A stretch of 64,000 nucleotides of DNA from an uncultured Spirochaetota bacterium (GTDB taxonomy: Bacteria; Spirochaetota; Spirochaetia; SZUA-6; Fen-1364), in contig CAVTHO010000003.1 of the NCBI GenBank assembly GCA_963734545.1, forward strand, positions 128,001 to 192,000, read 5' to 3'. Under the pieces are notes generated by a model. That model saw only the letters and a list, made by a program, of their open reading frames with translations, was not told the origin of the DNA and searched no databases. Within the stretch, counting starts at the first letter, position 1; every line of letters begins with the position of its first letter. Positions 1-64,000 of this stretch are shown here, in pieces. The position numbers and the translations under genes were made by a program.

Positions 1-859
1 TACCGAGACAGAGAAGCTGGACTCCGCCGAAAAAGATGATCGAAATCACGGTCGATGCCCATCCTGGCACGAGGGAAACCTCTTGCGAGAAATACGTCAC
101 CAGGACGTAGACCGCCAGCAGAATGCCGACTGCAATCGAGACAAGCCCGACGGTCGTCGCCAGCTTGAGAGGTTTTGCGCTGAAATACTGGACGCCGTGA
201 GAGGCGAACTTCAGCATCTTGCGGAAGGGGTACTTGGTCTTCCCGGCGAATCTTTCCTCCCGCTGGTAGGGCAGCGCCACCTGCTTGAAACCCATCCAGT
301 GGATGAGGCCGCGCAGGTACTCCTTTCTCTCCGGCATTTTTTTGAAGGTATCGATGATTCTGCGATCGATCAGTCGGAAGTCTCCCGTGTCTTTCGGCGG
401 CTTCTGCGTATCAGACAGGAAGCTGAGGAGGCGGTAGAACCAATATGCGCTCAGTCTCTTGAAAATGCTGTCACCCTTTCTCGAGGTGCGAAGGCCGTAG
501 ACGATATTTGCCTCCTGCGTGAGGTGGACTCTGACCATGTCGCCTATGAGCTCAGGAGGGTCCTGAAGATCCGCATCTATGATGACGGCAACGTCGCCGG
601 TACAGTTCTCGATGCCGGCGGCGACGGCGGGCTGATGACCGAAATTGCGGGAGAAGCTGAGGACCCGGACGTCCGGGTCTGCGCGGGCTATCGCGCGCAG
701 TATTTCCAGGGTGCGGTCCCTGCTTCCGTCGTTGATGAACAGGATTTCCCGGCGGGAGGCCCCCGCATCCTTCAGGGAACGATCCACCCGCGCGTACGTC
801 GCGGCGATCACTTCCTCTTCGTTGTAGCAGGGAATGATGACGGAGAGCTTGAGATCCAT
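1..859 (-). CDS. Glycosyltransferase family 2 (GtrB/ArnC-like polyprenol-phosphate sugar transferase), truncated by window edge
   Basis: Manual minus-strand translation from ATG at 859: MDLKLSVIIPCYNEEE...FINDGSRD...SRNFGHQ...IIDADLQDPPELI...DTGDFRLIDR, then C-terminal hydrophobic helices. Not in the ORF track because it runs off the edge. Confidence 0.9.
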   Translation of the reverse strand, partial: MDLKLSVIIPCYNEEEVIAATYARVDRSLKDAGASRREILFINDGSRDRTLEILRAIARADPDVRVLSFSRNFGHQPAVAAGIENCTGDVAVIIDADLQDPPELIGDMVRVHLTQEANIVYGLRTSRKGDSIFKRLSAYWFYRLLSFLSDTQKPPKDTGDFRLIDRRIIDTFKKMPERKEYLRGLIHWMGFKQVALPYQREERFAGKTKYPFRKMLKFASHGVQYFSAKPLKLATTVGLVSIAVGILLAVYVLVTYFSQEVSLVPGWASTVISIIFFGGVQLLCLG

Positions 860-972
860 GATGGATTCCGGTTGCACGCCGAAATCAGTATAGGTCAGGC
901 TCATCTGCCTGTCAAATTGAGCCGCGGGGGGGCGTACCGACTTTCGCAGGTTCTGATATACTCACCCGGATC

Positions 973-2466
973 ATGGAAGCAGAGCTGGCGATAAACCCCG
1001 CGCGCGTCCTCGGACAGAGAGACCCGAAGATATACGGGCACTTCATCGAACACTTTCACCGACAGATCTACGGCGGCATCTACGCTCCCGGATCCCCGCT
1101 GTCCGACGCGGCAGGCCTTCGACGCGACGTGTGTGAGGCGATACGGGCCCTGCGGCCGCCGATCATCAGATGGCCCGGCGGGTGCTATGTCTCGGCATAC
1201 CACTGGGAGGACGGGGTGGGTCCCACCCGTTCCCCGCGCTTCGACAAGGCGTGGAGGGTCGAAGACAGCAACACTTTCGGCACGGACGAGTTCATCGGCT
1301 TCTGCAGAAAAGTCGGGGCGGAACCCTACATCTGCACGAACGCGGGATCAGGAACGTCCGAGGAGATGAGCAACTGGGTCGAGTACTGCAACCTGGCCGA
1401 TCAGGGCAGATGGGCGCGTCTGCGGAAGGACAACGGATCCGCGGCGCCTCACGGTGTCAGGTACTGGAGCATCGGCAACGAGAACTACGGGGACTGGGAA
1501 ATAGGGGCAAAGACGGCCGAAGAATGGGCCCGGTTCGTCAAGGAATCCGGGAAGATGATGAAGGCCGTGGACCCTTCGATCCAGCTCATGGCCGCGAGCG
1601 TTGCCGAGCTCGACTGGAACCTCCGGCTCCTGCGGGAGGCGGGCAAGGTCCTGGACTGGATATCCATTCACGGCTACTGGGATCCCCTGTGGGAGCGCAA
1701 TGATCTCAGCTCGTATGAAACGTGCATGGCCTTCACGACCACGATCGAGGAGAAGATCACCACGACGGAGCACATACTCGGCGCGCTCGGATTGCTCGGC
1801 AGGATCAGGATCGCGTTCGACGAGTGGAACCTGCGCGGATGGCATCATCCGAACCGCTGGTCGTCGACGGAGGATTTCCTGACTCCCCGGGACAAGAATG
1901 ACCTGAACGCCAGCTACACGATGGCGGACGCCGTTTTCACCGCTTGTTTCCTGAACGAGTGCCTGCGGCACTGCCGGACGGTCGGAATGGCGAATTTCGC
2001 TCCGCTGGTGAACGCACGGGGACTCATTTTCGCGCACGATGCCGGGATCGTCCTTCGATCCACGTATTTCGTCTTCCAGCTTTTCACCCGGCACATGGGG
2101 GACGTGGTCCTGGATTCCTGGCTCAGTCGAAATGCCGATTTCTCCGTGACGCGGCCTGAGGGAGATGTTCTGGTCCCTGCAATCGATGCGGTGGCCACCC
2201 GATCCACCGGCGAAGATGCGCTTCGCATCGCAGTCGTGAACAGGCACCCGGAAATGCCGGTCAGCCTGACGATCAGCGGCACCGCTGTCCACCGATTCTC
2301 GAAGGCGACCGTGCACACCCTCGGCGCGCCGTCAAAGGACTCGTACAACGATACGGACAAGCCCGACGTCGTGGCCCCGGGCCAGGATTCGTACTCCCTG
2401 AAAGAGAGCGACCGGACTCGTCTGGACATCCCGCCGCACTCGGTCTCCGTGATCGTGCTTGCATAG
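973..2466 (+). CDS. Alpha-L-arabinofuranosidase (GH51)
   Basis: IYGHFIEH, RWPGGC, FGTDEF, WSIGNE and AFDEWN motifs typical of GH51. Confidence 0.9.
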   Translation: MEAELAINPARVLGQRDPKIYGHFIEHFHRQIYGGIYAPGSPLSDAAGLRRDVCEAIRALRPPIIRWPGGCYVSAYHWEDGVGPTRSPRFDKAWRVEDSNTFGTDEFIGFCRKVGAEPYICTNAGSGTSEEMSNWVEYCNLADQGRWARLRKDNGSAAPHGVRYWSIGNENYGDWEIGAKTAEEWARFVKESGKMMKAVDPSIQLMAASVAELDWNLRLLREAGKVLDWISIHGYWDPLWERNDLSSYETCMAFTTTIEEKITTTEHILGALGLLGRIRIAFDEWNLRGWHHPNRWSSTEDFLTPRDKNDLNASYTMADAVFTACFLNECLRHCRTVGMANFAPLVNARGLIFAHDAGIVLRSTYFVFQLFTRHMGDVVLDSWLSRNADFSVTRPEGDVLVPAIDAVATRSTGEDALRIAVVNRHPEMPVSLTISGTAVHRFSKATVHTLGAPSKDSYNDTDKPDVVAPGQDSYSLKESDRTRLDIPPHSVSVIVLA

Positions 2467-2487
2467 CGTGCGGGTGAAGGAGGAGCC

Positions 2488-3267
2488 ATGGAAAGGCTGG
2501 AAGGTCGGACGGCTCTGGTCGCGGGGGGCGGGAGCGGCATCGGACATGCAATCGCCAGCCGGTTTCACCAGGAAGGGGCCTTTGTTTTCATCTGCGGCCG
2601 CCGGGAGGCGAAGCTCGTGGACGCATGCACCGTCATTTCCCCCTCCGGCGAGCGGATAGCCGGAGTCCCGGCCGACGTGACACGGGATGCGGACATCGGC
2701 AGGGTGGTGCGGGAGGTGGGGGCAAGGGCCGGGGGGCTGGATATCCTGGCCAACTGCTCCGGCATGATGCGATTTGGAAAGCTCGAATCCCTCGATCCCG
2801 CCCTGCTCGGCGAGATGTTCAATGCCAATACGTTCGCTCCCTGGAGATTGTCTTCGGCCGTGCTCCCCCTCATGAGGGCGCGCGGAGGAGGCTCCATCGT
2901 GAACATTTCTTCGATCTCGGGGCTGCGCCCGTTCGAAGGAAGCGGCGCCTACTGCATGGCCAAGGCCGCCCTTATCATGATGTCCCAGGTGATGGCGCTC
3001 GAGCTCGCTTCGGAGAATATCAGGGTGAATGTGATCTGCCCCGGGATGGTGGAGGACACGGAGCTGGGGGACGCCATATTCTCCCCGGACCAGGTCCGTG
3101 CGTCCTACGAGAGGTTCCGCCCCCTGCATCCTCTGGGCCGGAACGGGAAACCGGGAGACATCGCGGAAGCGGCTCTTTTTTTCGCCTCGTCGGAAAGCTC
3201 CTGGGCAACCGGATCCGTTCTTCCCCTCGACGGGGGCAGGCACCTCACCACCAACAAGCCGGGCTGA
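2488..3267 (+). CDS. Short-chain dehydrogenase/reductase (SDR)
   Basis: GGGSGIG nucleotide-binding motif, YCMAK catalytic motif, IRVNVICPG. Confidence 0.9.
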   Translation: MERLEGRTALVAGGGSGIGHAIASRFHQEGAFVFICGRREAKLVDACTVISPSGERIAGVPADVTRDADIGRVVREVGARAGGLDILANCSGMMRFGKLESLDPALLGEMFNANTFAPWRLSSAVLPLMRARGGGSIVNISSISGLRPFEGSGAYCMAKAALIMMSQVMALELASENIRVNVICPGMVEDTELGDAIFSPDQVRASYERFRPLHPLGRNGKPGDIAEAALFFASSESSWATGSVLPLDGGRHLTTNKPG

Positions 3268-3287
3268 CAACGAAGCTGTTCGGCCTG

Positions 3288-3453
3288 GCGGTCTGACCGC
3301 GGACAGGGACAGGGGAAGCTCTGCGTCAGCGCGGCCTTCGGCTGTCATCTTTCTCCGGGAAAGGCCTTTTTTGGTCCTGGCCGATTATAGTTGACAACTC
3401 TCGATCCGGCGCGATAGGATGGTTCTCGTGGTCTGACAGCTATACCAAGACCA
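3288..3453 (+). promoter_or_regulatory. Putative sigma70 promoter with GntR/FadR-type operator boxes
   Basis: TTGACA (3391-3396), 18 nt, TAGGAT (3415-3420); palindrome GCGGTC-T-GACCGC (3288-3300) and related TGGTCTGACAG (3429-3439), resembling FadR-subfamily GGTCTGACC boxes. Confidence 0.55.
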
Positions 3454-3473
3454 TCCAACCGATTGAGGAGAGC

Positions 3474-4200
3474 ATGTTCGAACGCCTGCATTCGCAGAAG
3501 AACTACATGCAGATCGCGCGGCAGATCCGCAATCTGATCCGTGATGGAACCTTGAAGGTGGGGCAGCAGCTCCCGCCCGAACGGGCCCTCGTGGAGCAGT
3601 TCGGCGCTTCCCGGGCGAGCATCCGGGAGGCGTTGAGCGCGCTGGAGATGCTCGGGCTGATCGAGTGCAGGAGCGGACAGGGCAACTACATCAAGGCGGA
3701 CGGCTCCACCGGCACGATCGACGGGGAGATGCTCCGCACCCTGCTGCTGGACCACGACCCCTACGAGATTTTCGAGACCCGTCTCGAGCTGGAGCCCAGC
3801 ATGTCCGCCCTTGCGGCGGAGCGGGCTACCGACGAGGAACGGGACAAGCTGAAGGCCCACGTGGAGACACTGGCCGCGCTCGGCGAGCCGGATCCGCGCC
3901 GAGGGTTTCAAAGACGCGACCATCGAAGAATACATGGAAGAAGACAGGAAGTTCCACCTGCAGATCGGCAGATGCGCCCACAACAATGTGCTTTTCACGG
4001 TTTTTTCAGGGGTGAACCTCATGATGAAAGAGACCCACTGGAAGGCAATGAAGAGCAAAGGGTTGATGGACGAGAGCAATATCACTGCATACGCGGTCGA
4101 GCATGAGGCCATCCTGGCCGCCATATTGTCGAAAGACCCCCGGGCGGCCCAGCGGGAAGCGAAAAAGCACATCCTCATGCTGAAGAAGACTCTGTTTTAA
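3474..4200 (+). CDS. GntR/FadR-family transcriptional regulator (frameshift near 3890)
   Basis: LPPERALVEQFGASRASIREAL wHTH; the FCD domain continues in ORF 3934-4200 (DRKFHLQIGRCAHN...EHEAIL). Confidence 0.88.
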
Positions 4201-4228
4201 GAACCGATTTCAATACGGAGGAAGGAAA

Positions 4229-5122
4229 ATGCTTTCAGGGAGCGAAGTCAAAGGAGTCATCCCGGCCCTTGTCACACCGTTCACGAAGAACGACCAGGTG
4301 GACCTGAAGGGCGTGGAGACGATCACGAAGTTCCTCGTGGAGAACGGCGTGCATGCCCTGATGCCCGTGGGCGGGACGGGGGAGTTTCCCAGCCTCCTGC
4401 GGGAGGAAAAGCGGGACGTGGTCGCGGCCGTGGCACGCGTGGCCAAGGGGAAGGTCCCCATCATCCCGGGAACGGCCGCCTGCAGCACGCGCGAGGTGAT
4501 CCTCCTCAGCAACGAAGCGTACGAAGCGGGGGCCGACGCGGTGATCGTGACCGCGCCCTACTACTTCAAGCTCCCCGATGAGTCGCTCATCCAGCACTAC
4601 ACGACCGTGGCGCACAACGTCGACTGCCCTGTTGTCGTGTACAACAATCCCCTCTATACCGGCAATCCCATGAGCCCGCAGCTCATCGCGGGGCTCATGG
4701 CGGTGAAGAACATCATCGGCGTGAAGAACAGCGCCTCTGACATGGGCCAGCTCATCGAAATGATCCGTCTTTCCCCCCAGGGGAAATCCCTGTGCACCGG
4801 CATCGACAGCCAGTTCTACCCGGCGCTGTGCGTGGGGGCCTCGGGTCTCTACTCCACTGCCGCCGGAATCATTCCTGCCCAGATGGTGAAGCTGTACGAG
4901 CTGTTCCTCCAGGGAAAACACGCGGAGGCGCTTGCGCTCAACATGAAGCTCCAATCCTTGAACAGGTACCTCGAGTACGATCCGGGGTACGTGGCCCCGG
5001 CCAAGGAGGCGCTCAATCTGCTGGGTCTTCCCGGCGGGTGCCTGCGCGCGCCCCTGCCCCAGCTTACCGCGGCGGAAAAGGCGGGCGTGAAGGCCGCGCT
5101 CACGACCATCGGGGTCTTATGA
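4229..5122 (+). CDS. DapA/NAL-family class I aldolase/lyase, probably not true DHDPS
   Basis: IPALVTPF, GGTGEF, YNNP, Schiff-base Lys in GVKNS. Confidence 0.85.
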   Translation: MLSGSEVKGVIPALVTPFTKNDQVDLKGVETITKFLVENGVHALMPVGGTGEFPSLLREEKRDVVAAVARVAKGKVPIIPGTAACSTREVILLSNEAYEAGADAVIVTAPYYFKLPDESLIQHYTTVAHNVDCPVVVYNNPLYTGNPMSPQLIAGLMAVKNIIGVKNSASDMGQLIEMIRLSPQGKSLCTGIDSQFYPALCVGASGLYSTAAGIIPAQMVKLYELFLQGKHAEALALNMKLQSLNRYLEYDPGYVAPAKEALNLLGLPGGCLRAPLPQLTAAEKAGVKAALTTIGVL

Positions 5123-7189
5123 AGCTCCGAATGGGTGTCGACACCGGAGGCACTTTCACCGACGGTGTGGTGATCGACGCACACGGCGCCATCCACAACT
5201 TCAAGGAGCTGTCCACGCCGAAGGATCCCTCCATCGGCCTGTACAATGTCATCCGCAAGGCCGCCGCGCATTTCGGCAAGGACGTGAAAGGCTTTCTCGG
5301 GGACCTCGACTTCTTCGCGCACGGCACCACCGTGGCGACCAATACGCTTCTCACGGGAACGGGAGCATGCACGGGGCTCATTCTCACGAAAGGGTTCCGT
5401 GACACGCTGGAGATGCGGAGGGCCCACAAGGAAAACATCTGGGACCTCTACCTGCCCGTGGCCCCGCCCCTCGTGCCCCGGCGCCTGCGCATCGGCGTGC
5501 GGGAAAGGATCGACTGCGCGGGGCGCATCGTGCAGCCCCTCGAGGAGCAGGACGTGCGGGACGCGTGCGCGATTTTCAAGCGGGAGGGCGTGAAGGCGGT
5601 GGCCGTGTGCACCCTCTTCTCCTTCCTCAATGACGCGCACGAAAAGGCCATCCAGGCCATCGTCCGGGAGGAGATGCCCGACGCGTTCATCTCCATCTCC
5701 TCCGAGGTGCTTTCCCAGATACGCGAGTATGAGCGCATGTCGACCACCGTGGCGAACGCCTACGTGGGACCCCGGCTGACCGTCTACCTGTCGACCCTCG
5801 AGCGGAAGCTGAAGAATGACGGGCTCTCCCGGGCCTTCTACATCACTGCCTCGAACGCCGGGGTCATGACGGCGGAAACGGCCATTCGCCACGCATCCGC
5901 GACCCTGCTCTCCGGCCCGGCCGCCGGCGCCGTGGGGGGCATATTCTTCGCCGAGCTGCTCGGCCGCGGCAACCTCATCACCATGGACATGGGAGGTACC
6001 TCGTTCGACGTGACCCTGGTGAGCGAGGGCAAGGTGACGCTGAGCACCGAGGGCTCCATTGCCGGCTACCGGATCGCCAAGCCGATGATCGACATCAACA
6101 CGATCGGCGCGGGAGGCGGCTCGATCGCCTGGATCGACGCCGGCGGGATGCTCAAGGTGGGGCCGGCCTCGGCAGGCTCCGACCCCGGGCCCGTCTGCTA
6201 CGACCTGGGCGGAGAAAAGCCCACGGTGACGGATGCGAACCTCCTCCTCGGGTTCCTGGACAAGGACTACTTCCTCGGGGGAGAGATGAAGGTCAACGAG
6301 GGGCGGGCGCGGGCAGCGATGCAGAAGCTGATCGCGGAACCGCTCGGAATGTCCGTCGAGCAGGCGGCCGCGGGCGTGTTCCGGATCATCAACCAGAGCA
6401 TGGCGGATGCCACCAAGGTGGTGTCCGTCCAGCGCGGCCACGATCCGCGCGAGTATGCGCTGGTGAGCGCCGGCGGGGCGTGCTCCATCCATGCGTGCAA
6501 GATCGCGGAGGAGGTCGGCTCCACGACCGTCATTGTGCCGCGGGCGGCCAGCGTCTTCTGCGCGCTGGGCATGCTCGAGTCCGACATCCGCCTGGACACC
6601 TTGAAGACCTGTCACGCGGTGATCCCGGGAATCGATCTGGACGAATTCAACCGGATCATTGCCCAGGCGGAAAAGCAGGCCCTCACGGAGCTGCTGCAGG
6701 AGGGCGTGGAACGGGAGCGCGCGCGGCTGGTCAGGCATCTGGACATGCGCTACGTGGGCCAGCATCACGAGGTGAGCGTCGAGATTCCCTCCGGCTGCCT
6801 CATCGAAGAAAAGCACGTCGCGACAATCTCGGACGCCTTCCACAAGGCCCACGAGAGGCTCTATACGTACGCCACGCCGGAGAATCCGCAGGAGATCATG
6901 AATCTCCGCATCACTGCCGTCGGCGCGGTGGACAAGACGGGGCTTTCCCCGCGCCCCCTCGGAGGGCAGGACGCCTCGAAGGCGCGCAAGGGAACGCGGA
7001 AGCTGCGCTTCCAGGACAGCGACAAATGCGTCGAGGTCCCGGTCTACGACAGGGACCGCCTGGCGCCGGGAAACACGGATACCGGGTCCCGCGGTCATCG
7101 AGGAGCGGATTACCACCATCGTGGTGCACCCCGGCTGGGACGCGCAGGTGGATGCGTTCGAGAACGTGGTGATGGAGGCGCGGGCATGA
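5119..7189 (+). CDS. Hydantoinase/oxoprolinase subunit A (ATP-dependent lactamase); one extra base near 7078
   Basis: GVDTGGTFTD, HGTTVATN, LSGPAAG, DMGGTSFD; the C-terminus PGPAVIEERITTIVVHPGW lies in a shifted frame ending TGA 7189. Confidence 0.9.
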
Positions 7190-8958
7190 GCGTCGCAGAG
7201 GCAGAATCCGCGAAGAAGGAATTCGAAGGGGCGCGGGACCCCATCACCCTCTCCGTCATCTACAATCGCCTGCTCACGATCAACCAGGAGATGGGGATCA
7301 CCATGATCAACACCTCCATCTCCCCGATCTTCGCGGAGGTGCACGACTTCTCCTGCGCAATCTGCGACTGGGCGAACAGGATCGTGGCGCAGATCGACGG
7401 GGTGCCGTCCCATACCGCCTCGGTCATGGAAGCGGTCAAGGCAGTCGGCCGGGAGTTCGGCGACGACATACACCCCGGCGATGTGTTCGTGCTCAATGAC
7501 CCGTACCTCGGCGGCACGCACCTGCCCGACATCACCATCATGAAGCCCGTCTACTACGAGGGGAAGCTCCAGTTCATCGCCATCAATCGCGCGCATCACG
7601 GCGACGTGGGCGGCATCGAGCCGGGCTCCTACGCGCCGAGCGCCCGCGAGCTCTTTCACGAGGGAATCAGGATCCCGCCGCTGCGCATCTATCGGGACGA
7701 AAAACCCATCATGGACGTGGTGAACATGATCCGCATCAACACCCGGATGCCCGACGCCCTGTGGGTGGACATGAAGGCGCAGGTGGCCTCCTGCCGCGTG
7801 GCGGAAAAGCGGATCCTCGAGCTCCTGGCCAAGTACGGGGTCGAGAAGACGCGCGCGACCATCGAGGACATCCACGGATACGCGGAGCGCCGGATGCGCC
7901 GGGAGATCGAGCGCCTGCCGGACGGCGTCTACAACGGGGAGACATTCCTCGATTCCGACGGATTTACCGACACGCCCATCAGGATCAGGGTGTCCATCCG
8001 CATCAAGGGCGACGAAGCCTGGGTGGATTTCGACGGGTCGGATCCCCAGGTGACCGGATTCGTGAACTCCCCGATGGCCAACACGGCCACCTGCGTGTAC
8101 GTGGCTTTTCTCACCACGGTCACGACACCCGACATTCCCCACAACGAGGGCGTGTACCGGCCGGTGCACATCAGCGCGCCGGAGGGAAGCATCGTGAATC
8201 CCCGGTTCCCCGCGCCGGTGGCCTCCTGCACACTGGACACCGCGTGCGCCATCCTCGAGGCTTGCTGGATGGCGCTTTCCCAGGTGCTGCCGGACAGGGT
8301 CCCCGCCGGCTGGAACAGGTGGAACGGTCCCACGATCACCGGTGTCGATCCGAGGACGAACAACTTCTACGTCATGTTCGGGTTCAATGGGTTCGGCGGC
8401 GCGGGCGGCATGCCCGGCATGGACGGCCGGCACTATATCGGGGACGGCATCGACCTCGGCGGATTGATCGCGCCGAACATCGAGACGAACGAGAGCGACT
8501 ATCCCCACCTCACGGAGTTCAATGAGCTCACCACGGATTCCTGCGGCGCCGGAAAGTGGCGCGGCGGCTGCGGAGCGCGCTACAGGGTGACGCTGCATGA
8601 CGCGAGCCCCACACTGGTGATGTTCGGAGACGGCAAGAAGACGGCGCCCTACGGGCTGTTCGGCGGCCGGCCGGGCTCGTGCAACCTCGCGTTCATCAAC
8701 GAGGGGAAGCCGACCCAGCGGGAGCTCAAGGCCAAGGAGACCGTATCCCTGGCCAGGGGGGACACCTACACGTCCTACCCTTCAGGCGGCGGGGGGTGGG
8801 GGAACCCGTTGGAGAGGGACCCCGAGAGCGTGCGGGACGATGTCCGCAACGAGATCATCTCCCCGCAGAGCGCGGAAAAGATCTACCGTGTGGTCCTCGA
8901 GGGGCCCGCATACACGATCAACAGGGAGCGGACCCTCGCGCTTCGCGGGGCGCGGTAG
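7186..8958 (+). CDS. Hydantoinase B/oxoprolinase subunit B
   Basis: DPITLSVI, NDPYLGGTHLPD, AHHGDVGG, GAGKWRGG, GGGGWG; ATGA overlap with subunit A stop. Confidence 0.92.
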   Translation: MSVAEAESAKKEFEGARDPITLSVIYNRLLTINQEMGITMINTSISPIFAEVHDFSCAICDWANRIVAQIDGVPSHTASVMEAVKAVGREFGDDIHPGDVFVLNDPYLGGTHLPDITIMKPVYYEGKLQFIAINRAHHGDVGGIEPGSYAPSARELFHEGIRIPPLRIYRDEKPIMDVVNMIRINTRMPDALWVDMKAQVASCRVAEKRILELLAKYGVEKTRATIEDIHGYAERRMRREIERLPDGVYNGETFLDSDGFTDTPIRIRVSIRIKGDEAWVDFDGSDPQVTGFVNSPMANTATCVYVAFLTTVTTPDIPHNEGVYRPVHISAPEGSIVNPRFPAPVASCTLDTACAILEACWMALSQVLPDRVPAGWNRWNGPTITGVDPRTNNFYVMFGFNGFGGAGGMPGMDGRHYIGDGIDLGGLIAPNIETNESDYPHLTEFNELTTDSCGAGKWRGGCGARYRVTLHDASPTLVMFGDGKKTAPYGLFGGRPGSCNLAFINEGKPTQRELKAKETVSLARGDTYTSYPSGGGGWGNPLERDPESVRDDVRNEIISPQSAEKIYRVVLEGPAYTINRERTLALRGAR

Positions 8959-8972
8959 GCAAGGAGGGAGAC

Positions 8973-10109
8973 ATGCAGCAGATCCGCAGGATCGCGGTGC
9001 TGGGTGCGGGAAGCGGCGGCTTCATGTGCGCGGCGGACCTTGGCAGCATGGGGTACGAAGTTGCCCTGTTCTCCCGGGAGCTCGACCGCATACGGGGTGT
9101 GAAGGAAAGGGGGACCATCGAGGTCCTCGACATAGATTCCCGGCCCACCGGGATGTGCGGCAAGGTGGCGCTTGCCACCAGCGACATCAGGGAGGCGGTG
9201 CGCGGCGCGCAGGTAATCCTCAATCCGATTCCCTATTTCGCCTGTGAAGAGTATGCCCGGATGGTGCTGCCCCATCTCGAGGAAGGGCAGGTCGTGATCT
9301 ATCTCGGAAAGGGCGGAGCCTGCCTCACGTGGGCCAAGGTGATGCGCGAGCTCGGGATCCGCAGGAGAGTGTATCTTGCCGACACGAACACCCTTCCGTA
9401 CGGCGCGTCGCGGATGGGTGATCACCAGGTCAGGCTGGAGAACAGGACCCAGAATCTCATCCTCGCAACATTTCCGGGCAGGGACGTCGACGCCGTGGCG
9501 GCAGTGGCGGAGCAGCTGTTCACGAAGGCGCATGGCTATGACATCCGCAGGGGCCAGAACGCCATCGATTCGATCCTCGTGGACTACAACGCCATCACCC
9601 ACACTCCGCCCATGGTCTGCAACGCGGCGCGCATCGAGCTGGGGGAGAAGCCTTTTTTCCTCTTCGGGAAGAGGGAGAACACCCCGTCGGTGGTGCGGCT
9701 GATCGAGCGCATCGACAGGGAGCGAATGGCCATAGGCGAAGCCCTGGGGCTGAAGCAGTGGACGCTCGAGGAAGAGATCAAGATGGTGAAGTGGAATCCA
9801 CACGGCGAGGATTTCGTGCTTCCGCTGTACGAGGCCATCCACACGCCGTTTCTCGAGGTGTGTGAGGGCCCCTACACGCTGGACACCCGGCACCTCAAGG
9901 AAGACATACCCTACGGGCTGGTCACCTATTCGTCCCTGGGCCGGATGCTGGGAGTGCCGACGCCCGTGACAGATGCCATCATCACCATGTCCGAGGTGCT
10001 TCTCTCGAAAGATTTCCGCGCCATGGGCCGGACCGTGCAGTCCATGGGCATCAATCCTTCCTGGTCGCGCAGGAAACTGTCGAAATACCTGCGCGAGGGA
10101 GCAGCGTGA
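8973..10109 (+). CDS. NAD(P)-dependent opine (octopine/nopaline) dehydrogenase family protein
   Basis: IAVLGAGSGG Rossmann motif, TNTLPYGASR, NAITH, RHLKEDIPYGL. Confidence 0.88.
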   Translation: MQQIRRIAVLGAGSGGFMCAADLGSMGYEVALFSRELDRIRGVKERGTIEVLDIDSRPTGMCGKVALATSDIREAVRGAQVILNPIPYFACEEYARMVLPHLEEGQVVIYLGKGGACLTWAKVMRELGIRRRVYLADTNTLPYGASRMGDHQVRLENRTQNLILATFPGRDVDAVAAVAEQLFTKAHGYDIRRGQNAIDSILVDYNAITHTPPMVCNAARIELGEKPFFLFGKRENTPSVVRLIERIDRERMAIGEALGLKQWTLEEEIKMVKWNPHGEDFVLPLYEAIHTPFLEVCEGPYTLDTRHLKEDIPYGLVTYSSLGRMLGVPTPVTDAIITMSEVLLSKDFRAMGRTVQSMGINPSWSRRKLSKYLREGAA

Positions 10110-10137
10110 ACCACGTTCATACAAGGGGGAAACGAGC

Positions 10138-11139
10138 ATGAAAGACTTGAAGGGTCGAGATCTGAAGGGAATCGCCGATTTCACCGCCGAGGAGATCGAG
10201 TTCACGCTCGAAGTCTCCCGGCTCCTGAAGCTCGAGCAGAAGATGGGAAAGCCCCACCGGCTGCTGGAGGGAAAGACGCTGGCAGCCATCTTCGAGACGC
10301 AGTCCACCCGGACGAGCATTTCCTTCGAGACGGCCATGACCCAGCTCGGCGGCCACATGATCTACCTGGACGAGAACCGGATGTGGGTCGGCACCGCGGC
10401 AGAGGAAGACTGGCACGACACGGTGAAGACCATCGACCGCTACGCGGACGCAATCGCCTACCGGGCGATCCGGCGTGATATGCTGGAAAACGCCGCGGAG
10501 TACGCCCGCATCCCTCTCATCAATGCGTCCTGCCCCGTGGAGCATCCCTGCCAGGCATTCGCGGACGTCATGACCATGATCGAGAAGAAGGGCCCGGTGA
10601 AAAAGGCCAAGGTTGCGCTCCTCTGGGGCTACCGGACCGCGAACCCTCCGGCAGGCCTGACCAACTCGCTCATGCTGATGGCGGGAAAGCTCGGGTTCCA
10701 GCTCGACGTGGCGTGCCCGGTGGGATTCGATCCCGACATGGGCGTCAAGTCGGAGGCGGACCGGGAGGCCGCAGCGAGCGGAGGGAGCGTGAAGATCGTC
10801 CGTTCCTACGAGGAGGCGGTGAAAGACGCCGACTTCGTCAGCATCTACTCGTGGGTGTCACCCGAAGTTTTCGCCAAGGGACTGGAGACGCACTTCAAGG
10901 GAGACCCTGAGTTCCAGGAGAAGAAGAAAAAGCTGAAGGACGCCTGGTGCGTGAACAAGAAGACCATGAGCATGGCCCCCCGGGACAGCAGGGTGATGCA
11001 CTGCATCCCGGTGTCGAGGAACAACGAGGTGACGGACGAGGTACTGAACTCTCCGCAGAGCATCATCTTCGACGAGGCGGAGAACAGGCTGCACACCGAA
11101 AAGGCGATCCTGGCGCTCCTCATGGGCGGCTACAGGTAA
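10138..11139 (+). CDS. Carbamoyltransferase, ATCase/OTCase family, atypical (knotted YgeW/AOTCase-like)
   Basis: FETQSTRT, HPCQ, MHCIP, EAENRLH; lacks the OTCase DxxxSMG motif. Confidence 0.85.
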   Translation: MKDLKGRDLKGIADFTAEEIEFTLEVSRLLKLEQKMGKPHRLLEGKTLAAIFETQSTRTSISFETAMTQLGGHMIYLDENRMWVGTAAEEDWHDTVKTIDRYADAIAYRAIRRDMLENAAEYARIPLINASCPVEHPCQAFADVMTMIEKKGPVKKAKVALLWGYRTANPPAGLTNSLMLMAGKLGFQLDVACPVGFDPDMGVKSEADREAAASGGSVKIVRSYEEAVKDADFVSIYSWVSPEVFAKGLETHFKGDPEFQEKKKKLKDAWCVNKKTMSMAPRDSRVMHCIPVSRNNEVTDEVLNSPQSIIFDEAENRLHTEKAILALLMGGYR

Positions 11140-11151
11140 GGCAGGGGCTTC

Positions 11152-12462
11152 GTGATGAGAATCGTCCACTATATCAACCAGTTCTTCGCGGGAATCGGGG
11201 GGGAAGAAAAGGGCGGCTCCCCCCTCGAGCACTGCGATGGCCCCAAGGGCCCCGGCGTGGGCCTGCTTCCCCTCATGGGCGGCGAGGCCGAGATCGTGCG
11301 CACGATCTGGTGCGGTGACAACCTGATCAACCAGGAGCAGGAGCGGATCCTCGGTGAGATCGAGAAGCTGATCCGGGAAGTGAAACCCGACGTCGTGGTG
11401 GCCGGCCCGGCCTTCAACGCGGGCCGGTACGGGCTGGCGTGCGGCATGGTGGCGAAGCTGTGCACGGAAAAGCTCGGGATCCCCGCGCTCATCGGGCTGT
11501 TTCCCGAGAATCCCGCTGTCGAGATCTACCGCAAGGACGCCTATATCTATCCCTGCGCGGAGACCGCGGTGGGCATGCGCAAGGACCTGCCTGGCCTGGC
11601 GAAGCTCCTCGTGCGGCTGGCAAAGAACGGGAAGCTCGGGCCCGCGGCAGTGGAAGGTTACCTTCCCCGGGGGTACCGTTACAACGAGATCGTGGCAGCG
11701 AACGCCGCGGTGCGGTCCATCGAAATGCTGAAGAAGCGCCTCAAAGGGGAGAACCCCCTGACCGAGGTGCCCCTGCGGACCTTCGAGAAGGTTCCCCCGG
11801 CCGCGCCGGTGCGCAATCTCCGGGAGGCAACTGTCGCGATCGTTACCGGCGGCGGCATGGTGCCGAAAGGAAACCCGGACAAGCTGAAGCAGGCATTCGC
11901 CGATTCCTTCGGCACGTACTCGATCGCGGGAATGAACGAGCTGCCCGCGGGGGACTTCAAGGGCATTCACGGCGGCTACGACTCGACCTGGGTGGACGAG
12001 GACCCCGACAGGGTCGTTCCCGTCGACGTGCTGCGCGGCCTCGAGAAGGAAGGCAGGTTCAAGCGCCTCCTGAATGAGTACGTGGTGCTGTGCGGCATCG
12101 GCACCAATGTGGCCATGAGCAGGAAGCTCGGCGCCGACATCGCCGAGCAGCTCAAGAGAAGGGAGGTATCGGCCGCCATCTACACCTCCACATGAGGAAC
12201 CTGCACTCGTTGCGTGTCAACGATGCAGAAAGAGGCTGAAAGGGCCGGTATCCCCACAGCCTTGATCACCGCGATACCGTCCGTGGCGAAGTCGGTCGGG
12301 GTGAGCAGGATCATCACCGGAGGCGGCATCCCTTATCCGGTGGGCAACCCCTCCCTGCCCCGGGAGCGCGAGATCGAGTTCAGGAAGCGCCTCGTGGAAA
12401 AGGCGCTCGAGGCTGTCAGCACGGAGGTCAAAGGGCCCACCGTGTTCGATGTGAGCCTGTAG
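11152..12462 (+). CDS. Glycine/sarcosine/betaine reductase-type selenoprotein B (GrdB family), Sec at UGA 12193-12195
   Basis: HYINQFFAGIGGEE, AGPAFNAGRYG, HGGYD; reading through TGA gives TST-U-GTCTRC and joins ORF 12214-12462 in frame. Confidence 0.95.
12201..12228 (+). promoter_or_regulatory. Bacterial SECIS hairpin of the GrdB-family gene
   Basis: CTGCA-C-TCGTTG-[CGTGT]-CAACGA-TGCAG stem-loop starting 6 nt after the UGA. Confidence 0.75.
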
Positions 12463-12474
12463 GCGGAGGGACAG

Positions 12475-13792
12475 ATGAGGCTGGAACGTGGTTACTTCCG
12501 CATCCGCAATCTCCTCTTCGGCGCGGAGACGTCCCTGGCGGACGGCGTGCTCACCGTGAACCGGGACGAGCTCACGCAGCGCGCTGCTGACGGAGGACCA
12601 GAACACCCAGGTCGCGTCCCTCACACTCGAGATCGTGAAGCCGGGTGAGGACGCGCGGATCGTGCACGTGCTGGACACGCTCCAGCCGGGGGTGAAGGTC
12701 GAGCGGGGAGGGCGAGTTCATGCCCGGCCAGCTCTGCGACCCGACGATCGTCGGGAGCGGCGACAACGCACCTGTTCGACAATCTCGCCGTGATGGAGTG
12801 CGCCGAGCTTCCGTGGGCGGGCAAGTCCGCGCTGCTGTACGCGCGGGATGCCATCGTCGACATGGTCGGCCCGGCCGCGGCCTACTCGCCGTTCTCCGAG
12901 ACCTTCAACCTCGTGCTGCGCATGACGATGAAGGACGGGGCAAGCGATGTGGAATACGACGAGATCGGTGCGGCACGCGGGGATCCGCGCGGCGCGATAT
13001 CTCGGCGCGGCTGCTCAAGGACCGCGCGCCCGAGGAGACCGAGACATTCGATTTCACGCGCCGGTGGACCCGAAGCTGCCCCGGGTGGCCTACGTGACCC
13101 AGTGCCAGAACCAGGGCACGTATTCGAACACGTTTCTCTACGGCAAGGAAGTGAGCAACCTCGTGCCCGTCAGCCTATTCGCCCACAGAGGTCATGGACG
13201 GCTGCATCGTGAGCGGCAACTACGTGTGGCCCTGCTTCAAGATTCCGTCCTTTCTCCAGGCGAACCTGCCCGTGGTCATGGAGCTCTCCCGAAGGCACGG
13301 CAAGAACGCTCAATTTCGTCGGCGTGGTCTTCGACAGAGGCCACAACAACTCCCACTTCGAGAAGCAGCGCGTTGCCAACCTGGCCGCCTCGCAGGTGCG
13401 GAGGCTCGGCGCGCAGGGCGTGGTCATTTCCTGGGAAGGCGGCGGCAACGCGGCAACGGACGCGATGCTCACGCTCCAGACCTGTGAGAAGTGGGGCATC
13501 AAGGCAGTGGCGTTCACCTTCGAGTTCGGCGGACCCGACGGCACAGAGGGCGTTCTTCTCGTGGACGACGTGCCCGGAGGCGAAGTACCTCGTGTCCGGC
13601 GGCTCCATCGAGAAGCCCACGCTGATCCCGAAGGTGAAGCGCGTGGCCGGCGGGGACGTGCTTCGGCTGCGCAAGGAAACGGGCGGAGAGCCCGAGCCGG
13701 CCGACGTCGAGCGGACACTGGACAACATCACCCCCTTCTATTGCGGGGGAAACCAGAGCGGAATCGGAAGGCTCGCGGGGGTGGGCTACTGA
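12475..13792 (+). CDS. Reductase component B partner subunit (GrdE/GrdG/GrdI/PrdA family), several frameshifts
   Basis: Fragments MRLERGYFRIRNLLFG, DAIVDMVGPAAAYSPFS, LPRVAYV, MDGCIVSGN, VISWEGGGNAATDAM, LVSGG lie in successive frames. Confidence 0.85.
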
Positions 13793-14959
13793 TGGACACC
13801 TGGGACATCGTGATCATCGGCGCGGGCACGGCGGGGCTCTCCTCCGGAATCTACGGGGCGCGCGCGAAACGCACGACCCTGATCCTGGACAGGAAGCGGC
13901 CCGGCGGCCAGACGGCACGACCGAAAAGATGGAGAACTATCCCGGCTTTCCCGAGGTCATCGGCGGGAGAGAGCTCACCGAGCGCTTCCGCAGGCACGCG
14001 GAGGCCATGGGCGCCCGCATCGAGCGCGGGGAGGCGGTCTCTTTCAGCGAGGACGACGGGGCGTACGTGGTCGGCACCCGAAGGAAGGCGAATCCTGTCG
14101 GGCGCGCAGCCTGATCCTGGCCCCCGGATGCGAGCCGCGCGCGCTGGGCATCCCGGGGGAGAAGGAGTTCGCGGGAAGGGGAGTGTCATCCTGCGCCACC
14201 TGCGACGCGGAGCTGTACGAGGGGGTGCGCGTCGTGGTCGTGGGAAGCGGTGATACGGCAGTCGAAGAGGCGGGCTTCATCAGCAGGTTCGCGGACGAGG
14301 TGGTGATGCTGGTGGTCCATGACGAAGGCACGCTGGACTGCAACCGGACCCAGGCCGAGACCGCGTTCGCGAACCCGAAGATCACGTGGATGTGGAACCG
14401 CTCGATTCTCGCGATCGAGGGAGAGGAGGCGGTGACGGGGGTGCAGGGTGAAGAACCTGCGCACCGAAGCGGAGGAGGCCGTGTCCTGCAGCGGGGTCTT
14501 CATTTTCGTGGGCACCGTGCCGCAGACGGCTTTCCTCGGTGACTTTGTCAGCCTTCGAAACGGCTTCATCGCCACCGACGAGAAGATGGAGACGAACCGG
14601 CCGCGCGTGTTCGCGGCCGGGGATGCCCGGGTCAAGGTGCTGCGCCAGGTGGTCACGGCAGCCTCCGACGGCGCGATCGCCGCGTTCCACGCGGACAAGG
14701 CGCTCACGGAGATCGACGAGTACGGGCGTTCGGTGCAGCGGGCGGGAAAAGAGTACCTCCTGTACTTCTACTCCCCGCCGGTGCAGAGGAGCCTCGACCT
14801 GTTTCCGCGCATGGAGGAAGAAGGCCGAGGCGCTCGGGCCTTCCCCTGATCAAGCTGGACACCTTCCGCTACCGGAGCGTGGCCGCGCGGTGCGGCGTGA
14901 CGGAGGTGCCGTGCCTGGTGCGGATGGAGAATGGTGACATGAAGGAATGCTGCGCTTGA
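13792..14959 (+). CDS. trxB: Thioredoxin reductase with C-terminal extension (frameshifted)
   Basis: DIVIIGAGTAG, ENYPGF, CATCD, VVGSGDTAVEEA, FAAGD..RQVVTAASDGAIAA. Confidence 0.88.
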
Positions 14960-14997
14960 AGCGCGCTCGACCTGAAATGGAAAGGAGGTGAATCAGC

Positions 14998-15459
14998 ATG
15001 CTGGAAGGAAAGAAGATCATTATTCTCGGGGACCGGGACGGGATACCGGGCGGCGCCATCGAGGCGTGCCTCGCGGGGAAAAACGTGGAGATCGTGTTCT
15101 CCACGACCGCGTGCTTTGTCTGAACGAGCGCCGGAGCAATGGACCTGGAGAACCAGAAACGGGTGAAAGCCCTGGCGGAGCAGATCGGCAAGGAGAACAT
15201 CGTCGTCCTCCTTGGCGGCGCCGACGCCGAGGCGAGCGGGCTGATCGCTGAAACGGTGATCGCCGGCGATCCCGCGTATGCAGGTGCATTGACAGGAGTC
15301 CAGTTGGGACTCCCCGCGTATCACATTCTCGAGCCCGAGATCAGGCAGGAGATCGATCCTGCCGTGTACGAAGCGAACATCGCAATGATGGAGATGGTGC
15401 TGTCCGTGGCCGACATCGTGAAAGAGGTGTCGTCCATCAGGAACAAGCTCCTCTCCTGA
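14998..15459 (+). CDS. grdA: Glycine reductase selenoprotein A, Sec at UGA 15121-15123
   Basis: MLEGKKIIILGDRDGIPG...TACFV-U-TSAGAMDLENQKR; CxxU motif in frame with ORF 15139-15459. Confidence 0.95.
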
Positions 15460-15471
15460 CGGAGACGTGAA

Positions 15472-15792
15472 ATGACCGAGCTGGACAAGGACAACTTCGA
15501 CCAGACCGTGCTCGCGCACAAGGGCGTGTACCTGGTCGATTTCTGGAGCGAGACGTGCGAGACATGCCTGGACATGATGCCGCAGATCGAGACACTGGCG
15601 CGCGACCTCGAGGGTCGGGTCGGCTTCGGCAAGGTGAACATCCAGGGAAACAGGCGGCTGGCCATCCGTGAGAAGGTGCTCGGCCTTCCCAATATATCGA
15701 TCTACAAGGACGGGCAGAAGATCACCTCCTTCTCCCAGACATTCACGGCAGACCAGGTGAAGACGGCGGTGGAGGCGCTGATCGGTGGCTGA
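15472..15792 (+). CDS. trxA: Thioredoxin (glycine-reductase-associated type)
   Basis: LVDFWSETCETC CxxC; NRRLAIREKVLGLP resembles grd-cluster thioredoxins. Confidence 0.88.
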   Translation: MTELDKDNFDQTVLAHKGVYLVDFWSETCETCLDMMPQIETLARDLEGRVGFGKVNIQGNRRLAIREKVLGLPNISIYKDGQKITSFSQTFTADQVKTAVEALIGG

Positions 15793-17334
15793 GCCCTTTG
15801 CCGTGGTCACGGCATGCTCCTACAATCTCTTTCCACTGCCCGTTCTTCACCGTGACGCACGGCACGACGCCCGGCGGCAGAGCGCGAGGCCGGTCCGGAT
15901 TCCGATTTTCTCAAGGCGCTTCCGAACCGCCTGCGCAGCTTCGCGGAGGCGAGCAGCTACGCGCCGAACCAGGTGTTCATAGGCAACCTGGATCCCCGGG
16001 ACCTGCCGGCCCGGCCCTGGCATTCGGCGCATACGGCGGGGTCCCGGGCCGAGGGAAGATTCGGCCGGATTCTCCAGGAGAAAAAGCTCTACGCTCTCGT
16101 GAAATTCGCGGACACCTTCGACCTCGTGCACCTCGCGGCCGATTTTCTCGACGAGGCGGCGGAGCTGCTCCGGGCCGACGATGCCCTGGGAGGCGCCGAC
16201 CTGTCTCGATTCAAGAACCCTGTCGACCCGGCCGCGCTCCGTGACGAGCTGGCCGCGGGCGCCCTTCCCCTCGTCAGTGACGGGAAAACACTCGGGTGCA
16301 TCAAGGCGGCGCATCCGCGCGACGTGAACCTCGCCGCGCACACGATGCTGGAGAACCTGAGCTCCAAGGCCACGGCGGTCTACGCGCTGCGCCGGCTCCT
16401 GGCAGACAATCGAATCGATCCGCGGAGCATCGACTACATCATCGAGACTTCCGAGGAGGCCTGCGGGGACATGAACCAGCGGGGCGGCGGCAACTTTGCC
16501 AAGTCCATCGGCGAGCTTGCCGCGCTCTCCAACGCGACGGGGTGCGACGTGCGCTCCTTCTGCGCGGGCCCCGTGCACGGCCTGCTGCAGGCCGCCTCGC
16601 TCATACGGGCCGGCTCCGTCGCAGCGGGTGGTGGTCGTGGCAGGCGGCACCACCGCCAAGCTCGCCATGAACGCGAAGAAACATCTGGAGAAGGGATTTC
16701 CCGTGCTGGAGGACTGCATGGGCTCCTTTGCCGTCTGCTGGAAGGGGGCGCCCCGTCCGGACTGCGCGTGCGCAATGACCTGACCGGGATGCTCCAGCAT
16801 CGGGTCCGGCTCCTCCCCCCAGGCGGTGATGCAGGACCTCGTGGCCGAGCCCCTGTCCCGGGCCGGTCTCCGCTTCTCGGACATCGACTGTCTACGCGCC
16901 CGAGCTCCAGAACCCCGAGATCACGGAGGCAGGCGGGCGCGGGCAACGTGACCCTCGCGAACATGAAGATGATCGCGGCCATGGCGGTCATGAAGAAAGA
17001 GATCGAGAAGCCGGACATGGACGCCTTCATTGCGGCGCACGGCACGTCCGGCTGGGCTCCGACCCAGGGGCATATCCCCTCGGGCATTCCCGCCCTCGGA
17101 TGGTTTCTCGTGTGGGCCCGGGCGGGCTCGCTGCGCCGCGGCATGCTCATCGGCAAAGGCAGCCTCTTCCTCGGACGCATGACCGGTCTTTTCGACGGGG
17201 TGTCGATTCTCCTGGAGGCAGGCCCTCAGGCCCGCGAGGAATCGGCGGCCGGGCAGAGCATGCGCGCGCAGCCGGCACGGCAGGCCGGAGCGCAGCCGGC
17301 GCCTGCAGGGGGCGGCCCCTGCGGATCGGCCTGA
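15785..17334 (+). CDS. grdC: Glycine reductase component C beta subunit (frameshifted; probably fused to GrdD)
   Basis: APNQVFIGN, SEEACGDMNQRGGGNFAK, RSFCAGP, WAPTQGHIPSG, GKGSLFLGRMTGLFDGVS. Confidence 0.9.
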
Positions 17335-18394
17335 CGATTCCCGGCTCGGAGAGCGGATACGCGGAGCTCAAACGCGGTGCCGAAGAGGCGCGCGCTCTCG
17401 AGCCCGACATCGAGCCTGTCCTCTTCGGGGAAGAAGGCGGGGACCCGGCTGCGGCGCACCGCGACATGGAGAAGGCGCTTGCAGAGGGCGCAATCCAGGC
17501 CGCGATCACTTTCCATTATCCGTTTCCCATCGGCGTGGCGACCGTCGGCCACATGAAGGCGCCGGGAAACGGAAATGACCTTTTCATCGCCACGACTACG
17601 GGCGCCTCCTCCTCCGACCGGGTGGAGGCGCTCGTGAAAAACGCCATTGCCGGCAACGCCGTCGCAAAGACGTTCGGAATCGCCCGGCCGAGCCTCGGGT
17701 TCCTCAACCTGGACGGGGCCGCGCGCGCCTTGAGCGTGATGCGGGACCTGGAGGCAGGCGGTTACCCGGTCAACCTGGTTCCGTCCATGCGGGGAGACGC
17801 CCTGCTCCGGGGGAACGACATCCTTGCCGGGACAGCGGATGTCCTGGTGTGCGATTCCCTCACAGGGAACGCGATCGTGAAGCTGCTCTCCGCGTTCTCG
17901 ACCGGCGGCAGGATCGAGACTGCCGGCAGCGGCTACGGACCCGGTGTCGGCGAAGGGGCGCCCCTGGTAGGGATCATCTCCCGGGCCACGGCCGGTCCAG
18001 TCGTTGCAGCCGCCATGGCGCTCATGGCCGGAATGGTCCGCGGAGGCCTCCGCACGGTGTACGGGGAGGAGGCGGCCCGGGCGGAAAAGGCGGGGCTTGC
18101 CGGGCTGCTTCGCACATTACGGCAGAAGTCCGCTGTTCGGGAACCCGCCTCCGCGCCGACGGCACCTGCTGCGGCGCGCCTGCTGCGGCCGCACCGGCCG
18201 GGCCCGCGAAGAAGGTCGTGCATCACGAGATCGAGGGCATCGATGTCCTCGAGATCCAGGACGCGGTGAGTCTCCTGCTCGCCGCGGGCATCTACTGCGA
18301 GCCGGCCATGGGCTGCACCGGTCCCGTCGTGCTCGTATCCGCGGAGGACGCGGACGCGGCAGCGGGGCGCCTGAGGGCAGCCCGATTCATATAG
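17313..18394 (+). CDS. grdD: Glycine reductase component C alpha subunit (PlsX-like; frameshift near 18190)
   Basis: IGLTIPGSESG, HYPFPIGVATVG, RGNDIL, GYGPG, and catalytic AMGCTGP at the C-terminus. Confidence 0.9.
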
Positions 18395-18480
18395 GAGCGT
18401 GTAGGGCAATGGCAGGCAACAAACAGTCGGGTAAGCGCGTGGATAGCCGCGCTTCGCGCGGCACGGGCTAGAGAGGGGTC

Positions 18481-19315
18481 ATGCAGTACCGCGCCGTACA
18501 AACCGTTGAAGAGGCCCTCACGCTGCTCGGCTCCGCGGAAAACGTGAGGCCCATCGCGGGCGGAACCGATCTCAGCGTGGTCATTGCCGACGGTCTTGTC
18601 GAGCCGGAGATGCTGCTTGACGTCAGCGCCATTCCCGCTCTGTGCGGGATCCGCCGGTCGGCGCAGGGGCTCGCAATCGGCGCGGCCGTCACCATCGCCG
18701 AGATCGCCTCGCGGAGTGACCTTCCCGCGTGCCTGGTGCAGGGCGCGCGCTCCATCGGCTCGCCCCAGATCCGGAACCTCGCCACCATCGGGGGCAATAT
18801 CTGCAACGCATCCCCCTGCGGGGACACGCTTGCGCCCCTCGTGGCGCTCGACGCCTCGTTCGTTCTCGCCTCGGCGGCAGGCCCGCGCACGGTCCCTGCC
18901 GAAGAGTTCTTCCTCGGCCCGAAGAAGACGGTGCTGCGGCGCGGCGAGCTTCTCGTGGAGATACGCATCGGCGCGCCATGCCTGGCAGGCAGGTCGGCGT
19001 TCCGGATGATCGGCAAGAGGAACGGACAGGCAATCTCGCAGGTCAATGCCGCCGTGTGGCTCGCCCTGCAGGAGGGACGCATCGGAGAAGCCAGGGCAGC
19101 GGTCGGCTCGGTGGCGCCGGTGCCGCTGCGGCTGCGGGAGACCGAGAAGCTCCTGAGGGGGAGTGATCCGACCGGGCATCGAAATCCGGAAAGTCCTGGA
19201 ATGCGTGGACCGCGAGATCGCGCCCATCAGCGACGTCCGCGCGAGCGTGGAATACCGCAGGCTCGTCACGGGAGCGCTCTTTCGGGAGGCGCTTCTCGAG
19301 GCGCTGGCAGGCTGA
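18481..19315 (+). CDS. Xanthine dehydrogenase family FAD-binding subunit (frameshift near 19180)
   Basis: AGGTDL, IGSPQIRNLATIGGNICNASP; shifted tail PISDVRASVEYR. Confidence 0.9.
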
Positions 19316-19325
19316 GGGAGGGGCA

Positions 19326-19787
19326 ATGCGCATCGAGTTCACCTGCAACGGACAGAATGTGGCCGTGGACGCGGAGCCCGACATGCGGGTGCTCGATCTG
19401 CTGCGGGACATCCTCGGTCTCACGGGGACCAAGGAGGGCTGCGGCAGGGGAGAATGCGGCGCGTGCACGATCCTGCTGGATGATGCGCCGGTAAATGCGT
19501 GCCTCCTGTACGCGGCAAAGCTGCAGGGCCGGTCCGTGGAGACGATCGAAGGGATTGCCCGGCAGGATGGAGAGCTGCACCCGATCCAGGAAGCGTTCCT
19601 CGATGAGGGCGCGGTACAGTGCGGATACTGCACCCCCGGAATGGTCCTCAGCACGAAAGCTCTATTAATGAAGAATCCGACACCGGATGTCGCGGACATC
19701 GAAGAGGCGCTGAGCGGCAACTTCTGCCGGTGCACGGGCTACGGGAAGATCGTGCGGGCGGTGCAGAGGGCGAGCGGCACGCCATGA
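19326..19787 (+). CDS. Xanthine dehydrogenase family [2Fe-2S] subunit
   Basis: GTKEGCGRGECGAC, QCGYCTPG, NFCRCTGY. Confidence 0.95.
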   Translation: MRIEFTCNGQNVAVDAEPDMRVLDLLRDILGLTGTKEGCGRGECGACTILLDDAPVNACLLYAAKLQGRSVETIEGIARQDGELHPIQEAFLDEGAVQCGYCTPGMVLSTKALLMKNPTPDVADIEEALSGNFCRCTGYGKIVRAVQRASGTP

Positions 19788-22059
19788 GCAGCGAAAAACT
19801 GCATGTGGTCGGCGCGCGCGTGCGAAAGGTCGACGGCCGTGAGCTCGTGACGGGCCGGGCGAGGTTTGCCGGGGACATGAAGCTGCCCGGGCATGCTGCA
19901 CGGGTGTGCCGTCCGGTCGAATGTCCCGGCCGGCACGATCACCCGCGTCGACACGCGCGCAGCAATGCAGCAGCCCGATGTCCTCGCCGTGCTGACGGGC
20001 GGGGACATACCGGGGCCGAACATGATCGGGATCCTTCCGCCCTTCGACCAGCCCGTCCTGGCAACCGAGGTAATCCGCTACGCCGGAGAGTCTGTTGCGC
20101 TCGTCGTTGCCCGGACCCACGGCGCGGCCAGGAAAGCAGCGCGCCTGGTGAAGCTCGAGATCGAGCCGCTGGAGCCGCTCCTCACGATAGACGCGGCGCT
20201 GAAGGAAGGCGCCCGCAGGATACATGAGAAGGGCAATGTGACCTGCCGCGAGAATCTCGTGAAGGGGGACGTGGAGAAAGGTTTTCGGGAGGCTGACCTC
20301 GTGGTGGAGGGCACATTCGAGACCTCCCACCAGGAGCACGGATACATCGAGCCCGAGGCGGCCCTTGCCGTGCCGGTGCCGGGCGGGCGGGTCACCGTGT
20401 ACGCATCCTGCCAGTCCCCGTTCCACCTGCGCGGTCACATCGCGGCCAATCTCGCCATCCCCGCGGCGCGAGTCAGGGTCGTGCAGGCGTACACCGGCGG
20501 CTCCTTCGGCGGCAAGGATGACGTGGCCACGGAGATCGGGATCCTGGCCGCGGTGGCCGCGCGCAGGCTCGACAGGCCCGTCATGATCGCGCACGAGCGG
20601 GAGGAGTCGATCATCGGATCCAACCTGCGGCACGCCTCGCGCATCCACATCGCCACGGCGGCGAGGAAGGACGGGACCATCGTCGCCCGCCGGATAGAGG
20701 TGCTCCTTGACGGCGGCGCATACGCCTCTGAAAGCCCTTTTGTGACGACGAAAACCCTGGTGCACGCGGCGGGGCCGTACCTGATCCCGAACGTGCTCGT
20801 GCGAGTCCACCGCGGTCTACACGAACAAGACCTACTGCGGCGCGTGCCGGGGCTTCGGCGTGCCCCAGGTCACGTTCGCCTCAGAATCGAACATGGACGA
20901 GCTTGCGCTGAAGCTCGGCATCGATCCCCTTGAGCTGCGCCTGAAGAACGCCTTGAAACCGGGAGATGCAACGGCCACGGGGCAGACCTACGACCGGTCC
21001 GTGGGCCTCGTGGACACGATGCGCGCAATCGAGGCCCGCAGGCGCGAGCTCGTGCTCCCCCGCGCGCGGTGACGACCAGTGGCTCTATGGCCGCGGCGTT
21101 GCCTGCCTGCTCCAGGGCATCTCCAACGGCGCCGAAGGCGTGGACGTGGTGGGCGCGAGCGTGCAGGTCTCCCAGGACGGGAGCGCGCTCGTGAGCGTGG
21201 GGCTTGCCGACATGGGGCAGGGGGCGCGCACCGTGTGCACCCAGATCGTGTCCGAGATCCTCGGCATCTCCCTCTCGAAGATCACGGCCGGGCAGGTGGA
21301 CACGGACCTTGTGCACGACTCGGGGCCCACGGTCGCCTCGCGCAACACCACGGTGGGCGGCATGGCGGTACAGATGGCGGCTGCCGAGGTGAAGAAGTCC
21401 CTCGTCGTCCATGGCCGCCCGGATGTTCAAGGTCGAGGAATCGCTGGTCCTTTTGCAGCGACGATTTCGCGGTTCTTTCGGTCGACCGGAATGCCCGCAT
21501 TCCACTGAAAGACGTGGCCACTGCCGCCTACTGGACGGGGTATCCCCTCATGCACCTCGCTTTCTCCAAGGCGCCGGATGCGGTGTTCGACCACGAGACC
21601 CACCAGGGCAGCGTCTATATCGCCTACAATTTCGGCACTCACCTCATCGATCTGCGGATCGACCGGCACACGGGAAAGGTGGAAGTGCTGCGACACCTGG
21701 CCTGTCACGACGTGGGGAAGGTGATCAACCCGCTGGGTCTGGAAGGCCAGATCGAGGGAGGCTCCCTGTTCGGGTTCGGGCTGGCGCACATGGAAGAGGT
21801 GCTGTTCCGCGACGGCCGTGTGCTGAATGCCAATTTCGCGGACTACGCGCTGCCCTCGATCAAGGACCGGCTTCCGACCGAGGCGATGACGGTGGAAGAC
21901 TTCAATCCGACCGGCCCCTTCGGCGCCAAGGGCGTGGGGGAGCCGCCCGTGGCAGGGGCGGCAGCGGCTTTCGCCAATGCGGTGGCGGATGCCACGGGCA
22001 TCCGTTTCAGGAGACTGCCCATCACGCGGCAGGAGATACTCCTGGGGCTCAGGAGGTAG
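19784..22059 (+). CDS. Xanthine dehydrogenase/aldehyde oxidoreductase family molybdopterin subunit (about 4 frameshifts)
   Basis: QEHGYIEP, GGSFGGK, RGFGVPQ, MGQG, VASR, GQIEGG, GAKGVGEPP across ORFs 19893, 20860, 20966, 21079. Confidence 0.9.
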
Positions 22060-22063
22060 GAAA

Positions 22064-23443
22064 ATGGCGATGCTCATCAAGAACGGGCTCGTGGTGACCT
22101 TCGCTCCGGACGCGCTGCAGGGCGCCGTCATAGAGAACGGGGCCGTGGCGGTGGAAGGCGGCACGATCGTGGCTGTCGGGGAGACCCGGGATCTCGTGTG
22201 CCGGTATCCGCGCGCGGCGCCCGTGCTGGATGCATCCGGCAGAATCGTCATGCCGGGATTCATCATGACGCACACCCACATGCCGTACGTGCTCGGGCAC
22301 AACATGCCGGTGGACTTCAGCAAGCTGCGGAGCTTCTGGGACATGCTGCAGAAGATGGGGTGGGAGTGGCTGGAGGACATCACGACGCCGGAAGGCATCC
22401 ACGCGGCGACCCTGTACGCGGCAATGAAGATGCTCAAGACCGGGACGACGACGGTGTGCGAGCTCGTCGAAGGCCCGCATGCCATCCCCGGCGCGCTTTC
22501 CGCCAGCGCGCGCGCCATCGAGCAGGTGGGCATCCGGGCACAGCTCGGTTTCGAGGTCACCGAGCGGATCCCGGGCGTTTCGATACTGGAGAAGCTGGAC
22601 AAGGGGCAGGCGGACAAGGCGTTCGAGGAAAACCTCGGTCTCCTCGCGCGCTATCCCGCGGGAGGGAAGAATCGGATACAGGGAAGGCTCGGCGTGCACA
22701 CGGCGTTCACCAATTCCTTCGAGACGCTGAAGAAGGCCCGGCGCATCGCCGACGACGCCCGGTGCGGAATCCAGATCCACGTGGCCGAAATCCCCCGCGC
22801 ATTCCTGGTGGAGAAGTACGGCAAGTCGGCGCCCATGGTGCTGGAAGAACAGGGCGTCCTGGGGCCCGACGTGGTGGCGGCGCACTGCATCGATCTCTCG
22901 GACGAGGACCTCGAGATACTCAGGCGGAACCGGGTGAACGTGTCCCACACGCCCATGACGAACTCGCTGGGCGGCAACGGGGTGGCACGAATTCCTGAAA
23001 TGCTGAAAGCCGGAATGAACGTGAGCATCGGTCATGACTGCTTCTTCACCCTGGACGCATCGGAATACATCCGCTATGCCTACCTGCTGCACAAGGCCCA
23101 CAACGCGAATCCCGGGCTCATTCCGCCGTTCCAGGCCCTGGACATGGCCATGGGCAACGCGGCGCGCGCATTGGGGCTGGGGGACAGGATCGGAAGCCTT
23201 GCCCCGGGGAAATGCGCGGACATCCTCATCGTGCAGCCGGACAGCCCGTCGCCCGTGGTCCCTTCGTCGGTCATGTCGTGGTTCACCATGACGTTCCAGG
23301 GCAGGGACGTGGAAACGGTGATCGTGGACGGGCAGATCGTGGTGAAGGAACGGAGAATGACCACGGTGAACGAGGACGACGTGCGGGCCGGGTGCGGGGA
23401 GCAGGCGCGCCTCCTCTGGCGCAGAAACGGGATACAGGTGTGA
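22064..23443 (+). CDS. Amidohydrolase (SsnA/cytosine-guanine-pterin deaminase-like, COG0402)
   Basis: MPGFIMTHTH, HVAE, AAHC, GHD metal ligands, GSLAPGKCAD. Confidence 0.88.
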   Translation: MAMLIKNGLVVTFAPDALQGAVIENGAVAVEGGTIVAVGETRDLVCRYPRAAPVLDASGRIVMPGFIMTHTHMPYVLGHNMPVDFSKLRSFWDMLQKMGWEWLEDITTPEGIHAATLYAAMKMLKTGTTTVCELVEGPHAIPGALSASARAIEQVGIRAQLGFEVTERIPGVSILEKLDKGQADKAFEENLGLLARYPAGGKNRIQGRLGVHTAFTNSFETLKKARRIADDARCGIQIHVAEIPRAFLVEKYGKSAPMVLEEQGVLGPDVVAAHCIDLSDEDLEILRRNRVNVSHTPMTNSLGGNGVARIPEMLKAGMNVSIGHDCFFTLDASEYIRYAYLLHKAHNANPGLIPPFQALDMAMGNAARALGLGDRIGSLAPGKCADILIVQPDSPSPVVPSSVMSWFTMTFQGRDVETVIVDGQIVVKERRMTTVNEDDVRAGCGEQARLLWRRNGIQV

Positions 23444-23454
23444 AGGAAGCTCGC

Positions 23455-24649
23455 GTGGCGGTGGATTTGAAGACCGAGTTCTGCGGGCTCTCGTTCAGGA
23501 ACCCGCTCATTGTTCCTGCCGGCGTGCACGGCAGGGACGGGCCGACGATCGCCGCGGTGAGCAGAAGCGGTGTTGCCGGCATCTGCACGAAGACCATCGT
23601 GTCGCGGCCTGCTCCGGATGTGCTGCCCTGCTTCACCGAGGTGAAATCAGGCATGCTCAATGCCGTGTTCGGCTCGGACAGGACCGCCTCGTACTGGTTT
23701 ACCGAGGGGATCAAGCGGGCCAGGGAAGGGGAAGCGCTCGTCATTGCCAATCTGGCGGGCTTTTCCCCCGACGAGGCCGCGGAGCTCGCGGGCAAGGCAG
23801 CGGCGGCAGGCGCGGACATGATCGAGATCCCCACCCATTGCCCGCACATGGGCGAGATCCTCATGGCGATGTATCCGGGCCTGCGAGATGCCGGAGCCGA
23901 AGCTCACCGACCTGGAGCCCATGAAGCTCTCCGTGAAGCTCGTGAAGAAGGCCGTGAAAATCCCCGTGGTCATCAAGCTTTCCGGTACCTTCTCGCACAT
24001 CGTGAAGGAGTGGGCCGTCGGGGTGAAAGAGGCGGGCGCGGACGGGATCGCGTGCTCGGACGCGCTCGGTCCCGGCCTGAGCATCGACATCCGCACGGGG
24101 CAGCCCTCCCTGGGAGGTCCGCGCGGCGTGGGCGGCCTGACCGGGCCTGCCATCATGCCCATCACGCTGCGCATGGTCCTGGAGATCGCCGCGAGCGTCG
24201 ACCTGCCGATCATCGGCGTGGGCGGCGTGCAGACCGCCGCCGACATGGTGCAGTACATCATGGCCGGCGCCACGCTGGTCGGGGTATGCACGGCCGGACA
24301 CATGAACGGTCCGGGCCGCTACACCCGCATCCTGCGGGACCTCGCACAGCTCCTGGCCGAGCTCGGCGTCCGTTCCCCGGCGGAGCTGCGCGGGCTCACC
24401 CTGCGGAGGATCCGGGAACGCGGGGAAAAGAGTCAGGCCGCCGTGACGACACCTGTGCCGCCCGTGGTGGACGAGGAGAAGTGCACGGCGTGCGGCAGGT
24501 GCCAGGAGGTATGCGCGTATGACGCCATGCGCGTGAACGGCAAGGCGCACGTCGAGCCGCGGACCTGCATCGGGTGCGGGCTCTGCGTAAGCGCGTGCCC
24601 GGTGGACGCGCTCTCACAGGACTACTACATTTCCGAGGGTGGCGCGTGA
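23455..24649 (+). CDS. Dihydroorotate/dihydropyrimidine dehydrogenase-like (PreA-type) FMN enzyme with C-terminal 2x[4Fe-4S] domain (frameshift near 23885)
   Basis: CTKTI, THCPH, PVVIKL, GGLTG, IIGVGG; CTACGRC..C and CIGCGLC..CP. Confidence 0.85.
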
Positions 24650-24713
24650 GCGTTGATTCCGGTTTTCATCACGGCTTTGTTAAGGCCGTCTTCAGTTTGC
24701 GGAGGAGGTCGAT

Positions 24714-25730
24714 ATGAAGAAGAGACTCGTGTGTGTCGTGGTCGCGGTCTTCAGCATCATGCTGGCGGCGCCGCTGTTCGCGGCGCCGGTCAGCCTCGCC
24801 ATCTTCGTCCCGGGCGTGGCGGCGGGCAGCCCCCTGTACGAGCAGATGGTAAGCGGCGCGCAGAAGGCGGCCGCGGAGTATCCCGACATGACCCTGAAGG
24901 TCGTGGAGGCCGGGTTCAACCAGGCGGAATGGCCCGAAAAGATGACGTCCCTCGCGGCAACGGGTGAGTACACCTACATCCTCACCTCGAACCCGTCGAT
25001 GCCCTTCATCTGCGCGGACGTGGCAAAGAGCTTCCCGCAGCAGAAGTTCATCGTGATGGACGGCTACCTTCCTCCCGGCAATCCGCAGTTCTACACCCTG
25101 ATGTACAACCAGGTGGAGCAGGGCTACTTCGCCGGCTACCTCGCGGGGCTCGTGACCAAGAGCAAAATGAAGGGCGCGACGCCGGACCTGAAGGTGGGCG
25201 CGATCGTGGCGCAGGAATACCCGGCGCTCACCAAGGAGATGATTCCCGGCTACACGCAGGGCTTCAAGGCGGTGGACCCGAAGATCACCCTCGACTACCG
25301 GGTGGTCGGCAACTGGTATGACGCCAACAAGGGCGCCGACCTGGCGAACAGCATGATGGATGCCGGCGTGGACGTGATCCTCGCGATCGCCGGCGGGGCG
25401 GGGCAGGGCATCATCAAGGCGGCGCAGGAGCGCGGGCGCTACGTCGTGTACTTCGACAGCAACGCGTACGCGATCGCCCCGGGGACGATCGTCGGGTGCG
25501 CGACGCTGGACCAGAACCGGGCCGTCTACGAGACCCTGAAGAAGGCCCTGCAGGGGACGCTCGCTTTCGGCACGGCCGACGTGGTGAACGCCAAGGCGGG
25601 GTACGTGGATTTCGCGGACAACGACCCGCTGTACACGAAGAATGTCCCGGCGGACGTGCGCGCAAAGATGACGGATCTCATGAAGAAGTTCCGCTGCGGC
25701 GCCATGAGCCTTCCGGTTCCCCCGATGTAG
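24714..25730 (+). CDS. BMP-family ABC substrate-binding protein resembling riboflavin-binding RfuA
   Basis: Signal peptide; AIFVPG..SPLY, EAGFNQAEW, SNP, YNQVEQ, RVVGNWYDANK, DPLY segments match my recollection of Treponema RfuA (TP0298); needs alignment. Confidence 0.8.
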   Translation: MKKRLVCVVVAVFSIMLAAPLFAAPVSLAIFVPGVAAGSPLYEQMVSGAQKAAAEYPDMTLKVVEAGFNQAEWPEKMTSLAATGEYTYILTSNPSMPFICADVAKSFPQQKFIVMDGYLPPGNPQFYTLMYNQVEQGYFAGYLAGLVTKSKMKGATPDLKVGAIVAQEYPALTKEMIPGYTQGFKAVDPKITLDYRVVGNWYDANKGADLANSMMDAGVDVILAIAGGAGQGIIKAAQERGRYVVYFDSNAYAIAPGTIVGCATLDQNRAVYETLKKALQGTLAFGTADVVNAKAGYVDFADNDPLYTKNVPADVRAKMTDLMKKFRCGAMSLPVPPM

Positions 25731-25794
25731 AGAGGACGATTCCGATCGTGCGGGGGAGCAATCCCCCGCACGCTCCGGAACGCGCGAGGGACTG

Positions 25795-27349
25795 ATGCCG
25801 TACCTGGAGATGCGGGGCATATCGAAGCTCTACCCGAATGACCTTCTGGCCAACGATGCCATCGATTTCTCCGTGGAGAAGAACGAGATCCATGCCATCG
25901 TCGGCGAGAACGGAGCGGGCAAGACGACTCTCATGAAGATCCTCTACGGCCTGGAGCAGCCGGATGCGGGCTCCCTCACGCTCGCAGGGAACCCGGTCAC
26001 GATCCGCAGCCCCCTGGACGCCAACCGGCTCGGGATCGGCATGGTCCACCAGCATTTCAAGCTCATCCCGGAGTTCACGGTCGCGGAGAACGTCGTTCTG
26101 GGCATCGAGCCGCGAAAGAACCTCCTGTTCGTGGACAGAAGCGCCGCCGCGGAGCGCATCCGCGAAGTGATTGCGAGCCACGGGTTCAGCATCGATCCGC
26201 GCGCGCGCGTGCTGAACCTGACCGTCGGCCAGATGCAGCAGGTGGAGATCGTCAAGATGCTCTACCGCAGGGCGGACCTCCTCATCCTGGACGAGCCCAC
26301 CTCGGTGCTCACCGAGCAGGAGATCCACAAGCTCTTCGAGACCCTGCGCAGCCTCCAGAGGAACGGGAAGACCTGCATCATCATCACGCACAAGCTGCAG
26401 GAGGTGATGGAGATCTCGGACCGGGTCACCGTGATGCGCAAGGGGAAGGTCGTCGCCGTCCGGGAGACCGCGGAAGTGGACAAGGCGGAGCTGTCACGCC
26501 TCATGGTCGGCAAGAGCGTGCTCTTCCAGTTCGAGCGGGCCAGGAAGGCGTGCGGGGACGCCGTGCTCGAGCTGGTGGACGTGACCCTGAAGCAGCGCGG
26601 CAGGGACCGGGCGCTCCTGGACGGGATCAACCTCACGGTCCGCTCGTGCGAGATAGTCGGGGTGGCGGGGGTCAGCGGAAACGGGCTCGGCGAGCTGGAG
26701 GACGCGGTGGCGGGCCTGCGCCGGATCACCAGCGGAAGGATCCTTCACAATGGGGAGGACATCTGCCGGTCTTTCTCCTGCCACGCTGCGCGAGCGGGGG
26801 TTCGCGTACGTCCCCGCCGACAGGCTGCGGCGCGGCTCGAGCCTCCAGTCCACGGTCACGGAAAACATGATCGTGACCAGCCACCACCGTTTCCTTCGGG
26901 CGGGGTTCCTCAAGGGGGGAAAGATCCAGCAATTCGCGGAACGCCTGACAAAAAGCTTTTCGATCGACGGGGCCCCCCGGGCGCCCATCGGTACTCTTTC
27001 GGGCGGCAACATCCAGAAGGTGATCCTCGCGCGCGAGCTCGCCACTGCCTCCAATCTCGTCATCGTGTCCGAGCCCACGTGGGGGCTGGACGTGGCGAGC
27101 AGCCAGTTCGTCTACGAGAAGATCCTGGAGATGCGCAAGGGGGGTGCCGGGATTCTCTTCATCTCCTCCAACCTCGACGAGATACTCGGCATCGCGGACA
27201 GCATCGCGGTGATGTACCGGGGCCGGGTCGTCGCGTTCCTGCCGAATGTCCCGGACCTCACCAAGGAGCGGATCGGGGAATACATGCTGGGTCTGCGGGA
27301 CGATTTCGCCCCCGAGGGCGGCCCGCAGAAGAAGGATGCGCAGCCGTGA
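25795..27349 (+). CDS. ABC transporter tandem ATPase (CUT2/nucleoside type, RfuB-like; frameshift near 26765)
   Basis: GENGAGKTT, ILDEPT, second domain LSGGNIQK. Confidence 0.92.
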
Positions 27350-28392
27350 AGGAAAAGAGGAATCTCGGCGCGCTGTTCACCGGGTTCACCGGCCTGGCGC
27401 TCACGCTCCTGCTCTCGTTCGGGCTGGTCATCGGGCTCGTCTTCCTGCTCAGCAGGACGCCGGGCCGCACCCTCTACTACTTCTTCGTCGGCGCGTTCAC
27501 CAACAAGTACTACCTGGGAAACATGCTGAACGTCGCCGTTCCGCTCGTCTTCACCGGCCTCGGGATCTCTGTTGCGTTCAAGTCGTCCGTGTTCAACCTC
27601 GGGGGTGAGGGGCAGATCTACGCCGGGGGCCTTGCCGCCACGGCCGTCTGCCTGGCCCTGCCCGCGGCCAATGGCTACCTCGGCGGGTTCACCGCGCTGG
27701 CGGGGGCAGTGGTGCTTTCCGGGGGCATCGCCGGATTGTCGGGGTTTTTCCGGATGAAGTGGAACACGGATGAAATGATCTCCTCGTTCCTCCTCTCCTC
27801 CGCGGTCGTCCTCGTCGTGAACTATTTCATCACGGGCCCCCTCGACGACCCGAAGAACAATCTCCTTGCCACGCTGGCCATCGGACCGCAGTACGGGCTC
27901 CTGAGGATATTCCCTCCGTCGAAGCTCAATGTCAGCGCCTTCTTCGCCCTTGCGGCGGCCCTGGCAGTGTTTTTCTTCATGTACAAGAGCCACGCGGGAT
28001 ACGAGATGCGGATGTGCGGGCTCAACCGCGAGTTTTCCCGCTACGGCGGCATCAACGTGTCCAAGTACCTCGTGCTTCCCATGATCATGAGCGGCGCCCT
28101 GCACGGGCTGGGGGGAGGCCTCATGGTGCTCGGCACCTACGGGGCGACGATCGAGGGCTACTCCTTCGGCATGGGCTGGAACGGGATCGCCGTGGCGCTC
28201 ATTGCGAAGAACAACCCGCTCGGCGTGATCCCCGCCGCATTCCTGTTCGCCTATCTCGACGCCGGGGCAAAGGCCGCGATGCTCAACTCGGACGTCACGT
28301 TCGAGATCGCGGCGATCGCCCAGTCGTTCATATTCTATTTCGTGACCGCGCAGGCCCTCTACGGCTTGACGCGAAGGCGGAGAAGGGCATGA
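27346..28392 (+). CDS. ABC transporter permease (RfuC-like)
   Basis: FNLGGEGQ, GWNGIAVALIA, multiple TM helices; GTGA overlap with ATPase stop. Confidence 0.9.
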   Translation: MKEKRNLGALFTGFTGLALTLLLSFGLVIGLVFLLSRTPGRTLYYFFVGAFTNKYYLGNMLNVAVPLVFTGLGISVAFKSSVFNLGGEGQIYAGGLAATAVCLALPAANGYLGGFTALAGAVVLSGGIAGLSGFFRMKWNTDEMISSFLLSSAVVLVVNYFITGPLDDPKNNLLATLAIGPQYGLLRIFPPSKLNVSAFFALAAALAVFFFMYKSHAGYEMRMCGLNREFSRYGGINVSKYLVLPMIMSGALHGLGGGLMVLGTYGATIEGYSFGMGWNGIAVALIAKNNPLGVIPAAFLFAYLDAGAKAAMLNSDVTFEIAAIAQSFIFYFVTAQALYGLTRRRRRA

Positions 28393-29300
28393 GCGGCAAC
28401 TCTCCGTTCTCCATTCCCCTCATCCACAACGCGGTGGACATCATGACGCCGTTCCTGCTCGCCGGGATCGGCGGGCTCTTCACGGAGCTGGCCGGGATGC
28501 TGAACATCGCGCTCGAAGGGCTCATCCTGACCGGAGCCTTCTTCAGCATCGTGTTCGCGGCCGCCACCGGCAACCTGCTCCTGGGGATCCTCCTCGGGAT
28601 CCTGTGCGCAATGGCGCTTGCCTGGATGTTCGGGGCCGTCACCCTGTACATGCGGGCCAACGTCTTCATCACCGGTCTCGCCACGAATCTCTTCGCGTCC
28701 GGGTTCACCATCGTGCTCGCTTTCCAGCTCTTCAAGACAAAAGGGGTCATCCAGTTCCCGGGGATTCCGAAGCTTCCCGCCCTCGTTGTTCCCCCGTTTC
28801 TCCAGAAAATACCGGTGGTGGGAGATGTCCTCTTCGGGCACAACGTGATCGTCTACCTCACCTGGGCCATCGTGCTGCTGTCCGCCCTGGTCATCTACCG
28901 TACGCCGTTCGGGCTTCGACTCCGCGGCACCGGTCTGAATTCCGCCACGGTCGTGTCTCTCGGTCTCAATCCCAAACGCTACCAGATGGCCGGCATCCTG
29001 ATCTCCGGCCTGACCTGCGGCCTGGCCGGCGCCATGCTCACCATCGAGCTGGCAGCATTCGTGCCCGAGATATCCTCGGGCCGGGGATGGATCGCCCTGG
29101 TGGCCATCTATCTGGGCAACAAGACGCCGTGGGGGATCTTCATCGCTTCGTTCGTGTTCGGCCTGGCGGAGAGTTTTTCGAACTACGCCCAGGGCGCCAT
29201 CAAGGTGCCGGTGGACTTCATCCTGGCCCTGCCGTACGTCATCACGGTGGTCGCAATGATCATCTATTCCATGTTCCGCCATTTCCGCTCGCGGGGATGA
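28389..29300 (+). CDS. ABC transporter permease (RfuD-like)
   Basis: GMLNIALEG, GRGWIAL, ALPYVIT. Confidence 0.9.
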   Translation: MSGNSPFSIPLIHNAVDIMTPFLLAGIGGLFTELAGMLNIALEGLILTGAFFSIVFAAATGNLLLGILLGILCAMALAWMFGAVTLYMRANVFITGLATNLFASGFTIVLAFQLFKTKGVIQFPGIPKLPALVVPPFLQKIPVVGDVLFGHNVIVYLTWAIVLLSALVIYRTPFGLRLRGTGLNSATVVSLGLNPKRYQMAGILISGLTCGLAGAMLTIELAAFVPEISSGRGWIALVAIYLGNKTPWGIFIASFVFGLAESFSNYAQGAIKVPVDFILALPYVITVVAMIIYSMFRHFRSRG

Positions 29301-29333
29301 GGCGGCCGACAGCCGAGTGAGAGGAGCTACGAT

Positions 29334-30360
29334 ATGAAAGCAGCCGTCCTGACCGCGCCGGAGAAGATCGAGATACAGGACATCGAGAAGCCGGTCCTCA
29401 AGGGGAACGAGATCCTCGTGAAGCTGAAGAACTGCGGCATCTGCACCCTCGAGCAGAGGCTCTACACGGGGGCGGTCAAGATCCGGTTCCCCATCGTTCC
29501 CGGACACGAGGCATCCGGGGAGGTCGTCCAGGTCGGCAGCGAGGTGAACTCCGACATCGCCGTCGGGACCCGCGTGGCGCTCGACCTCGTCCTGCGCTGC
29601 GGCGAATGCTACTACTGCCGCACCGGGCAGTCGAACATGTGCCTGAACCGGTTCAAGAAGGACGCGAAGGTGCTCGGCGGCTTCGGGGAGTACGTCGCCG
29701 TGGCCGCGACCCAGGTATTCCCCATCCCTGCCTCGCTCTCATTCGAGGAGGCCGCCTTTGCCGAGCCGCTTTCCTGCTGCGTCCGCTCGCTCAAGAAAAT
29801 CGGGCTGCACCTGGCGGAAGACCTCCTCATCATCGGGGCGGGACCCATGGGGCAGATGCACCTGCAGGTGGCCCTCTGCATGGGGGCCCGGGTATTCGTC
29901 TCGGATCCTGATACATCCCGCCTGGCCATGGCGAAGAGGCTGGGCGCATTCGCCGCAATCGACCCCGGCAGCATGGATCTCATCGGCATCATCAAGGAGC
30001 ACACGGAGGGCCGCGGCGTGGACGCGTGCGTCATCACGAGCGCCGCGCACGTTGCCCTCAACACGGCGTTCGAGTCGATCTGCAAGAACGGGCGGGTGAA
30101 CATCTACACCTCCTACACGGACAAGCCGTCGATTCCCGTCGACGCGAATACCCTTCACCGGACCGAACAGACCATCACCGGGCAGCGAGGGAAGGACGGA
30201 GCAGGATTTCCTCCAGGCGGTGCGCCTCCTCTCCTTCGGAAAGGTGGACGTGAAGCCGCTCATCAGCGGCACGGTGGGGTACCCGCAGCTGGTGAGCGGC
30301 ATCCTGGCAGCGATGACGCCGAAAACCTACCGGGTGCTCCTGGAACACGAAGGCGGCTGA
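29334..30360 (+). CDS. Zn-dependent polyol/alcohol dehydrogenase (frameshift near 30181)
   Basis: CGIC, GHE, CGECYYC..C, GAGPMG; true C-terminus GSEGRTEQDF..ends TGA 30360. Confidence 0.88.
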
Positions 30361-31805
30361 TGATACTTGCAGTCGACGTGGGGACCTCGGTCCTCAAGGG
30401 GGGGCTGTTCGACAGGCACGGTGAACCCCGGTCCCGCGCCGAATCGCCCCTCGAGCTCCTGGCGCATCCCGATCCGCTGTGGCACGAATCCGACGCGAGG
30501 GAGTGGGTCACCGCGCTCCGTCTGGTCACGCGTCGTCTCCGCCTGTCCCATGCCGGTCCGCTCGATGCCGTCGTGGTGAGCGGCAATGGCCCGACCCTGC
30601 TCCCCGTCGGCGCGGACGGGATGCCGTTGACGCCCGCGATGACGTGGATGGACAGGCGGGGCGTGGCAGAGGCCGGAATCATCTCCGAGAAGAGCGGCCT
30701 GCCGACGGACCCCACCTTCTATCTTCCCAAGGCGTTCTGGCTGTACCGGAATCGACCGGACGTGTACGAGAAGACCCGCTGGTTCTTCTCGTGTCCCGAG
30801 TTCATCGCGTACACGCTCACCGGGGAGGCGGTCACCTTCCTCCCGACTCCGCAGTACACGCGCCTGATCTGGGAGGAGAAGCTGATCCGTGATCTCGGCA
30901 TGGCGCCGGAGAAGTTTCCGCCCTTTATCCGGTCCGGCAAGGTGCTGGGCAGGGTGAGCGCGGCGGGAGAGAAAGCCACGGGAATACCCGCCGGCGTTCC
31001 GGTCGTGGCGGGAGGGCCCGACTTTCTCGTCTCCCTTCTGGGCACGGCCACTGTCCTGCCGGGCCGGGCGTGCATCAGGTCCGGCACGTCGGAGGGCATC
31101 AACCTCTGCTCCCGCATCCCGACCGCGGATCGGCGGCTCCTGTGCTTCAGTCACATTGCGGAGGGTTTCTACAACGTTTCCGGCATGATCTCGACGTCGG
31201 GCAAGGCACTCGAGTGGCTCAAGGACACGATCGGCAGGTCCGCGGACAGCTACGAGAGGGTCTTCGAAGACATCGAGCAGGTGCCGCCCGGGGCCGACAG
31301 CCTCCTGTTTCTCCCCTACCTGGCCGGAGAGAGGGCGCCGCTCTGGGACCCCTGCGCGCGCGGCGCCTTCATCGGGCTCACTCTGAATCATCACGGCCGC
31401 GAGATGACGCGCGCCGTGGTCGAATCAGTGGCGTACGCGATCCGCGACGTGGTCGAGGTCATGGAGGATTGCGGGCAGTCCGTGCAGGACCTGCGCATCA
31501 CGGGCAACCCTTCGCGGAGCCGTCTCTGGAACCAGATCAAGGCGGACGTGACGGGACGGCGCATCCTCGTCCCCGTGCTGCAGGATTCGGATCTCGCCGG
31601 CGACGTGTGCCTCGCGCTGCATGCCCTGGGCGAATACGAATCCGCCGCCGCCGCCTCCGAGGCCATCGTGAAGATGGGAATGGTCTTCGAGCCGAACGCG
31701 GAGAACAAGGGCCTGTACGATGATATGTTCCGCCTCTACCGCGAATCCTACACCGGTCTCCGCGCAGTGTTTCAAAAACTTTCGAGCCTCAGGAGCACAC
31801 CATGA
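30360..31805 (+). CDS. FGGY-family carbohydrate kinase (xylulo/ribulokinase-like)
   Basis: LAVDVGTS, WMDRR, GGPD, SGTS, LPYLAGERAP. Confidence 0.9.
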   Translation: MILAVDVGTSVLKGGLFDRHGEPRSRAESPLELLAHPDPLWHESDAREWVTALRLVTRRLRLSHAGPLDAVVVSGNGPTLLPVGADGMPLTPAMTWMDRRGVAEAGIISEKSGLPTDPTFYLPKAFWLYRNRPDVYEKTRWFFSCPEFIAYTLTGEAVTFLPTPQYTRLIWEEKLIRDLGMAPEKFPPFIRSGKVLGRVSAAGEKATGIPAGVPVVAGGPDFLVSLLGTATVLPGRACIRSGTSEGINLCSRIPTADRRLLCFSHIAEGFYNVSGMISTSGKALEWLKDTIGRSADSYERVFEDIEQVPPGADSLLFLPYLAGERAPLWDPCARGAFIGLTLNHHGREMTRAVVESVAYAIRDVVEVMEDCGQSVQDLRITGNPSRSRLWNQIKADVTGRRILVPVLQDSDLAGDVCLALHALGEYESAAAASEAIVKMGMVFEPNAENKGLYDDMFRLYRESYTGLRAVFQKLSSLRSTP

Positions 31806-32596
31806 CAGTCGGCAAGAGCATCAGAGAGTCGTCCCTCTTCAGGCGCGCCACGGGCAGGACCGTCATCGTGGCCCTCGATCACGGCGGCATCGCGGGCCCC
31901 ATCGCGGGAATCGAGCGGCCCGCCGAGGTCGTCCGGGCCTGCCGCGAGGGAGGCGCGGACGCGATCCTCGCCACGCGCGGCGTGGTGACGGCCTCCCAGG
32001 GTGAATGGGACCGGAGCATGTCCGTCATCCTCCGCCTCACCGGAGGATTCACCGTGCTGGGAGGCAAGTTCGAGGAGGAGCTCATCTCGAGCCCCGAGGC
32101 GGCGCTCTCTCTCGGCGCGGCGGGCGTGGCGGTCACGGTGAAGTTCGGCCACGAGCGGGAAGGGGAGTTCGCGCGGCAGGCTTCCCTCGTGGCGGACAGC
32201 TGCGAGCGATGGGGACTGCCCCTGATGATCGAGGCCATGGCAAAGAGCAAGGACATGAAGGCGAGCGACCCGCGGGGCGTCCTGCTCGCGTCCCGCGCCG
32301 CGCAGGAGATCGGGGCGGACATCGTGAAGACCTGGTACACGGGAGACCCCGAGAGCTTCCGCCGCGTCGTGGAAGGCTGTCCCGTGCCCATCGTGATCCT
32401 CGGGGGGGAAAAGTCGGAAACGCTCGAGGCGGTCTTCAGTGACGTGTACGGCGCCCTGCAGGCCGGCGCAAAGGGGATCGCGATCGGGCGCAACATCTGG
32501 CAGCACGGCAAGACCCGGGAAATGGTGGAGGCCATGGTCGGTCTCGTGCACGAGAGCTGGACGGTGAAGCAGGCGCTGCACCACCTGGGCGGCTGA
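31802..32596 (+). CDS. Class I DhnA/LsrF-family aldolase
   Basis: VALDHG, GADIVKTWYTG (Schiff-base Lys), GRNIWQ. Confidence 0.9.
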   Translation: MTVGKSIRESSLFRRATGRTVIVALDHGGIAGPIAGIERPAEVVRACREGGADAILATRGVVTASQGEWDRSMSVILRLTGGFTVLGGKFEEELISSPEAALSLGAAGVAVTVKFGHEREGEFARQASLVADSCERWGLPLMIEAMAKSKDMKASDPRGVLLASRAAQEIGADIVKTWYTGDPESFRRVVEGCPVPIVILGGEKSETLEAVFSDVYGALQAGAKGIAIGRNIWQHGKTREMVEAMVGLVHESWTVKQALHHLGG

Positions 32597-32597
32597 G

Positions 32598-33740
32598 GTG
32601 CCGGCGCTCGCCTTTGCGACCAACTTCCTGTGGGTCATGGTGATCGGCCTCCTGGGGCCGTCCCTTCCCGCCATGGTCGCGGACCTGGGCATCACGTATG
32701 CGCAGGCCGGGTTCTTCTTCACCCTGCTCTCATTCGGGTCCCTGATCGGCACGAGCCTCGGCGCCATCGGCAGCGACTACGTTCCACGGAAGCTCCTGTT
32801 CGGCCTGTGCATCTTCGTTCTTTCCGTGGGCCTGTTCGTCCTGGGACTGATGCCGAGCTACGTGCTGGTCGCGCTCGTCATCTTCCTCCTGAGCCTGACG
32901 GGGAGCCCGATCGGCGCCATCGGTCAGAGCATCATGCTGGGAATGTTTCCCGGCAAGCGGGAGAAATACCTCTCCTACATGGCGTTTTTCGGCGCGCTCG
33001 GCAACCTCCTTGCTCCGGTGGTCGTGTCTCTGAACTTCACTGCCTCCCTCAGCTGGAGGTGGCCGTTCATCGAGACTGCAGTCCTGGCGTTCATTGTGTT
33101 CATCGCGCTCCTCGCCACACCCATCCCTTCTGCTGCACCGGTGCATCGGCCCGAGAAGCTCGCCACGATCATGAAGAATCGCGGCGTCCTGTCCTCCGCC
33201 GTGCTCATATTCTTTTCCGTGGGCGCGGACCTCGGTTTCTCGTACTGGCTGGCCGAGTACTTCAAGAGCGAGCTGCACGCGAGCCTTCGAATGTCGAGCT
33301 CGGTGGTGGGCGTCTACCTGGTGGGCATCCTCGTGGGCAGGATCCTGGTACCCGTGTTTCTCAAGAGGATCAGCGCGCGCGCCAACCTCATCATGGGGCT
33401 CGGTGTCGCGCTCGTCTCCATTGTTCCCTTCATCATCGTCCCGTCGGTTCCGCTCAAGATCGCGCTCTGCGCGGTGTACGGCTTCGGGATAGGGCCGGTT
33501 TTTCCCCTGCTGGTGGCACGGGGATCGCGCGAGTTTCCTTCCCAATCAGGAGCGGTCACCGGTGTCCTCTTTGGGTGCCTGTCCCTGGGCGGCATGATCT
33601 TTCCTCTGCTGGTGGGGGCGATTGCAGGTTCCGCCGGGATTGCACGATCCTATTTCTTCTGCGCGGTGATCGCCTGCGGCCTTCTCGTGGCGGTGATCGC
33701 GGGCCCTACAGAACGACCCGCGAGTCGCCGTCCCGCTTGA
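32598..33740 (+). CDS. MFS transporter
   Basis: About 12 hydrophobic segments, GPSLP, WRWPF. Confidence 0.85.
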   Translation: MPALAFATNFLWVMVIGLLGPSLPAMVADLGITYAQAGFFFTLLSFGSLIGTSLGAIGSDYVPRKLLFGLCIFVLSVGLFVLGLMPSYVLVALVIFLLSLTGSPIGAIGQSIMLGMFPGKREKYLSYMAFFGALGNLLAPVVVSLNFTASLSWRWPFIETAVLAFIVFIALLATPIPSAAPVHRPEKLATIMKNRGVLSSAVLIFFSVGADLGFSYWLAEYFKSELHASLRMSSSVVGVYLVGILVGRILVPVFLKRISARANLIMGLGVALVSIVPFIIVPSVPLKIALCAVYGFGIGPVFPLLVARGSREFPSQSGAVTGVLFGCLSLGGMIFPLLVGAIAGSAGIARSYFFCAVIACGLLVAVIAGPTERPASRRPA

Positions 33741-35481
33741 GAAGACCGTCCTTTTCCATGCGATTCAGCAGGGGGATGACGTATTTCCTGGAGAGGCCCG
33801 TCCTCTCCTTGGCCTCGGGAATCGAGAACCGCTCGGCCTTTTTCCTGCCGGCCAGCACCCGCGCCGCGAGCTCGTCGAACACGGTCCGCGCGTAGCAGAT
33901 GCCCCCTTCCAGGGGCACGACAAGGGAGAGCCGGATCAGGGTTTTCAGCTCCTTCTGTGCGCCCTCGATTCCCGTATGGGTCGATTCGAACCCTGCTTTT
34001 CCCGCGCGCTCGATTTCGGAGAGGAGCCGCCGCCCCCGCGCGGAAAGCCCGCTCTTGTCCGGCTCGGCCCGCGCGAAGTACAGGTCGCGGGCAGGCGTCA
34101 AGACCCCCTTTGCCACGAGTGAGGCAAGCACGCTCTTCAGGGCGTCCCCGTCGATGCGCAGCTTGCTCTCCAGCTCGCGGGATGACACGCCGGCAGGCAG
34201 GGCGGCGACGGCGAGTATGTCCGCGGTGAGCTTCTCCAGCCACGGCGGGTGGAAGAGCCACTCGTCGATCACGACAGGGCTCCCGGCGTCGTCGAGGGAC
34301 AGGTCCTTCGGCTTCCGCGCGAGGCCGTGGAAGCGGAGCTCGAGCAGAAAGCGGTCCGGGTCACGCGGCCTTTCCGGCATCGCGGCGAGCAGCCCGGCGA
34401 GCCGTCCGCGCTCTTCTTTCTTCACCTCGCCGAACCAGAGTATGCGGCCGCTGCCCAGGATCTCGCTGCCCCCGTGGCGGATGACGAGAAATGGCTGACC
34501 CCAGAGCGCCGGCAGCGGCTCCCGAAGCTGGATCCGCGCGACCCGGCGGTCTCCCATGTAATGAAGCTGCGCCATCACGTGTCCGGTGCCCAGCGCCACT
34601 TCCACCTCGGAATGGTTTCTCATCTCCGACAGCCCCTGGAGCCCCTCGACGGGCCGCACGCGTGCCATGAGCTCCGTTTCGGAAGAGAACGGCGCGCGCG
34701 GGGAGGTGATGCAGTTGCCGCGCCTGATCTCGCCGCGGGTTTTCTGGAGGTTGAGCGCGAGCCGCGACGTCGGTCTTGCTTCGCTCACCGAGGCGTTGTA
34801 GCTCTGCATGCCGCGGACCCTCACGGTTTCCCGCTGCGGCAGGAGCACCAGCTCGTCCCTTTCCGTGCACGGCGCGCCCTTGAGGCTGCCGGTCACCACG
34901 AGCCCCGATCCCTTGATCGTGAACACCCGATCCACGTAGAGAAAGGGAAAGCCGGGCGCGTCGCCGCGCATCGGGAGAGCGGAGACAGTCCTTGTGATGA
35001 GGTCTTTCAGCGCACCCACGTTCCTGCCCGTGAGCGCGGAGACCGCGATGCAGGGAGGCTCCGCGCCGAAGATCTTCGCGCAGCGCGCCCGCGCATCTCT
35101 TCCAATCTCTTCCACGCGGTTTTCCGCGGCCGCGTCCGTCTTGGTCACGACGACGATGACGGAGCCCACGTCGAGGGACGCGAGGACCACGGCGTGGTCC
35201 TGGGTCTGCTGCATCCACCCGTCGTCCGCCGCCACGAGAAGCAGGGCGCAGTCCAGGCTCCAGGCGCCCGCCACCATGTTGCGGATGAACCTTTCGTGCC
35301 CCGGCACGTCGATGACGCCGATGGGCTCGCCGTTCTCCCCCGCAAACCATGCGAACCCGAGGTCGATCGTCATGCCGCGGGCTTTCTCTTCGGGCAGCCG
35401 GTCCGGGTTGATTCCCGTCAGCGCCTCGATGAGCGTGGTCTTTCCGTGATCGACGTGTCCCGCGGTCCCGATGACGTGCAA
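33706..35481 (-). CDS. selB: Selenocysteine-specific elongation factor
   Basis: TTG start; HVIGTAGHVDHGKT, RGMTIDLGF, DVPGHERF, C-terminal SRKYVIPLL winged helix. Confidence 0.93.
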   Translation of the reverse strand: MHVIGTAGHVDHGKTTLIEALTGINPDRLPEEKARGMTIDLGFAWFAGENGEPIGVIDVPGHERFIRNMVAGAWSLDCALLLVAADDGWMQQTQDHAVVLASLDVGSVIVVVTKTDAAAENRVEEIGRDARARCAKIFGAEPPCIAVSALTGRNVGALKDLITRTVSALPMRGDAPGFPFLYVDRVFTIKGSGLVVTGSLKGAPCTERDELVLLPQRETVRVRGMQSYNASVSEARPTSRLALNLQKTRGEIRRGNCITSPRAPFSSETELMARVRPVEGLQGLSEMRNHSEVEVALGTGHVMAQLHYMGDRRVARIQLREPLPALWGQPFLVIRHGGSEILGSGRILWFGEVKKEERGRLAGLLAAMPERPRDPDRFLLELRFHGLARKPKDLSLDDAGSPVVIDEWLFHPPWLEKLTADILAVAALPAGVSSRELESKLRIDGDALKSVLASLVAKGVLTPARDLYFARAEPDKSGLSARGRRLLSEIERAGKAGFESTHTGIEGAQKELKTLIRLSLVVPLEGGICYARTVFDELAARVLAGRKKAERFSIPEAKERTGLSRKYVIPLLNRMEKDGLLKRDGDSRVVL

Positions 35482-35486
35482 GGCGC

Positions 35487-36834
35487 TCACACCCCGAGGG
35501 CGGTCCGAATGGCGGAGGCGATATCGTGTTCGCTTTCGCCGTGCATCGTGGCGAGCGAGAGTCGTCACCCGGCCGTCCTCGATTATGCCGATGATCGGTG
35601 TCTCCCGGCTGCGGAGGGACCGAAGGAGGTCTTCCGGCTTCTGTTCCGAGGCGAGCTCGATGGAGAGCGATGGAAAAAACTCGTCCGGGGCGCTTCCCCC
35701 GCCCGTGGAGATTTTCGAGCTGACGAGAGACGCACTGCCGCGCGGGATATCGCGGAGGATTCTTTCCCCCATTGCGCGCAGCTCCTCGGGCGGCAGGGCG
35801 AGAGTGCGTTCCGCCTGCCCGATTTCCGTGCCATTGAGCCGCGCCACGAGATGGTGCTCGAGGAGGGAGTAGATGGTCTTGCCCGGTCGAACGGCGCGCA
35901 GCAGGGGATGCGCCGCGAGGCGGCGCACGAGATCCCTTTTTCCCGCGACGATTCCCGCCTGGGGGCCTCCCAGCACCTTGTCTCCCGAGAAGCACACCAG
36001 GTGGGCCCCCTTTTCCAGCAGGGACCGCACGCGTGTCTCCCCGGCGATATTCTCCGAGACGGTGCCCGACCCCTGGTCCACGGCGAGCACGACGTCCGGT
36101 GGGAGACTCTTCGCAAGCTCCGCAATATCCGGTTTTTCAGTGAATCCCCTGACCCGGAAGTTGGAGGTGTGCACCAGAAGCACCATCCCGGTATTCTCCG
36201 TGACCGCGTCCCGGTAGTCCGCCAGCGTCGTGATGTTCGTCGTGCCCACCTCGACCAGTCGCGCTCCCGAGAGGGCGAGTATCTCGGGGATCCGGAACCC
36301 CCCGCCGATCTGCACCTGCTCTCCCCGGGATACAATGACATCCCTTCCCCGTGCCAGCGCGGCGAGCGTGAGGAGCACCGCCGCGGCGTTGTTGTTCACC
36401 ACCAGCGCGTCCTCACAACCCGTCAGGAGGCCCAGCAGCTCGGGACAGATCCCGTTCCTGCTGCCCCGCCTGCCCGTGTCCAGGTCGAGCTCCACGTTGG
36501 AATACCCGGTGTTCGCGTCCGCCGCATTGTCCCAGACGGACCGGGAAAGCGGTGAGCGGCCCATGTTGGTGTGCAGGATGATGCCCGTCGCGTTGATCAC
36601 CTTCCTGATCCGCTTCGAGGCATGCCGCTGGCATTCCTGCTCGATCCGGCTCACGAGGGCGCTCTCTTCGAATACCGTTCCCTGCTCGCGTATCTCATTG
36701 CGCGCCTCTGCGAGGACATCCGAAACGATCCGCGCCACCAGCGGCCTGCTGAGAGCCGGGCACTGCGCCGCGATTATGGGATGCTCGAGCAGCTTCTCTA
36801 CCTGGGGGATGCTCCTGTAGCTTTTTTCGGGCAT
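35487..36834 (-). CDS. selA: L-seryl-tRNA(Sec) selenium transferase (frameshift near 35565)
   Basis: VINATGIILHTNMGR, VNNNAAA, EVGTTN, FSGDKVLGGPQAG. Confidence 0.93.
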
Positions 36835-36842
36835 TGCTGTCG

Positions 36843-36931
36843 CGGAAGAGGCAGGAATCGAACCTGCCGCTGCAATATCTGCAGCCAACGGTTTTGAAGA
36901 CCGTGGAGACCACCAGATCCCATCAGCTTCC
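36843..36931 (-). tRNA. selC: tRNA-Sec (anticodon UCA)
   Basis: GGAAGCTG...ACGGT-CTTCAAA-ACCGT, long variable arm GCTGCA..TGCAGC, GCAGG-TTCGATT-CCTGC; located between selD and selA. Confidence 0.93.
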
Positions 36932-36936
36932 GGCCC

Positions 36937-36965
36937 ATGATAGGAGCCGCTGACGGGTTAGTCAA
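36937..36965 (-). promoter_or_regulatory. sigma70 promoter for selC-selA-selB
   Basis: TTGACT, 17 nt, TATCAT ending 5 nt upstream of the tRNA 5' end. Confidence 0.65.
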
Positions 36966-36982
36966 TGCGGACGCCTTCGGCG

Positions 36983-38038
36983 TCAATCCACATGGATTGT
37001 ACCCGCGGGCACCGACGGGTCCGCTTCTCCAATGATCACGGCATCGATGCCCGCGCTTTTCAGCTCAGCGACACACTGCTCTGTCTCCCTTTCCGGAACA
37101 GCGGCGAGAAGACCGCCGGAGGTTTCCGGGCTGAAGAGCATCCTGCGCGTGAGCTCCGGGATATCCGAGCCGAATCGGACAGAAGGCTCGAAAGCGGCAC
37201 GGTTGTTCTTCGTGCCCCCGGGGAAGGCGCCGGCTTCTCCCGTGGCCATCGCTCCGTCGATGAAATGCATGCGCGAGGCATGGAAGCGCAGGCCGATCGA
37301 GCTCTTGCGGGCCAGGTCCAGACCGTGGCCAAGAATCGAGAATCCCGTCACGTCCGTGCACGCGGAAACGCCGCGCGCGGCGAGGGTCCGAGACGCGTCC
37401 CGGTTGAGGACCTTCATCGAAGCCACGGCGCGTGCGAGCACGGCCGCGGGCGCGATGCCCCGTTTGAGCGCCGTTGTGATGACCCCCACGCCCAGGGGCT
37501 TGGTGAGCACCAGCGAATCCCCGGCCCGGACGCCGGTCTTGACGAACATGCGGCGCGGATCGACGAACCCGATGACGGCAAGACCGTAGGTGGGCTCCTG
37601 CGAGCTGATCGTGTGGCCGCCCACGACCACGCAGCCCGCCTCCTTCGCTTTCTCCCCTCCGCCGCGCATGATCTCGGAGATCACGTCGGCGGGCAGGGTC
37701 GAGGGGAAGCCTGCGATGTTCAGCGCCAGTGCAGGCTCGCCGCCCATGGCATAGACGTCGCTCAGGGCGTTCGCCGCGGCAACCGCGCCGAAGTCGTAGG
37801 GATCGTCCACCACCGGCGTAAAAAAGTCCGCGGTGAAGACGAGCGCCCGTGAGTCATCAAGACTGTACACCGCCGCATCGTCCCCGGCCTCGAGCCCTAC
37901 GAGGAGCTCGGGCCGGCTCCCTGCGGGGAAGAGATCCGCGAGAGGGCGCAGAACCTGCGCCAGGGCTTCGGGGCCCATTTTCGCGGCTCAACCACCGGCG
38001 GAGCAAAGGGACGTGAGCCGTATCGGGTCTCGCGCCAT
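36983..38038 (-). CDS. selD: Selenophosphate synthetase, Sec at UGA 37988-37990
   Basis: MARDPIRLTSLCSAGG-U-AAKMGP; DDAAV, DFFTP, NALSDVYAMG, TDVTGF, PETSGGLL; hairpin GGGC-CCCGAA-GCCC (37963-37976) as candidate SECIS. Confidence 0.93.
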
Positions 38039-38110
38039 GCAGACACCATACTCCAACCGCGGCGCGCGTTCAATTGACGGGCTCCGGGCGGTCGTGATAC
38101 GAATTGCGGC

Positions 38111-39169
38111 ATGCAGGAGTTCCTCATCTGCGGCATCCAGCAGGTCGGAGTCGGCGTGCAGGATTTTGCGCGGGAAGTGGGCTGGTGCGGCCGGGTGCTG
38201 GGCATCGATGTGCGGATATTCGAAGAGCAGGGCGAGGCCGCGTTGATGCTTCCCTACACCGGAGGAGTTCCCCAGGAAAGACGGGCGCTGCTTGCGGTCA
38301 ATATCCAGGGAGGAGCAGGCCTGGAAATCTGGCAATACACGAAACGGACGCCCCGGCCGCCGGGCTTCACCGTTCAGCCGGGTGACATCGGAATCTGCTG
38401 CACCCGGATCAAGGCGCGGGACCCCCGGAATGCACGGACGCGCATGCAGATCGCCGGCGTGCCGGACCTGGGACCGGCCCGGACAGACCCTGCCGGCGAT
38501 CCGACTTTCTACCTGCGTGATCCCCAGGGTCTGGTTTTCCAGGTTGTGCGGGGACGGGACTGGCTGACTGCCGGACATTCACCGACGGGCGGCGTCAGCG
38601 GCTGCATGATCGGAGTCACCCGAATGGAGCGGGCGCTTCCCTTCTACCAGGGGATACTCGGTTACGATCGCGTCATCTACGACAGGGAAGGAAGGTTCGA
38701 GGACCTCGAGGACCTGGCCGGCGGCACCTCCCGGATGCGGCGCGTGCTTCTGGAGCACAGCGCGCCGCCGCGCGGCGCCTTCAGCCCGCTGCTCGGCTCC
38801 AGCCGCCTGGAGCTCGTGCAGGTCCTCGACCGCGCGCCGCGCCGGATCTTCGCGGATCGGTTCTGGGGGGACCCCGGATTCATCCATCTCTGCTTCGACG
38901 TGCGGGGAATGGACGCGTTGAAGAATCGCTGCGAATCCGCCGGCTTCCCCTTCACGGTGGACAGCGGCGGTTCCTTCTCCATGGACGGCGCGGCGGGCCG
39001 GTTCGCCTACGTGGAGGACCCGGACGGCACGCTGATCGAGTTCGTGGAGACCTACCGGGTCGACATCGTGAAAAAGTGGGGACTGCACATCGACCTTCGC
39101 CGCAGGAGGCCCGAGAAGCCGCTTTCCCGCCTGCTGCTGCGCGCATTGGGGCTGAACAGGATCAGGTGA
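38111..39169 (+). CDS. VOC/glyoxalase-family protein (duplicated domain)
   Basis: GIQQVGVGV, DPQG..FQ, HLCFDV, EDPDGTLIEFVE. Confidence 0.8.
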   Translation: MQEFLICGIQQVGVGVQDFAREVGWCGRVLGIDVRIFEEQGEAALMLPYTGGVPQERRALLAVNIQGGAGLEIWQYTKRTPRPPGFTVQPGDIGICCTRIKARDPRNARTRMQIAGVPDLGPARTDPAGDPTFYLRDPQGLVFQVVRGRDWLTAGHSPTGGVSGCMIGVTRMERALPFYQGILGYDRVIYDREGRFEDLEDLAGGTSRMRRVLLEHSAPPRGAFSPLLGSSRLELVQVLDRAPRRIFADRFWGDPGFIHLCFDVRGMDALKNRCESAGFPFTVDSGGSFSMDGAAGRFAYVEDPDGTLIEFVETYRVDIVKKWGLHIDLRRRRPEKPLSRLLLRALGLNRIR

Positions 39170-39180
39170 GGGGCGCCGGT

Positions 39181-40062
39181 ATGAAAATTCATCTGGTGGA
39201 TGGAACATACGAGCTGTTTCGGAGCTACTTCGGGGCTCCTCCCAGAAAGGCTCCTGACGGACGTGAGGTCGGTGCAACCGTCGGCCTCCTGAGGAGCCTT
39301 CTCTCACTGGTCTCGACGCCGGGTGTGACCCATGTCGCGTGCGCCTTCGACCACGTCATCGAATCCTTCCGCAATCGGCTTTACCCCGGCTACAAGACAG
39401 GCGAGGGCGTCGAGCCTGCTCTTCTGGCCCAATTCCCGCTCGCTGAAAGCGCCATTGCCGCGCTGGGGATCGTGGTCTGGCCCATGGTGGAGTTCGAGGC
39501 GGATGATGCGCTGGCTGCCGGCGCGTCGCGTTTCAAGGACCAGCCCGGCGTCGAGCAGATAGTGATTTGTTCCCCGGACAAGGACCTGGCCCAGTCTGTT
39601 TCCGGAGTGAAAGTGGTGTGCTGGGACCGGCGCCGCGACATCGTGCTGGACGAGCAGGGAGTCATCGCGAAGTTCGGCGTCCGACCGCACTCCATCCCCG
39701 ATTGGCTCGCATTGGTGGGGGACGCTGCCGACGGATATCCCGGCATTCCGCTGTGGGGAGGCAAGTCCGCATCCGCCGTGCTGTCTCGATTCGATCATCT
39801 CGAGTCGATCCCGGAAGACCCCGCCGGGCTCGGAGTTCCGCCGGCGCGCGCCGTGAAGCTCCTGGAGAGCCTTCACGCCCACCACGATGAGGCCCTGCTC
39901 TACCGGCGCCTGGCGACTCTCCGCACGGACGTCCCGCTCGCACAGACGCTCGAGGACCTGGAGTGGCAGGGTGCCGCTCCCGGGCTGAAGGAGGTCTGTC
40001 ACGCACTGGGGGATGAAGCGACACTTACCCGCATTTCGAGATGGCGCGGCTCGCGTGCCTGA
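39181..40062 (+). CDS. 5'-3' exonuclease / flap endonuclease
   Basis: HLVDGTYELFR, EADD, SPDKDL, LVGDAADGYPG. Confidence 0.9.
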   Translation: MKIHLVDGTYELFRSYFGAPPRKAPDGREVGATVGLLRSLLSLVSTPGVTHVACAFDHVIESFRNRLYPGYKTGEGVEPALLAQFPLAESAIAALGIVVWPMVEFEADDALAAGASRFKDQPGVEQIVICSPDKDLAQSVSGVKVVCWDRRRDIVLDEQGVIAKFGVRPHSIPDWLALVGDAADGYPGIPLWGGKSASAVLSRFDHLESIPEDPAGLGVPPARAVKLLESLHAHHDEALLYRRLATLRTDVPLAQTLEDLEWQGAAPGLKEVCHALGDEATLTRISRWRGSRA

Positions 40063-40081
40063 CCCGGATGCAGCCGCGGGC

Positions 40082-40110
40082 TTGACACAGGCGCACGGAG
40101 CGGCTATTTT
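40082..40110 (+). promoter_or_regulatory. sigma70 promoter of ilvBN leader
   Basis: TTGACA, 17 nt, TATTTT. Confidence 0.6.
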
Positions 40111-40121
40111 CCCATAAGATC

Positions 40122-40211
40122 ATGAAGCAGATCAGCCTTCGGCATACACCGGTCGCGCTCGTCCTCGTAGTAGTCGTACTGCTCGGGAGCACCTCCGTGT
40201 GTGCACCGTAG
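40122..40211 (+). CDS. ilvBN leader peptide (29 aa)
   Basis: MKQISLRHTPVALVLVVVVLLGSTSVCAP*; Val/Leu codon run upstream of a terminator and ilvB. Confidence 0.85.
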   Translation: MKQISLRHTPVALVLVVVVLLGSTSVCAP

Positions 40212-40232
40212 GCTTATCAATTCGAGCCAGAT

Positions 40233-40270
40233 AAGCCCCCCTCGGTGAACACCGAGGGGGGCTTTTTTTT
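40233..40270 (+). terminator. Attenuator terminator
   Basis: AAGCCCCCCTCGGTG-AA-CACCGAGGGGGGCTT followed by a U-run; competing antiterminator GGCTTATC (40211-40218) / GATAAGCC (40230-40237). Confidence 0.9.
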
Positions 40271-40287
40271 CGGGCAAAGGAGGCCCC

Positions 40288-41955
40288 ATGAAGTTCAACG
40301 GCGCATCTCTCCTGATCGAGCTCCTGAAGAGACAGGGCATCGAATCCGTTGCCGGCATCCCCGGCGGCGCGAACCTTCCGCTCTATGACGCACTCGGGCG
40401 GAGCGATCTTCGCCACGTGCTGGTCCGCCATGAGCAGGCCGGCGGCTTCATGGCGCAGGGCATCGCGCGGTCCACGGGCAAAGCGGCCGTATGCTTTGCC
40501 ACGTCGGGACCGGGCGCAGTCAACCTGCTCACCGCAATCGCGGACGCGAAACTCGACTCCATACCGATCGTCGCGGTCACCGGGCAGGTTGCTTCTGCCT
40601 TGATCGGGACGGATGCATTCCAGGAAGTGGATACCTATGGAATGACCATACCGATCACCAAGCACAACTTTCTCGTCCGAAGTGCCGCGGAGCTTCTCGA
40701 AATAGTCCCCGAAGCGTTCCGGATCGCGCTTTCCGGACGCCAGGGGCCGGTCCTGATCGACCTGCCGAAGGACGTTCAGCAGGCGGCCATTGAGCGGGAC
40801 ACGCTGCCGGCGCCCGGCGTCCCCGATCCCGCGCCGGAGCCGGACGGGGCCGCCCTCGCCCACATGGCGCGCATGATCGCGGCGTCGGAGCGCCCGCTCC
40901 TGTACGTGGGCGGCGGTGTCGTCGCTTCCGGGGCGGAAGCGGAGGTGCGCGCTCTTTCGGCAGGGTGCGGCATCCCGGTGGTCACCACCCTCATGGGTCT
41001 CGGCGTGATGGAACCGGAGAATCCCCTGGGTCTCGGCATGCTCGGCATGCATGGGAGCAGGGCCACGAACTTCGCGGTCGACCGCACGGACCTCCTCATC
41101 GCGCTCGGGGTGCGGTTCGATGACCGGGCCACCGGATCGGTGGCCTCCTTCGCCCCCCACGCGCGCGTGATTCACATGGATATCGACGAGGCGGAGTTCG
41201 GGAAGATCCGCCATCCGGACATATCGTCGGGGTGCGATCTGAGCCAGGGTCTCAAGCGGTTGAACAGGCTGGTGGCGCGCGCCGAGCGCCGGGAATGGAA
41301 GGCGGAGATCGAGGCGCTGCGCGCCGCGCACTCCCTCCCGTCGCAGGAGGACGCCTCGCACCCCGCGCGCCTGATCGGCAGCCTCGCCGCGGCGGCCCCG
41401 CCGGACTGCATCGTCACCGCCGACGTCGGCCAGCACCAGATGTGGGCGGCGCAATCGTGGCCGGTGCGGAGATCGCGGAGCTTCCTCACGTCGGGCGGCC
41501 TGGGCACCATGGGGTTCGCGGTTCCCGCGGCCATGGGGGCGGCGATTGCCAATCCGGGCACCGCGGTCCTGGTCCTCACGGGAGACGGCTCGATGCTCAT
41601 GAACATCCAGGAGCTGGCGACGATTGCGGAGAACGGATTCGATGTCCGGATCTGCGTCTTGAACAATGGCCATCTCGGGCTCGTCCGCCAGCAGCAGGAG
41701 CTGTTCTACGGCAAGCGCTATGTCGCCTCGCGGTTCGACGCGCGGCCGGACTTCGCGGCAATCGCCCGCGGATTCGGCATCCGCGCATGCACGCTCCAGC
41801 TGGACCGGGACGAGGGCGCCCTCGCGCGCGCCCTTTCCGCCAGGGGACCCGTGCTTCTCGACATCGCCGTCCCGGAGACGGAGAACGTCTATCCGATGGT
41901 CCCGCCCGGCAAGAGCAACGTCGAGGCCATCTGGGCCGGGGAGAGGAACGCATGA
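40288..41955 (+). CDS. ilvB: Acetolactate synthase large subunit
   Basis: RHEQ, TSGPG, DAFQE, DVGQHQMW, GDGS..NN ThDP motif. Confidence 0.95.
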   Translation: MKFNGASLLIELLKRQGIESVAGIPGGANLPLYDALGRSDLRHVLVRHEQAGGFMAQGIARSTGKAAVCFATSGPGAVNLLTAIADAKLDSIPIVAVTGQVASALIGTDAFQEVDTYGMTIPITKHNFLVRSAAELLEIVPEAFRIALSGRQGPVLIDLPKDVQQAAIERDTLPAPGVPDPAPEPDGAALAHMARMIAASERPLLYVGGGVVASGAEAEVRALSAGCGIPVVTTLMGLGVMEPENPLGLGMLGMHGSRATNFAVDRTDLLIALGVRFDDRATGSVASFAPHARVIHMDIDEAEFGKIRHPDISSGCDLSQGLKRLNRLVARAERREWKAEIEALRAAHSLPSQEDASHPARLIGSLAAAAPPDCIVTADVGQHQMWAAQSWPVRRSRSFLTSGGLGTMGFAVPAAMGAAIANPGTAVLVLTGDGSMLMNIQELATIAENGFDVRICVLNNGHLGLVRQQQELFYGKRYVASRFDARPDFAAIARGFGIRACTLQLDRDEGALARALSARGPVLLDIAVPETENVYPMVPPGKSNVEAIWAGERNA

Positions 41956-42251
41956 ACACCCTGCCGAATACCATTGTCAAGCTGAAGGTGAGGAATCACC
42001 CGGGAGCAATGTCCCATATCACGGGCCTCTTCTCCCGGCGCGGCTTCAATCTCGAGGGAATCCTCTGCGCCCCCGTGGGCAGCGGGGAGGACAGCGCGAT
42101 GTACCTTCTGGTGCGGAACGACGAGAGGCTGGAACAGATCGTGAAGCAGCTTCGCAAGCTCTACGACGTGATGTCGGTGGTCGTGCAGGACGACCTGGAT
42201 CACACCGTGTTCAACCGCATCGAGGAGCTTTTGGGGGACGCCCGGCTCTAG
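41952..42251 (+). CDS. ilvN: Acetolactate synthase small (ACT) subunit
   Basis: VRNHPGAMSHITGLFSRRGFNLEGI...LEQIVKQL. Confidence 0.92.
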   Translation: MNTLPNTIVKLKVRNHPGAMSHITGLFSRRGFNLEGILCAPVGSGEDSAMYLLVRNDERLEQIVKQLRKLYDVMSVVVQDDLDHTVFNRIEELLGDARL

Positions 42252-42383
42252 AATGCGCGAGTACGCGCCGCCCTAGAATGTCGGCGTCTGCTGCATGATC
42301 TTTTCGCGAGCGTGAATCCCTCATTTTGGTGATGCCGCGCGGATCGAGTTTTTTCTACTCTCAGGCATGCGAGGAGAAGAAAG

Positions 42384-42863
42384 ATGATCGATCTCGACGT
42401 GGAATCCCTGTACAATCGATACGGACCCATGGTGATGCGGAGGTGCATGCACCTCCTCCGAAACGAGGAAGAAGCGGCGGATGCCATGCAGGAGACCTTC
42501 GTGCGCGTCCTCACTCACAGGACCACGCTGCACGCCGGGTACCCTTCCAGCCTGTTGTACCGTATTGCCACGAACGTCTGCCTCAACCTCATGCGCACAA
42601 AACGGCGCAAGCCGACCCTCCGGGGCGAGCCGTTCCTCGAGATGGTGGGTGAGGAGAGCCACGAGGAGCGGGTCCTGGACGCCTATCTGATCGAACAGAT
42701 CTTCAGTGGAGCAAAGGAAAGCACCCGGCGGACGGCAGAAGCCTATTATCTGGAATGCGGGACGATCAGAGAGACCGCACAGCGGGTGGGGCTGTCGAGC
42801 TCCGGCGTGCGCAAGCGGCTGTCCGCGCTGCGCCGGCAGGGTCTTGCCCTCATGAATCGCTAG
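42384..42863 (+). CDS. ECF sigma factor
   Basis: DAMQETFVR region 2, LYRIATN, C-terminal HTH. Confidence 0.85.
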   Translation: MIDLDVESLYNRYGPMVMRRCMHLLRNEEEAADAMQETFVRVLTHRTTLHAGYPSSLLYRIATNVCLNLMRTKRRKPTLRGEPFLEMVGEESHEERVLDAYLIEQIFSGAKESTRRTAEAYYLECGTIRETAQRVGLSSSGVRKRLSALRRQGLALMNR

Positions 42864-42914
42864 ACGGGGCGCCTCCCGTACGTCCGTGCACTCGGCGCCC
42901 CTCGGCGTCCCTGC

Positions 42915-45251
42915 CTACGGGGCAAGGGGCGCCACCACGGTCACGCATGTGCCCCGGCCCGGGCCAGAGTCCACGGTCAGGCCGCCCGCAATCCTCTCCA
43001 CCCGCTCCCGCATGCTGCGCAGCCCTATCCCGCCGCTCGCCTGCGCCTGGTCGAGCTCGAATCCCACACCGTCATCGCTGATCTCCAGGCGCGCCTCTTC
43101 CTCCCCGAATCGCAGGAGAATCCGCACCGCGTGGGCGCGCGAGTGTTTCAGGGTATTGTTCAACGCCTCCTGCGCGATCTGATACAGCTCCTGGCGGACG
43201 CGCGGGTCCAGGCGCTCGGTTCCCTCCACGTTGTAGCCCACGGACATGCCGCCGCGTGACTCGACGGCGTCCAGTCGAATCTGGAGAGCGTCGACGAGGC
43301 TGCCCTTTTCCAGGGCCGGCGGGGCGAGCTCGAAGATCAGCAGCCGCATCTCCCGAAGGGTCTCGCGGGCCGTGCCTCCCAGCTCCCGCAGGTGCTCGGC
43401 GGCCTCGGCCGTCTGGTTGGCCTGGAGATGACGCGCGGCAGCCTCGGCGTAGAGGGTGACGCTGTACAGAGACTGCGTCACCGAATCGTGAAGCTCCCGG
43501 GCCAGGCGGTTGCGTTCGGCAAAGACCGCCGCCTGCTCCGCCTGGCCGCGCAGCCGGGCGTTCTGAATCGCCAGGGCGGCCTGTGATGCAAGGCTCGAGG
43601 CCACGAGGATCTCTTCGTCGCTGAAGTTTCTCGGCTGGCGATAGTACAGGGTGATCCCTCCATAGCCCTCCCCCTGGACGATCAGCGGAACGGAAAGAAG
43701 CGCCCTGAAACCGCGGCCTACCATGAGCCGCAGGCCGGCCGCTTCTTCCGCATACTCCGGGCTCATCTGGTGCTCCTGCAGATCCACCAACGCGGCAGCA
43801 TCCGGGACAGTGACCGGCTCCTGGGCCGCCAGCGCCCTGCCGGCACCGCCCTTGCCCGGAGAGAATCGCACATTCGCGACGTATTCGGGGTCCAGGCCGC
43901 ACGAGGCCCGAATGCGGAGCGCTCCCCCGGGTGCCTCGGTCTGCATGAGCGAAGCCGCGTCGCTGCCGATGAGCCGGCATGCCTGGCTCACGATGAAATT
44001 CAGCGTTTCCTGGAGCGGCCGATTGGAGTTGAGAACGGAGAGCATCTCCCGCAGGCCTTCGGCGACTTCGCGCCGCCTGTCCGCGTCCGCCCGGCCGATC
44101 TTTTCCCTCTCCAGGAGCCGCGCGTTCTCGATTGCAAGCCCGATCTGCCGTCCCACGGCGATGAGCAGGGAGCCCTCTTCCGGCGTCAGCACCCGGTCCT
44201 GCCGGGAATTGATCACGAGCGCGCCGACCAGCTTGCCTTTGGCCGCCAGCGGCACGCCGATCATCTGCCGGAGCCCTTCCGCCTTGATGAACTGCTTGAG
44301 CTGCCCTTCCGGATACTCGTCGATGGAAAATGAAATCGGCTCGTCGAGACTGACCTGCCTGCCCGCCAGGGCCGTCTCCAGGGGAAGACGCTTCATGCGG
44401 CGGATGAAGTCCTCGGACAGTCCGCGGTGGGCGAGCATGACCAGGGTGCCGCTCCCTTCCTCCAGCGAGTAGGCGCCGCCCGACTCGATCCTGAATGCCT
44501 GCATCGTCTTTGCAAGAGATACGCGCAGGATGTCCCGGAGACTCACGAGCCCGCTCACCACCGCGGCCACCGAGTTGACCAGCTCCAGCTCGCGCGTGCG
44601 CGCCTGCATTCTCTCATCCAGCGCCTCATAGGCATGCTCGAGCTCCGTGGCAATGCGGTTGCTCGCCGTCAGCGTTCGGAGGTGCTTCGCGTAGAAGCGC
44701 TCCACGAGCACCGTCAGCGTGATCAGGAAGACCGTGAGCGCCGCCCCCGCTTCGATCCAGAAGCCCGCGCTCAGGGGATTTTCCTTCTCCGCGAGCCACT
44801 GCGCGAGAACCCCCCCTGCGGCCAGGGAGGCGAATGCCGCGTACATGCCGAGGCTGACGGCGAGACACAGCCAGCCCGCGCGCCCGTTGATCAGGATGAC
44901 GGCCGCCGCGGGGAGGATCATGAGGTAGAGCCGCCCGCTGCCCGCCAGGCCCACCCGGGCGAAGCTCGCCGCCGCGTTGATGTAGGCCACGAAGAAGAAC
45001 GCCGCTGCGCGCAGCGTCACATCCAGCCGGGGGAGGAAGGCGAGCAGGGCGAACGTGATATACACGCCCCCGTAGATCCACAGGAGGGGAGTGGCCTGCC
45101 CGCGGAGGACCGCGGCCACGATCGTGGACGCATAGGCCGGCAATCCCGTGCCGAGAACGACGACAAGAACCAGGTAGAGAGCCCTGCTCCTCCACGCCTG
45201 GAGGTCCGTCTCTCCGCCTGTCCGGAGGTCACTGCTTCGGATCTGCCGCAT
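42915..45251 (-). CDS. Membrane sensor histidine kinase with two GAF domains (HisKA_3/NarX type)
   Basis: N-terminal TM helices, ERNRLARELHDSVTQ, EALNN..KH, DDGVGF. Confidence 0.92.
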   Translation of the reverse strand: MRQIRSSDLRTGGETDLQAWRSRALYLVLVVVLGTGLPAYASTIVAAVLRGQATPLLWIYGGVYITFALLAFLPRLDVTLRAAAFFFVAYINAAASFARVGLAGSGRLYLMILPAAAVILINGRAGWLCLAVSLGMYAAFASLAAGGVLAQWLAEKENPLSAGFWIEAGAALTVFLITLTVLVERFYAKHLRTLTASNRIATELEHAYEALDERMQARTRELELVNSVAAVVSGLVSLRDILRVSLAKTMQAFRIESGGAYSLEEGSGTLVMLAHRGLSEDFIRRMKRLPLETALAGRQVSLDEPISFSIDEYPEGQLKQFIKAEGLRQMIGVPLAAKGKLVGALVINSRQDRVLTPEEGSLLIAVGRQIGLAIENARLLEREKIGRADADRRREVAEGLREMLSVLNSNRPLQETLNFIVSQACRLIGSDAASLMQTEAPGGALRIRASCGLDPEYVANVRFSPGKGGAGRALAAQEPVTVPDAAALVDLQEHQMSPEYAEEAAGLRLMVGRGFRALLSVPLIVQGEGYGGITLYYRQPRNFSDEEILVASSLASQAALAIQNARLRGQAEQAAVFAERNRLARELHDSVTQSLYSVTLYAEAAARHLQANQTAEAAEHLRELGGTARETLREMRLLIFELAPPALEKGSLVDALQIRLDAVESRGGMSVGYNVEGTERLDPRVRQELYQIAQEALNNTLKHSRAHAVRILLRFGEEEARLEISDDGVGFELDQAQASGGIGLRSMRERVERIAGGLTVDSGPGRGTCVTVVAPLAP

Positions 45252-45296
45252 GTCCCTCGATCCTAAGGCCGGGCGGAAAGGCGCGCAAGAACCTTT

Positions 45297-45650
45297 TCAG
45301 GATCCGACGAGCGCTGTCACCGCTCCCAGGAGCTGCTCGGGGCTCTCCCCCTTGCTCACGAATGCGTCGGCACCGGCTGTCCTGGCTTCTTCCCGGTAGT
45401 CGTGCAGGGACAGGATGAGAATCTTGATTTCCGGCTGTCGTGACTTGATGCGCCGAGTGGCGGTAAGGCCGTCCAGCTCCGGCATGCGGATGTCCATCAG
45501 GATGAGCTGCGGACGGACTTCCGCCGCGAGGCGGTCCGCCTCCAGTCCTGTCGCGGCCTCCCAGATCTCCGATCCGGGCAATGAGGCCGATAAAAGGGCC
45601 TTCAGGCCGCTGCGGGCGTGTTTCTGATCGTCCGCGATGATAATTTTCAC
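45297..45650 (-). CDS. Single-domain response regulator
   Basis: IADD, LMDIRMP, VSK. Confidence 0.85.
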   Translation of the reverse strand: MKIIIADDQKHARSGLKALLSASLPGSEIWEAATGLEADRLAAEVRPQLILMDIRMPELDGLTATRRIKSRQPEIKILILSLHDYREEARTAGADAFVSKGESPEQLLGAVTALVGS

Positions 45651-45759
45651 CCGTTGTGTCTCCTGGACCGGCGTTTCGAGGCCGCCGCGCCCGGGAACTA
45701 TAAGTCCGGATCAGGGCCCGGGAGCATCGCCAAAAAGAGTGATTTTTCGGAAAGCGCCT

Positions 45760-46434
45760 CTAGGGCGAATGGTGGGCGGGAAAATCGTCCAACGAGGCGA
45801 GCCCGGAACGGAGCGCATAGAGGGCCGCCTGGGTCCTGCTGGCGAGGTGGAGCTTGCTCAGGACATTGCTCACGTGGGTGCGCACGGTCCACTCCGCCAC
45901 GAAGATCTTCGCCGCGATCTCCTTGTTGCTGAGGCCCTGGGAGATCAGGCGAAGCACTTCCAGCTCCCGCTGCGTGAGAGGCTCCGCGGTCGGCTTGCCC
46001 TTTCCCGGGTGGGAAAGCTCCTGCAGGACTTTGCGGGCGATGGCGGGCTCCAGCGAGGGCTCGCCGCGGTAGACCTGCCGGATGGCTTCCAGAAGCTGCT
46101 CGGGGCTGGAATCCTTCAGCAGGTATCCGAGCGCCCCCGCCTTCATCGCGGGGAAAACCTTGTCGTCCGCCGCAAAGCTGGTGAGCACGAGGATCCTGGC
46201 CCCGGGCTGCTGCGCGGTAATCCTGCTGGTGGCCTCTATGCCGTCCATGCTGGGCATGACGAGATCCATGAGGATGACATCCGGCGTGAGAGAGGCCGCC
46301 TTTTCCACCGCTTCCGTCCCGTTCTCGGCTTCTCCGACCACCTGCATGTCTTTTTCCGTTGCGACGAGCGCCTTGATTCCGCGGCGGACGATCCCGTGAT
46401 CGTCGACGATCAGCAGGCGTATGACATCTTTCAC
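45760..46434 (-). CDS. NarL/LuxR-family response regulator
   Basis: LIVDDH, LMDLVMP, LTQRELEVL..GLSNKEIA. Confidence 0.92.
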   Translation of the reverse strand: MKDVIRLLIVDDHGIVRRGIKALVATEKDMQVVGEAENGTEAVEKAASLTPDVILMDLVMPSMDGIEATSRITAQQPGARILVLTSFAADDKVFPAMKAGALGYLLKDSSPEQLLEAIRQVYRGEPSLEPAIARKVLQELSHPGKGKPTAEPLTQRELEVLRLISQGLSNKEIAAKIFVAEWTVRTHVSNVLSKLHLASRTQAALYALRSGLASLDDFPAHHSP

Positions 46435-46709
46435 AGGACAATTCTCCCGCGACGAGTATAGCAGATCAGTCTCTTCTCGCACAGGTGCGTGACTGCCGTG
46501 CCGGCGCAGGCCGCGCAATCGAGGCGGGGGCGCCTTCCTGATGTCGAATGAATTTGATATGATTTCGTCCACGAATTCAGACAAAAGAGCAGAATGGATT
46601 ATTCTCCGCGCAGGAGGCGCTCTAATTGCTTTAATATTGAACAATTATCCGTGACGGATGGGCGCGCATACTGGCACCCTATTTGCATTGACACCTGGTG
46701 GGGGAAAGA

Positions 46710-46961
46710 ATGATGACTCGGCAGGAAGTTTTGTACGAGCTGGAGAAAGTCCTCGAGAAGCCCAAAGGGGCCCTCACGGGCGGCGAGCTTCTTGACGATC
46801 TGCCCGAATGGGACTCGCTTGCCATTCTTGCGTACATTGCACTGGTGGAGAAGAAAACGGGTGTTGTGCTCGACAGCCTGCTGCTCTCCCGGGCACGGAC
46901 CGTGAATGATCTTGTCCGTCTCGTGGTCCCGGACCCGGTCGCCCCGGCCGCGCGCGAGTGA
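46710..46961 (+). CDS. Acyl carrier protein
   Basis: EWDSL phosphopantetheine Ser motif, acidic ~80 aa, next to FabH-like gene. Confidence 0.8.
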   Translation: MMTRQEVLYELEKVLEKPKGALTGGELLDDLPEWDSLAILAYIALVEKKTGVVLDSLLLSRARTVNDLVRLVVPDPVAPAARE

Positions 46962-46986
46962 GGCCGTGAGGGGCGGCGGCAATCGG

Positions 46987-47991
46987 ATGAACCGCGCATG
47001 CATCTCGGCCATCGAATATTACCTGCCTGAAAACGTGCTCACGAACGAGGATCTCTCCAGGGATTTTCCCGAGTGGAGCCCCGACAAGATACTCGCCAAG
47101 ACGGGAATCGCCCGCCGTCACATTGCCGCTCCGGGAGAGACGTCTGTGGACATGGCGGTCAAGGCGGCGGAGAAGATGTTCGCCAAGGGCAAGGTGAAGC
47201 GCGAGCAGGTCGACTTCGTGATTCTCTGCACGCAGAGCCCCGATTACTACCTGCCGACGTCCGCGTGCATCCTGCAGGACCGGCTCGGAATCCCGACACG
47301 AACCGGGAGCTTTGACATGAACCTCGGCTGCTCGGGGTTCATCTATGGACTGGCCCTCGCGAAGGGGCTCATCGAATCCGGAAGCGCCGGAGAGGTCCTT
47401 CTCATCACGGCGGACACCTACACCAAGCTCCTGCGGCCGGAGGACAGGAGCGTGCGGAGTATTTTCAGCGACGCGGCGGCCGCAACACTCATACGCGCCG
47501 AGCCGGGCGCAGGCGAAGGAAAGCAGCCCATCGGCCCTTTCAGCTTCGGCACCGACGGCTCGGGGGCGGAGAGCCTCATCGTGCGGACCGGGGGATTTCG
47601 CAATCCCGGTTCACCCGCCGAAGGAATGCCCTTTCTCGAGATGGACGGGCCGGGGGTGTTTGCATTCGGGCTGAAGCGCGTTCCGGAGGCCATCACGGAC
47701 CTGCTCCAGAAATGCGAGCTCAGCCTTTCATGTGTCGACCTGTTTATTTTTCACCAGGCGAGCATGTTCATGCTGGAGACCCTGCGCGAGCGCCTGCAGA
47801 TCGCCCCCGAGCGCTTTTTCGTGAATATCGCCCTCCATGGCAACACGGTTTCCAGCACGATTCCCATTGCGATATGCGACGCGTACGCGCAAGGGCTTGC
47901 GCGGCCCATGAGCACGCTTTTTCTGGTCGGATTCGGCGTCGGACTCTCCTGGGCTGCGGCCCGGGTGACGCTGCCCGCCCCCCTCGCATAG
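46987..47991 (+). CDS. 3-oxoacyl-ACP synthase III (FabH-like)
   Basis: Cys-His-Asn triad LGCSG, FHQAS, HGNT; GFGVGLSW. Confidence 0.9.
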   Translation: MNRACISAIEYYLPENVLTNEDLSRDFPEWSPDKILAKTGIARRHIAAPGETSVDMAVKAAEKMFAKGKVKREQVDFVILCTQSPDYYLPTSACILQDRLGIPTRTGSFDMNLGCSGFIYGLALAKGLIESGSAGEVLLITADTYTKLLRPEDRSVRSIFSDAAAATLIRAEPGAGEGKQPIGPFSFGTDGSGAESLIVRTGGFRNPGSPAEGMPFLEMDGPGVFAFGLKRVPEAITDLLQKCELSLSCVDLFIFHQASMFMLETLRERLQIAPERFFVNIALHGNTVSSTIPIAICDAYAQGLARPMSTLFLVGFGVGLSWAAARVTLPAPLA

Positions 47992-48063
47992 GGCCGGGGG
48001 CAGACCGCGGCATTTGACGGGCACGAGAGGGACGAATACCTTATAATGTCCCGGGGAACGTAA

Positions 48064-49623
48064 ATGAAAAGGCTCGCCTGTTCCGTCGCCCTGCTGCTCC
48101 TGGCCGTATTCTCATTCGCGGAGGATTTTTTCGACCTGGTGTCCCAGAGCACGCCGGAGCTCATACTGGCGGCCGTCAGGACAGGGGCAAAGCTCAACGA
48201 CAGGGACAAGTATGGCAGGACCCCCCTCATGTTCGCCGCCCGGTTCAACCCGAACGCCGAGGTCATCAGTGCCCTGCTGAAAGCCGGGGCGAAGATCGAA
48301 GAAAAGGACAAAGGCGATCGGACTCCTCTCATGTTCGCCGCGGCGGGCAATGAGAACCCGGAAGTGATCAACGAGCTGCTGAAATCCGGGGCAAAAGTCG
48401 ATGCCAAGGACGAGGATGGAATGACCCCGCTCATGAATGCGGCGGCCACCAATGGGAACCCGGACGTCGCCGGCGAATTGGTGAAAGCGGGAGCAAGAGT
48501 GGACGACAGGGACAAGAACGGCAGGACCGCTCTCATGCTCGCCGCGCGGGACAATGAAAATCCGGAGGTGGTCGCGACCCTCTTGAAATCAGGGGCACGG
48601 ACAGGGGAGCGGGACAGGGACGGAGTGACCCCCCTCATGTTTGCGGCGGTCCATAACGGCAATCCCGAGGTGGTCCTGTTTCTGCTGAACGCCGGTGCGC
48701 GGACCGACGTCAAGGATGCAAGCGGAAGGACGCCCCTCATGGATGCCGCCTATCACACCCAGAGCGTCGACGTGATCTCCGCGTTCCTGAAGGCCGGCGC
48801 GAAGATCGACGATCGGGACAGGTACAACATGACCCCGCTCATGTTCGCCGCGGGCTTCAACGGCGACATCGGTGTATTGAACGCCCTGCTGGAGGCGGGG
48901 GCTGACGTCAGCGACAGGGACCTGGACGGCCACACCCCCCTGATGTGGGCTGCATACAACAACCCGAACCCGAACGTGCTTGCGGCGCTGATACGGGAGG
49001 GAGCGGTAGTCGAGGACAAGGACGCGAAAGGTCAAACGTCCCTGATGTGGGCCTGCTTGAACAATTCGGACCCGGATATCGTGAAGCTGCTCCTGAAGGA
49101 GGGGGCAAACGTGGAGGACAGGGCGCTGAACGGATTCACGCCGCTCATGTTCGCCGCAAAAAACGCCAACCCCGAAGTGCTGAAGCTGCTTCTGGCATCC
49201 GGAGCGAACCGAAACGACAGGGACGCGAACGGCGGAACCGCGCTGATGTCCGCTGCCTACGACAACTCGAACCCCAAGGTGTTACGGGCGCTGCTGGCGG
49301 CGGGGGAAAGCGTCGACGCGAAGGATTCGAATGGCGGGACCGCCCTGATGTCCGCCGCGTACAACAATCTGAACCCGGAAGTGCTCTCTTTGCTGCTGGA
49401 AGCGGGGGCGCAGATCAATGCGCAGGACAATGAGGGCATGACCCCCCTCATGTGGGCGGCAAAACACAACACGAACCCCGATGTGATCTCCGTGCTCCTG
49501 AGGGCCGGCGCGAATGGAAAGCTGACGAGCAGGGAAGGCAAGACCGCCGGCGCCTATGCCGAGGAAAACGAAAAGCTCAAAGGCACCGCCCAGTATTGGG
49601 ACCTGAACAACGCACGGTTCTAG
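48064..49623 (+). CDS. Secreted ankyrin-repeat protein
   Basis: Signal peptide plus 13 tandem ~34-aa repeats (G.TPLM.AA..N.NPEV...LL.AGA). Confidence 0.92.
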   Translation: MKRLACSVALLLLAVFSFAEDFFDLVSQSTPELILAAVRTGAKLNDRDKYGRTPLMFAARFNPNAEVISALLKAGAKIEEKDKGDRTPLMFAAAGNENPEVINELLKSGAKVDAKDEDGMTPLMNAAATNGNPDVAGELVKAGARVDDRDKNGRTALMLAARDNENPEVVATLLKSGARTGERDRDGVTPLMFAAVHNGNPEVVLFLLNAGARTDVKDASGRTPLMDAAYHTQSVDVISAFLKAGAKIDDRDRYNMTPLMFAAGFNGDIGVLNALLEAGADVSDRDLDGHTPLMWAAYNNPNPNVLAALIREGAVVEDKDAKGQTSLMWACLNNSDPDIVKLLLKEGANVEDRALNGFTPLMFAAKNANPEVLKLLLASGANRNDRDANGGTALMSAAYDNSNPKVLRALLAAGESVDAKDSNGGTALMSAAYNNLNPEVLSLLLEAGAQINAQDNEGMTPLMWAAKHNTNPDVISVLLRAGANGKLTSREGKTAGAYAEENEKLKGTAQYWDLNNARF

Positions 49624-49746
49624 GGAGCTGGCCGCGACCGCCCCTCTTCCACCTTGCCCTGCAGCTTCGCCGTCAGCCGTTCAGATTCGATTATCAATGC
49701 CGTCCGCACGCGTTTGAACAAATGATGCAAATTCAGCTTTGACCTC

Positions 49747-49786
49747 TTGACAGAACCATGTGACTATTAGTACTAATATAGTCACA
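49747..49786 (+). promoter_or_regulatory. Promoter with TetR-type operator palindrome
   Basis: TTGACA at 49747; inverted repeat TGTGACTAT (49759-49767) / ATAGTCACA (49778-49786). Confidence 0.7.
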
Positions 49787-49805
49787 GAGATCAGAGGAAA
49801 GAAAA

Positions 49806-50405
49806 ATGCCAAAAGCCTGGAGCGAACGGGAAAAGGACCTGGTAAAGAAGACCCTGCAGAAAGAAGGAAAGAAGCTTTTTGAAAAGTTCGGCCTGCAAAA
49901 GACAACCATCGACGACATCGTCAGGGCTGCCCGCATTTCAAAGGGAGCCTTCTACCTCTTCTATCCATCCAAAGAGCTGCTCTACCAGGAGATCTCAGAG
50001 GCAATCCAGGCTGAAAACCGCAGGAAGGTCTACGACAAGGTCTTCGAGCCTGCGGCCAGCCCAAAGGAAGGTTTCAAGTCTGCTCTGCGATTTGCGCTGA
50101 ATCTTCTGACCTCCACTCCCATGTTCCAGCAAATGGGCAGCGCGGATTACGCATACCTGATGCGAAAGCTCCCGGATGAAATGAAAAGCCAGAGCATGGT
50201 GGGTTACATCGATGAGTTCGTCGGGAACTTCAACACCTGGATCGAAAACGGCTCGATGCGCAAGGTCGACCCTCTGGGTTTGAAAGGCCTCTTCATGTCC
50301 CTGGTGTACCTGGTCATCCACCGCGAGGATTTCGATGAGCCGGGTTTCAACGCGGCAAAAGAGCTGTGGATCGACATGATCTCCGAATACCTGATCAAGG
50401 ATTGA
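49806..50405 (+). CDS. TetR/AcrR-family regulator
   Basis: TTIDDIVRAARISKGAFYLFYPSKE. Confidence 0.9.
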   Translation: MPKAWSEREKDLVKKTLQKEGKKLFEKFGLQKTTIDDIVRAARISKGAFYLFYPSKELLYQEISEAIQAENRRKVYDKVFEPAASPKEGFKSALRFALNLLTSTPMFQQMGSADYAYLMRKLPDEMKSQSMVGYIDEFVGNFNTWIENGSMRKVDPLGLKGLFMSLVYLVIHREDFDEPGFNAAKELWIDMISEYLIKD

Positions 50406-50419
50406 GGGAGGTGGGCGTA

Positions 50420-50944
50420 ATGAACATGTTCTGCATCTCTGATCGGGACTCGCATACCGCGCTCTCTGATGACTTGATGAAGAAAGTGCAGGCGCTGGCC
50501 GAGGAAAAAGGCTGCGCCCTCGAGTCGATTGCGCTGGACCGAAACGAGACAGCCGCCTGCACGGGGTGCCTGCGATGCTGGAGCGAGCAAACGAGGGAAT
50601 GCGTCAGCCGGGACCTGCTGGGAGACATTACCCGGCACAAGAAAAACTGCGGCGTGGTGGTGTACGTGACCCCGGTCACATTCGGAGGCATGATCTCCAC
50701 GGTGAAGACCGCATGGGACAAGGACGCTCACCTCTTTGCGAACAAGGACCGGTTGAAGCTCGTCATCGGGTATGGAGAAGATGTGGACGATGAGGAAAAG
50801 AGCACCTTTGTGGATACCATCGTCCTGCACCGCGGCGCCGCCGACATTGTGCATCCGGGACAGAAAGAAGCCATCAAGGTCTTTGTGACCAGGTCCAGTG
50901 ACGATACCCGTGCCGTGTGCGAAGAGATCCGGAGGGTCCTGTGA
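50420..50944 (+). CDS. Flavodoxin-like / iron-sulfur flavoprotein-like protein
   Basis: CTGCLRCW..EC, TPVTFGG. Confidence 0.7.
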   Translation: MNMFCISDRDSHTALSDDLMKKVQALAEEKGCALESIALDRNETAACTGCLRCWSEQTRECVSRDLLGDITRHKKNCGVVVYVTPVTFGGMISTVKTAWDKDAHLFANKDRLKLVIGYGEDVDDEEKSTFVDTIVLHRGAADIVHPGQKEAIKVFVTRSSDDTRAVCEEIRRVL

Positions 50945-51588
50945 AAAGAATATGTTTCATAAACGGAAGCCTGAGAGGAAAGGCCGCCTCGTCTCTCAAG
51001 TTCCTGCACGGCGTGGACAAGCTCCTGAGCGACACGGAATTCGAAAAGCCAATCATCACGGTCAAGACCTTGATGCCCGGCGGTTATCCCGCGGAGATAT
51101 TGAAGATGATCGGGGACGCGAATGCCCTTGTCATCGCATTTCCGCTTTTCTGCTACAGCCTTCCCGGGGCCCTGATGAGACTGCTGGAAGACTACAATGC
51201 ATATGCGAGGCAGAACGGCGCCCGGCACGAGACCAGGGTATATGCTATCGTGAATTGCGCATTTGCCGAGCCGGAAATAAACGCTGAAGCAATCCGTGTC
51301 ATGCGGAACTTCTGCAGAAGCGCCGGTCTTGAATGGAGGTTCGCTCTTTCAATCGGATGCGGCCCGGTTGCCGTCCTTGCCAGTGTCATACCGTTTCTGA
51401 ACATGCGAATCAGGAGGGGATTTCGGGAAATAGCGGATGATATCCGGCAGGATCGCAGAGACGCCCGCGCAACGTTCATGGTGAAGCCGTTCATTTCGAA
51501 GAAGATTCTGCTTGCCATACGGGACGGGTTGGAGAAGAAGGCCCAACGGCGCCTTGAAAGAAAGATGAAGCTGAACTATGGAAAATAA
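50941..51588 (+). CDS. Flavodoxin/NADPH-dependent FMN reductase-like protein
   Basis: FINGSLRG, AFPLFCYSLPG, IVNC. Confidence 0.7.
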   Translation: MKRICFINGSLRGKAASSLKFLHGVDKLLSDTEFEKPIITVKTLMPGGYPAEILKMIGDANALVIAFPLFCYSLPGALMRLLEDYNAYARQNGARHETRVYAIVNCAFAEPEINAEAIRVMRNFCRSAGLEWRFALSIGCGPVAVLASVIPFLNMRIRRGFREIADDIRQDRRDARATFMVKPFISKKILLAIRDGLEKKAQRRLERKMKLNYGK

Positions 51589-51600
51589 GGGGGGCCGAAG

Positions 51601-52422
51601 ATGGGGATAAAAGGCGAGTGGATCAGCTACGGAGAAGGATCGGGCTACTTTGCCAGTGCCCGAAAGGGCGCCGACGCCTCTGCCCGGCGTGCTGGTCATC
51701 CAGGAAATCGGCGGCGTCAACGGGCACATCGAGGACGTGACACGCCGCATCGCCGCGGCGGGCTACGCGGCCCTGGCGCCCGACCTGTATGCCGTGGACG
51801 GCAAGCGGCCGGAGGCGCTGACAAAAGAGAGGTTTGCGGAAGCATTCGGCTTCGCGGCCAGGCTTCCCCCCGGGACCATGTTCAATCCGGCCGCCAGGGA
51901 AGCGGCGCTCGCAAAGCTCGGAGAGGCCGAGAGGCGGCTGATAAGCGAAACATTCAGCCAGATGTTCTCATTCGCCGCGCCGGGACGAGACGGGATCCCT
52001 CATGGGCCCGCTCGTCCGCGGATTCCGGCACCTCCGCGAGGAACGCACTGAGACCCGGGGGCAGAAGATAGCCTGCGTGGGCTTCTGCATGGGCGGCGGC
52101 CTGTCGGCCCTCCTGGCCTGTGAGGAGCCCGAGCTTTCCGGTGCAGCGGTGTTCTACGGCATGGCGCCGCCCGCGGAGAAGATCGCCGCCATCGCCTGTC
52201 CCGTCATTGCCTTCTACGGCGCCATGGATCAGCGCGTCAACGCGGGCATACCCGGCTTCCAGGAGGCAATGCGCGCGGCAGGCAAGTCCTTCGAGCACCA
52301 CATCTACGAAGGGGCGGGCCACGCCTTCTTCAACGACGACGGGCCTTCGTACGACGTGAATGCTGCCCGTGATTCCTACGCGCGACTGCTTGCCTTCTTC
52401 GCGAAAGACACTCTCCGGATAG
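51601..52422 (+). CDS. Dienelactone hydrolase family (frameshifted)
   Basis: [28 protein letters not shown]. Confidence 0.85.
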
Positions 52423-52432
52423 GAGGCGACGC

Positions 52433-53610
52433 ATGGATTCGCCGCAGCCAAGCTGCAGCCCCAGCTCGAACGGCCCCGCGAATGCCTTGTCATGGCCAAG
52501 CCCGCGGGACCGCGCTGCAACATGCGCTGCGCGTACTGCTACTACATCGGGAAGGAGGCGGTATTGCGGGCAAGGCCCGGGCCGCCTGCCCACCGACCTG
52601 CTGGAACGCTTCATCGAGCAGAGGCTCCAGTCCTCCCGCGAGTCCGTCGTGCACTTTGAATGGCACGGGGGAGAGCCGACGCTCCTGGGCCTGGACTATT
52701 TCCGTTCGATAGTCCGGATGCAGCGCGCGCATCTGCCGCCGGGGCGCACGGTCTCCAACGGACTGCAGACGAACGGATATCTTCTGAACGGGGCCTGGGC
52801 CGATTTCCTGGCAGCAGAAGGCTTCTCCGTTGGTCTGAGCCTGGACGGGCCCGAGGAGCTGCACGATGCGTTCAGGAGAAGCGCCGACGGCGGGCCCACG
52901 CACGCGCGGGTGGAGCGGGCCTATGCGCTTCTCAAGGAAAGGGGCGTTTTCGTCAACCTGCTGTGCGTGCTTCACGCCCGCAACGCCACGGAACCGGACA
53001 GGGTCTACGACTATTTCCGCGGCCTTGGGGCCACGCACTTTCAGTTCCTGCCGCTGGTTGCGGGGACCGCGGGCACGGACTCCGCCGCGGCGGAGCCCGA
53101 TGCAGGTCGGCGGAATTCCTCTGCCGAGTATTCGACCGCTGGATTCACGAGGACGTGGGCCGGGTTGTGATCCAGAACATCGACGAGGCGTTGCGCCCGA
53201 TCTATGGGCTCCCGCATGCCCTCTGCATCCATCGCGAGACCTGCGGGGATGTTGCGGTGCTCGAGCGTGACGGCGCCTTCTACGCGTGCGACCATTTCGT
53301 CGATGCGGATCACCTGGTCGGCAACCTGCGCGAGCGGAGCCTGGCGGACCTGGCCGCCGACCCGCGCATGATCGATTTCGGCAACGCGAAGCGGGACACG
53401 CTGCCGCGCGTCTGCCGTGAGTGCGACGTCCTCTCGTGGTGCAACGGCGGATGCCCCAAGGATCGCGCGCCCGCGGCCCCCGGTGAGGCCGGCGGCGTGA
53501 ACAGGCTCTGCGCTGCCTACAAGAAGTTCTTCCGCCATTGCAGGCCCGAGCTGACGAGATTGGCGGCGCACATGCACGCGGGACGGCCGCTGCGGGAGTT
53601 CACTGTCTGA
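52433..53610 (+). CDS. Anaerobic sulfatase maturase-like radical SAM/SPASM enzyme (frameshifted)
   Basis: KPAGPRCNMRCAYCYY, WHGGEP, QTNG, SLDGP, CDHFV, C..C...CNGGCPK. Confidence 0.88.
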
Positions 53611-53904
53611 GGAGTCGTTCCTCAACGGGGCTGCCGGTCGCGAGCGCGCGGCCCCGCGGCCAGGGCATGCCGGTGTTCCCGCACCTCCAGGACTTCTCCC
53701 TGAATGTTGCGGGCGGAATTTGGTTGCGGAGATCTCTTTCTGCTATATAATGACAGCATAAATAAGTTGAAGCGACTGAAAGTGCGTACGATCTGCCCAA
53801 GTCACAGAAAGCGCGCTGCGGGAGGGATCCCTGCAAAGGCCGCAGGCGGTCTGCATTGACGCCCGCCTCTTCAGCCGCCCGACACAGGCATTACGAGTCC
53901 ACTC

Positions 53905-54046
53905 GCATAACTCGACGTCCGAGGGAGTTGCACGGCGAAGGCAGAACATACCTTGTGAAGATATTGTGCCGTTCGATGCGACGCCGCGTAACATATGCGA
54001 TAGCGCGGTTAGCGGCCGCACCGTACAATAAGATGTTATGCAAAAC
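53905..54046 (+). mobile_element. Putative first recombination site (attI-like or degenerate attC) of a cassette array
   Basis: Core GTTATGC at 54035; GTTATGCAAAAC is the exact reverse complement of GTTTTGCATAAC at 57282-57293. Confidence 0.6.
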
Positions 54047-54121
54047 GGAGTTGTTACCTTGACCAAATGCCATTTGCCCAAATGTGCTGTACAGCCAATA
54101 CAGCTATGATATAGTCCGATT

Positions 54122-57100
54122 ATGGGACTAACAGACTTTGATAGGGCGTACGATCGCGTCAAGTCGCTGTCCGAGACCTTCGAGCGAGGCATTACCCGAT
54201 ATATGTCTTCTATATATCAAGAAGCTGAAGCACGCAAGGATTTCATAGACAAATTGTTCATCGCACTTGGATGGGATGTTAATCACGATATTCAACTAAA
54301 CCCCTATGAGCAGGAAGTAAAGGTAGAGCGGGCAATATCTATCTCATCCAGCCAGCGGAGAGCAGATTATGCGTTTTGCTGCTCTCCAAACTACAGGGAT
54401 GTAAGGTTCTATGTTGAAGCTAAGAAGCCTTATAGCGACATTGGCAACGCCGAAAACTACTTTCAGACAATACGGTACGGATGGAATAGCGGTACCGCAC
54501 TTGCGGTTCTGACAGACTATGATCAATTCCATATTCTTGATTGTCGCTACAAACCGGATCCAGAAACCATATTAAGCCGAGCCCTTCGTGTCTACCACTA
54601 TACCGACTATATCGATAAAGACAGCTTCGCAGAAATATACTGGCTGTTTTCCCACGAAGCCGTTGCAGGTGGATCCATCGAGAAGCGTTCAGCCGAGTTA
54701 CCTAAGCCTCGAGGGAAGGCGGTGCAACGAGAGCTCTTTCCCGGTGCCTATAAACCCGTAGATGAAGCATTTCTTGAAGACCTAGACGAGTATCGCATTA
54801 CCCTGGCACGTTCCTTTAAGGCGAGTAATCCTGAACTTGATGGTGAGGCTCTTACTGAAATAGTTCAGCGTACTCTCGACCGACTCGTCTTCTTAAGATT
54901 CTTAGAAGATAAGCAAATCGAACAAGAGCCTATAGTTGCCAATTTAGGAAGCCATTCGAGTGCATGGGATGATTTTATAGCTACTAGTCGTCGATTGAAT
55001 AGCATTTATGATGGAATGCTGTTTAAGCATCACAATCTCCTTGACTCCAAGGAGACAAAAATCGACGAAACTGCATTTGCCAAAATTTGTGAGTCTCTTG
55101 CTCACATAAATACTCCATATGATTTTAATGCTATCCCGATCTATATCCTCGGTTCAATTTATGAGAGATTCCTGGGAAAGGTGCTTGTCGCTACCGAAAA
55201 GAGAGTCTATCTAGAAGAAAAGGCCGAAGTAAAGAAGGCTGGAGGCGTCTATTACACGCCAGAGTACATTGTCCAATACATCGTTGATAGGACAGTAGGT
55301 AGAATTATCGAGGGAAAGACACCCGCGCAGATTTCTAACCTAAGATTTATTGATATTGCATGTGGCAGCGGCTCATTCCTTCTCGGAGTATATGACAAGC
55401 TCGTAGATTATCATGGAAATTATTACAACTCATTAGGGAGGGAAGATAGAGACCGCCTCGTAAAGCGTGGAGATTGCATAGAGCGAAACGGAAGAATCTA
55501 TGTCTCTCTAAAAAAGAAAAGATCCATTCTATTGAATAATATATATGGAGTTGACATAGATTCACAAGCAATAGAGCTTGCGCAACTTTCACTCTATCTT
55601 AAGCTATTAAAGGACGAGACAATTGTAAGCTCTCATGAGCATCAATTAGAGTTCCATGAGGCACTGTTGCCCTCCTTATCGTCCAACCTTATTTGTGGTA
55701 ATTCAATTTTGGGGACCGAGATACTTCAGGGCAAGCTTTTTAGCATAGAAGAGGAAAAGAAGCTTAATCCCATGAATTTTAAGGATGCGTTTCCGGCCGC
55801 AATAGCAGCCGGGGGTTTTGATGTAGTAATCGGAAACCCTCCATATCGGAGAGAATTAGATTACAAGCATTTGTTGGATCAAATAGCACAAGGTAGTCTT
55901 GGCAAGAAATATCGTTGCGCTCGTATGGACCTTTGGTACTATTTCGTACATCGCGGCATGGAGATTATGAAGCCAAAAGGTCTGCTGTCTTTTATTGTAA
56001 ACGCATACTGGATTGCTGGTACTGGATCAGAGAAACTGATTCAGACAATGAAAGATTCATCGCACATTGAAGAGATTTTTGCCTTGGGAAAGATGAAAGT
56101 ATTCGAAAAAGTATCTGGCCAACATATGATAATTCGCATCCAAAAGGGCAAATCTAGTGCACAAACGGTGCTTAGGACGGTCATAGGTGGCAATGAAAGG
56201 ACCGCTGAACCTTTTTTTACAGGGCTAGGAAAAGTAGTAAGCCTAAGAAAAACGCCGAAAGAGTTGTTCCTGGACGGAAAAATCGACATTCAACCAGGCA
56301 GTGGTGTATTGTTAAGAAAAATCGATCGCGGAGTGAAGCTCTCTCAATTGGGGATTGTAAGACAAGGAATTGCAGAGAATCCATCCTCAATTAACCGGAA
56401 AACAAACAAAAAGTTTGGTGAAAAATGGAAAGAAGGTGAGGGTGTATTTGCGCTTACAAGCAGTGAAGCAAAACGGCTGAAATTGACTATCCAAGAAAGG
56501 CAATTGCTAAGGCCTTACCATGATCTGTGTGATCTTGATAGGTATTGGATAAGAGAAGCGGCATCTTATCTGCTAATATATTCAACTCCTAAGACATGCC
56601 CGGACATAAAGGTCTATCCAAATATTTATGCGCACCTCAGCAAGTTTCGTGAGATTACATCTGCTCGTAGAGAGACAAGAAACGGGTCTAACCAATGGTG
56701 GCACTTGCATTGGCCTCGCGATGAAGAAATATGGAAAGCAAGCAAGATCATCTCCATACAGATGGCCGCAAGGCCAAGCTTCTCTTGTTCAGAGCAACCC
56801 GTATATTTGCCTTTTAGTGTGAATGTTTTTGTTCCGAACAATATGGTGAAAGAAAACATGAAGTATGTCCTTGCGCTTCTGAATTCCAAGGTTTTGTGGC
56901 ATTGGTTTAGCCATCACGCAAAACGAAGGGGGGTTGGCCTAGAGATAAATGGCAATGTCTTATCTTCTGCACCGATTCGAAGGATAAACTTCAGTATTGC
57001 AAAAGAAAAGCGAATTCACCAAGAATTGGTCGAATTGGTGGATGCAAATATTAAGGCGATTAACCAGGTAAAGATAGGCGTAACGGAGAAAAATCTTGCC

Positions 57101-57211
57101 TACTACGAAAGTAGGCAAAAGTCAATCGATCGGCAAATTGATCAACATATTTATCAGCTTTATGGTCTTTCGGAAGAGGAGGCGGGTCTCTTGGACAAGG
57201 AGTATGAATAG
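54122..57211 (+). CDS. Type IIG restriction-modification enzyme (Eco57I-like fused nuclease/N6-adenine MTase/TRD)
   Basis: ADY..VEAKK PD-(D/E)xK, GVYYTP, DIACGSGSFL, GNPPY; visibly AT-rich. Confidence 0.9.
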   Translation: MGLTDFDRAYDRVKSLSETFERGITRYMSSIYQEAEARKDFIDKLFIALGWDVNHDIQLNPYEQEVKVERAISISSSQRRADYAFCCSPNYRDVRFYVEAKKPYSDIGNAENYFQTIRYGWNSGTALAVLTDYDQFHILDCRYKPDPETILSRALRVYHYTDYIDKDSFAEIYWLFSHEAVAGGSIEKRSAELPKPRGKAVQRELFPGAYKPVDEAFLEDLDEYRITLARSFKASNPELDGEALTEIVQRTLDRLVFLRFLEDKQIEQEPIVANLGSHSSAWDDFIATSRRLNSIYDGMLFKHHNLLDSKETKIDETAFAKICESLAHINTPYDFNAIPIYILGSIYERFLGKVLVATEKRVYLEEKAEVKKAGGVYYTPEYIVQYIVDRTVGRIIEGKTPAQISNLRFIDIACGSGSFLLGVYDKLVDYHGNYYNSLGREDRDRLVKRGDCIERNGRIYVSLKKKRSILLNNIYGVDIDSQAIELAQLSLYLKLLKDETIVSSHEHQLEFHEALLPSLSSNLICGNSILGTEILQGKLFSIEEEKKLNPMNFKDAFPAAIAAGGFDVVIGNPPYRRELDYKHLLDQIAQGSLGKKYRCARMDLWYYFVHRGMEIMKPKGLLSFIVNAYWIAGTGSEKLIQTMKDSSHIEEIFALGKMKVFEKVSGQHMIIRIQKGKSSAQTVLRTVIGGNERTAEPFFTGLGKVVSLRKTPKELFLDGKIDIQPGSGVLLRKIDRGVKLSQLGIVRQGIAENPSSINRKTNKKFGEKWKEGEGVFALTSSEAKRLKLTIQERQLLRPYHDLCDLDRYWIREAASYLLIYSTPKTCPDIKVYPNIYAHLSKFREITSARRETRNGSNQWWHLHWPRDEEIWKASKIISIQMAARPSFSCSEQPVYLPFSVNVFVPNNMVKENMKYVLALLNSKVLWHWFSHHAKRRGVGLEINGNVLSSAPIRRINFSIAKEKRIHQELVELVDANIKAINQVKIGVTEKNLAYYESRQKSIDRQIDQHIYQLYGLSEEEAGLLDKEYE

Positions 57212-57286
57212 TAATTGAATTGAGATGGCCCTTGTGAGTATTTCAGTCGTCGAGATAGCAATTAAAGTGGAATTGAAAACTGTTTT

Positions 57287-57401
57287 GCATAACAAATCGT
57301 TGCAGTTGTCCCCTAGACGACGTTTGGAAGAGCCAATGCAGTTTCGCAATGCCGTTCATTGCTGTGCTGATGCTGCGGGGCAACTGAACTCTATGCTCGG
57401 C
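57287..57401 (+). mobile_element. Integron attC site 1
   Basis: GCATAAC-AAATCG-TT[G]CAGTTG[T]CCCC ... GGGGCAACTGAA-CTCTAT-GCTCGGC: inverted arms with two extrahelical bases; right core degenerate. Confidence 0.8.
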
Positions 57402-57479
57402 GTTTTCACTTGAATTCGCGTGGCTCTGCTCCTTGTGCATTGCTCCTGAGACTACGAATGAAAGTTAGGAGGTAACCCC

Positions 57480-59639
57480 ATGATTCAGAACTTCAGCGTC
57501 GCATTCCAGCAGATGGCAAGCTTTCTTTCGATATCAAAACTCCGCGCATTCCCTGATATCCTTGAGGAGCTCGTGCAGCAAAGCCTGGTCATCCTTCCCA
57601 GCGACAGGCACGGGAACGCGCAGGACGTCTCAGCCTCGCTGCAATCTCTCTTTGGTCTCCAGCTGAACGACAAGGATATTCAAGCTGCAATCGACTCTCT
57701 GGTTGCCCGAAAGGCCGTGCAGACACTCGCAAACGGCAGCCTGGCGCTCGAAGAATCAAATGCGGTGCGCATAGAAAGACGAATCCAGGACGCCAGAGAG
57801 CTGGAGTTCAGAGTGAAGGCTAAGTGGACCGCAGCAGTTGGCCGGAAAAAGTGCTGCGTAGTTTCGGACGACCTTTGGAAGGCACTGCGGGACTTTTTGC
57901 AGCAAGCTTTTCGCAGACACGGAATTCAAGTTGCGGCGCTGGTGGACCCAAACATCGACGTTTCGCACGAGCAGTCCAGCAGCTTGAGCTACATTGTGGA
58001 CGAAACGGTTGCCAGACTCTTCCCTCAGCTTGCTCCCGCTGAGAAGCGGTCAGCCGCTGAAGTCATTTCCTCCTTCTTTGACGCAGGCTCAATTGACAAT
58101 GACCGCGCACGGTACATTTCGGGTTTGGCGGATGGAGCCTTCAACTACTTTTCTCTTTCGATTGCTCCCGATGTATCGAAGCGGTTCCGTGATAAGCTGG
58201 ACAGCCTGACCATTTTCATGGATACCAACTTTTTGTTTGGCATTTTAGATCTCCACCTCAATACCCAGGTCGACGTTTCAGCCGAGCTTGTTGAAGCAAT
58301 AAACAGGTTCCGACTGCCTTTCAAAATGAGATATCACGAGGCGACTTCAAGGGAACTCACGAACACCCTCACGTTCTATTCTTCTGTGTTGCGGTCAACG
58401 AAGTGGCCTCAAGCGATAAGCCGGGCGGCTAACAACCTCGGCGCGCTCTCAGGAATTGAGCTAAAGTATCACCAATTGAACGCTGAGCGAAGAGTCGACG
58501 TTGAGGACTTCCTTGCACCTTACCAGCAATGGCAGATTCTTCTCAAATCCAAAGGCATCGACGTCTATAGAGGAGATTCCTCTGAGGAACGACTGCGCAG
58601 ACGCGCAGATCTCGAGGATGCGTATCGGAGATACTTTGCGCAAGTGGGGCGCACAAAGTTTCCCGAAGCTGTCCAACACGACATGGCCGTCCTTGAAGCA
58701 GTTCGCTCGCTGAGGACTCCTAACAGAGCGGCGCTGGAGTCCGGTGCCATGTTGCTAACCTGCGACCACCACTTGTTCAGATTTGACAGCATTTCCAGCC
58801 GGCAATCGCGTGACTTCGGCTGCACGATGCTTCCGAGCGTGTTTTGGCAAGTATTGAGGCCCTTCGTTGCCGACGCATCTGACTACGACAAGGCCTTCGC
58901 CGAGTCTTTCGGCATTCCTGAGTTTAGCCTCACTCGGGGAAACGCCTCAAAGGCGGCGACGAGAATGCTCAGCATCCTTGCGAGTTACAAAGACATCCCA
59001 GAAGAAACGGCCGCGGCAATGCTTTCGAGCTCCATGGTACTCTCGCAAATAGAGAGAGCGGAGAGCGATGAGGACTTTTACCGAATCATCGACAGTGAAC
59101 TTGCGCGGCAAAACACGAGCCTAATTGAAGAACTGGCCGAAGTCGAAAAGCAGAAGCAAATAGAGCAGGAGAGCGCAACGCAGAGGGCGAAGGAATTGGC
59201 CCAGGCGAAGGGAATCATTGCGGACAAAGAAGCTGAGCTCGCGAACCTCGAGAAAGAGCTCGCGGAGCGAGATGATGTCGCAAGCATAAAGCGCAAACAG
59301 CTGTCTGCAGCGGCCGAGGCAAGGCAAGTTGCAGAGGATCAAGCCTCTAGCCAACAGACAGCTATAGATTCGTCTAGGCGTCAGATCCGCAACCTCCGGC
59401 GCGGTGTTGGACTGTCGGTAGGGCTTCTACTGAGTCTCGTGTTCTATTTGCTTATCAACATGGTAGGAGTTTGGCCGTGGCTCCAGAACCATTACCACTC
59501 GGTCGGAATCCAAGCGTCCGCCATTATCTTACTGATTCTTGCTGCGCTCGGCATTGCGGAGCCGAACCGGCGCCTTCGGTTGCTTTGGTTTGCGGCCACT
59601 GCCTTACCGGTCATTGGAGCTTTGCTGACCATTTTGTGA
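57480..59639 (+). CDS. Hypothetical protein: PIN-like domain, coiled coil, 3 C-terminal TM helices
   Basis: IFMDTNFL, QHDMAVL, LLTCDHHL acidic PIN-like motifs; E/K/Q-rich heptads; hydrophobic C-terminus. Confidence 0.7.
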   Translation: MIQNFSVAFQQMASFLSISKLRAFPDILEELVQQSLVILPSDRHGNAQDVSASLQSLFGLQLNDKDIQAAIDSLVARKAVQTLANGSLALEESNAVRIERRIQDARELEFRVKAKWTAAVGRKKCCVVSDDLWKALRDFLQQAFRRHGIQVAALVDPNIDVSHEQSSSLSYIVDETVARLFPQLAPAEKRSAAEVISSFFDAGSIDNDRARYISGLADGAFNYFSLSIAPDVSKRFRDKLDSLTIFMDTNFLFGILDLHLNTQVDVSAELVEAINRFRLPFKMRYHEATSRELTNTLTFYSSVLRSTKWPQAISRAANNLGALSGIELKYHQLNAERRVDVEDFLAPYQQWQILLKSKGIDVYRGDSSEERLRRRADLEDAYRRYFAQVGRTKFPEAVQHDMAVLEAVRSLRTPNRAALESGAMLLTCDHHLFRFDSISSRQSRDFGCTMLPSVFWQVLRPFVADASDYDKAFAESFGIPEFSLTRGNASKAATRMLSILASYKDIPEETAAAMLSSSMVLSQIERAESDEDFYRIIDSELARQNTSLIEELAEVEKQKQIEQESATQRAKELAQAKGIIADKEAELANLEKELAERDDVASIKRKQLSAAAEARQVAEDQASSQQTAIDSSRRQIRNLRRGVGLSVGLLLSLVFYLLINMVGVWPWLQNHYHSVGIQASAIILLILAALGIAEPNRRLRLLWFAATALPVIGALLTIL

Positions 59640-59668
59640 TCCTGTCGGACCTGCAAGGTCAGAAAAAC

Positions 59669-59784
59669 GCCTAACAAATCGTTGCAGTAGTCGCCTTAAA
59701 GGCCGTCTGGATCGGAAGGTGCAGTTCGGAATTCCAAATTGGGCCGAGGCTGATGCGGCGGCGCTACTCAACTCTATCTTATGA
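59669..59784 (+). mobile_element. Integron attC site 2
   Basis: GCCTAAC-AAATCG-TTG[C]AGTAG[T]CGCC ... GGCGCTACTCAA-CTCTAT-CTTATGA. Confidence 0.8.
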
Positions 59785-59866
59785 CGCAGGAGATACTGAT
59801 ATCTCAGGGTCGGGGCATGCGGGCTTGCTCGTAGACTACGCCGGTCCTGCCGAGTAGGCTTTGGCC

Positions 59867-60820
59867 ATGATTTCGCTCCTTGATGTGCAGCGCGCGAAGG
59901 CGGCAATCACGCCCTACGTGAGGCGCACGGCTCTCGAGAAGAACTCCACTCTCAGTCAGCAGCTCGGTACGAATGTCTATCTGAAGCTCGAGCTGTTCCA
60001 GCGCACTGGTTCCTTCAAGCCGAGGGGCGCGTTTGCCCAGGTCCTGAACCTGACGCAGGCGCAGCGGAACAGGGGAGTTGTCGGTGTCAGCGGCGGCAAC
60101 TTTGCCCAAGGGATGGCGATCGCGGCCCGCGAGCTGAACTGCCGGGCTGTTGTGTGCATGCCCGCGTCAACGCCTCGAAACTACATCGAAGCAGCCGAAG
60201 CCTACGGTGCAAAGGTAGACCTCTCGCCAACATTCGCCGGGATCTTCGAGCGGGCAGACCAATACGCGCGAGATGGATGGAGCCTCCTTCACCCCTTCGA
60301 CAACCCGCAGCAGATGGCCGGCGCCGGAACAATCGGCCTGGAGATCGTGGAGGACCTGCCTTCAGTCACTGACGTACTGATCAGCATCGGCGGCGGCGGG
60401 CTGTACGCCGGGATAGCTGTAGCATTGACTGGCCTGAAGCCCAGCGTGCGGGTCTGGGGCGTGGAAACAGTGGGATCCGAAACGATGGGTGCGTCCTTGG
60501 CAGCCGGCAGGATCGTCGAGATCGAGCCGAAGTCTCTGGCGAAAACCCTGGGATCTCCCTACGTCGCCAAGGATGCCTTCGAGATCATGCAACGCAACCC
60601 CGAGCGGTACGTAGCGGTGACTGACAGGGAAGCGTTTGAGGCCGGCGTGTTCCTGCTGGAACGCGCCAAGCTGAACACTGAGCTGGCAGCTTCCTGCACC
60701 CTGGCAGCAGCTCGCCGTATCTCAAAGAGCTTTGGCCCAGAGGATCATGTGGTCTTGCTCATCTGTGGCGGAAACAACTCCCTGGAGAACTGGCTGCACT
60801 ATCGCGAGGTTCTCACCTGA
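59867..60820 (+). CDS. PLP-dependent threonine/serine dehydratase family
   Basis: TGSFKPRGA, SGGNF, IGGGGL, CGGN. Confidence 0.9.
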   Translation: MISLLDVQRAKAAITPYVRRTALEKNSTLSQQLGTNVYLKLELFQRTGSFKPRGAFAQVLNLTQAQRNRGVVGVSGGNFAQGMAIAARELNCRAVVCMPASTPRNYIEAAEAYGAKVDLSPTFAGIFERADQYARDGWSLLHPFDNPQQMAGAGTIGLEIVEDLPSVTDVLISIGGGGLYAGIAVALTGLKPSVRVWGVETVGSETMGASLAAGRIVEIEPKSLAKTLGSPYVAKDAFEIMQRNPERYVAVTDREAFEAGVFLLERAKLNTELAASCTLAAARRISKSFGPEDHVVLLICGGNNSLENWLHYREVLT

Positions 60821-60874
60821 CTCGAACCGCGTCAATATCTAGGCAAATCCTTGTCACCGGTAAGGAGAACGATT

Positions 60875-61378
60875 GTGCAGCAGTTCCGTGTGGAGCCGGA
60901 AGACGACACCGGCAGCGTCATGCAGTTCCTGGAAGACAGGATCTACGAGTACAACTCGAAGGAAACCGGAAGGGATGATGGCCGGCTCTTCTCAAGAGTT
61001 GTCCGGGATACCAAAGGGGACATCGTTGGCGGCGTTGCCGGATGGACGTGGGCGGCTGTCTGTGAGATCACGCAGCTTTGGGTGAGCCAGAGCGTGCGCA
61101 ACAAGGGAATCGGAAAATTGCTCCTCCAGGCAGCGGAAGGCGAAGCGAGGGAGAAGAATTGCACGAAGGTTCTCGTGAGAACCTACAGCTTTCAGGCACC
61201 GCGGTTCTATGAGAAGCACGGGTACAATATAGAACAAGTCACTGAGAACTTCCCCGAAGGTCACCGTTACTACACTCTTATGAAAGCCAATCTGACCCCG
61301 CGCAGTGCCGGCTTGATCGGTCACAAATCCTCGAGAAACCTCAGCACGCGATCCAGCATTGAAGCCGCCGACGCCTGA
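60875..61378 (+). CDS. GNAT acetyltransferase
   Basis: LWVSQSVRNKGIG, SFQAPRFYEKHGY. Confidence 0.88.
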   Translation: MQQFRVEPEDDTGSVMQFLEDRIYEYNSKETGRDDGRLFSRVVRDTKGDIVGGVAGWTWAAVCEITQLWVSQSVRNKGIGKLLLQAAEGEAREKNCTKVLVRTYSFQAPRFYEKHGYNIEQVTENFPEGHRYYTLMKANLTPRSAGLIGHKSSRNLSTRSSIEAADA

Positions 61379-61899
61379 TCGTAGTCACTTGTATCTTCAT
61401 CCGCGAATAGGTGCCCGGACCCAGCGTAAGAATGCACTGCGCAGGGCTGTCCCGCCTCACGGACAGCTTCCGACAGGGCTGCTACCTGTGCCGCCTCGAC
61501 CCAAGGATCGCCAACCGCGTAGTGTATCTGAACGGGAACGGACGGCCACTTTCCTACGCCCATCATCGCCAGAGGAAGTGCCCCGTGCATGAGAATGGCA
61601 CCGCGTGCCCCTGGCCGCGTGGCGGCGAGATACTGGGCTGACGAAGATCCCATTGAAAATCCTGCGTAGACGACTTGCTTCGGCAGATCAGCGACTGATT
61701 CCTGCGCACGCCCGATCAGGGCGGGAATGCCGATTGCATCGCGTCGCGCAACGCCGTCGTTGAGATCGTTGAACACGTCGCCATCGAAGAAGTCTGGCGT
61801 ATATACCGAATGACCGGCGGAACGCAATTGATCGGCAAATTTGCGAACCGCGGGCCGAAGCCCGAGGGCGGAATGAAAGAGAACGACTGTCTCCGGCAT
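61321..61899 (-). CDS. Dienelactone hydrolase family
   Basis: FHSALGL, GFSMG, GHLFAD. Confidence 0.88.
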   Translation of the reverse strand: MPETVVLFHSALGLRPAVRKFADQLRSAGHSVYTPDFFDGDVFNDLNDGVARRDAIGIPALIGRAQESVADLPKQVVYAGFSMGSSSAQYLAATRPGARGAILMHGALPLAMMGVGKWPSVPVQIHYAVGDPWVEAAQVAALSEAVREAGQPCAVHSYAGSGHLFADEDTSDYDQASAASMLDRVLRFLEDL

Positions 61900-61969
61900 G
61901 ATGGTCTCCTTGCTGTACACTGTACAATATATATTGGACGTTGTCCAGCACTTTCTATAGACTCTTGCC

Positions 61970-62665
61970 ATGAGGCAAAAAGGTCATCCGAAGCGAGCAC
62001 CAGGGGAACGCGCCGGAATCCAAGTCGATTCCGTCTTGGCAGCCGCACTCGCGGTATACGCACGCGAAGGACTCAGCGGCCTGACTATGCGCGCCGTAGC
62101 AAAGGAACTCGATGTCGCTCCAAATGCACTCTATAGCCATGTAAAAAGCAAGGAGCATCTCGTGGACGCTGTGATCGATGCGTTGATGGGCGACGTAGAG
62201 ATTCCAGACCAGTCGATTGAATGGCGCGAGGCTCTCTTTCGACTTATGTGGACATCGCGGACCGTTTTGCTCCAGCATGCCGACCTCATGCCCCTGTTCC
62301 TTTCAAGGCCTGCACGCGGACCCACCGCCCTCCGTCTAGGTGAAGCCACACTTCGATTTCTATCCCGCGGCGGCATACGGGATGAGGCCGCAGTATCCGC
62401 CCTGCGTATCCTTCTTGTGTATACGATTGGTTTTGCGGCGCAAGAAGCGCCACGTCGCGATGACCCGACAAATAGTGAGCGGCTGGCGGAGACGACCAGG
62501 GTCTACAGTAATGCCCATGATCAACCCCACATGCAGGCGCTGGCGGCAACGCTCGCCAGGCATCCGGATGACAGCACCTTCGAGACGGGACTGAATTGGC
62601 TGATCGATGGCATCTCAAACGCCATCGGCCGGAAGAACGCGCCATACAACAAATCGTTGCAGTAG
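61970..62665 (+). CDS. TetR-family regulator
   Basis: LTMRAVAKELDVAPNALYSHVKSKE; FETGLNWLIDG. Confidence 0.9.
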   Translation: MRQKGHPKRAPGERAGIQVDSVLAAALAVYAREGLSGLTMRAVAKELDVAPNALYSHVKSKEHLVDAVIDALMGDVEIPDQSIEWREALFRLMWTSRTVLLQHADLMPLFLSRPARGPTALRLGEATLRFLSRGGIRDEAAVSALRILLVYTIGFAAQEAPRRDDPTNSERLAETTRVYSNAHDQPHMQALAATLARHPDDSTFETGLNWLIDGISNAIGRKNAPYNKSLQ

Positions 62666-62684
62666 TCGCCTTCGAGGCCGTCTA
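62644..62684 (+). mobile_element. Partial attC site 3 (left arm only)
   Basis: AACAAATCGTTGCAGTAGTCGCCTT..AGGCCGTCT nearly identical to attC2; right arm not recognisable. Confidence 0.65.
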
Positions 62685-62805
62685 TGTCCGGCTATCGAGT
62701 GCTGCAATGGATACCGATGCCCGCGGCCGGCGTTGACAGCCCACAGAGCCAATGGCAGACTCCCATGAGTCGCGGCCGTAGTTGTCATAGAAAAAGGAGA
62801 GATCC

Positions 62806-63661
62806 ATGAAAGTCACCATCATAGGCCTGTCAATCATTTTGTCCATTTCGGGCACGTCCCTTCAAGCGCAGAGCTTCGTTGAGACGTATGGGGTCCCTTA
62901 TCAGGGTCATTGGTGGCAGAGAACTTCAGATGGACATTCAGAGACCTCAACCCGTGGGCGTTGCGAAGCCGGCAATTGTGTTTCTTTGCGGCAACGGTTG
63001 GGGATACGATAAGACTCTGAACCGGGAGGGATTCTGGTACGCCCTGGATCTGGCCAATCAAAAGGGATATGTCGCCGTCACTGTGGATTACAGTGCCTCG
63101 GTAGAGAACTCCAACCGCCGACCTATCGGGATCTTCCCTGCGCAAATCCATGACGTCAAAAGTGCCATACGGTTTCTCAGGGCAAACGCAGCGCAGTATG
63201 ACATCGATCCAGCCCGCATTGGGGTTGTTGGCTTCTCATCAGGAGGAAACCTGGCGCTGCTGCTCGGGCTGACGGTTCCGGCGGATGGGCTCGAAGGGCA
63301 GGACGACAATCTCCAGTACTCCAGCTCCGTGCAAGCCGTTGTCAATCTCTCGGGTGCAACGGACCTCGTGAGTTGGAACAGGGAGCCATATGTCAGTGCG
63401 TATTTGGGGGGCTCTCTTCAGGCAAAGCCTGAACAGTACAAGAAGGCTAGTCCTATCAACTATGTCAAACCGGGCAGAGCACCGATTTTGACCATCCATG
63501 GGGACAAGGATACCTCCGTCTCCCCGGATCAGGCGCTGCTGCTTGACGCACGAATGAAAGAAGCGGGCGCGCCTCACACTCTGATAATTGAAAGCGGCCG
63601 TGGTCACACCGACGAGTTGGATCAGGCCGTTTGGGATTTCCTGGAGAAGGCGCTCAAGTAG
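62806..63661 (+). CDS. Secreted alpha/beta hydrolase (esterase; frameshift near 62905)
   Basis: Signal peptide in ORF 62806; FPAQIHDVKSAIR, GFSSGG, HGDKD, GH. Confidence 0.82.
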
Positions 63662-63841
63662 CCGGCCTGCAGTGGACAACAGCTTAGGCGAGAGAGACCA
63701 GGGTTCAAAGTTGAAGTGCAATAGTCTTGAGCTCCGATAATCCTCCTAGGTTGTGATCTCATCCGAAAAGTCCAATTGCCGAGGGGCAGGTGCGATGGTA
63801 TAGTACTCTGAGAAAAGGGCAGATTCAAAAAGGAGCGAATC

Positions 63842-64000
63842 ATGGGTAGGCACCAAAATGGATCGACAGCGGGCTGCCCGCTGCGGTTCCCGGTCCTGTT
63901 GCTGGCATTCGTGGTCCTGGCAGGCGGCACTGCCCTGGCCCAACAGAATTCCCAGCCGTCCGGCAACGCCACAGACAGAGTCATCTACAACGCCGGATGG
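63842..64000 (+). CDS. Start of a probable secreted protein (truncated by edge, possible frameshift)
   Basis: AAGGAG RBS; signal-like LLLAFVVLAGGTALAQ. Confidence 0.4.
   Translation, partial: MGRHQNGSTAGCPLRFPVLLLAFVVLAGGTALAQQNSQPSGNATDRVIYNAGW

Follow-up and report, generated by a model that had tools for sequence, protein, structure and literature searches.

Locus organisation

The window analysed here is a stretch of 64,000 nucleotides from the genome of an uncultured wetland Spirochaetota bacterium. Pfam and NCBIfam scans confirmed that it holds a tightly packed cluster of 26 co-oriented genes headed by a GntR regulator, as an earlier sequence-only reading had described (Table 1). The genes lie on the plus strand between positions 3474 and 33740 with short gaps, and run from the GntR/FCD gene to an MFS transporter gene. 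The same reading had given the span as 3474–38038. Co-orientation holds up to 33740, but not for the end of this span, where selB, selA, tRNA-Sec and selD are encoded on the minus strand and reach 37978.

The entire gene order was found again in all four loci of close Spirochaetales MAGs, hence the arrangement is no chance product. The regulator gene is kept at the cluster head in L001, L002, L003 and L014, and its two pieces align to the intact orthologue of L001. DNA close to the stretch is present in wetland, peat and sediment metagenomes.

In the selenocysteine genes, which adjoin the only Grd system of the genome, selB covers about 33706–35495 and selA about 35508–36840. The matches to SelA and SelB are separate stretches in L084 and L085, with about 80 bases between them, and the fusion observed here is probably an artefact. 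The selD gene also lies beside the cluster in L085 and L087.

Table 1 Features of the locus (positions are those of the window)
Feature	Position	Strand	Evidence and remarks
GntR/FCD-family regulator	3474..4200	+	Pfam GntR, FCD; one frame change near 3885-3915
DapA/DHDPS-family class I lyase	4229..5122	+	Pfam DHDPS 225.6 bits; TIGR00674 213 bits (cut-off 206)
HyuA, hydantoinase/oxoprolinase A of the ATP-dependent lactam hydrolase family	5119..7243	+	Pfam Hydant_A_N, Hydantoinase_A, Hydant_A_C
HyuB, hydantoinase/oxoprolinase B	7135..8958	+	Pfam Hydantoinase_B 567 bits; start approximate
Opine (octopine)-dehydrogenase-family oxidoreductase	8973..10109	+	Pfam Octopine_DH 111 bits
OTC-like carbamoyltransferase	10129..11139	+	Pfam OTCace_N, OTCace
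GrdB-type selenoprotein B	11152..12462	+	Pfam GRDB 427 bits; Sec TGA 12193-12195 in UxxCxxC motif; fin-type clade
GrdE-type GrdB partner	12475..13792	+	Three-frame reading; about seven frame changes
Long TrxB-like thioredoxin reductase	13786..14960	+	tblastn with intact 393-aa L001 protein, frame reading; frame changes
GrdA, selenoprotein A	14998..15459	+	Pfam GRDA 230.9 bits; Sec TGA 15121-15123; CFVU motif
Thioredoxin	15472..15792	+	Pfam Thioredoxin 70.8 bits
GrdC, component C beta	15785..17334	+	NF040746 387 bits (cut-off 450), two stretches; DUF5940; frame changes
GrdD, component C alpha	17319..18350	+	NF040747 313.9 bits (cut-off 350); frame change near end
Mo-hydroxylase FAD subunit	18481..19324	+	Pfam FAD_binding_5, CO_deh_flav_C
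Mo-hydroxylase 2Fe-2S subunit	19326..19787	+	Pfam Fer2_2, Fer2
Mo-hydroxylase molybdopterin subunit	19887..22050	+	Pfam Ald_Xan_dh_C, MoCoBD_1, MoCoBD_2; four frame pieces
SsnA/ATZ-TRZ-type amidohydrolase, heteroaromatic deaminase/chlorohydrolase group	21977..23443	+	Pfam Amidohydro_1
PreA-like, dihydroorotate/dihydropyrimidine-dehydrogenase fold, two 4Fe-4S motifs	23443..24649	+	Pfam DHO_dh, Fer4
RfuA-type riboflavin-binding lipoprotein (predicted)	24714..25730	+	Solved relative 4IIL
RfuB-type ABC ATPase	25795..27390	+	Pfam ABC_tran; second half out of frame with first
Two permeases, RfuC/RfuD type	27331..29300	+	Pfam BPD_transp_2 in both; boundary near 28390
Zn-dependent alcohol/polyol dehydrogenase	29334..30360	+	Pfam ADH_N, ADH_zinc_N; last ~50 residues out of frame
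FGGY-family kinase	30360..31805	+	Pfam FGGY_N, FGGY_C
DhnA/DeoC-type class I aldolase	31802..32596	+	Pfam DeoC 137.9 bits; NF005556 248.5 bits (cut-off 241)
MFS transporter	32598..33740	+	Pfam MFS_1
selB and selA	33706..36888	-	One open frame here; Pfam SelA, GTP_EFTU, SelB-wing_3
tRNA-Sec	36844..36931	-	Rfam RF01852 69.2 bits; ARAGORN, anticodon tca
selD, selenophosphate synthetase	36983..37978	-	Pfam AIRS, AIRS_C

Frame changes and apparent fusions

Frame changes, which the sequence-only reading had missed, break the genes of GntR, HyuA, GrdE, TrxB, GrdC, GrdD, the FAD and large subunits of the Mo hydroxylase, PreA and the ABC ATPase. The orthologues in relatives are intact, and the broken pieces are 55–88% identical to them and free of large deletions. 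In short-read contigs of four wetland metagenomes, single-base indels coincide with the frame changes, e.g. at 12576, 12704 and 13305 in GrdE and at 13910 (positions taken from the matches listed, 12 of 94). Near-identical contigs show three gaps in about 345–445 bases. Based on the intact orthologues, the matching indels and these gaps, the frameshifts and the apparent fusions of genes seem to stem from indel errors in the assembly, not from decay. The same kind of splitting occurs elsewhere in the genome (assembly of 10 contigs, 89% completeness), where carbamate kinase lies in two frames and RibF is matched over part of the model. The fusions HyuA-HyuB, ATPase-permease and ADH-FGGY are artefacts. 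For the ADH-kinase fusion, this follows from the last ~50 ADH residues being out of frame; the ADH frame ends at residue 341 or 342 in four relatives and at 338 in L095.

Grd-type reductase

GrdB, of which the genome features a sole copy, scores below the NCBIfam cut-offs of the glycine (434 bits, cut-off 602), sarcosine (471, 800) and betaine (405, 775) models. In a tree of 85 rows, it clusters with the proteins of four Spirochaetales MAGs, of L004 and of three Lachnospiraceae loci, separated from the 76 others with an SH-aLRT value of 100. Both results set it apart from canonical glycine, sarcosine and betaine reductases.

The partner GrdE has Tyr (SGNYVWPCF) at the position of canonical Cys242, which is the mapped pyruvoyl site according to the available text of PMC9908766. 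In an alignment of intact orthologues, Tyr or Leu occupies this position in 7/7 members of the clade, and Cys242 is present in 8/8 canonical proteins. GrdB and GrdE share a clade with reductase genes from Lachnospiraceae loci resembling fin, the ‘flavin-induced neighbourhood’ of Clostridium scindens, and both groups have in common the B-then-E order and the loss of Cys242. Among 80 metagenome loci, ten show this order together with Tyr or Leu. An ALDH or AOR gene lies beside Grd in nine of these ten and in none of the 56 canonical metagenome loci, one of which has a distant ALDH homologue (34%). In Lachnospiraceae, a treponeme-like genus and metagenomes, genes for an aldolase, an ADH, a kinase and an aldehyde-oxidising enzyme accompany this Grd clade.

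Probable riboflavin importer

The closest solved relative of the BMP-family binding protein is 4IIL (T. pallidum TP0298/RfuA), with 281 bits versus 62.6 for the purine-nucleoside binder PnrA. The residues S24, Y27, N82, Y157 and W189, given as riboflavin contacts or discriminators of RfuA in the accessible part of PMC3573665, are all retained. This is also the case in 9/9 full-length module orthologues and for the three positions covered by the partial L099 orthologue, but not in the genome's own BMP paralogue. For the ABC ATPase, NCBIfam matches span only model positions 3–346 of 510. The comparison bears out the predicted RfuABCD-like importer; for a modified nucleoside or pterin, which had been considered as alternative substrates, no support was found.

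The genes ribH and ribE and an FMN riboswitch were absent from the genome (89% completeness), and the RfuA-type protein is its single one, so RfuABCD may serve vitamin supply first. The organism is probably a riboflavin auxotroph, as is C. scindens (PMC13492142, available text).

Proposed side-chain module

The Zn-dependent dehydrogenase shares 38–41% identity with its ADH counterparts in fin-like loci. The FGGY kinase has xylulokinase as top NCBIfam match (248.6 bits, below the cut-off of 380), and no FGGY kinase is known to act on a flavin. The aldolase groups with fin aldolases against the lsr type with moderate support (SH-aLRT 84), while its identity to fin aldolases (32–37%) is no higher than to lsr-type enzymes (33–35%). 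Of 60 relatives, no more than 17 yielded an orthologue, which indicates that it is no housekeeping enzyme.

RfuABCD, ADH, FGGY kinase, aldolase and MFS transporter genes are contiguous in G001–G004, G426, G429, G434, G443 and G448, whereas GrdB was not found in the last four of these. The MFS gene follows the aldolase in L083, L084, L085, L087, L092, L094, L095, L096 and L099. In G230 and G376, which belong to other families, the module is in a different order and MFS is absent from the stretch read. The genes hence keep together across several Spirochaetota families, whether or not the reductase is present; a transketolase gene adjoins them in G001, G434 and G426. In a phylum sample, 45 of 47 RfuA-bearing genomes lack an aldolase nearby, which argues that the dehydrogenase/kinase/aldolase trio is no part of plain uptake. 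The link between trio and importer recurs across genomes, and the co-occurrence of modules that the sequence-only reading had asked for was found, as whole order in close MAGs and as module in further families.

Aldehyde oxidation and candidate ring-degrading genes

In relatives, a tungsten AOR gene with a ferredoxin gene sits between GrdD and the Mo genes. It was named by Pfam in L002, and tblastn yielded homologues in L001, L003, L014, G426 and L121. It is absent from the window, and the genome has no orthologue (best match 31%). An ALDH gene is located about 43 kb past the last plus-strand gene of the cluster. The intact Mo subunit orthologue (L086:1472-3763) has nicotinate dehydrogenase, 4-hydroxybenzoyl-CoA reductase and xanthine oxidase as best solved relatives. 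Since relatives have the tungsten AOR at this place, other lineages ALDH, and the Mo subunit most resembles hydroxylases of N-heterocycles, the assignment of the Mo enzyme as aldehyde oxidiser is doubtful.

L001 is the only other locus whose cluster includes the DapA-like gene. HyuA, whose C-terminus lies in another frame, is a separate gene in relatives; its top NCBIfam match is caprolactamase alpha (697 bits, below the cut-off of 1000). HyuB is 83–87% identical to HyuB of L001. An opine-dehydrogenase-like gene precedes OTC-GrdB in L001, L002, L003, L014 and the metagenome locus L121. The OTC-like protein scores just below the cut-off of TIGR00658 (273.1, cut-off 280.85) and far below that of YgeW (91.6, cut-off 453). 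The SsnA-like amidohydrolase scores 247.7 with the SsnA model (cut-off 444), and its G001 orthologue (L086:3735-5186) is closest to AtzA, MTA/SAH deaminase and 8-oxoguanine deaminase among solved proteins. The PreA-like protein, with one frame change at about 23885, reaches 130 bits with NF006183 (cut-off 335).

Proposed pathway

Gene content, homology and co-occurrence, from which we infer every enzymatic step in this organism, make it fairly probable that the cluster serves the anaerobic catabolism of riboflavin (flavins) and is the spirochaete counterpart of fin. RfuABCD would import riboflavin. The Zn-dehydrogenase would oxidise the ribityl C4'-OH and the FGGY kinase phosphorylate the C5'-OH, in either order. 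The class I aldolase would then cut the ketose-1-phosphate-like chain between C3' and C2', yielding dihydroxyacetone phosphate and 10-formylmethylflavin. The latter would be oxidised to 10-carboxymethylflavin, by the tungsten AOR with ferredoxin in relatives, and with the Mo hydroxylase or ALDH as candidates here. The GrdB/GrdE selenoprotein pair would remove the carboxymethyl group from N10, leaving lumichrome; a pair without pyruvoyl group is expected because the nitrogen cannot form a Schiff base. GrdA, GrdC and GrdD would convert the carboxymethyl group to acetyl phosphate, with electrons supplied by the TrxB-like reductase and thioredoxin. The MFS transporter is a possible exporter of flavin products. 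Only tentatively, the Mo hydroxylase, the SsnA-, PreA-, opine-DH-, OTC- and DapA-like proteins and HyuAB may open the pyrimidine ring of lumichrome and dismantle it anaerobically; carbamoyl phosphate would then offer a second route to ATP.

A 26-gene locus for gaining energy from a compound as scarce in nature as riboflavin is odd. The FGGY kinase in place of a RibF-like kinase, the missing AOR of the relatives, the moderate grouping of the aldolase and the possible role of RfuABCD in vitamin supply also speak against riboflavin catabolism.

The same chemistry could act on another ribityl-nitrogen substrate, i.e. 6,7-dimethyl-8-ribityllumazine, 5-amino-6-ribitylaminouracil or deazaflavin FO, with the ring-openers acting on the lumazine, uracil or deazaflavin ring. 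The side-chain logic suits any N-ribityl group, and for the PreA-like protein, amidohydrolase and carbamoyltransferase a plain uracil or lumazine ring would be a better match than fused alloxazine. FO, released from methanogen F420, should be common in wetlands, one of the sources of the close metagenomic DNA. We nevertheless regard this as unlikely: the isoalloxazine-stacking residues of RfuA (Y27, N82, Y157, W189) are all retained, although the tools used do not separate flavin from deazaflavin binding, and in Lachnospiraceae the homologous neighbourhood is riboflavin-responsive and gives lumichrome (PMC13492142, available text). Similarly improbable is a mosaic of adjacent separate operons, with RfuABCD for the vitamin, ADH/FGGY/aldolase for a pentitol or pentulose, a Stickland-type Grd and the rest (Mo hydroxylase, SsnA, PreA, HyuAB, OTC) fermenting a purine-, pyrimidine-, hydantoin- or creatinine-type compound. 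The probable auxotrophy with one RfuA, the xylulokinase match and the adjoining transketolase agree with it, as do the variable modules, with short forms lacking Grd and Mo, and with no Hyu, opine-DH or OTC homologue found in the 7 kb that precede GrdB in G426. The Mo hydroxylase, SsnA-like protein, carbamoyltransferase and hydantoinase presumably resemble anaerobic purine/urate clusters; however, SsnA, YgeW and XDH models all score far below their cut-offs. GrdE without Cys242 speaks against glycine or sarcosine, and the ties of the Grd clade, the restricted distribution of the aldolase and the joint control suggested by a single GntR gene and very tight gene spacing likewise argue against separate operons.

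Were the frame changes genuine, the locus would be dead. At least ten genes with frame changes and the missing AOR would suit a decaying, non-functional relic, but the conserved pieces, the indels of independent short-read contigs at the same places, the near-identical contigs that differ mainly by one-base gaps, the split carbamate kinase and RibF and the state of the assembly render this very unlikely.

Comparison with fin of Clostridium scindens

The accessible text of a J Bacteriol paper of 2026 (PMC13492142) describes the riboflavin-induced fin of C. scindens, which converts riboflavin to lumichrome anaerobically; a short-form strain without finGHI makes hydroxyethylflavin. In the pathway put forward there, which is still at the stage of a proposal, a triose is released first and a Grd-type reaction then removes the remaining two carbons. 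The route from riboflavin to dihydroxyacetone phosphate, acetyl phosphate and lumichrome is therefore already known as a proposal for gut bacteria, and the claim of an undescribed pathway without a characterised cluster no longer holds. The side-chain idea itself, which our comparison supports, was thus proposed independently. Three Lachnospiraceae loci match the published fin in RibF-like kinase, class I aldolase, ADH, ALDH, permease and Grd pair. Compared to fin, the spirochaete cluster newly features the Rfu importer and the full GrdA/C/D-Trx set, has an FGGY instead of a RibF(-like) kinase, and its kind of locus holds tungsten AOR and Mo hydroxylase where fin has ALDH.

Gene content and state of the sequence

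The cluster comprises 26 co-oriented genes at 3474–33740, as found by Pfam and NCBIfam scans and by reading the three forward frames, which confirmed the gene content described in an earlier sequence-only reading. The G + C content across the cluster is ~63–68%. The genome of the window (G000, GCA_963734545.1) has a size of 5.14 Mb on 10 contigs and a completeness of 89%. The nearest named relatives of the window are Spirochaetales MAGs. RNA runs containing this stretch were not found.

Location of the features of the cluster, of its surroundings and of related loci
Feature	Location	Strand	Basis
GntR regulator	within 3474-33740	+	Pfam/NCBIfam, frame reading
DapA-like, HyuA, HyuB, opine-dehydrogenase-like, OTC-like	within 3474-33740	+	Pfam/NCBIfam
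GrdB (Sec), GrdE, TrxB-like, GrdA (Sec), thioredoxin, GrdC, GrdD	within 3474-33740	+	Pfam/NCBIfam, frame reading
Mo hydroxylase, three subunits	within 3474-33740	+	Pfam/NCBIfam
SsnA-like amidohydrolase, PreA-like protein	within 3474-33740	+	Pfam/NCBIfam
BMP-family binding protein, ABC ATPase, two permeases	within 3474-33740	+	Pfam/NCBIfam
Zn-ADH, FGGY kinase, DhnA-type aldolase, MFS transporter	within 3474-33740	+	Pfam/NCBIfam
selB, selA, tRNA-Sec, selD	behind the cluster	minus	profile scans
Glyoxalase-family gene	38111-39169		
Acetolactate-synthase-type TPP enzyme	40288-41955		
Sensor kinase and response regulator	42915-46644	minus	
Ankyrin-repeat protein	48064-49623		
Low-G+C island	54122-59639		
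Carbamate kinase, window's genome	G000:C4:539492-540422		
RibF match, window's genome	G000:C7:595272-595778		
Second BMP-ABC set, G001	L086 9048-10538, L087 1-3228		
Transketolase, G001	L001 7968-10004		
Transketolase, G434	L094 66-2042		
Transketolase, G426	L098 1-1239		
selB and selA, G434	L094 11647-17037		
Grd locus of a Bacillota MAG	L004 1-21278		
Mo-hydroxylase subunits before fin-type genes, metagenome contig	L193 4788-12662		

At least ten cluster genes contain an internal frame change, and several neighbours are merged into a single open frame. We take these for indel errors of the assembly, a reading that is based on several comparisons. The orthologues of relatives are unbroken and unfused, and the frame pieces keep 55–88% identity to them. 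Contigs of four wetland metagenomes show single-base indels relative to the window at the places of the frame changes, e.g. at 12576, 12704, 13305 (GrdE) and 13910 (TrxB); indel places coinciding with frame changes number 12 among those listed, with 82 further. Metagenome contigs with just 3–7 substitutions relative to the window have 3 gaps per ~345–445 bases. Elsewhere in the genome, the carbamate kinase gene lies in two frames and RibF was matched over part of the model only, both of which fit genome-wide indel errors. The rpoB gene is unbroken.

Apparent gene fusions were examined and rejected. The ADH-FGGY fusion, considered as Rosetta-stone evidence, is a double frame error in the window, and the lone long match, in the related genome G443, has an in-frame stop. 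HyuA-HyuB, which could have been a natural oxoprolinase-like fusion, is present as two overlapping genes in relatives, and the ATPase-permease fusion is an artefact of indel errors.

The neighbouring DNA includes a low-G + C island (43–46%, compared to the values given for the cluster), which is probably acquired DNA. It encodes a 1029-aa Eco57I/MmeI-type restriction-modification fusion protein and a 719-aa protein without Pfam match. A 519-aa protein consists nearly entirely of ankyrin repeats, which is unusual in a free-living bacterium. A MASE11-GAF-GAF-HisKA_3 sensor kinase is accompanied by a LuxR-type response regulator; this pair is not conserved beside the cluster in relatives.

Conservation and spread of the arrangement

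A GrdB scan of species-representative genomes yielded 80 loci that were kept. GrdB identity to the window was 71–82% for four Spirochaetales MAGs and 58% for a Bacillota MAG (L004), and did not exceed 51% for the other 75 loci. The complete order from the GntR regulator to the MFS transporter, with the Sec genes behind, was found in all four Spirochaetales MAGs. In one of them (G001), the cluster is on two contigs and has a second BMP-ABC set inserted, which stands in tandem before the RfuA-type set and includes a binding protein with 37% identity to RfuA. The Bacillota locus, which bears the closest non-spirochaete GrdB, has the order aldolase-GrdB-GrdE-TrxB-Trx-GrdA-GrdC-GrdD. Genes for a PRD-domain regulator, a flavin-reductase-domain protein, a phosphofructokinase-family kinase and PTS enzyme I are located upstream, and the locus possibly represents the same chemistry in a PTS-linked form.

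Only four of 60 relatives yielded this GrdB (1/20 in the same genus, 2/4 in the rest of the family and 1/36 in the rest of the order), which indicates that the GrdB cluster is an accessory trait. RfuA orthologues (at least 50% identity) are present in 22 and aldolase orthologues (at least 65% identity) in 17 of the 60 relatives. Both were observed on one contig, at most 8 kb apart, in G426, G427, G429, G434, G443 and G448. Four of these genomes (G429, G434, G443, G448) have a short form, a block of RfuABCD-ADH-FGGY-aldolase-MFS without Grd, Mo or Hyu genes, and G426 has the long form with Grd and Mo genes. The modules joined in the sequence-only reading hence do recur together, as the whole order in the MAGs and as the Rfu-aldolase block in further genomes.

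In a phylum sample of 400 genomes, an RfuA homologue was found in 47, and the aldolase was located beside RfuA only in G230 and G376, both with ADH and FGGY kinase. The importer would thus work alone in most spirochaetes. Judged from these neighbourhoods, some free-living lineages have added the dehydrogenase-kinase-aldolase set, which accompanies the importer there. The genes for the Mo hydroxylase and for the SsnA-like and PreA-like proteins are confined to long forms. HyuAB and the opine dehydrogenase and OTC genes are present in G000–G004, the latter two also at the cut start of locus L121; the 7 kb preceding GrdB in G426 yielded no homologues of any of these genes.

In G001 and G434, the module includes or adjoins a transketolase gene, which in G426 is placed upstream; the 70% orthologue in the window's genome is on another contig. 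Directly behind the short module of G434, selB and selA were observed, and no GrdB was found in that genome. The Sec genes may therefore be close by inherited position and not for functional reasons.

Importer

Among solved structures, the binding protein matches RfuA (TP0298) of T. pallidum (4IIL) best, over its full length with 281 bits, compared to 62.6 bits for PnrA, which binds purine nucleosides. According to PMC3573665, residues Y27, N82, Y157 and W189 separate riboflavin binders from PnrA, and S24 is the sole direct polar contact. All five residues are kept in the window and in all nine full-length module orthologues, and are not kept in the genome's own BMP paralogue. An ABC_tran ATPase and two BPD_transp_2 permeases follow directly downstream (Pfam). 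Together, these features place the protein in the RfuA clade as a predicted riboflavin binder, in agreement with the RfuABCD-like importer proposed earlier.

The genome encodes only one RfuA-type protein. At its completeness of 89%, it was found to lack ribH, ribE and an FMN riboswitch, which was also absent from the 64-kb window, and its RibF is encoded outside the cluster on another contig. RfuABCD probably also supplies flavin for the cell itself. The same paradox is noted for Clostridium scindens in PMC13492142, where overflow or redox relief is discussed as purpose.

Selenoenzyme

GrdB of the window bears the UxxCxxC selenocysteine motif, GrdA is also a selenoprotein, and GrdC and GrdD are present; the genome encodes no other Grd system. 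The GrdB scores of 434, 471 and 405 bits are below the cut-offs of 602, 800 and 775 for glycine, sarcosine and betaine reductases (TIGR01917, NF040794 and NF040795). On the glycine model, five of seven canonical controls scored above the cut-off (669–742 bits) and two reached 601 compared to 602.2. A tree of 85 GrdB rows (quick search, root unknown) placed L004, the five Spirochaetales rows and three Lachnospiraceae loci (L102, L104, L105) that resemble the flavin-induced neighbourhood (fin) of C. scindens on one side with an SH-aLRT value of 100. This GrdB does not group with the canonical glycine, sarcosine or betaine reductases, in line with the sequence-only reading, which had proposed a novel Grd-type selenoenzyme.

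The GrdE sequence reads SGNYVWP, with Tyr at the place of Cys242, as in all four intact Spirochaetales orthologues. This position is Tyr or Leu in 7/7 GrdE proteins of the clade and Cys (SGNCVS) in 8/8 canonical ones. Cys242 is the residue that is converted to a pyruvoyl group, as mapped by mass spectrometry in C. difficile (PMC9908766). A protein B without a carbonyl group would fit a substrate nitrogen that is unable to form a Schiff base, and N10 of flavin is such a nitrogen. GrdI of betaine reductase is likewise unprocessed.

Proposed aldehyde oxidation

A tungsten-type aldehyde:ferredoxin oxidoreductase (AOR) and a ferredoxin are encoded between GrdD and the Mo genes in five related loci (L001, L002, L003, L014, L121) and in G426. 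The AOR is missing from the window, which has ~130 bases at that place, and no orthologue was found anywhere in the genome. The cluster contains no aldehyde dehydrogenase (ALDH) gene, neither beside the Grd pair nor elsewhere; one with 60.6% identity to the fin-like enzyme lies ~43 kb beyond the last + strand cluster gene, among unrelated genes.

The Mo hydroxylase had been proposed to oxidise the aldehyde. Among solved structures, its large subunit is closest to nicotinate dehydrogenase, 4-hydroxybenzoyl-CoA reductase and xanthine oxidases, and this comparison yielded no clear subfamily. Since the aldehyde oxidoreductases rank behind these relatives, we doubt this role, which the enzyme may nevertheless fill in this genome. 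On a metagenome contig (L193), Mo-hydroxylase subunits with 36–46% identity to those of the window are encoded directly before a fin-type ALDH-GrdB-GrdE set, which gives a second lineage where the Mo enzyme is linked to this Grd clade.

Relation to the fin genes of Clostridium scindens

According to Quiles Perez et al. (J Bacteriol 2026, PMC13492142), C. scindens converts riboflavin to lumichrome without oxygen, and high riboflavin induces one neighbourhood, finA-K. Its genes encode permeases, a RibF-like kinase, an aldolase of class I, one alcohol and one aldehyde dehydrogenase and two proteins of the Grd family; a short fin without finGHI is present in a F. fissicatena strain known to make hydroxyethylflavin. 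The proposal is that a triose is released first and that Grd-family proteins then remove the two-carbon remnant. The side-chain mechanism of the sequence-only reading is the same and gains support from several independent comparative lines. Because it is already proposed in that paper, the side-chain route is not undescribed as had been suggested. In the literature searched, riboflavin or lumichrome was tied to Grd-family proteins only there.

A search of ~400 Lachnospiraceae genomes with the window's aldolase yielded matches in 27 of 401 genomes, and the best 20 of 32 places were fetched and sorted. Among these best 20, L102, L104 and L105 have GrdB-GrdE, ADH and aldolase together, L100, L103, L106 and L114 have aldolase and ADH without Grd, and the remaining 13 resemble lsr-type or other loci. 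By Pfam, L104 and L102 also encode a RibF-like kinase, an ALDH, a permease and a SorC-type regulator, which equals the fin composition as described. L102, L104 and L105 are called fin loci by this match in composition and not by named sequences. The GrdB loci L030, L051, L059, L060 and L075 are canonical grd operons, and an aldolase homologue is absent from these five Lachnospiraceae genomes.

The ADH and aldolase of the window are 38–41% and 32–37% identical to their fin-like homologues, respectively. In the aldolase tree, the Spirochaetota form a firm clade, which joins the fin side against the lsr-type with an SH-aLRT value of only 84. Two genomes of a treponeme-like genus (G171, G289) have a complete fin-type set of ALDH-GrdB-GrdE-aldolase-ADH-permease-RibF. 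A metagenome scan with the clade alignment yielded 80 loci that were kept, 14 of them without usable GrdE match. Ten loci show the B-then-E order and Tyr or Leu at the Cys242 place. In nine of the ten, an ALDH (58–77% identical to that of L104) or AOR gene lies beside Grd, and the three with enough flank also have aldolase, ADH and RibF. Such a neighbour was absent from the 56 canonical metagenome loci, one of which has a distant ALDH homologue with 34% identity.

The anaerobic destruction of vitamin B2 has been a question for decades, ever since gut contents were shown to contain hydroxyethyl- and formylmethyl-flavin. The locus provides independent comparative support for the fin proposal, whose first candidate genes date from 2026. 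Its RfuA importer is a second flavin-specific part joined to the same dehydrogenase-aldolase-Grd core, which in Lachnospiraceae is combined with a RibF-like kinase. The system is modular and occurs in Spirochaetota and wetlands as well as in the gut. Its reductase is a selenoprotein with a partner lacking the pyruvoyl site, a feature that yields a testable prediction on the mechanism. The literature searched describes effects of lumichrome and further riboflavin catabolites on plants, quorum sensing and MAIT cells, so that the sinks of these compounds matter.

Possible ring breakdown beyond lumichrome

In the literature searched, no pathway was found by which lumichrome is broken down anaerobically, and the extra genes of the long form are candidates for such a process. 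After release of lumichrome by the selenoenzyme, the PreA-like reductase together with the amidohydrolase or HyuAB would open the pyrimidine ring. The OTC-like enzyme would then take off the ureido group as carbamoyl phosphate, which could save this group and give ATP via the carbamate kinase encoded in the genome. The SsnA-like enzyme would hydrolyse the amidine and the Mo hydroxylase would oxidise the quinoxalinone. We consider it rather unlikely that the locus specifies a complete anaerobic route to lumichrome and past it, ring opening included, which would be the first of its kind. If true, it would mirror the aerobic Lum pathway without oxygen, and Grd selenoenzymes would gain a new substrate class, namely an N-carboxymethyl group on a ring nitrogen that is processed in the absence of a pyruvoyl group.

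Comparison with known systems

Because amidohydrolase, HyuAB and OTC genes are present, a route from creatinine or N-methylhydantoin to sarcosine and a purine fermentation to glycine were also considered. Anaerobic purine and urate clusters are of the XDH, SsnA, YgeW and YgfK type. The respective equivalog models are not reached in the cluster, with 247.7 compared to a cut-off of 444 for SsnA and 91.6 compared to 453 for YgeW; the XDH-type subunits are all below the cut-offs, scored as frameshifted pieces. The cluster hydantoinase is of the ATP-dependent A/B type. Both routes were set aside since GrdE lacks Cys242 and this Grd clade is tied to aldolase, ADH and ALDH. The glyoxalase-family gene and the TPP enzyme gene just after selD were examined because the Lum pathway has a TPP decarboxylase; they were left out as pathway parts since no homologue was found beside the cluster in L083–L087, the loci of relatives.

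The cluster shares the protein families with glycine, sarcosine and betaine reductases, including UxxCxxC in B, CFVU in A, acetyl phosphate as expected output and thioredoxin as electron donor. It differs by the separate GrdB clade, the GrdE without pyruvoyl-forming Cys and the gene order, which is B-E instead of E-B. The sugar part resembles ketose-1-phosphate routes (L-fuculose and L-rhamnulose kinase and aldolase, DHAP shunt for 5-deoxyribose), in which a 2-ketose is made, the neighbouring primary hydroxyl is phosphorylated by an FGGY-type kinase and DHAP is split off, leaving an aldehyde. In the cluster, this aldehyde would bear the flavin on nitrogen, and the aldolase is of the class I DhnA type, not class II.

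In aerobic catabolism (RcaE of Microbacterium, Lum of Nocardioides simplex), lumichrome is also the hub (PMC12746152). In the Lum pathway described there, a hydrolase opens the pyrimidine ring, the urea part is removed, a 52-kDa hydrolase cleaves the imidamide and a xanthine-oxidase-family enzyme hydroxylates the quinoxalinone. The amidohydrolase, HyuAB, carbamoyltransferase and Mo hydroxylase of the cluster may match these steps, likened by kind of enzyme and not by homology. The aerobic route depends on O2 through the RcaE monooxygenase, a P450 and Rieske and catechol dioxygenases, and its sugar product is ribose (PMC12746152), whereas the cluster route would give DHAP and acetyl phosphate.

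The closest likeness is to fin. Both systems have a homologous Zn-ADH and class I aldolase, the same GrdB/GrdE clade with B-then-E order and loss of Cys242, an aldehyde oxidiser beside Grd, a transporter, long and short forms and the same proposed chemistry. The spirochaete system uses RfuABCD instead of a permease or RibU, and a tungsten AOR and/or Mo hydroxylase instead of the ALDH (finG). The kinase is of the FGGY type, whereas that of fin is RibF-like (finB), and the cluster has no RibF-like gene; we know of no FGGY kinase acting on flavins. Unlike in fin, the GrdA, GrdC, GrdD, Trx, TrxB and Sec genes are all within the locus. Seven further genes or gene sets are absent from fin as described (Mo hydroxylase, SsnA-like, PreA-like, HyuAB, opine-DH-like, OTC-like and DapA-like), and the host is a free-living wetland spirochaete, whereas fin hosts are Lachnospiraceae.

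Taken together, based on gene content and neighbourhoods the locus fits best as a new spirochaete variant of the proposed fin-type pathway. On this comparison, what is new is the spirochaete architecture, the predicted pyruvoyl-less selenoprotein B and the candidate anaerobic route beyond lumichrome.

Follow-up and report, generated by a model that had tools for sequence, protein, structure and literature searches.

The window, a 64,000-nucleotide stretch of a contig from an uncultured Spirochaetota bacterium, encodes a glycine-reductase-type alpha subunit that carries Tyr where GrdG has its pyruvoyl-forming Cys. This Tyr is genuine and conserved. Judged by its sequence relationships, the protein is a spirochaete relative of the FinHI reductase. 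Our best reading, for which we consider the chances evenly balanced, is that it belongs to a pyruvoyl-independent reductase cleaving 10-carboxymethylflavin to lumichrome and acetyl phosphate. The recently named FinHI reductase itself probably takes the final two-carbon remnant off vitamin B2 under anaerobic conditions.

The features discussed below are listed in Table 1. The frame that has ATG at 13194 and TAC at 13221-13223 translates as MDGCIVSGN-Y-VWPC, identical to the reading in the preliminary description, with SGNY in place of the SGNC of Peptoclostridium GrdG. The same description began the feature at 13194; this ATG is an internal Met codon of a gene that spans 12475-13792, and the motif lies in a 46-codon in-frame piece of this 436-codon gene, flanked by two frameshifts. 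Standard tblastn joined the frameshifted pieces into a single alignment in the wrong frame, so a custom frameshift-aware alignment was used instead. Aligned in this way to the homolog P0002, the gene showed 9 frame changes (near 12583, 12701, 12762, 12964, 13004, 13059, 13166, 13305 and 13573), was identical to it at 364 of 436 residues and contained no in-frame stop. Every in-frame piece except the last had Pfam and NCBIfam matches, and 6 of the 7 pieces matched PF09338.

Table 1. Features of the window, with positions counted from its first letter.
Feature	Position	Strand	Evidence or remark
Beta subunit (selenoprotein B family, FinH-like), intact	11152..12462	+	PF07355 428 bits; TGA 12193-12195 as selenocysteine
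Alpha subunit of substrate-specific protein B (PF09338, FinI-like, SGNY type)	12475..13792	+	436 codons, 9 frameshifts
SGNY motif, alpha subunit	13212..13223	+	Tyr codon TAC 13221-13223 at GrdG Cys position of Asn-Cys self-cleavage site
trxB, thioredoxin reductase, 4 frameshifts	13792..14849	+	NCBIfam TRX_reduct on both ends
grdA, selenoprotein A, TGA 15121-15123 in CFVU	14998..15459	+	reduct_selen_A 170.7 bits (cut-off 130)
trxA, thioredoxin	15472..15792	+	NCBIfam ThioredTrxAClost 117.6 bits
grdC and grdD (protein C, acetyl-phosphate-forming), ~6 frameshifts	15973..18269	+	NCBIfam reduct_C_beta, reduct_C_alpha
Xdh/aldehyde-oxidoreductase-family Mo enzyme (FAD, Fe-S, Mo subunits), frameshifted	18481..21508	+	NCBIfam matches
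RfuABCD-type ABC importer	24714..29320	+	binding protein 24714-25730, RfuA (TP0298) ortholog
Zn-dependent alcohol dehydrogenase (FinD-like) fused to FGGY-family kinase	29334..31805	+	model scores, tblastn
DhnA-type class I aldolase (FinC-like)	31802..32596	+	start overlaps stop of preceding gene
MFS transporter, last of packed string	32598..33740	+	NCBIfam TsgA-like 82.9 bits

A check of homologs at the TAC codon, proposed in the preliminary description, was run with the neighbouring 93-aa piece of the alpha gene as query. The site residue in the 120 database homologs found was Tyr in 114 and Leu in 3; the remaining 3 were fragments that left the site uncovered. Across 80 genome loci it was Tyr in 77, Leu in 2 and Phe in 1. 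Cys was thus found in 0 of 80 loci and in 0 of the 117 homologs covering the site. SGNYVWP was present in all 18 spirochaete-type loci. In a MAFFT alignment, the window-type Tyr fell in the column that the SGNC Cys occupies in P. acidaminophilum GrdG and two Cys-type representatives. Over the 140 representative rows of the whole family, Tyr was the commonest residue in this column (71 rows) and Cys occurred in 6. The missing Cys had been presented as distinctive. Its absence is ordinary within PF09338 and, taken alone, says little about the substrate, since Tyr is what the column most often holds.

A Cys-derived pyruvoyl group cannot, on this sequence, form at the SGNY site. As the site holds neither Cys nor Ser nor Thr, we infer that there is no self-cleavage and no pyruvoyl group, and that the alpha subunit stays unprocessed as a single chain of ~47 kDa. 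The background given earlier, that GrdE-type proproteins are cleaved at Asn-Cys whereas GrdI is not processed, agrees with the accessible part of PMC10838667, which cites Bednarski 2001. A PDB sequence search with P0002 gave no match at E<=0.01. An AlphaFold model had a mean pLDDT of 83.5 and a pTM of 0.86, and Foldseek found no PDB match for it at E<=0.001 (best TM-score 0.21). Because the model places the Tyr in a loop of middling confidence, it is silent on mechanism.

The genes around the alpha gene make up a glycine-reductase-type set: a GrdA with CxxU, GrdC/GrdD, TrxA/TrxB and a Sec-containing beta subunit. Translated with TGA as selenocysteine, grdA shows the CFVU motif, and the in-frame TGA of the beta gene lies in the context TST-U-GTCTRC. 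This TGA followed by GTCTRC was kept in the beta subunits of all 78 loci readable there. The beta gene precedes the alpha gene in the window, and does so at every locus for which a beta gene was found (78 of 80). Scores for GrdC and GrdD were slightly under the cut-offs (reduct_C_beta 432.6 against 450, reduct_C_alpha 313.9 against 350), consistent with the frameshifts in these genes. In trxB the frame changes at 13912, 14082, 14444 and 14742.

By sequence comparison, the window protein is not GrdE, GrdG, GrdI or FarE. GrdE/GrdG with GrdB/GrdF share with the window pair the Pfam families (PF09338 and PF07355) and the partner proteins, but their site reads SGNC. Identity between P. acidaminophilum GrdG and P0002 is ~35%, and P0002 scored 268.7 bits with the GrdG model (cut-off 780), matched over residues 1-390. 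The full-length beta subunit scored 467.7 bits with various_sel_PB (cut-off 65) and stayed under the curated cut-offs of GrdF (471 against 800), GrdB (434 against 602) and GrdH (405.4 against 775). As a control, the P. acidaminophilum GrdG/GrdF pair passed the curated models with 859 and 858 bits. FarE, from the fluoroacetate reductase of Cloacibacillus porcorum, is without the conserved cysteines, and the accessible part of PMC10838667 describes it as a non-proprotein. With the FarE model P0002 scored 150.4 bits (cut-off 675). Of the 126 representatives, 107 were scanned and none approached this cut-off, so FarE is absent from the trees. FarB reportedly has no CxxC following its Sec, whereas the beta subunit of the window retains U-xx-C-xx-C. 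Among the NCBIfam matches no model was named GrdI or GrdE; the alpha models seen were GrdG, FarE, PrdA and PrdD.

In the IQ-TREE phylogeny, SH-aLRT support was 100% both for the 5 window-type rows and for the 9 Fin-type rows, among them Muricomes intestini and Treponema putidum, and the two types lay together in a 16-row clade supported at 99%; FastTree on 140 and 145 rows agreed. The window type is a sister subclade of the Fin type and is not nested inside it. The M. intestini alpha subunit (locus L080) served as the tree reference for the Fin type. P0002 is 48.3% identical to M. intestini FinI, and window-type alphas are 47-51% identical to Fin-type alphas. A gap this wide could conceal a switch of substrate; GrdG is 59% identical to a GrdE/G-type representative. 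Over residues 320-420 of P0002, matches were 20-22/30 per alignment window with FinI and 2-13/30 with GrdG. Both types share the loop SGNYVWP.FK[IV]P and the last 100 residues at the C-terminus. The beta subunit is 47% identical to that of M. intestini, a figure from a tblastn comparison only.

Anaerobic conversion of riboflavin to lumichrome by Clostridium scindens was reported in 2026 and linked to a "flavin induced neighbourhood", fin (J Bacteriol, PMC13492142). According to the accessible text of that paper, riboflavin-linked induction covered finB (RibF-like), finC (aldolase), finD (ADH), finG (ALDH) and finHI (Grd homologs), F. fissicatena, without finGHI, halts at hydroxyethylflavin, and M. 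intestini is named as a carrier of the long fin form. The functions rest there on transcript induction and comparative genomics, the finHI step is only proposed, and the words pyruvoyl, selenocysteine, selenium and carboxymethyl do not occur in the paper. A literature search combining lumichrome with glycine reductase, selenoprotein B, GrdB or Stickland returned no lumichrome paper among the matches listed. Near the 62 non-spirochaete-type loci we found FinG in 50, FinB in 35, FinD in 34 and FinC in 33, with FinB, FinC and FinD together in 32. Nine of the 62 had no Fin gene within reach, and at least 4 of these are short contigs (L044, L049, L062, L074). The system was found in Christensenellaceae, Oscillospiraceae, Clostridiaceae, Lutispora, Alkaliphilus, a Cloacimonadota MAG and the oral Treponema putidum, and a differently wired variant in environmental spirochaetes.

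The window carries some Fin-like genes and a riboflavin importer. Its RfuA-like protein matched PDB 4IIL with E 1e-82 and 281 bits in a phmmer search (query 25-335, chain 32-345), and the next-best PDB match was PnrA 2FQW with 62.5 bits. PDB 4IIL is the riboflavin-binding protein TP0298/RfuA (PMC3573665). By ORF spacing, the ADH-kinase, aldolase and MFS genes form one packed same-strand string behind the RfuA-led importer. Tdh was the best model for both the window ADH (161.9 bits) and M. intestini FinD (163.2 bits). In tblastn, the window ADH was 37-42% identical to the FinD position of 35 other loci and 75% to L019. The kinase half of the fusion scored 240 bits with XylB, under the cut-off. 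With PRK07226 the window aldolase scored 248.5 bits and M. intestini FinC 220.2 bits, and identity of the aldolase to the FinC position was 32-40% in 34 loci. These Fin-like genes, at 32-42% identity, lie ~16-19 kb downstream of the alpha gene; in L019 the string of grdD, rfuA, rfuBCD and ADH is contiguous with the grd operon.

M. intestini FinHI shares with the window the beta-then-alpha order, the TGA and GTCTRC of the beta gene, the SGNYVWP.FK loop, the clade-specific C-terminal region, and a nearby FinD-family dehydrogenase and FinC-family class I aldolase. The two neighbourhoods differ in that the Fin one has a RibF-like kinase, a FinG aldehyde dehydrogenase, a SorC regulator and an APC permease as importer. 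In the window an FGGY kinase fused to the dehydrogenase and RfuABCD stand in their place, and both FinG and the regulator are missing. Unlike the Fin genes, the window operon includes GrdA/C/D and the thioredoxin system. A search of the window for FinB (RibF-like) and for a FinG-like ALDH gave no match at E<=1e-3, and FinB, FinC, FinE and FinG were found within 10 kb in 0 of the 18 spirochaete-type loci.

In the pathway that we propose, RfuABCD would bring in riboflavin, and the dehydrogenase-kinase fusion would oxidise and phosphorylate the ribityl chain. Cleavage by the class I aldolase would then yield triose phosphate and 10-formylmethylflavin, and the aldehyde would be oxidised to 10-carboxymethylflavin. 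For this otherwise missing aldehyde-oxidising step the Xdh-family Mo enzyme is a candidate only; the Xdh trio follows grdD in 10 of the 18 spirochaete-type loci. The SGNY alpha subunit would pair with the Sec beta subunit encoded upstream and work with GrdA, GrdC/D, thioredoxin and its reductase encoded downstream. In this enzyme, selenium would attack the CH2 of the carboxymethyl group, and the alloxazine ring would leave as lumichrome. Since the leaving group would be a stabilised heteroaromatic nitrogen, no Schiff base should be needed; betaine reductase has trimethylamine in this role, and fluoroacetate reductase has fluoride. The carboxymethyl group would pass to GrdA and exit as acetyl phosphate, giving ATP. 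N-carboxymethylflavin is a plausible substrate, suggested by gene context: it fits the importer, dehydrogenase, kinase and aldolase genes of the window and the fin neighbourhood of the relatives.

Two alternatives concern the state of the gene. The first, that TAC is a sequencing error for TGC in an ordinary GrdE/GrdG proprotein, has a negligible chance of being right. The codons are one base apart and the assembly is error-prone nearby, but the nearby errors are indels, P0002 stays far under the GrdG cut-off, and no locus or site-covering homolog has Cys. The caution voiced earlier about the assembly therefore holds for indels, of which the gene has 9, and not for the TAC codon. The other alternative, decay of the alpha, trxB, grdC/D and Xdh genes into pseudogenes in this genome with the motif as a relic, is unlikely but deserves more weight. 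With 9 frameshifts the alpha gene may be non-functional here. Frame changes number 9 in its 1.3 kb, 4 in trxB and ~6 in grdC/D; among the Xdh genes, those for FAD/Fe-S have ~3 and the one for the Mo subunit has 4. The DapA-, OpDH-, OTC- and GrdB-like genes directly upstream have 0. Such clustering does not fit uniform sequencing noise. Against decay, grdA and trxA are intact within the indel-rich stretch of 9 kb to which the alpha gene belongs, and the corrected alpha gene has no in-frame stop. It is 371/458 identical to its L003 ortholog, in line with its intact neighbours (beta 298/387 and 84/89, OTC 301/364, OpDH 326/381). Bacterial gene decay tends to deletions and raw long reads to insertions. 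Here 8 of the 9 changes add a single base, which resembles long-read sequence left unpolished more than it does decay.

Two further alternatives concern what the protein does. It is very improbable that it is a betaine reductase alpha subunit orthologous to GrdI. GrdI/GrdH of P. acidaminophilum, for which Enterococcus gilvus stands in here, also has an alpha subunit without the processing Cys (accessible part of PMC10838667), uses GrdA, GrdC/D and thioredoxin like the window, and presumably needs no Schiff base because its leaving group is good. Our reference, the alpha of E. gilvus pCR1A, is defined only by its PGAP-named grdH neighbour. On the 808-kb replicon of P. acidaminophilum both matching places were grdG, and the 10 representatives beside the Cys clade had cluster names that were generic or "glycine/sarcosine reductase". 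The E. gilvus protein has SGSF at the site, not SGNY. Together with P0255 and P0263 (99%) it forms the sister group of the GrdE/G clade that bears Cys (100%, 10 rows), and a 97% branch separates its group from the window clade. FastTree and IQ-TREE both set the window clade apart from the GrdI-type protein, whereas the preliminary description had named a grouping with GrdI as counting against its proposal, and the betaine reductase parallel drawn there stands as mechanism but not as kinship. Also against GrdI, the window beta subunit scores less with the GrdH model than P. acidaminophilum GrdF does (571), and E. gilvus has the order alpha-then-beta with a BCCT transporter. The chief competitor, less likely than the flavin reading but by far more credible than GrdI, is that the reductase is of the same pyruvoyl-independent type while the spirochaete subclade uses a different compound of the kind X-CH2-COOH. 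Its identity would be linked to the genes for the OTC-like carbamoyltransferase, the OpDH-like enzyme, the HyuA/B hydantoinase, the DapA-like lyase or Xdh/SsnA/PreA; examples are amino acids with an N-carbamoyl or N-carboxymethyl group, or a heterocycle of purine or pteridine breakdown that carries N-carboxymethyl. Directly upstream of the beta gene, 13 of the 18 spirochaete-type loci have an OTC-like gene and 11 an opine-dehydrogenase-like (OpDH) gene. The Xdh/SsnA/PreA genes downstream of the operon resemble purine or pyrimidine catabolism and are found beside Fin-type pairs as well, in 3-4 of the 62 other loci. The low identity to Fin-type alphas and the missing FinB and FinG point the same way. 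However, L004, L005 and L019 (80-81% to P0002) have no OpDH/OTC between the GntR regulator and the beta gene and are as close to P0002 as loci carrying that cassette, so the cassette is dispensable. The site loop and C-terminal region common with the Fin type, and the riboflavin importer and Fin-like genes, which adjoin the operon in L019, also argue against another substrate, and the neighbours point to no definite candidate.

A broader reading of the 30-kb island, as a complete anaerobic, selenium-dependent route from riboflavin to energy in free-living spirochaetes, including ring opening, is doubtful and less probable than decay of the genes. After import by RfuABCD, the side chain would be turned into triose phosphate and 10-carboxymethylflavin. 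Stickland-like reductive C-N cleavage by the SGNY enzyme would give acetyl phosphate and lumichrome, and Xdh-type, SsnA, PreA-like, HyuA/B and OTC-like enzymes would break the pyrimidine ring of the alloxazine and gain carbamoyl phosphate from it. On the same broad reading, the Tyr-type PF09338 clades (71 of 140 rows) would be a large untapped set of pyruvoyl-independent reductases acting on X-CH2-COOH compounds with good leaving groups.

Anaerobic removal of the side chain of vitamin B2 to lumichrome was an open question until the 2026 fin paper, which gives no mechanism for the last step. The conserved SGNY and the in-frame TGA give this step a concrete, testable chemistry. If our reading of the flavin reductase is true, a selenium-dependent reaction would displace a heteroaromatic leaving group without any Schiff base, and energy would be conserved as acetyl phosphate. 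The loci found here extend the fin-type system well beyond Lachnospiraceae. Lumichrome and related catabolites are reported, in the accessible parts of PMC13492142 and PMC12650265, to act on host MR1 and MAIT cells, so that knowing the genes and the expected need for selenium has practical reach.

From 13194 the window DNA reads ATG GAC GGC TGC ATC GTG AGC GGC AAC TAC GTG TGG CCC TGC, with the Tyr codon TAC at 13221-13223. When the DNA and the frame were checked, the motif string MDGCIVSGNYVWPC of the preliminary description proved exact. The ATG at 13194 is internal and no gene start, as matches to PF09338 and the NCBIfam GrdG model already run from 12475; the motif sits between frame changes near 13166 and 13305. 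SGNY in place of SGNC is also real: the Tyr shares its alignment column with the Cys of SGNC in the annotated GrdG of Peptoclostridium acidaminophilum (sequence from its 808-kb replicon). A search with the neighbouring 93-residue piece yielded 120 homologs, mostly of 436 aa, whose sources are genomes and metagenomes of Spirochaetota and Bacillota. Tyr occupies the site in 114 of them and Leu in three, and three are fragments that stop short of it. Among 80 loci of species-representative genomes, 77 have Tyr here, two Leu, one Phe and none Cys, and SGNYVWP is present in 18/18 spirochaete-type loci. It had been cautioned that TAC might be an error for TGC. This conservation, together with the alignment to SGNC of GrdG, excludes a one-base error, and the Tyr is genuine.

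Both models match the alpha gene piecewise, in short in-frame segments that together span 12475 to about 13590. Frameshift-aware alignment of P0002, a 436-aa homolog, runs from 12475 to a stop at 13790-13792 and requires nine frame changes, of which eight are single extra bases and one skips two bases. The corrected product has 364/436 identities to P0002 and no in-frame stop. Frame changes per gene were counted with orthologs from locus L003 as guides. These indels are real features of the window sequence and are clustered: about 26, mostly single extra bases, fall in a 9-kb stretch (12460-21510), and genes of the 8 kb upstream have none inside. Such damage would fit a pseudogene, a reading we hold to be improbable. 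The corrected alpha subunit is identical to that of L003 at 371 of 458 positions, similar to the values of intact neighbours, and grdA and trxA are intact though they lie inside the stretch. We read the indel-rich region as probably unpolished sequence rather than decay.

Features of the window around the reductase operon, with frame changes per gene
Feature	Position	Strand	Frame changes	Remark
Upstream cassette	3853-11139			GntR regulator, DapA-like lyase, HyuA/B fusion, OpDH-like, OTC
DapA-, OpDH-, OTC-, GrdB-like genes	just upstream of alpha		0 inside genes	
Beta subunit	11152-12462			intact; in-frame TGA 12193-12195
Alpha subunit	12475-13792	+	9	
trxB			4	
grdC/D			about 6	
Xdh FAD/Fe-S genes			about 3	
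Xdh Mo subunit			4	
Xdh molybdenum enzyme (three subunits), SsnA-like aminohydrolase, PreA-like dihydropyrimidine-dehydrogenase genes	18481-24646			
RfuA-like binding protein	24714-25730	+		matches PDB 4IIL, E 1e-82, 281 bits, nearly full length
ABC ATPase and permease genes	after 25730, to 29320	+		ATPase running into permease, 865 aa, at 25795-28392
Zn-dependent dehydrogenase-FGGY kinase fusion	29334-31805	+		823 aa
DhnA-type aldolase	31802-32596	+		
MFS transporter	last gene of string	+		
Selenocysteine machinery	33706-37987	-		one long ORF matching SelA then SelB, then SelD
Ankyrin-repeat protein	48064-49620			519 aa
Low-G+C segment	54000-58500			G+C about 0.37-0.58

A HMMER search against 1.84 billion representatives gave 939 relatives at E<=0.001, of which 233 reach E<=1e-30. 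We aligned 140 rows, namely 126 of the 150 listed representatives (380-470 aa kept) and 14 close homologs. Among these listed matches (representatives P0121-P0268) Tyr is the commonest site residue, in 71/140 rows, followed by Phe (15), Leu (8), Cys, His and Asn (6 each), Trp (5) and others, with a gap in six. In the tree of listed matches one clade holds five of the six Cys rows, and these five have the top GrdG-model scores among the representatives (412-631 bits). GrdG of P. acidaminophilum and an SGNC-bearing Photobacterium protein fall in this clade; the sixth row, P0141, is placed outside it, and its site alignment is doubtful. Judged from this alignment, the pyruvoyl-forming Cys is the exception in PF09338 and not the rule, so its absence alone reveals little on the substrate. 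Most clades of the family are without known substrate.

The protein is none of GrdE, GrdG, GrdI and FarE. P0002 is excluded as GrdG by 268.7 bits against a cut-off of 780, and as FarE by 150.4 against 675. In the part of PMC10838667 consulted, which cites Bednarski et al. 2001, FarE is described as lacking two conserved cysteines, forming no proprotein and being "similar to" GrdI. With 467.7 bits (cut-off 65) the beta subunit is a member of the broad selenoprotein-B subfamily, and it scores below the cut-offs for GrdB (434 bits against 602), GrdF (471 against 800) and GrdH (405 against 775). As controls on the same models, GrdG passed with 859 and GrdF with 858. The GrdI reference was the alpha gene of Enterococcus gilvus pCR1A, which lies between grdD and a gene named grdH by PGAP, with a BCCT transporter behind. 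This protein, with SGSF at the site as in the GrdI-type clade, clusters with P0255 (1259 members) and P0263 at 99% SH-aLRT support, sister to the Cys clade (100% for the ten rows). A 97% branch separates the window clade from this group, against identity as GrdI. pCR1A is a 919-kb megaplasmid with a complete betaine-reductase-type cluster (trxB, trx, grdA, grdC, grdD, alpha, grdH, BCCT transporter) directly after a trans-4-hydroxy-L-proline dehydratase gene.

The window type (P0002, P0006, P0044, P0055, P0064) is a 100% group in both the IQ-TREE and FastTree trees. In both, it forms a single clade (99%) with a pair from Bacillota (P0076, P0078) and a group of nine rows (100%) to which Muricomes intestini DSM 29489 (L080) and Treponema putidum ATCC 700334 (L063) contribute. 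At L020, a locus of the intermediate Bacillota group, a FinC-like aldolase gene immediately precedes the beta gene. Pfam scans of six Fin-type loci gave, besides beta and alpha, a DeoC/LacD-type class I aldolase, a Zn-dependent alcohol dehydrogenase, a SorC-type regulator, an APC permease, a RibF-like flavokinase/FAD-synthetase, an aldehyde dehydrogenase (ALDH) and often an iron alcohol dehydrogenase. The ALDH is present at 50 of the 62 non-spirochaete-type loci. The counts for the RibF-like gene, the dehydrogenase and the aldolase are 35, 34 and 33, and 32 loci carry all three of these. Nine loci have none of the four, at least four of these being short contigs.

This recurring set of the M. 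intestini-type loci is the fin neighbourhood, as described in the consulted part of PMC13492142 (J Bacteriol 2026). There, C. scindens converts riboflavin to lumichrome anaerobically with finA-K induced, including finB (RibF), finC (aldolase), finD (ADH), finG (ALDH) and finHI, homologs of glycine/betaine/sarcosine reductase. Faecalicatena fissicatena, without finGHI, yields hydroxyethylflavin, and the long fin form is attributed to M. intestini by name. In the authors' proposal, finBCD release a triose and finHI take off the two-carbon unit that is left. The words pyruvoyl, selenocysteine, selenium and carboxymethyl do not occur in the text of that paper as consulted. The window and Fin types share the SGNYVWP loop and the C-terminal 100 residues, but GrdG does not share them, which argues for a putatively related substrate pocket.

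The survey in that paper, in the part consulted, covers Lachnospiraceae and Bacteroidales only. Fin-type neighbourhoods reach well beyond Lachnospiraceae (L063, L021, L052, L054 and others), with hosts including an oral treponeme, Lutispora, Alkaliphilus peptidifermentans, and Christensenellaceae, Oscillospiraceae and Clostridiaceae MAGs. The Cloacimonadota MAG L054 has the ALDH, permease and reductase pair, with no FinB, FinC or FinD match within reach.

The window operon runs beta, alpha, trxB, grdA (Sec in CFVU), trxA, grdC, grdD. Alpha lies immediately 3' of beta in 78/80 loci, that is, wherever a beta gene was found, and an in-frame TGA followed by GTCTRC occurs in beta in all 78 loci whose sequence can be read there. 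A tightly packed gene string on the same strand begins farther on, at 24714. Its first product scores only 62.5 bits with nucleoside-binding PnrA, against 281 for 4IIL. The latter is RfuA (TP0298) of T. pallidum, which binds riboflavin as part of the RfuABCD importer (PMC3573665, consulted in part). The dehydrogenase and aldolase of the string match the same NCBIfam models, at equal ranks, as M. intestini FinD and FinC, and recover the FinD position in 35 and the FinC position in 34 further loci, with identities of 32-42%. At L019, whose alpha is 80% identical to P0002, grdD, rfuA, rfuBCD and the dehydrogenase are contiguous. Two ORFs of the string are unusually long. L019 has the ATPase and permeases as separate ORFs, so the 865-aa ORF may be an assembly artefact; for the dehydrogenase-kinase fusion, the L019 sequence ends inside the dehydrogenase. 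The SelA-SelB ORF adjoining the island is a fusion or has lost a stop.

Other neighbours do not fit. No RibF-like gene, FinG-type ALDH, FinC-like aldolase or SorC regulator lies within 10 kb in the 18 spirochaete-type loci, and FinB and FinG have no match anywhere in the window. Upstream, the DapA-like lyase scores just above the dapA cut-off, the HyuA/B hydantoinase-family protein is fused (about 1275 aa) and the ornithine carbamoyltransferase (OTC) is near threshold (272.5 against 280.85). The opine-dehydrogenase-like gene (OpDH) occurs in 11/18 and OTC in 13/18 spirochaete-type loci; both are missing from L004, L005 and L019, in which nothing separates the regulator from beta. The Xdh-family, SsnA and PreA-like genes downstream of grdD also flank Fin-type pairs, upstream of them, in 3-4 Bacillota loci or MAGs (L022, L023, L041, L081), and their place beside the reductase in both groups may be more than a chance neighbourhood. 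The non-fitting genes may belong to a purine or pyrimidine module of their own or may have the ring product as their target. As aldehyde oxidoreductases are among the Xdh family, they may instead provide the step that oxidises the aldehyde. Elsewhere in the window, the segment at 54000-58500 has sharply lower G+C at all three codon positions (third-position G+C is about 0.8 in the remainder) and may be foreign or non-coding DNA. Matches of the ankyrin-repeat protein to Legionella Ank effector models are repeat-driven and below cut-offs.

These neighbours would suit a spirochaete subclade acting on a different substrate, which we consider doubtful; set beside it are the common clade, the shared loop and the RfuA-, FinD- and FinC-like genes. 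A flavin substrate is the best-supported reading, ahead of another substrate, and we regard its chances as about even.

Glycine and sarcosine reductase use their pyruvoyl carbonyl to bind the substrate amine as an imine, which enables selenium to displace nitrogen from C-alpha. Betaine is reduced without a carbonyl, none being needed because trimethylamine leaves readily. The N10 carboxymethyl of an isoalloxazine would likewise be bound to an excellent leaving group, since its departure would give the aromatic alloxazine lumichrome. FinG would oxidise 10-formylmethylflavin to the acid that a Grd-type enzyme would require, 10-carboxymethylflavin, and its position adjoining 50/62 Fin-type pairs fits this oxidation. 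Possible roles of the site Tyr are stacking on the flavin and protonation of the leaving nitrogen. This mechanism we infer throughout; the earlier suggestion of a substrate nitrogen needing no Schiff base is reasonable.

The conserved Tyr and the in-frame TGA supply the proposed mechanism, a point undiscussed in the published text consulted. The kind itself is already known, with Cys-less alpha subunits in GrdI and FarE and with FinHI named in 2026, and the window carries a differently wired spirochaete variant of it.

Follow-up and report, generated by a model that had tools for sequence, protein, structure and literature searches.

An operon joining an RfuA-type transporter to a dehydrogenase, a kinase and an aldolase in an uncultured Spirochaetota bacterium: a probable variant of a recently proposed riboflavin-breakdown pathway

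Introduction

Why should the genes for an importer of the riboflavin type run directly into genes for a polyol dehydrogenase, a carbohydrate kinase and an aldolase? The question is raised by an operon of an uncultured Spirochaetota bacterium (GCA_963734545.1, CAVTHO010000003.1:128001-192000; this entire stretch of 64,000 nucleotides is called the window below). Observations that vitamin B2 is degraded to hydroxyethylflavin and formylmethylflavin without oxygen go back to about 1970 and, to our knowledge, no enzyme has been assigned to this attack on the side chain. The first candidate gene set, derived from transcriptomics, was described in 2026 in gut Lachnospiraceae (PMC13492142). The original prediction for the present locus held that the transporter serves catabolic uptake rather than vitamin salvage, and that the adjoining enzymes split the ribityl chain.

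Results

Structure of the operon

Eight genes on the (+) strand form a tightly packed operon at window positions 24714-33740, with neighboring genes overlapping or separated by 64 nt at most (Table 1). Pfam assigns them to the families originally described, and the observation as a whole is confirmed. By inspection, the substrate-binding protein carries an N-terminal signal peptide.

Table 1. Genes of the operon and the gap preceding it, in window coordinates
Feature	Position	Strand	Remarks
5' gap, PreA-like gene to binding-protein gene	24650..24713	+	64 nt; PreA-like gene stop ends at 24649, binding-protein ATG at 24714
rfuA-like substrate-binding protein, 338 aa	24714..25730	+	Pfam Bmp/PnrA-like 8.4e-62; PDB 4IIL_A 9.9e-83
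rfuB-like double ABC ATPase	25795..27349	+	ABC_tran (Pfam); two frames from 1-base insertion near 26763
rfuC-like permease	27346..28392	+	BPD_transp_2; start approximate, overlaps ATPase stop
rfuD-like permease	28389..29300	+	BPD_transp_2; ATG overlaps rfuC stop
Zn-dependent (MDR) alcohol/polyol dehydrogenase	29334..30360	+	ADH_N, ADH_zinc_N; frameshift near 30180, a 1-base assembly insertion
FGGY-family carbohydrate kinase	30360..31805	+	FGGY_N, FGGY_C; start overlaps dehydrogenase stop by one base
Class I aldolase, DeoC/LacD family (MJ0400 / LsrF / archaeal FBA branch)	31802..32596	+	Pfam; ATG overlaps kinase stop
MFS transporter, weakly TsgA-like	32598..33740	+	MFS_1; start 1 nt past aldolase stop

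On the raw open reading frames, Pfam places ABC_tran and BPD_transp_2 together in 25795-28392, BPD_transp_2 again in 28014-29300, and ADH_N, ADH_zinc_N, FGGY_N and FGGY_C jointly in 29334-31805. The resulting ATPase-permease (865 aa) and dehydrogenase-kinase (823 aa) frames were considered as gene fusions and rejected as products of 1-base assembly insertions. Orthologues align with frame 1 of the former to about 26766 and with frame 2 thereafter, and with frame 3 of the latter to 30209 and frame 1 thereafter. The base at 26763 is absent from every covering contig in metagenome runs X2, X3 and X4, and that at 30180 from the single covering contig, in run X1. Since contigs from four runs lack the extra bases, ATPase and permease, like dehydrogenase and kinase, each have their own intact gene in near-identical strains. 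The best DNA sources of the stretch were runs labelled wetland metagenomes; no RNA run was listed as a source.

The binding protein is of the RfuA type

Proteins of the Bmp family usually serve the uptake of nucleosides or bases. The best solved relative of the window protein is RfuA, the riboflavin-bound TpN38(b)/TP0298 of Treponema pallidum (4IIL_A), to which it aligns over nearly its full length (query residues 25-335); the match to PnrA/TmpC (2FQW_A) is far weaker (E value 3.1e-16). The motif blocks that had first suggested RfuA (FVPG..SP.Y, EAG.NQ..W, SNP, YNQ.EQ, RVVGNWYD and DPLY) are all contained in the HMMER alignment to 4IIL_A. According to Deka et al. 2013 (PMC3573665), riboflavin binding is predicted by Y27, N82, Y157 and W189. 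These residues, together with S24 of TP0298, align with Y42, N93, Y169, W201 and S39 of the window protein, and P94 corresponds by position to P83. Leaving the P83 position aside, the window protein and 33 of 34 other transporter-linked sequences retain all of them, the lone exception among these 35 RfuA-type rows being an FMN-riboswitch-linked protein (L026) with N at the S24 position. The P83 position differs in seven of the 35 (two same-genus relatives and five Coprothermobacterota-type rows). Two paralogues encoded in the same genome do not retain the riboflavin-discriminating residues. Judged by its ligand-contact positions, the window protein is an RfuA orthologue with a riboflavin-type site, not a PnrA-type nucleoside binder.

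A PnrA-type purine nucleoside transporter was rejected on account of these residues and because the nucleoside hydrolases and phosphorylase lie at a paralogous locus on C7. There, a PnrA-like binding-protein gene is flanked by genes for two nucleoside hydrolases and a phosphorylase, as in a classical nucleoside locus; it follows that the window system is not the nucleoside system of this genome. As originally noted, the window itself holds no nucleoside hydrolase or phosphorylase: the IU_nuc_hydro and PNP_UDP_1 matches of the genome fall on C7, plus one at C3:69702-70421 (the window being C3:128001-192000).

One could still envision that the transporter feeds a nucleoside or base to neighboring selenium-dependent genes of the purine/pyrimidine degradation type (XDH-family, SsnA, PreA-like, carbamoyltransferase). 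Besides the habits of the Bmp family, this would accommodate the PreA-like gene found directly 5' of the binding-protein gene in the window and at least seven other loci, the OTC-like, XDH and SsnA genes that follow transporter and trio on the same strand in L056 and L057, and two genomes in which the transporter operon runs on past rfuD into a PfkB kinase (PsuK) and a PsuG-like gene. However, the site residues are of the riboflavin type rather than the PnrA type, orthologues are under FMN riboswitch control, the same genome keeps a PnrA-like locus with nucleoside hydrolases elsewhere, and none of the three enzymes is able to open an N-glycosidic ribofuranoside; we regard this explanation as highly improbable.

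The same neighbors inspire a more ambitious scheme, in which the operon would form the entry to an entire gene island for fermenting flavins or ribityl-pteridines without oxygen. RfuABCD would import the flavin and the trio would take three side-chain carbons as dihydroxyacetone phosphate (DHAP); a selenium-dependent molybdenum hydroxylase, an SsnA-type amidohydrolase, a PreA-like flavo-iron-sulfur reductase and a carbamoyltransferase would then open the uracil-like ring, yielding carbamoyl phosphate for ATP. Relatives of the window show the order XDH-SsnA-PreA, transporter, trio, and Coprothermobacterota-labelled MAGs the order transporter, trio, OTC-like, XDH, SsnA. This scheme appears improbable to us.

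Riboswitches and riboflavin supply

No FMN riboswitch was found at the Rfam gathering score in the window or the whole genome, nor was one found at 26 related trio loci; the sole Rfam match in the window is a tRNA-Sec at 36844-36931. The Rfam FMN model spans 138 positions, so that an aptamer would not fit the 64-nt gap, which contains a weak terminator-like hairpin (24671-24689) and a GGAGGAGG ribosome site. The gap and the missing riboswitch are thus as originally described. Full FMN riboswitches (98-118 bits) do precede three orthologous binding-protein genes in related genomes with the same gene order. The three proteins are 52-54% identical to the window protein, share its motif blocks in almost identical form, and are intermixed with trio-linked proteins in the tree. 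The homologue in S. smaragdinae has also been reported with an FMN riboswitch (PMC4418817).

These orthologues bear on the possibility that the same chemistry acts on another ribityl heterocycle, such as 6,7-dimethyl-8-ribityllumazine, the deazaflavin FO/F420 head group or roseoflavin-type analogues. In the RfuA site as described by Deka et al. 2013 (PMC3573665), the ribityl chain is buried and aromatic residues stack against the ring, the far end of which is exposed to solvent, and such a site could tolerate other rings. Compounds of this kind would occur in methanogenic wetland sediments, in keeping with the wetland-labelled runs in which the stretch is best found, and several motif blocks are different in the binding proteins encoded at Coprothermobacterota-labelled loci. 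The window protein, in contrast, has motif blocks almost identical to those of the riboswitch-controlled orthologues, and the T. pallidum RfuA crystal holds riboflavin (PMC3573665). A substrate other than riboflavin is therefore unlikely in our estimation.

RibB, RibE and RibH were not found in the genome (89% complete), which looks like that of a riboflavin auxotroph; likewise, RibH was not found in 10 of the 11 trio-bearing genomes of a 41-genome order sample. With none of the three enzymes seen, imported riboflavin would be needed and a purely catabolic role becomes doubtful. Of the proposed "catabolic rather than salvage" role, the missing riboswitch stands but the either/or does not hold up well. 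C7 carries another candidate for riboflavin import, the S component of an ECF system of the RibU type, and the sole FAD_syn match of the genome.

Genomic linkage of the transporter to the enzyme trio

The dehydrogenase, kinase and aldolase (the trio) were followed across genomes through the aldolase. Among the 37 loci collected, 31 have both dehydrogenase and kinase, and Rfu-type transporter genes adjoin the trio at 27. In a 400-genome phylum sample, genes for the binding protein, ATPase and two permeases directly follow the aldolase orthologue at both further loci (2/2). The loci, most of them from Spirochaetota, show at least three gene orders, with the transporter upstream of, divergent from, or downstream of the aldolase; in the Sphaerochaetaceae-type order it lies directly 3' of the aldolase and there is no MFS gene. 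Within the 41-genome order sample, 11 genomes have the aldolase orthologue, and 10 of these also have an RfuA orthologue, as against 7 of the other 30. The proposed coupling of the module to an Rfu-type transporter is thus borne out as genomic linkage.

The linkage is not absolute. A MerR regulator gene precedes the trio (in some cases with the MFS gene) at at least 12 loci, so that the trio can be a unit of its own. It does not adjoin the transporter in four genomes (G041, G042, G044 and G017/G043), one of which shows no RfuA orthologue, and some relatives carry it, with its own MerR and MFS genes, away from the transporter. Moreover, a Firmicutes-type phylum sample contains same-subfamily aldolases (36-53% identical), paired with a Zn dehydrogenase at seven of eight loci and accompanied by sugar-type transporters (CUT1 or CUT2 ABC, or sorbose-type PTS); as such, then, the cassette is not tied to flavins.

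All of these features would suit an arrangement in which two functions merely lie side by side: RfuABCD salvaging the vitamin for an apparent auxotroph, and the trio with the MFS protein forming an ordinary pathway from polyol to ketose to ketose-1-phosphate to DHAP and a small aldehyde, its substrate entering through the MFS protein. However, adjacency at 27/37 and 2/2 loci, in several orders and also in MAGs labelled as another phylum, is unlikely to arise by chance. In addition, the Sphaerochaetaceae-type order brings the transporter straight after the aldolase without the MFS gene, all eight window genes are translationally coupled, and the candidate RibU-type component on C7 would offer another route for salvage. 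We consider coexistence of two unrelated functions the most serious alternative, albeit a rather doubtful one.

The trio is only remotely like characterized enzymes, going by best PDB matches: MJ0400 for the aldolase (2.7e-55; LsrF structures, 2e-35), a generic alcohol dehydrogenase (7e-42), and gluconate/xylulose kinases (about 1e-46).

Discussion

The original interpretation is supported in part: the RfuA type of the binding protein, the lack of a riboswitch, the linkage and the agreement with the chemistry inferred for Clostridium scindens (PMC13492142) speak for it, and the opposition between catabolism and salvage is its doubtful element. With confidence about evenly poised, we favor an operon that combines RfuABCD-type uptake of riboflavin with three-step removal of most of the ribityl chain in the cytoplasm. 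Whereas the gene families, the operon structure, the riboflavin-type site and the conserved linkage are observed, we infer all of the catalysis, the products and the part played by the MFS protein. Once riboflavin is brought in by the ABC importer, the Zn dehydrogenase would oxidize the 4'-hydroxyl at the penultimate carbinol, where sorbitol-type polyol dehydrogenases act. The FGGY kinase would phosphorylate the 5'-hydroxyl, either before or after this oxidation, and the class I aldolase would split the ketose-1-phosphate-like chain at C2'-C3' into DHAP and 10-formylmethylflavin. The aldehyde would probably undergo reduction to 10-hydroxyethylflavin. The same dehydrogenase may carry this out, in which case redox would balance, and the MFS protein may export the product. 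Flavins in anoxic wetlands are both shared vitamins and extracellular electron shuttles; should the scheme be correct, it would add a flavin sink to these habitats. It is a physically linked binding protein of a structurally understood riboflavin type that points to the substrate, and the three candidate enzymes are soluble and open to direct assay.

The proposed logic has precedents. In the DHAP shunt (5-deoxyribose / methylthioribose) and in sulfo-EMP, a sugar with an unusable group at its far end is converted to a ketose-1-phosphate, and an aldolase releases DHAP and the group-bearing aldehyde, which is reduced and excreted. Those routes start from aldoses through an isomerase, and the DHAP shunt aldolase is of class II; the polyol chain considered here would instead need a dehydrogenase, and the enzyme families differ. 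The lsr autoinducer-2 operon (LsrACDB, LsrK, LsrF, LsrG) shares with the window a double-ATPase ABC importer, two BPD_transp_2 permeases, an FGGY kinase and the aldolase family. In the window, however, the binding protein is of the Bmp/RfuA type rather than the LsrB type, LsrG and LsrR are missing, and a dehydrogenase is present instead. An lsr operon was rejected, the aldolase scoring 183 bits against the LsrF cut-off of 297 and being closer to MJ0400.

RfuABCD of T. pallidum (TP0298, TP0300-0302), as described by Deka et al. 2013 (PMC3573665), has the same layout of Bmp-fold binding protein, double ABC ATPase and two BPD_transp_2 permeases. In contrast to that system, the window transporter genes run unbroken into those for the dehydrogenase, kinase, aldolase and MFS protein, and the binding protein has, by inspection, no canonical lipobox. 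Aerobic riboflavin catabolism through the RcaE monooxygenase also attacks the side chain, but this route needs oxygen and yields lumichrome, all five carbons of the chain being released (PMC13492142, PMC12746152); no such enzyme class is found in the window operon.

The closest parallel is the fin ("flavin induced neighbourhood") locus of C. scindens, and our operon probably represents a variant of the pathway proposed for it. As reported by Quiles Perez et al. (J Bacteriol 2026, PMC13492142), riboflavin induces its RibF-like kinase, class I aldolase, Zn dehydrogenase and permeases; Faecalicatena fissicatena, a hydroxyethylflavin producer, has a short version, and in the authors' proposal the release of a triose comes first. 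The logic would be the same in both systems, a triose leaving the side chain to give hydroxyethylflavin or formylmethylflavin, and both hosts are anaerobes and apparent riboflavin auxotrophs (PMC13492142). Breaking down a needed vitamin is counter-intuitive in an auxotroph; C. scindens does so nonetheless. Kinase, Zn-dependent alcohol dehydrogenase, class I aldolase and permeases are common to the two loci, the aldolase and dehydrogenase being compared with FinC and FinD by enzyme class (PMC13492142). The kinase, however, is of the FGGY type in the window and RibF-like (FinB) in fin; uptake relies on RfuABCD as opposed to RibU; and the SorC-type regulator FinE has no counterpart in the window, whose relatives have a MerR-type one (PMC13492142). 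The window operon also lacks the aldehyde dehydrogenase and glycine-reductase-like pair of fin, and its host belongs to another phylum, Spirochaetota, with wetland-labelled sources (PMC13492142). No RibF-linked aldolase locus was found among nine Firmicutes-type loci. If our reading is correct, the operon would represent a second, independent gene set for oxygen-free B2 breakdown, in another phylum and habitat, and a general polyol-dehydrogenase / kinase / aldolase cassette would have been co-opted for the side chain of a vitamin on at least two occasions, the kinase differing between them.

Results

The eight genes at 24714-33740 of the window (table) follow one another on the plus strand with stops and starts that overlap or lie 1-64 nt apart, so that, to judge by this layout, they would most simply form one operon. 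A promoter scan returned 0 sigma-70-like sites, terminator-like sites did not exceed the shuffled expectation, and no RNA run was among those listed as containing this stretch. The gene arrangement of the original prediction is borne out, and the two fusions apparent in the assembly, an 865-aa "ATPase-permease" and an 823-aa "dehydrogenase-kinase", proved false. Orthologues from relatives follow frame 1 of the ATPase region as far as about 26766 and frame 2 from there on; in the dehydrogenase region they change from frame 3 to frame 1 at 30209. Both sites are short G runs. In the relatives the ATPase occupies one frame, and dehydrogenase and kinase are separate genes. When contigs with near-identical sequence from four metagenome runs were compared, the base at 26763 was missing from every contig covering the site (three runs) and that at 30180 from the single contig covering it, which rules out true fusions.

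Coordinates of the operon genes and of FMN riboswitches in relatives (loci L026-L028)
Feature	Location	Strand	Remark
Bmp-family binding protein (SBP)	24714-25730	+	Pfam family
Double ABC ATPase	25795-27349	+	
BPD_transp_2 permease, first	about 27346-28392	+	
BPD_transp_2 permease, second	28389-29300	+	
Zn-dependent alcohol dehydrogenase (ADH)	29334-30360	+	
FGGY kinase	30360-31805	+	
DeoC/LacD-family class I aldolase	31802-32596	+	
MFS transporter	32598-33740	+	
FMN riboswitch	L026:3088-3230		directly 5' of RfuA-type SBP gene
FMN riboswitch	L027:143-260		directly 5' of RfuA-type SBP gene
FMN riboswitch	L028:1-140		directly 5' of RfuA-type SBP gene

The genome (5.14 Mb in 10 contigs, estimated 89% complete; window at G000:C3:128001-192000) contains further breaks of this sort. 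XDH Mo subunit, PreA-like, Grd-type (Gly_reductase-type) and radical SAM/SPASM genes are likewise split, each over two or three frames, at 19893-22059, 23212-24649, 12947-14253 and 52433-53610, and some of the in-frame stops in Grd-type genes may be selenocysteine codons instead of indels. With several genes split besides the frameshifted ones, the assembly carries indel noise, and the operon genes are intact in nature. selA and selB, read in different frames in relatives, form a single 1060-aa ORF (33706-36888, minus strand) that is probably another such artefact; tRNA-Sec (36844-36931) and selD (36983-37978) lie next to it on the same strand.

Among solved structures, 4IIL_A (T. pallidum TpN38(b)/TP0298) comes closest to the window SBP, with E = 9.9e-83 over residues 25-335, and all the RfuA motif blocks named in the original prediction are seen in this alignment; the purine-nucleoside binder PnrA/TmpC, against which a comparison had been proposed, scores 3.1e-16 only. 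The ligand-contact residues give the same picture. Deka et al. (2013, PMC3573665) name Y27, N82, Y157 and W189 of TP0298 as likely predictors of riboflavin binding; direct polar contact with the ring is made, according to them, by S24 alone. With the chain index taken as the paper's number plus 22, these correspond to Y42, N93, Y169, W201 and S39 of the window protein, all conserved. The five positions are kept in 33 of 34 other transporter-linked SBPs extracted, the exception being a riboswitch-linked protein with N at the S24 position; the two SBP paralogues of the own genome do not keep them. There is strong evidence that the transporter is riboflavin-type, and we take riboflavin to be the ligand of the window SBP; that the substrate is a different ribityl-heterocycle appears unlikely. 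Literature on RfuA, riboflavin and T. pallidum yielded nothing tying RfuA to catabolic enzymes. A nucleoside or base role, as might be suspected of a Bmp-family protein, is scarcely probable: the genome's second Bmp-type SBP, on contig C7 (31% identical, no riboflavin residues), belongs to a classical nucleoside locus, with two IU_nuc_hydro genes and one PNP_UDP_1 gene on its flanks, and, as predicted, no nucleoside hydrolase or phosphorylase is present in the window.

Scanning 185,579 species genomes with the aldolase alignment yielded 37 loci, almost all in MAGs labelled Spirochaetota (Rectinemataceae, Sphaerochaetaceae and "Spirochaetales" among them). Dehydrogenase and kinase are both present at 31 loci, so as to complete the trio with the aldolase; the remainder consist of truncated contigs, a Firmicutes locus and a fragmentary one. 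Rfu-type transporter genes adjoin the trio region at 27 of the 37 and an MFS gene is present at 21. Gene order varies among the loci: transporter-[MerR]-ADH-FGGY-aldolase-MFS; transporter divergent from MerR-ADH-FGGY-aldolase-MFS (L051, L053); MerR divergent from ADH-FGGY-aldolase-SBP-ATPase-permease-permease, without MFS (L059-L063); and, on three MAG contigs (two with the label Coprothermobacterota and one from an unclassified "uncultured bacterium"), SBP(s)-ATPase-permeases-ADH-FGGY-aldolase with an OTC-like gene (two of three), XDH and SsnA next in line. An even 400-genome sample of the phylum contained only two further aldolase orthologues, which makes the module rare beyond this order; both have transporter genes directly 3'. 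In the order sample 11 of 41 genomes have the aldolase orthologue; an RfuA orthologue accompanies it in 10 of the 11, as against 7 of the 30 genomes lacking it. These counts are descriptive, since the genomes are related and hence not independent. Trio and RfuA operon are on different contigs in three genomes (G041, G042, G044), and no RfuA orthologue was found in trio-bearing G017/G043. The case for a conserved coupling of the riboflavin-type transporter to the trio is strong.

A locus of the same genus (L073, G014:C8:413268-414987) retains only aldolase and MFS fragments, with neither dehydrogenase nor kinase, in a genome whose Rfu transporter locus lacks the trio; these remnants suggest that the module can be lost or decay. 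At four loci, three of them closely related to one another, aldehyde:ferredoxin oxidoreductase genes lie 0.3-3.9 kb 3' of the MFS gene (L032:12210-14195, L033, L034, L042:11455-13338); their products could oxidise an aldehyde product.

Rfam finds no FMN riboswitch in the window, in the whole genome or in 26 aldolase-bearing loci of relatives, in keeping with the prediction that the locus has none and with the gap of 64 nt between the SBP gene and its upstream neighbour. Elsewhere in the order, SBP orthologues lie behind complete FMN riboswitches (98-118 bits) in three genomes (G026, G027, G033). These proteins are 52-54% identical to the window SBP, share almost the same motif blocks and, in a maximum-likelihood tree, are intermixed with trio-linked SBPs, forming no separate group. 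No aldolase orthologue was found in the three genomes; the order therefore has two kinds of rfu operon, FMN-repressible without the trio, or riboswitch-free, the latter in many cases, not all, with the trio (L017, L018, L023 and L024 have neither riboswitch nor trio). An FGGY gene beside the riboswitch-controlled SBP in L026 was considered as a fourth trio example and rejected, being part of an RpiB/metallo-beta-lactamase operon in a genome without an aldolase orthologue.

The surroundings of the operon are also partly conserved. A gene for a PreA-like flavo-iron-sulfur protein lies directly 5' of the SBP gene in many loci, and genes for XDH-family subunits, an SsnA-type amidohydrolase and an OTC-like carbamoyltransferase accompany the cluster in two different orders. 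This company (window 18481-24649; L056:11027-17270; L057) is seen in MAGs labelled Spirochaetota and Coprothermobacterota, and the window also holds Grd-type genes, selA/B, selD and tRNA-Sec. Conservation of an island for selenium-dependent purine-type catabolism may be all that the companions reflect; that they degrade the flavin ring too is very unlikely. Upstream of the XDH genes, 4792-18269 is a glycine-reductase-type selenoprotein cluster, with a hydantoinase/oxoprolinase A+B ORF and octopine-DH-like, OTC-like, GrdB, Gly_reductase B-type, DUF5940 and PlsX-like genes. In two genomes (L053 and L022/L051) the transporter operon is prolonged 3' of rfuD, in the same direction, by genes for a PfkB kinase and for a PsuG-family protein, similar to pseudouridine-5'-phosphate glycosidase (L053:189-2140 and L022:6709-8654, both minus strand). 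This extension and the company of PreA-like, XDH, SsnA and OTC-like genes count against the riboflavin-splitting proposal. A stretch of low GC (54001-58000; 0.43-0.46 versus about 0.65 elsewhere) is probably acquired DNA; it encodes a restriction-modification methylase of Eco57I/MmeI type (54122-57211) and has an ORF of 719 aa lacking a Pfam match (57480-59639).

Discussion

By sequence the three trio enzymes resemble characterised enzymes only distantly. The aldolase is closest to MJ0400 (2.7e-55), LsrF (2e-35) and archaeal class I FBA (3e-34), the dehydrogenase to generic MDR alcohol, threonine and sorbitol dehydrogenases, and the kinase to gluconate, xylulose and glycerol kinases. Context and chemistry must therefore guide the assignment of function. 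MDR polyol dehydrogenases attack the penultimate carbinol, which in the ribityl chain is C4'. Oxidation there, followed by phosphorylation of the neighbouring 5'-OH, would give a ketose-1-phosphate-like chain, which a class I aldolase could cut between C3' and C2' to yield DHAP and 10-formylmethylflavin. The two remaining carbinols would have the L-erythro (tagatose/L-ribulose) arrangement, which we take to follow from the D-ribityl configuration. We give about even credence to the whole proposal, riboflavin import followed by splitting of the side chain to DHAP and formylmethylflavin.

The chief competitor is an unrelated polyol module that happens to lie beside a salvage importer. Among 401 genomes sampled from the phylum of a Firmicutes hit, 10 have same-subfamily aldolases; a Zn dehydrogenase adjoins the aldolase at 7 of the 8 loci with enough flank and FGGY kinases at 4, and the transporters are CUT1 or CUT2 ABC systems or sorbose-type PTS. 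Given these sugar transporters, the dehydrogenase-(kinase)-aldolase cassette is a general polyol/ketose device, and only the transporter points to the substrate of the trio. Moreover, in at least 12 loci a MerR-type regulator lies 5' of the dehydrogenase (e.g. L025:6716-7213 and L060:6922-7620, the latter on the minus strand), so that the trio, with the MFS gene where present, can be a unit of its own. This regulator, which has four invariant C-terminal cysteines (CPGxxCxxCx6C) and is absent from the window, is possibly a sensor based on a metal or a cluster.

A need for salvage also speaks for this competitor. Domains of DHBP synthase, of lumazine synthase and of riboflavin synthase all went undetected in the genome, at 89% completeness, and lumazine synthase is missing in 10 of 11 trio-bearing genomes of the order sample versus 17 of 30 others. 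As their gene content indicates, trio-bearing organisms need imported riboflavin, and the importer must presumably serve salvage too, unless an ECF RibU-type S component on C7 of the own genome does so. The original prediction had read the lack of a riboswitch as catabolic uptake rather than salvage; the lack stands, but the reading is weakened. All in all, an unrelated polyol module is possible, if somewhat doubtful, beside the conserved coupling.

The RibF-like protein of the genome (G000:C7:595062-595997) has an FAD_syn domain only, its C-terminus of roughly 95 aa having no Pfam Flavokinase match. This domain is found in 0 of 41 genomes of the order and, in the phylum sample, in 118 of 151 genomes and none of the 15 of the same class; no archaeal CTP-dependent riboflavin kinase was found either. 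That the FGGY protein might supply the riboflavin kinase which the lineage lacks was considered and rejected as a general solution, since all 41 order genomes lack a flavokinase and only 11 have the trio.

The proposed splitting of the riboflavin side chain finds a precedent in the flavin induced neighbourhood (fin) of Clostridium scindens. According to Quiles Perez et al. (2026, PMC13492142), it is induced by 17.5 uM riboflavin. Its members are finB (RibF-like kinase), finC (class I aldolase), finD (Zn alcohol dehydrogenase), finE (sugar-binding regulator) and the permease genes finA/F, together with genes for an aldehyde dehydrogenase and two glycine-reductase-like proteins; Faecalicatena fissicatena, a hydroxyethylflavin producer, carries the short form, finA-E. 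As a first step, these authors suggest, FinBCD release a triose, and the originally predicted scheme is in essence theirs. Its enzyme classes are present and have this published parallel; the cleavage itself we still infer, on good grounds. Searches on riboflavin, lumichrome, aldolase and anaerobic returned only this paper and its versions, and for riboflavin with FGGY none looked relevant by titles and abstract starts. One Firmicutes-type locus (L102:14782-17426, minus strand) resembles the long form of fin: genes for a GrdB homologue and a Gly_reductase B-type protein lie next to those for a sorbose-type PTS, a SorC-type regulator, a Zn dehydrogenase and the subfamily aldolase. A RibF-like gene was found neither there nor, by tblastn, at any of 9 Firmicutes-type aldolase loci examined, from which we draw nothing about fin. 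C. scindens is an auxotroph that nevertheless degrades riboflavin, a parallel for the present organism. The window set has the same enzyme classes as fin, but with an FGGY in place of a RibF-like kinase, an ABC importer and no SorC-type regulator; it is best labelled a variant of this recently proposed kind of pathway.
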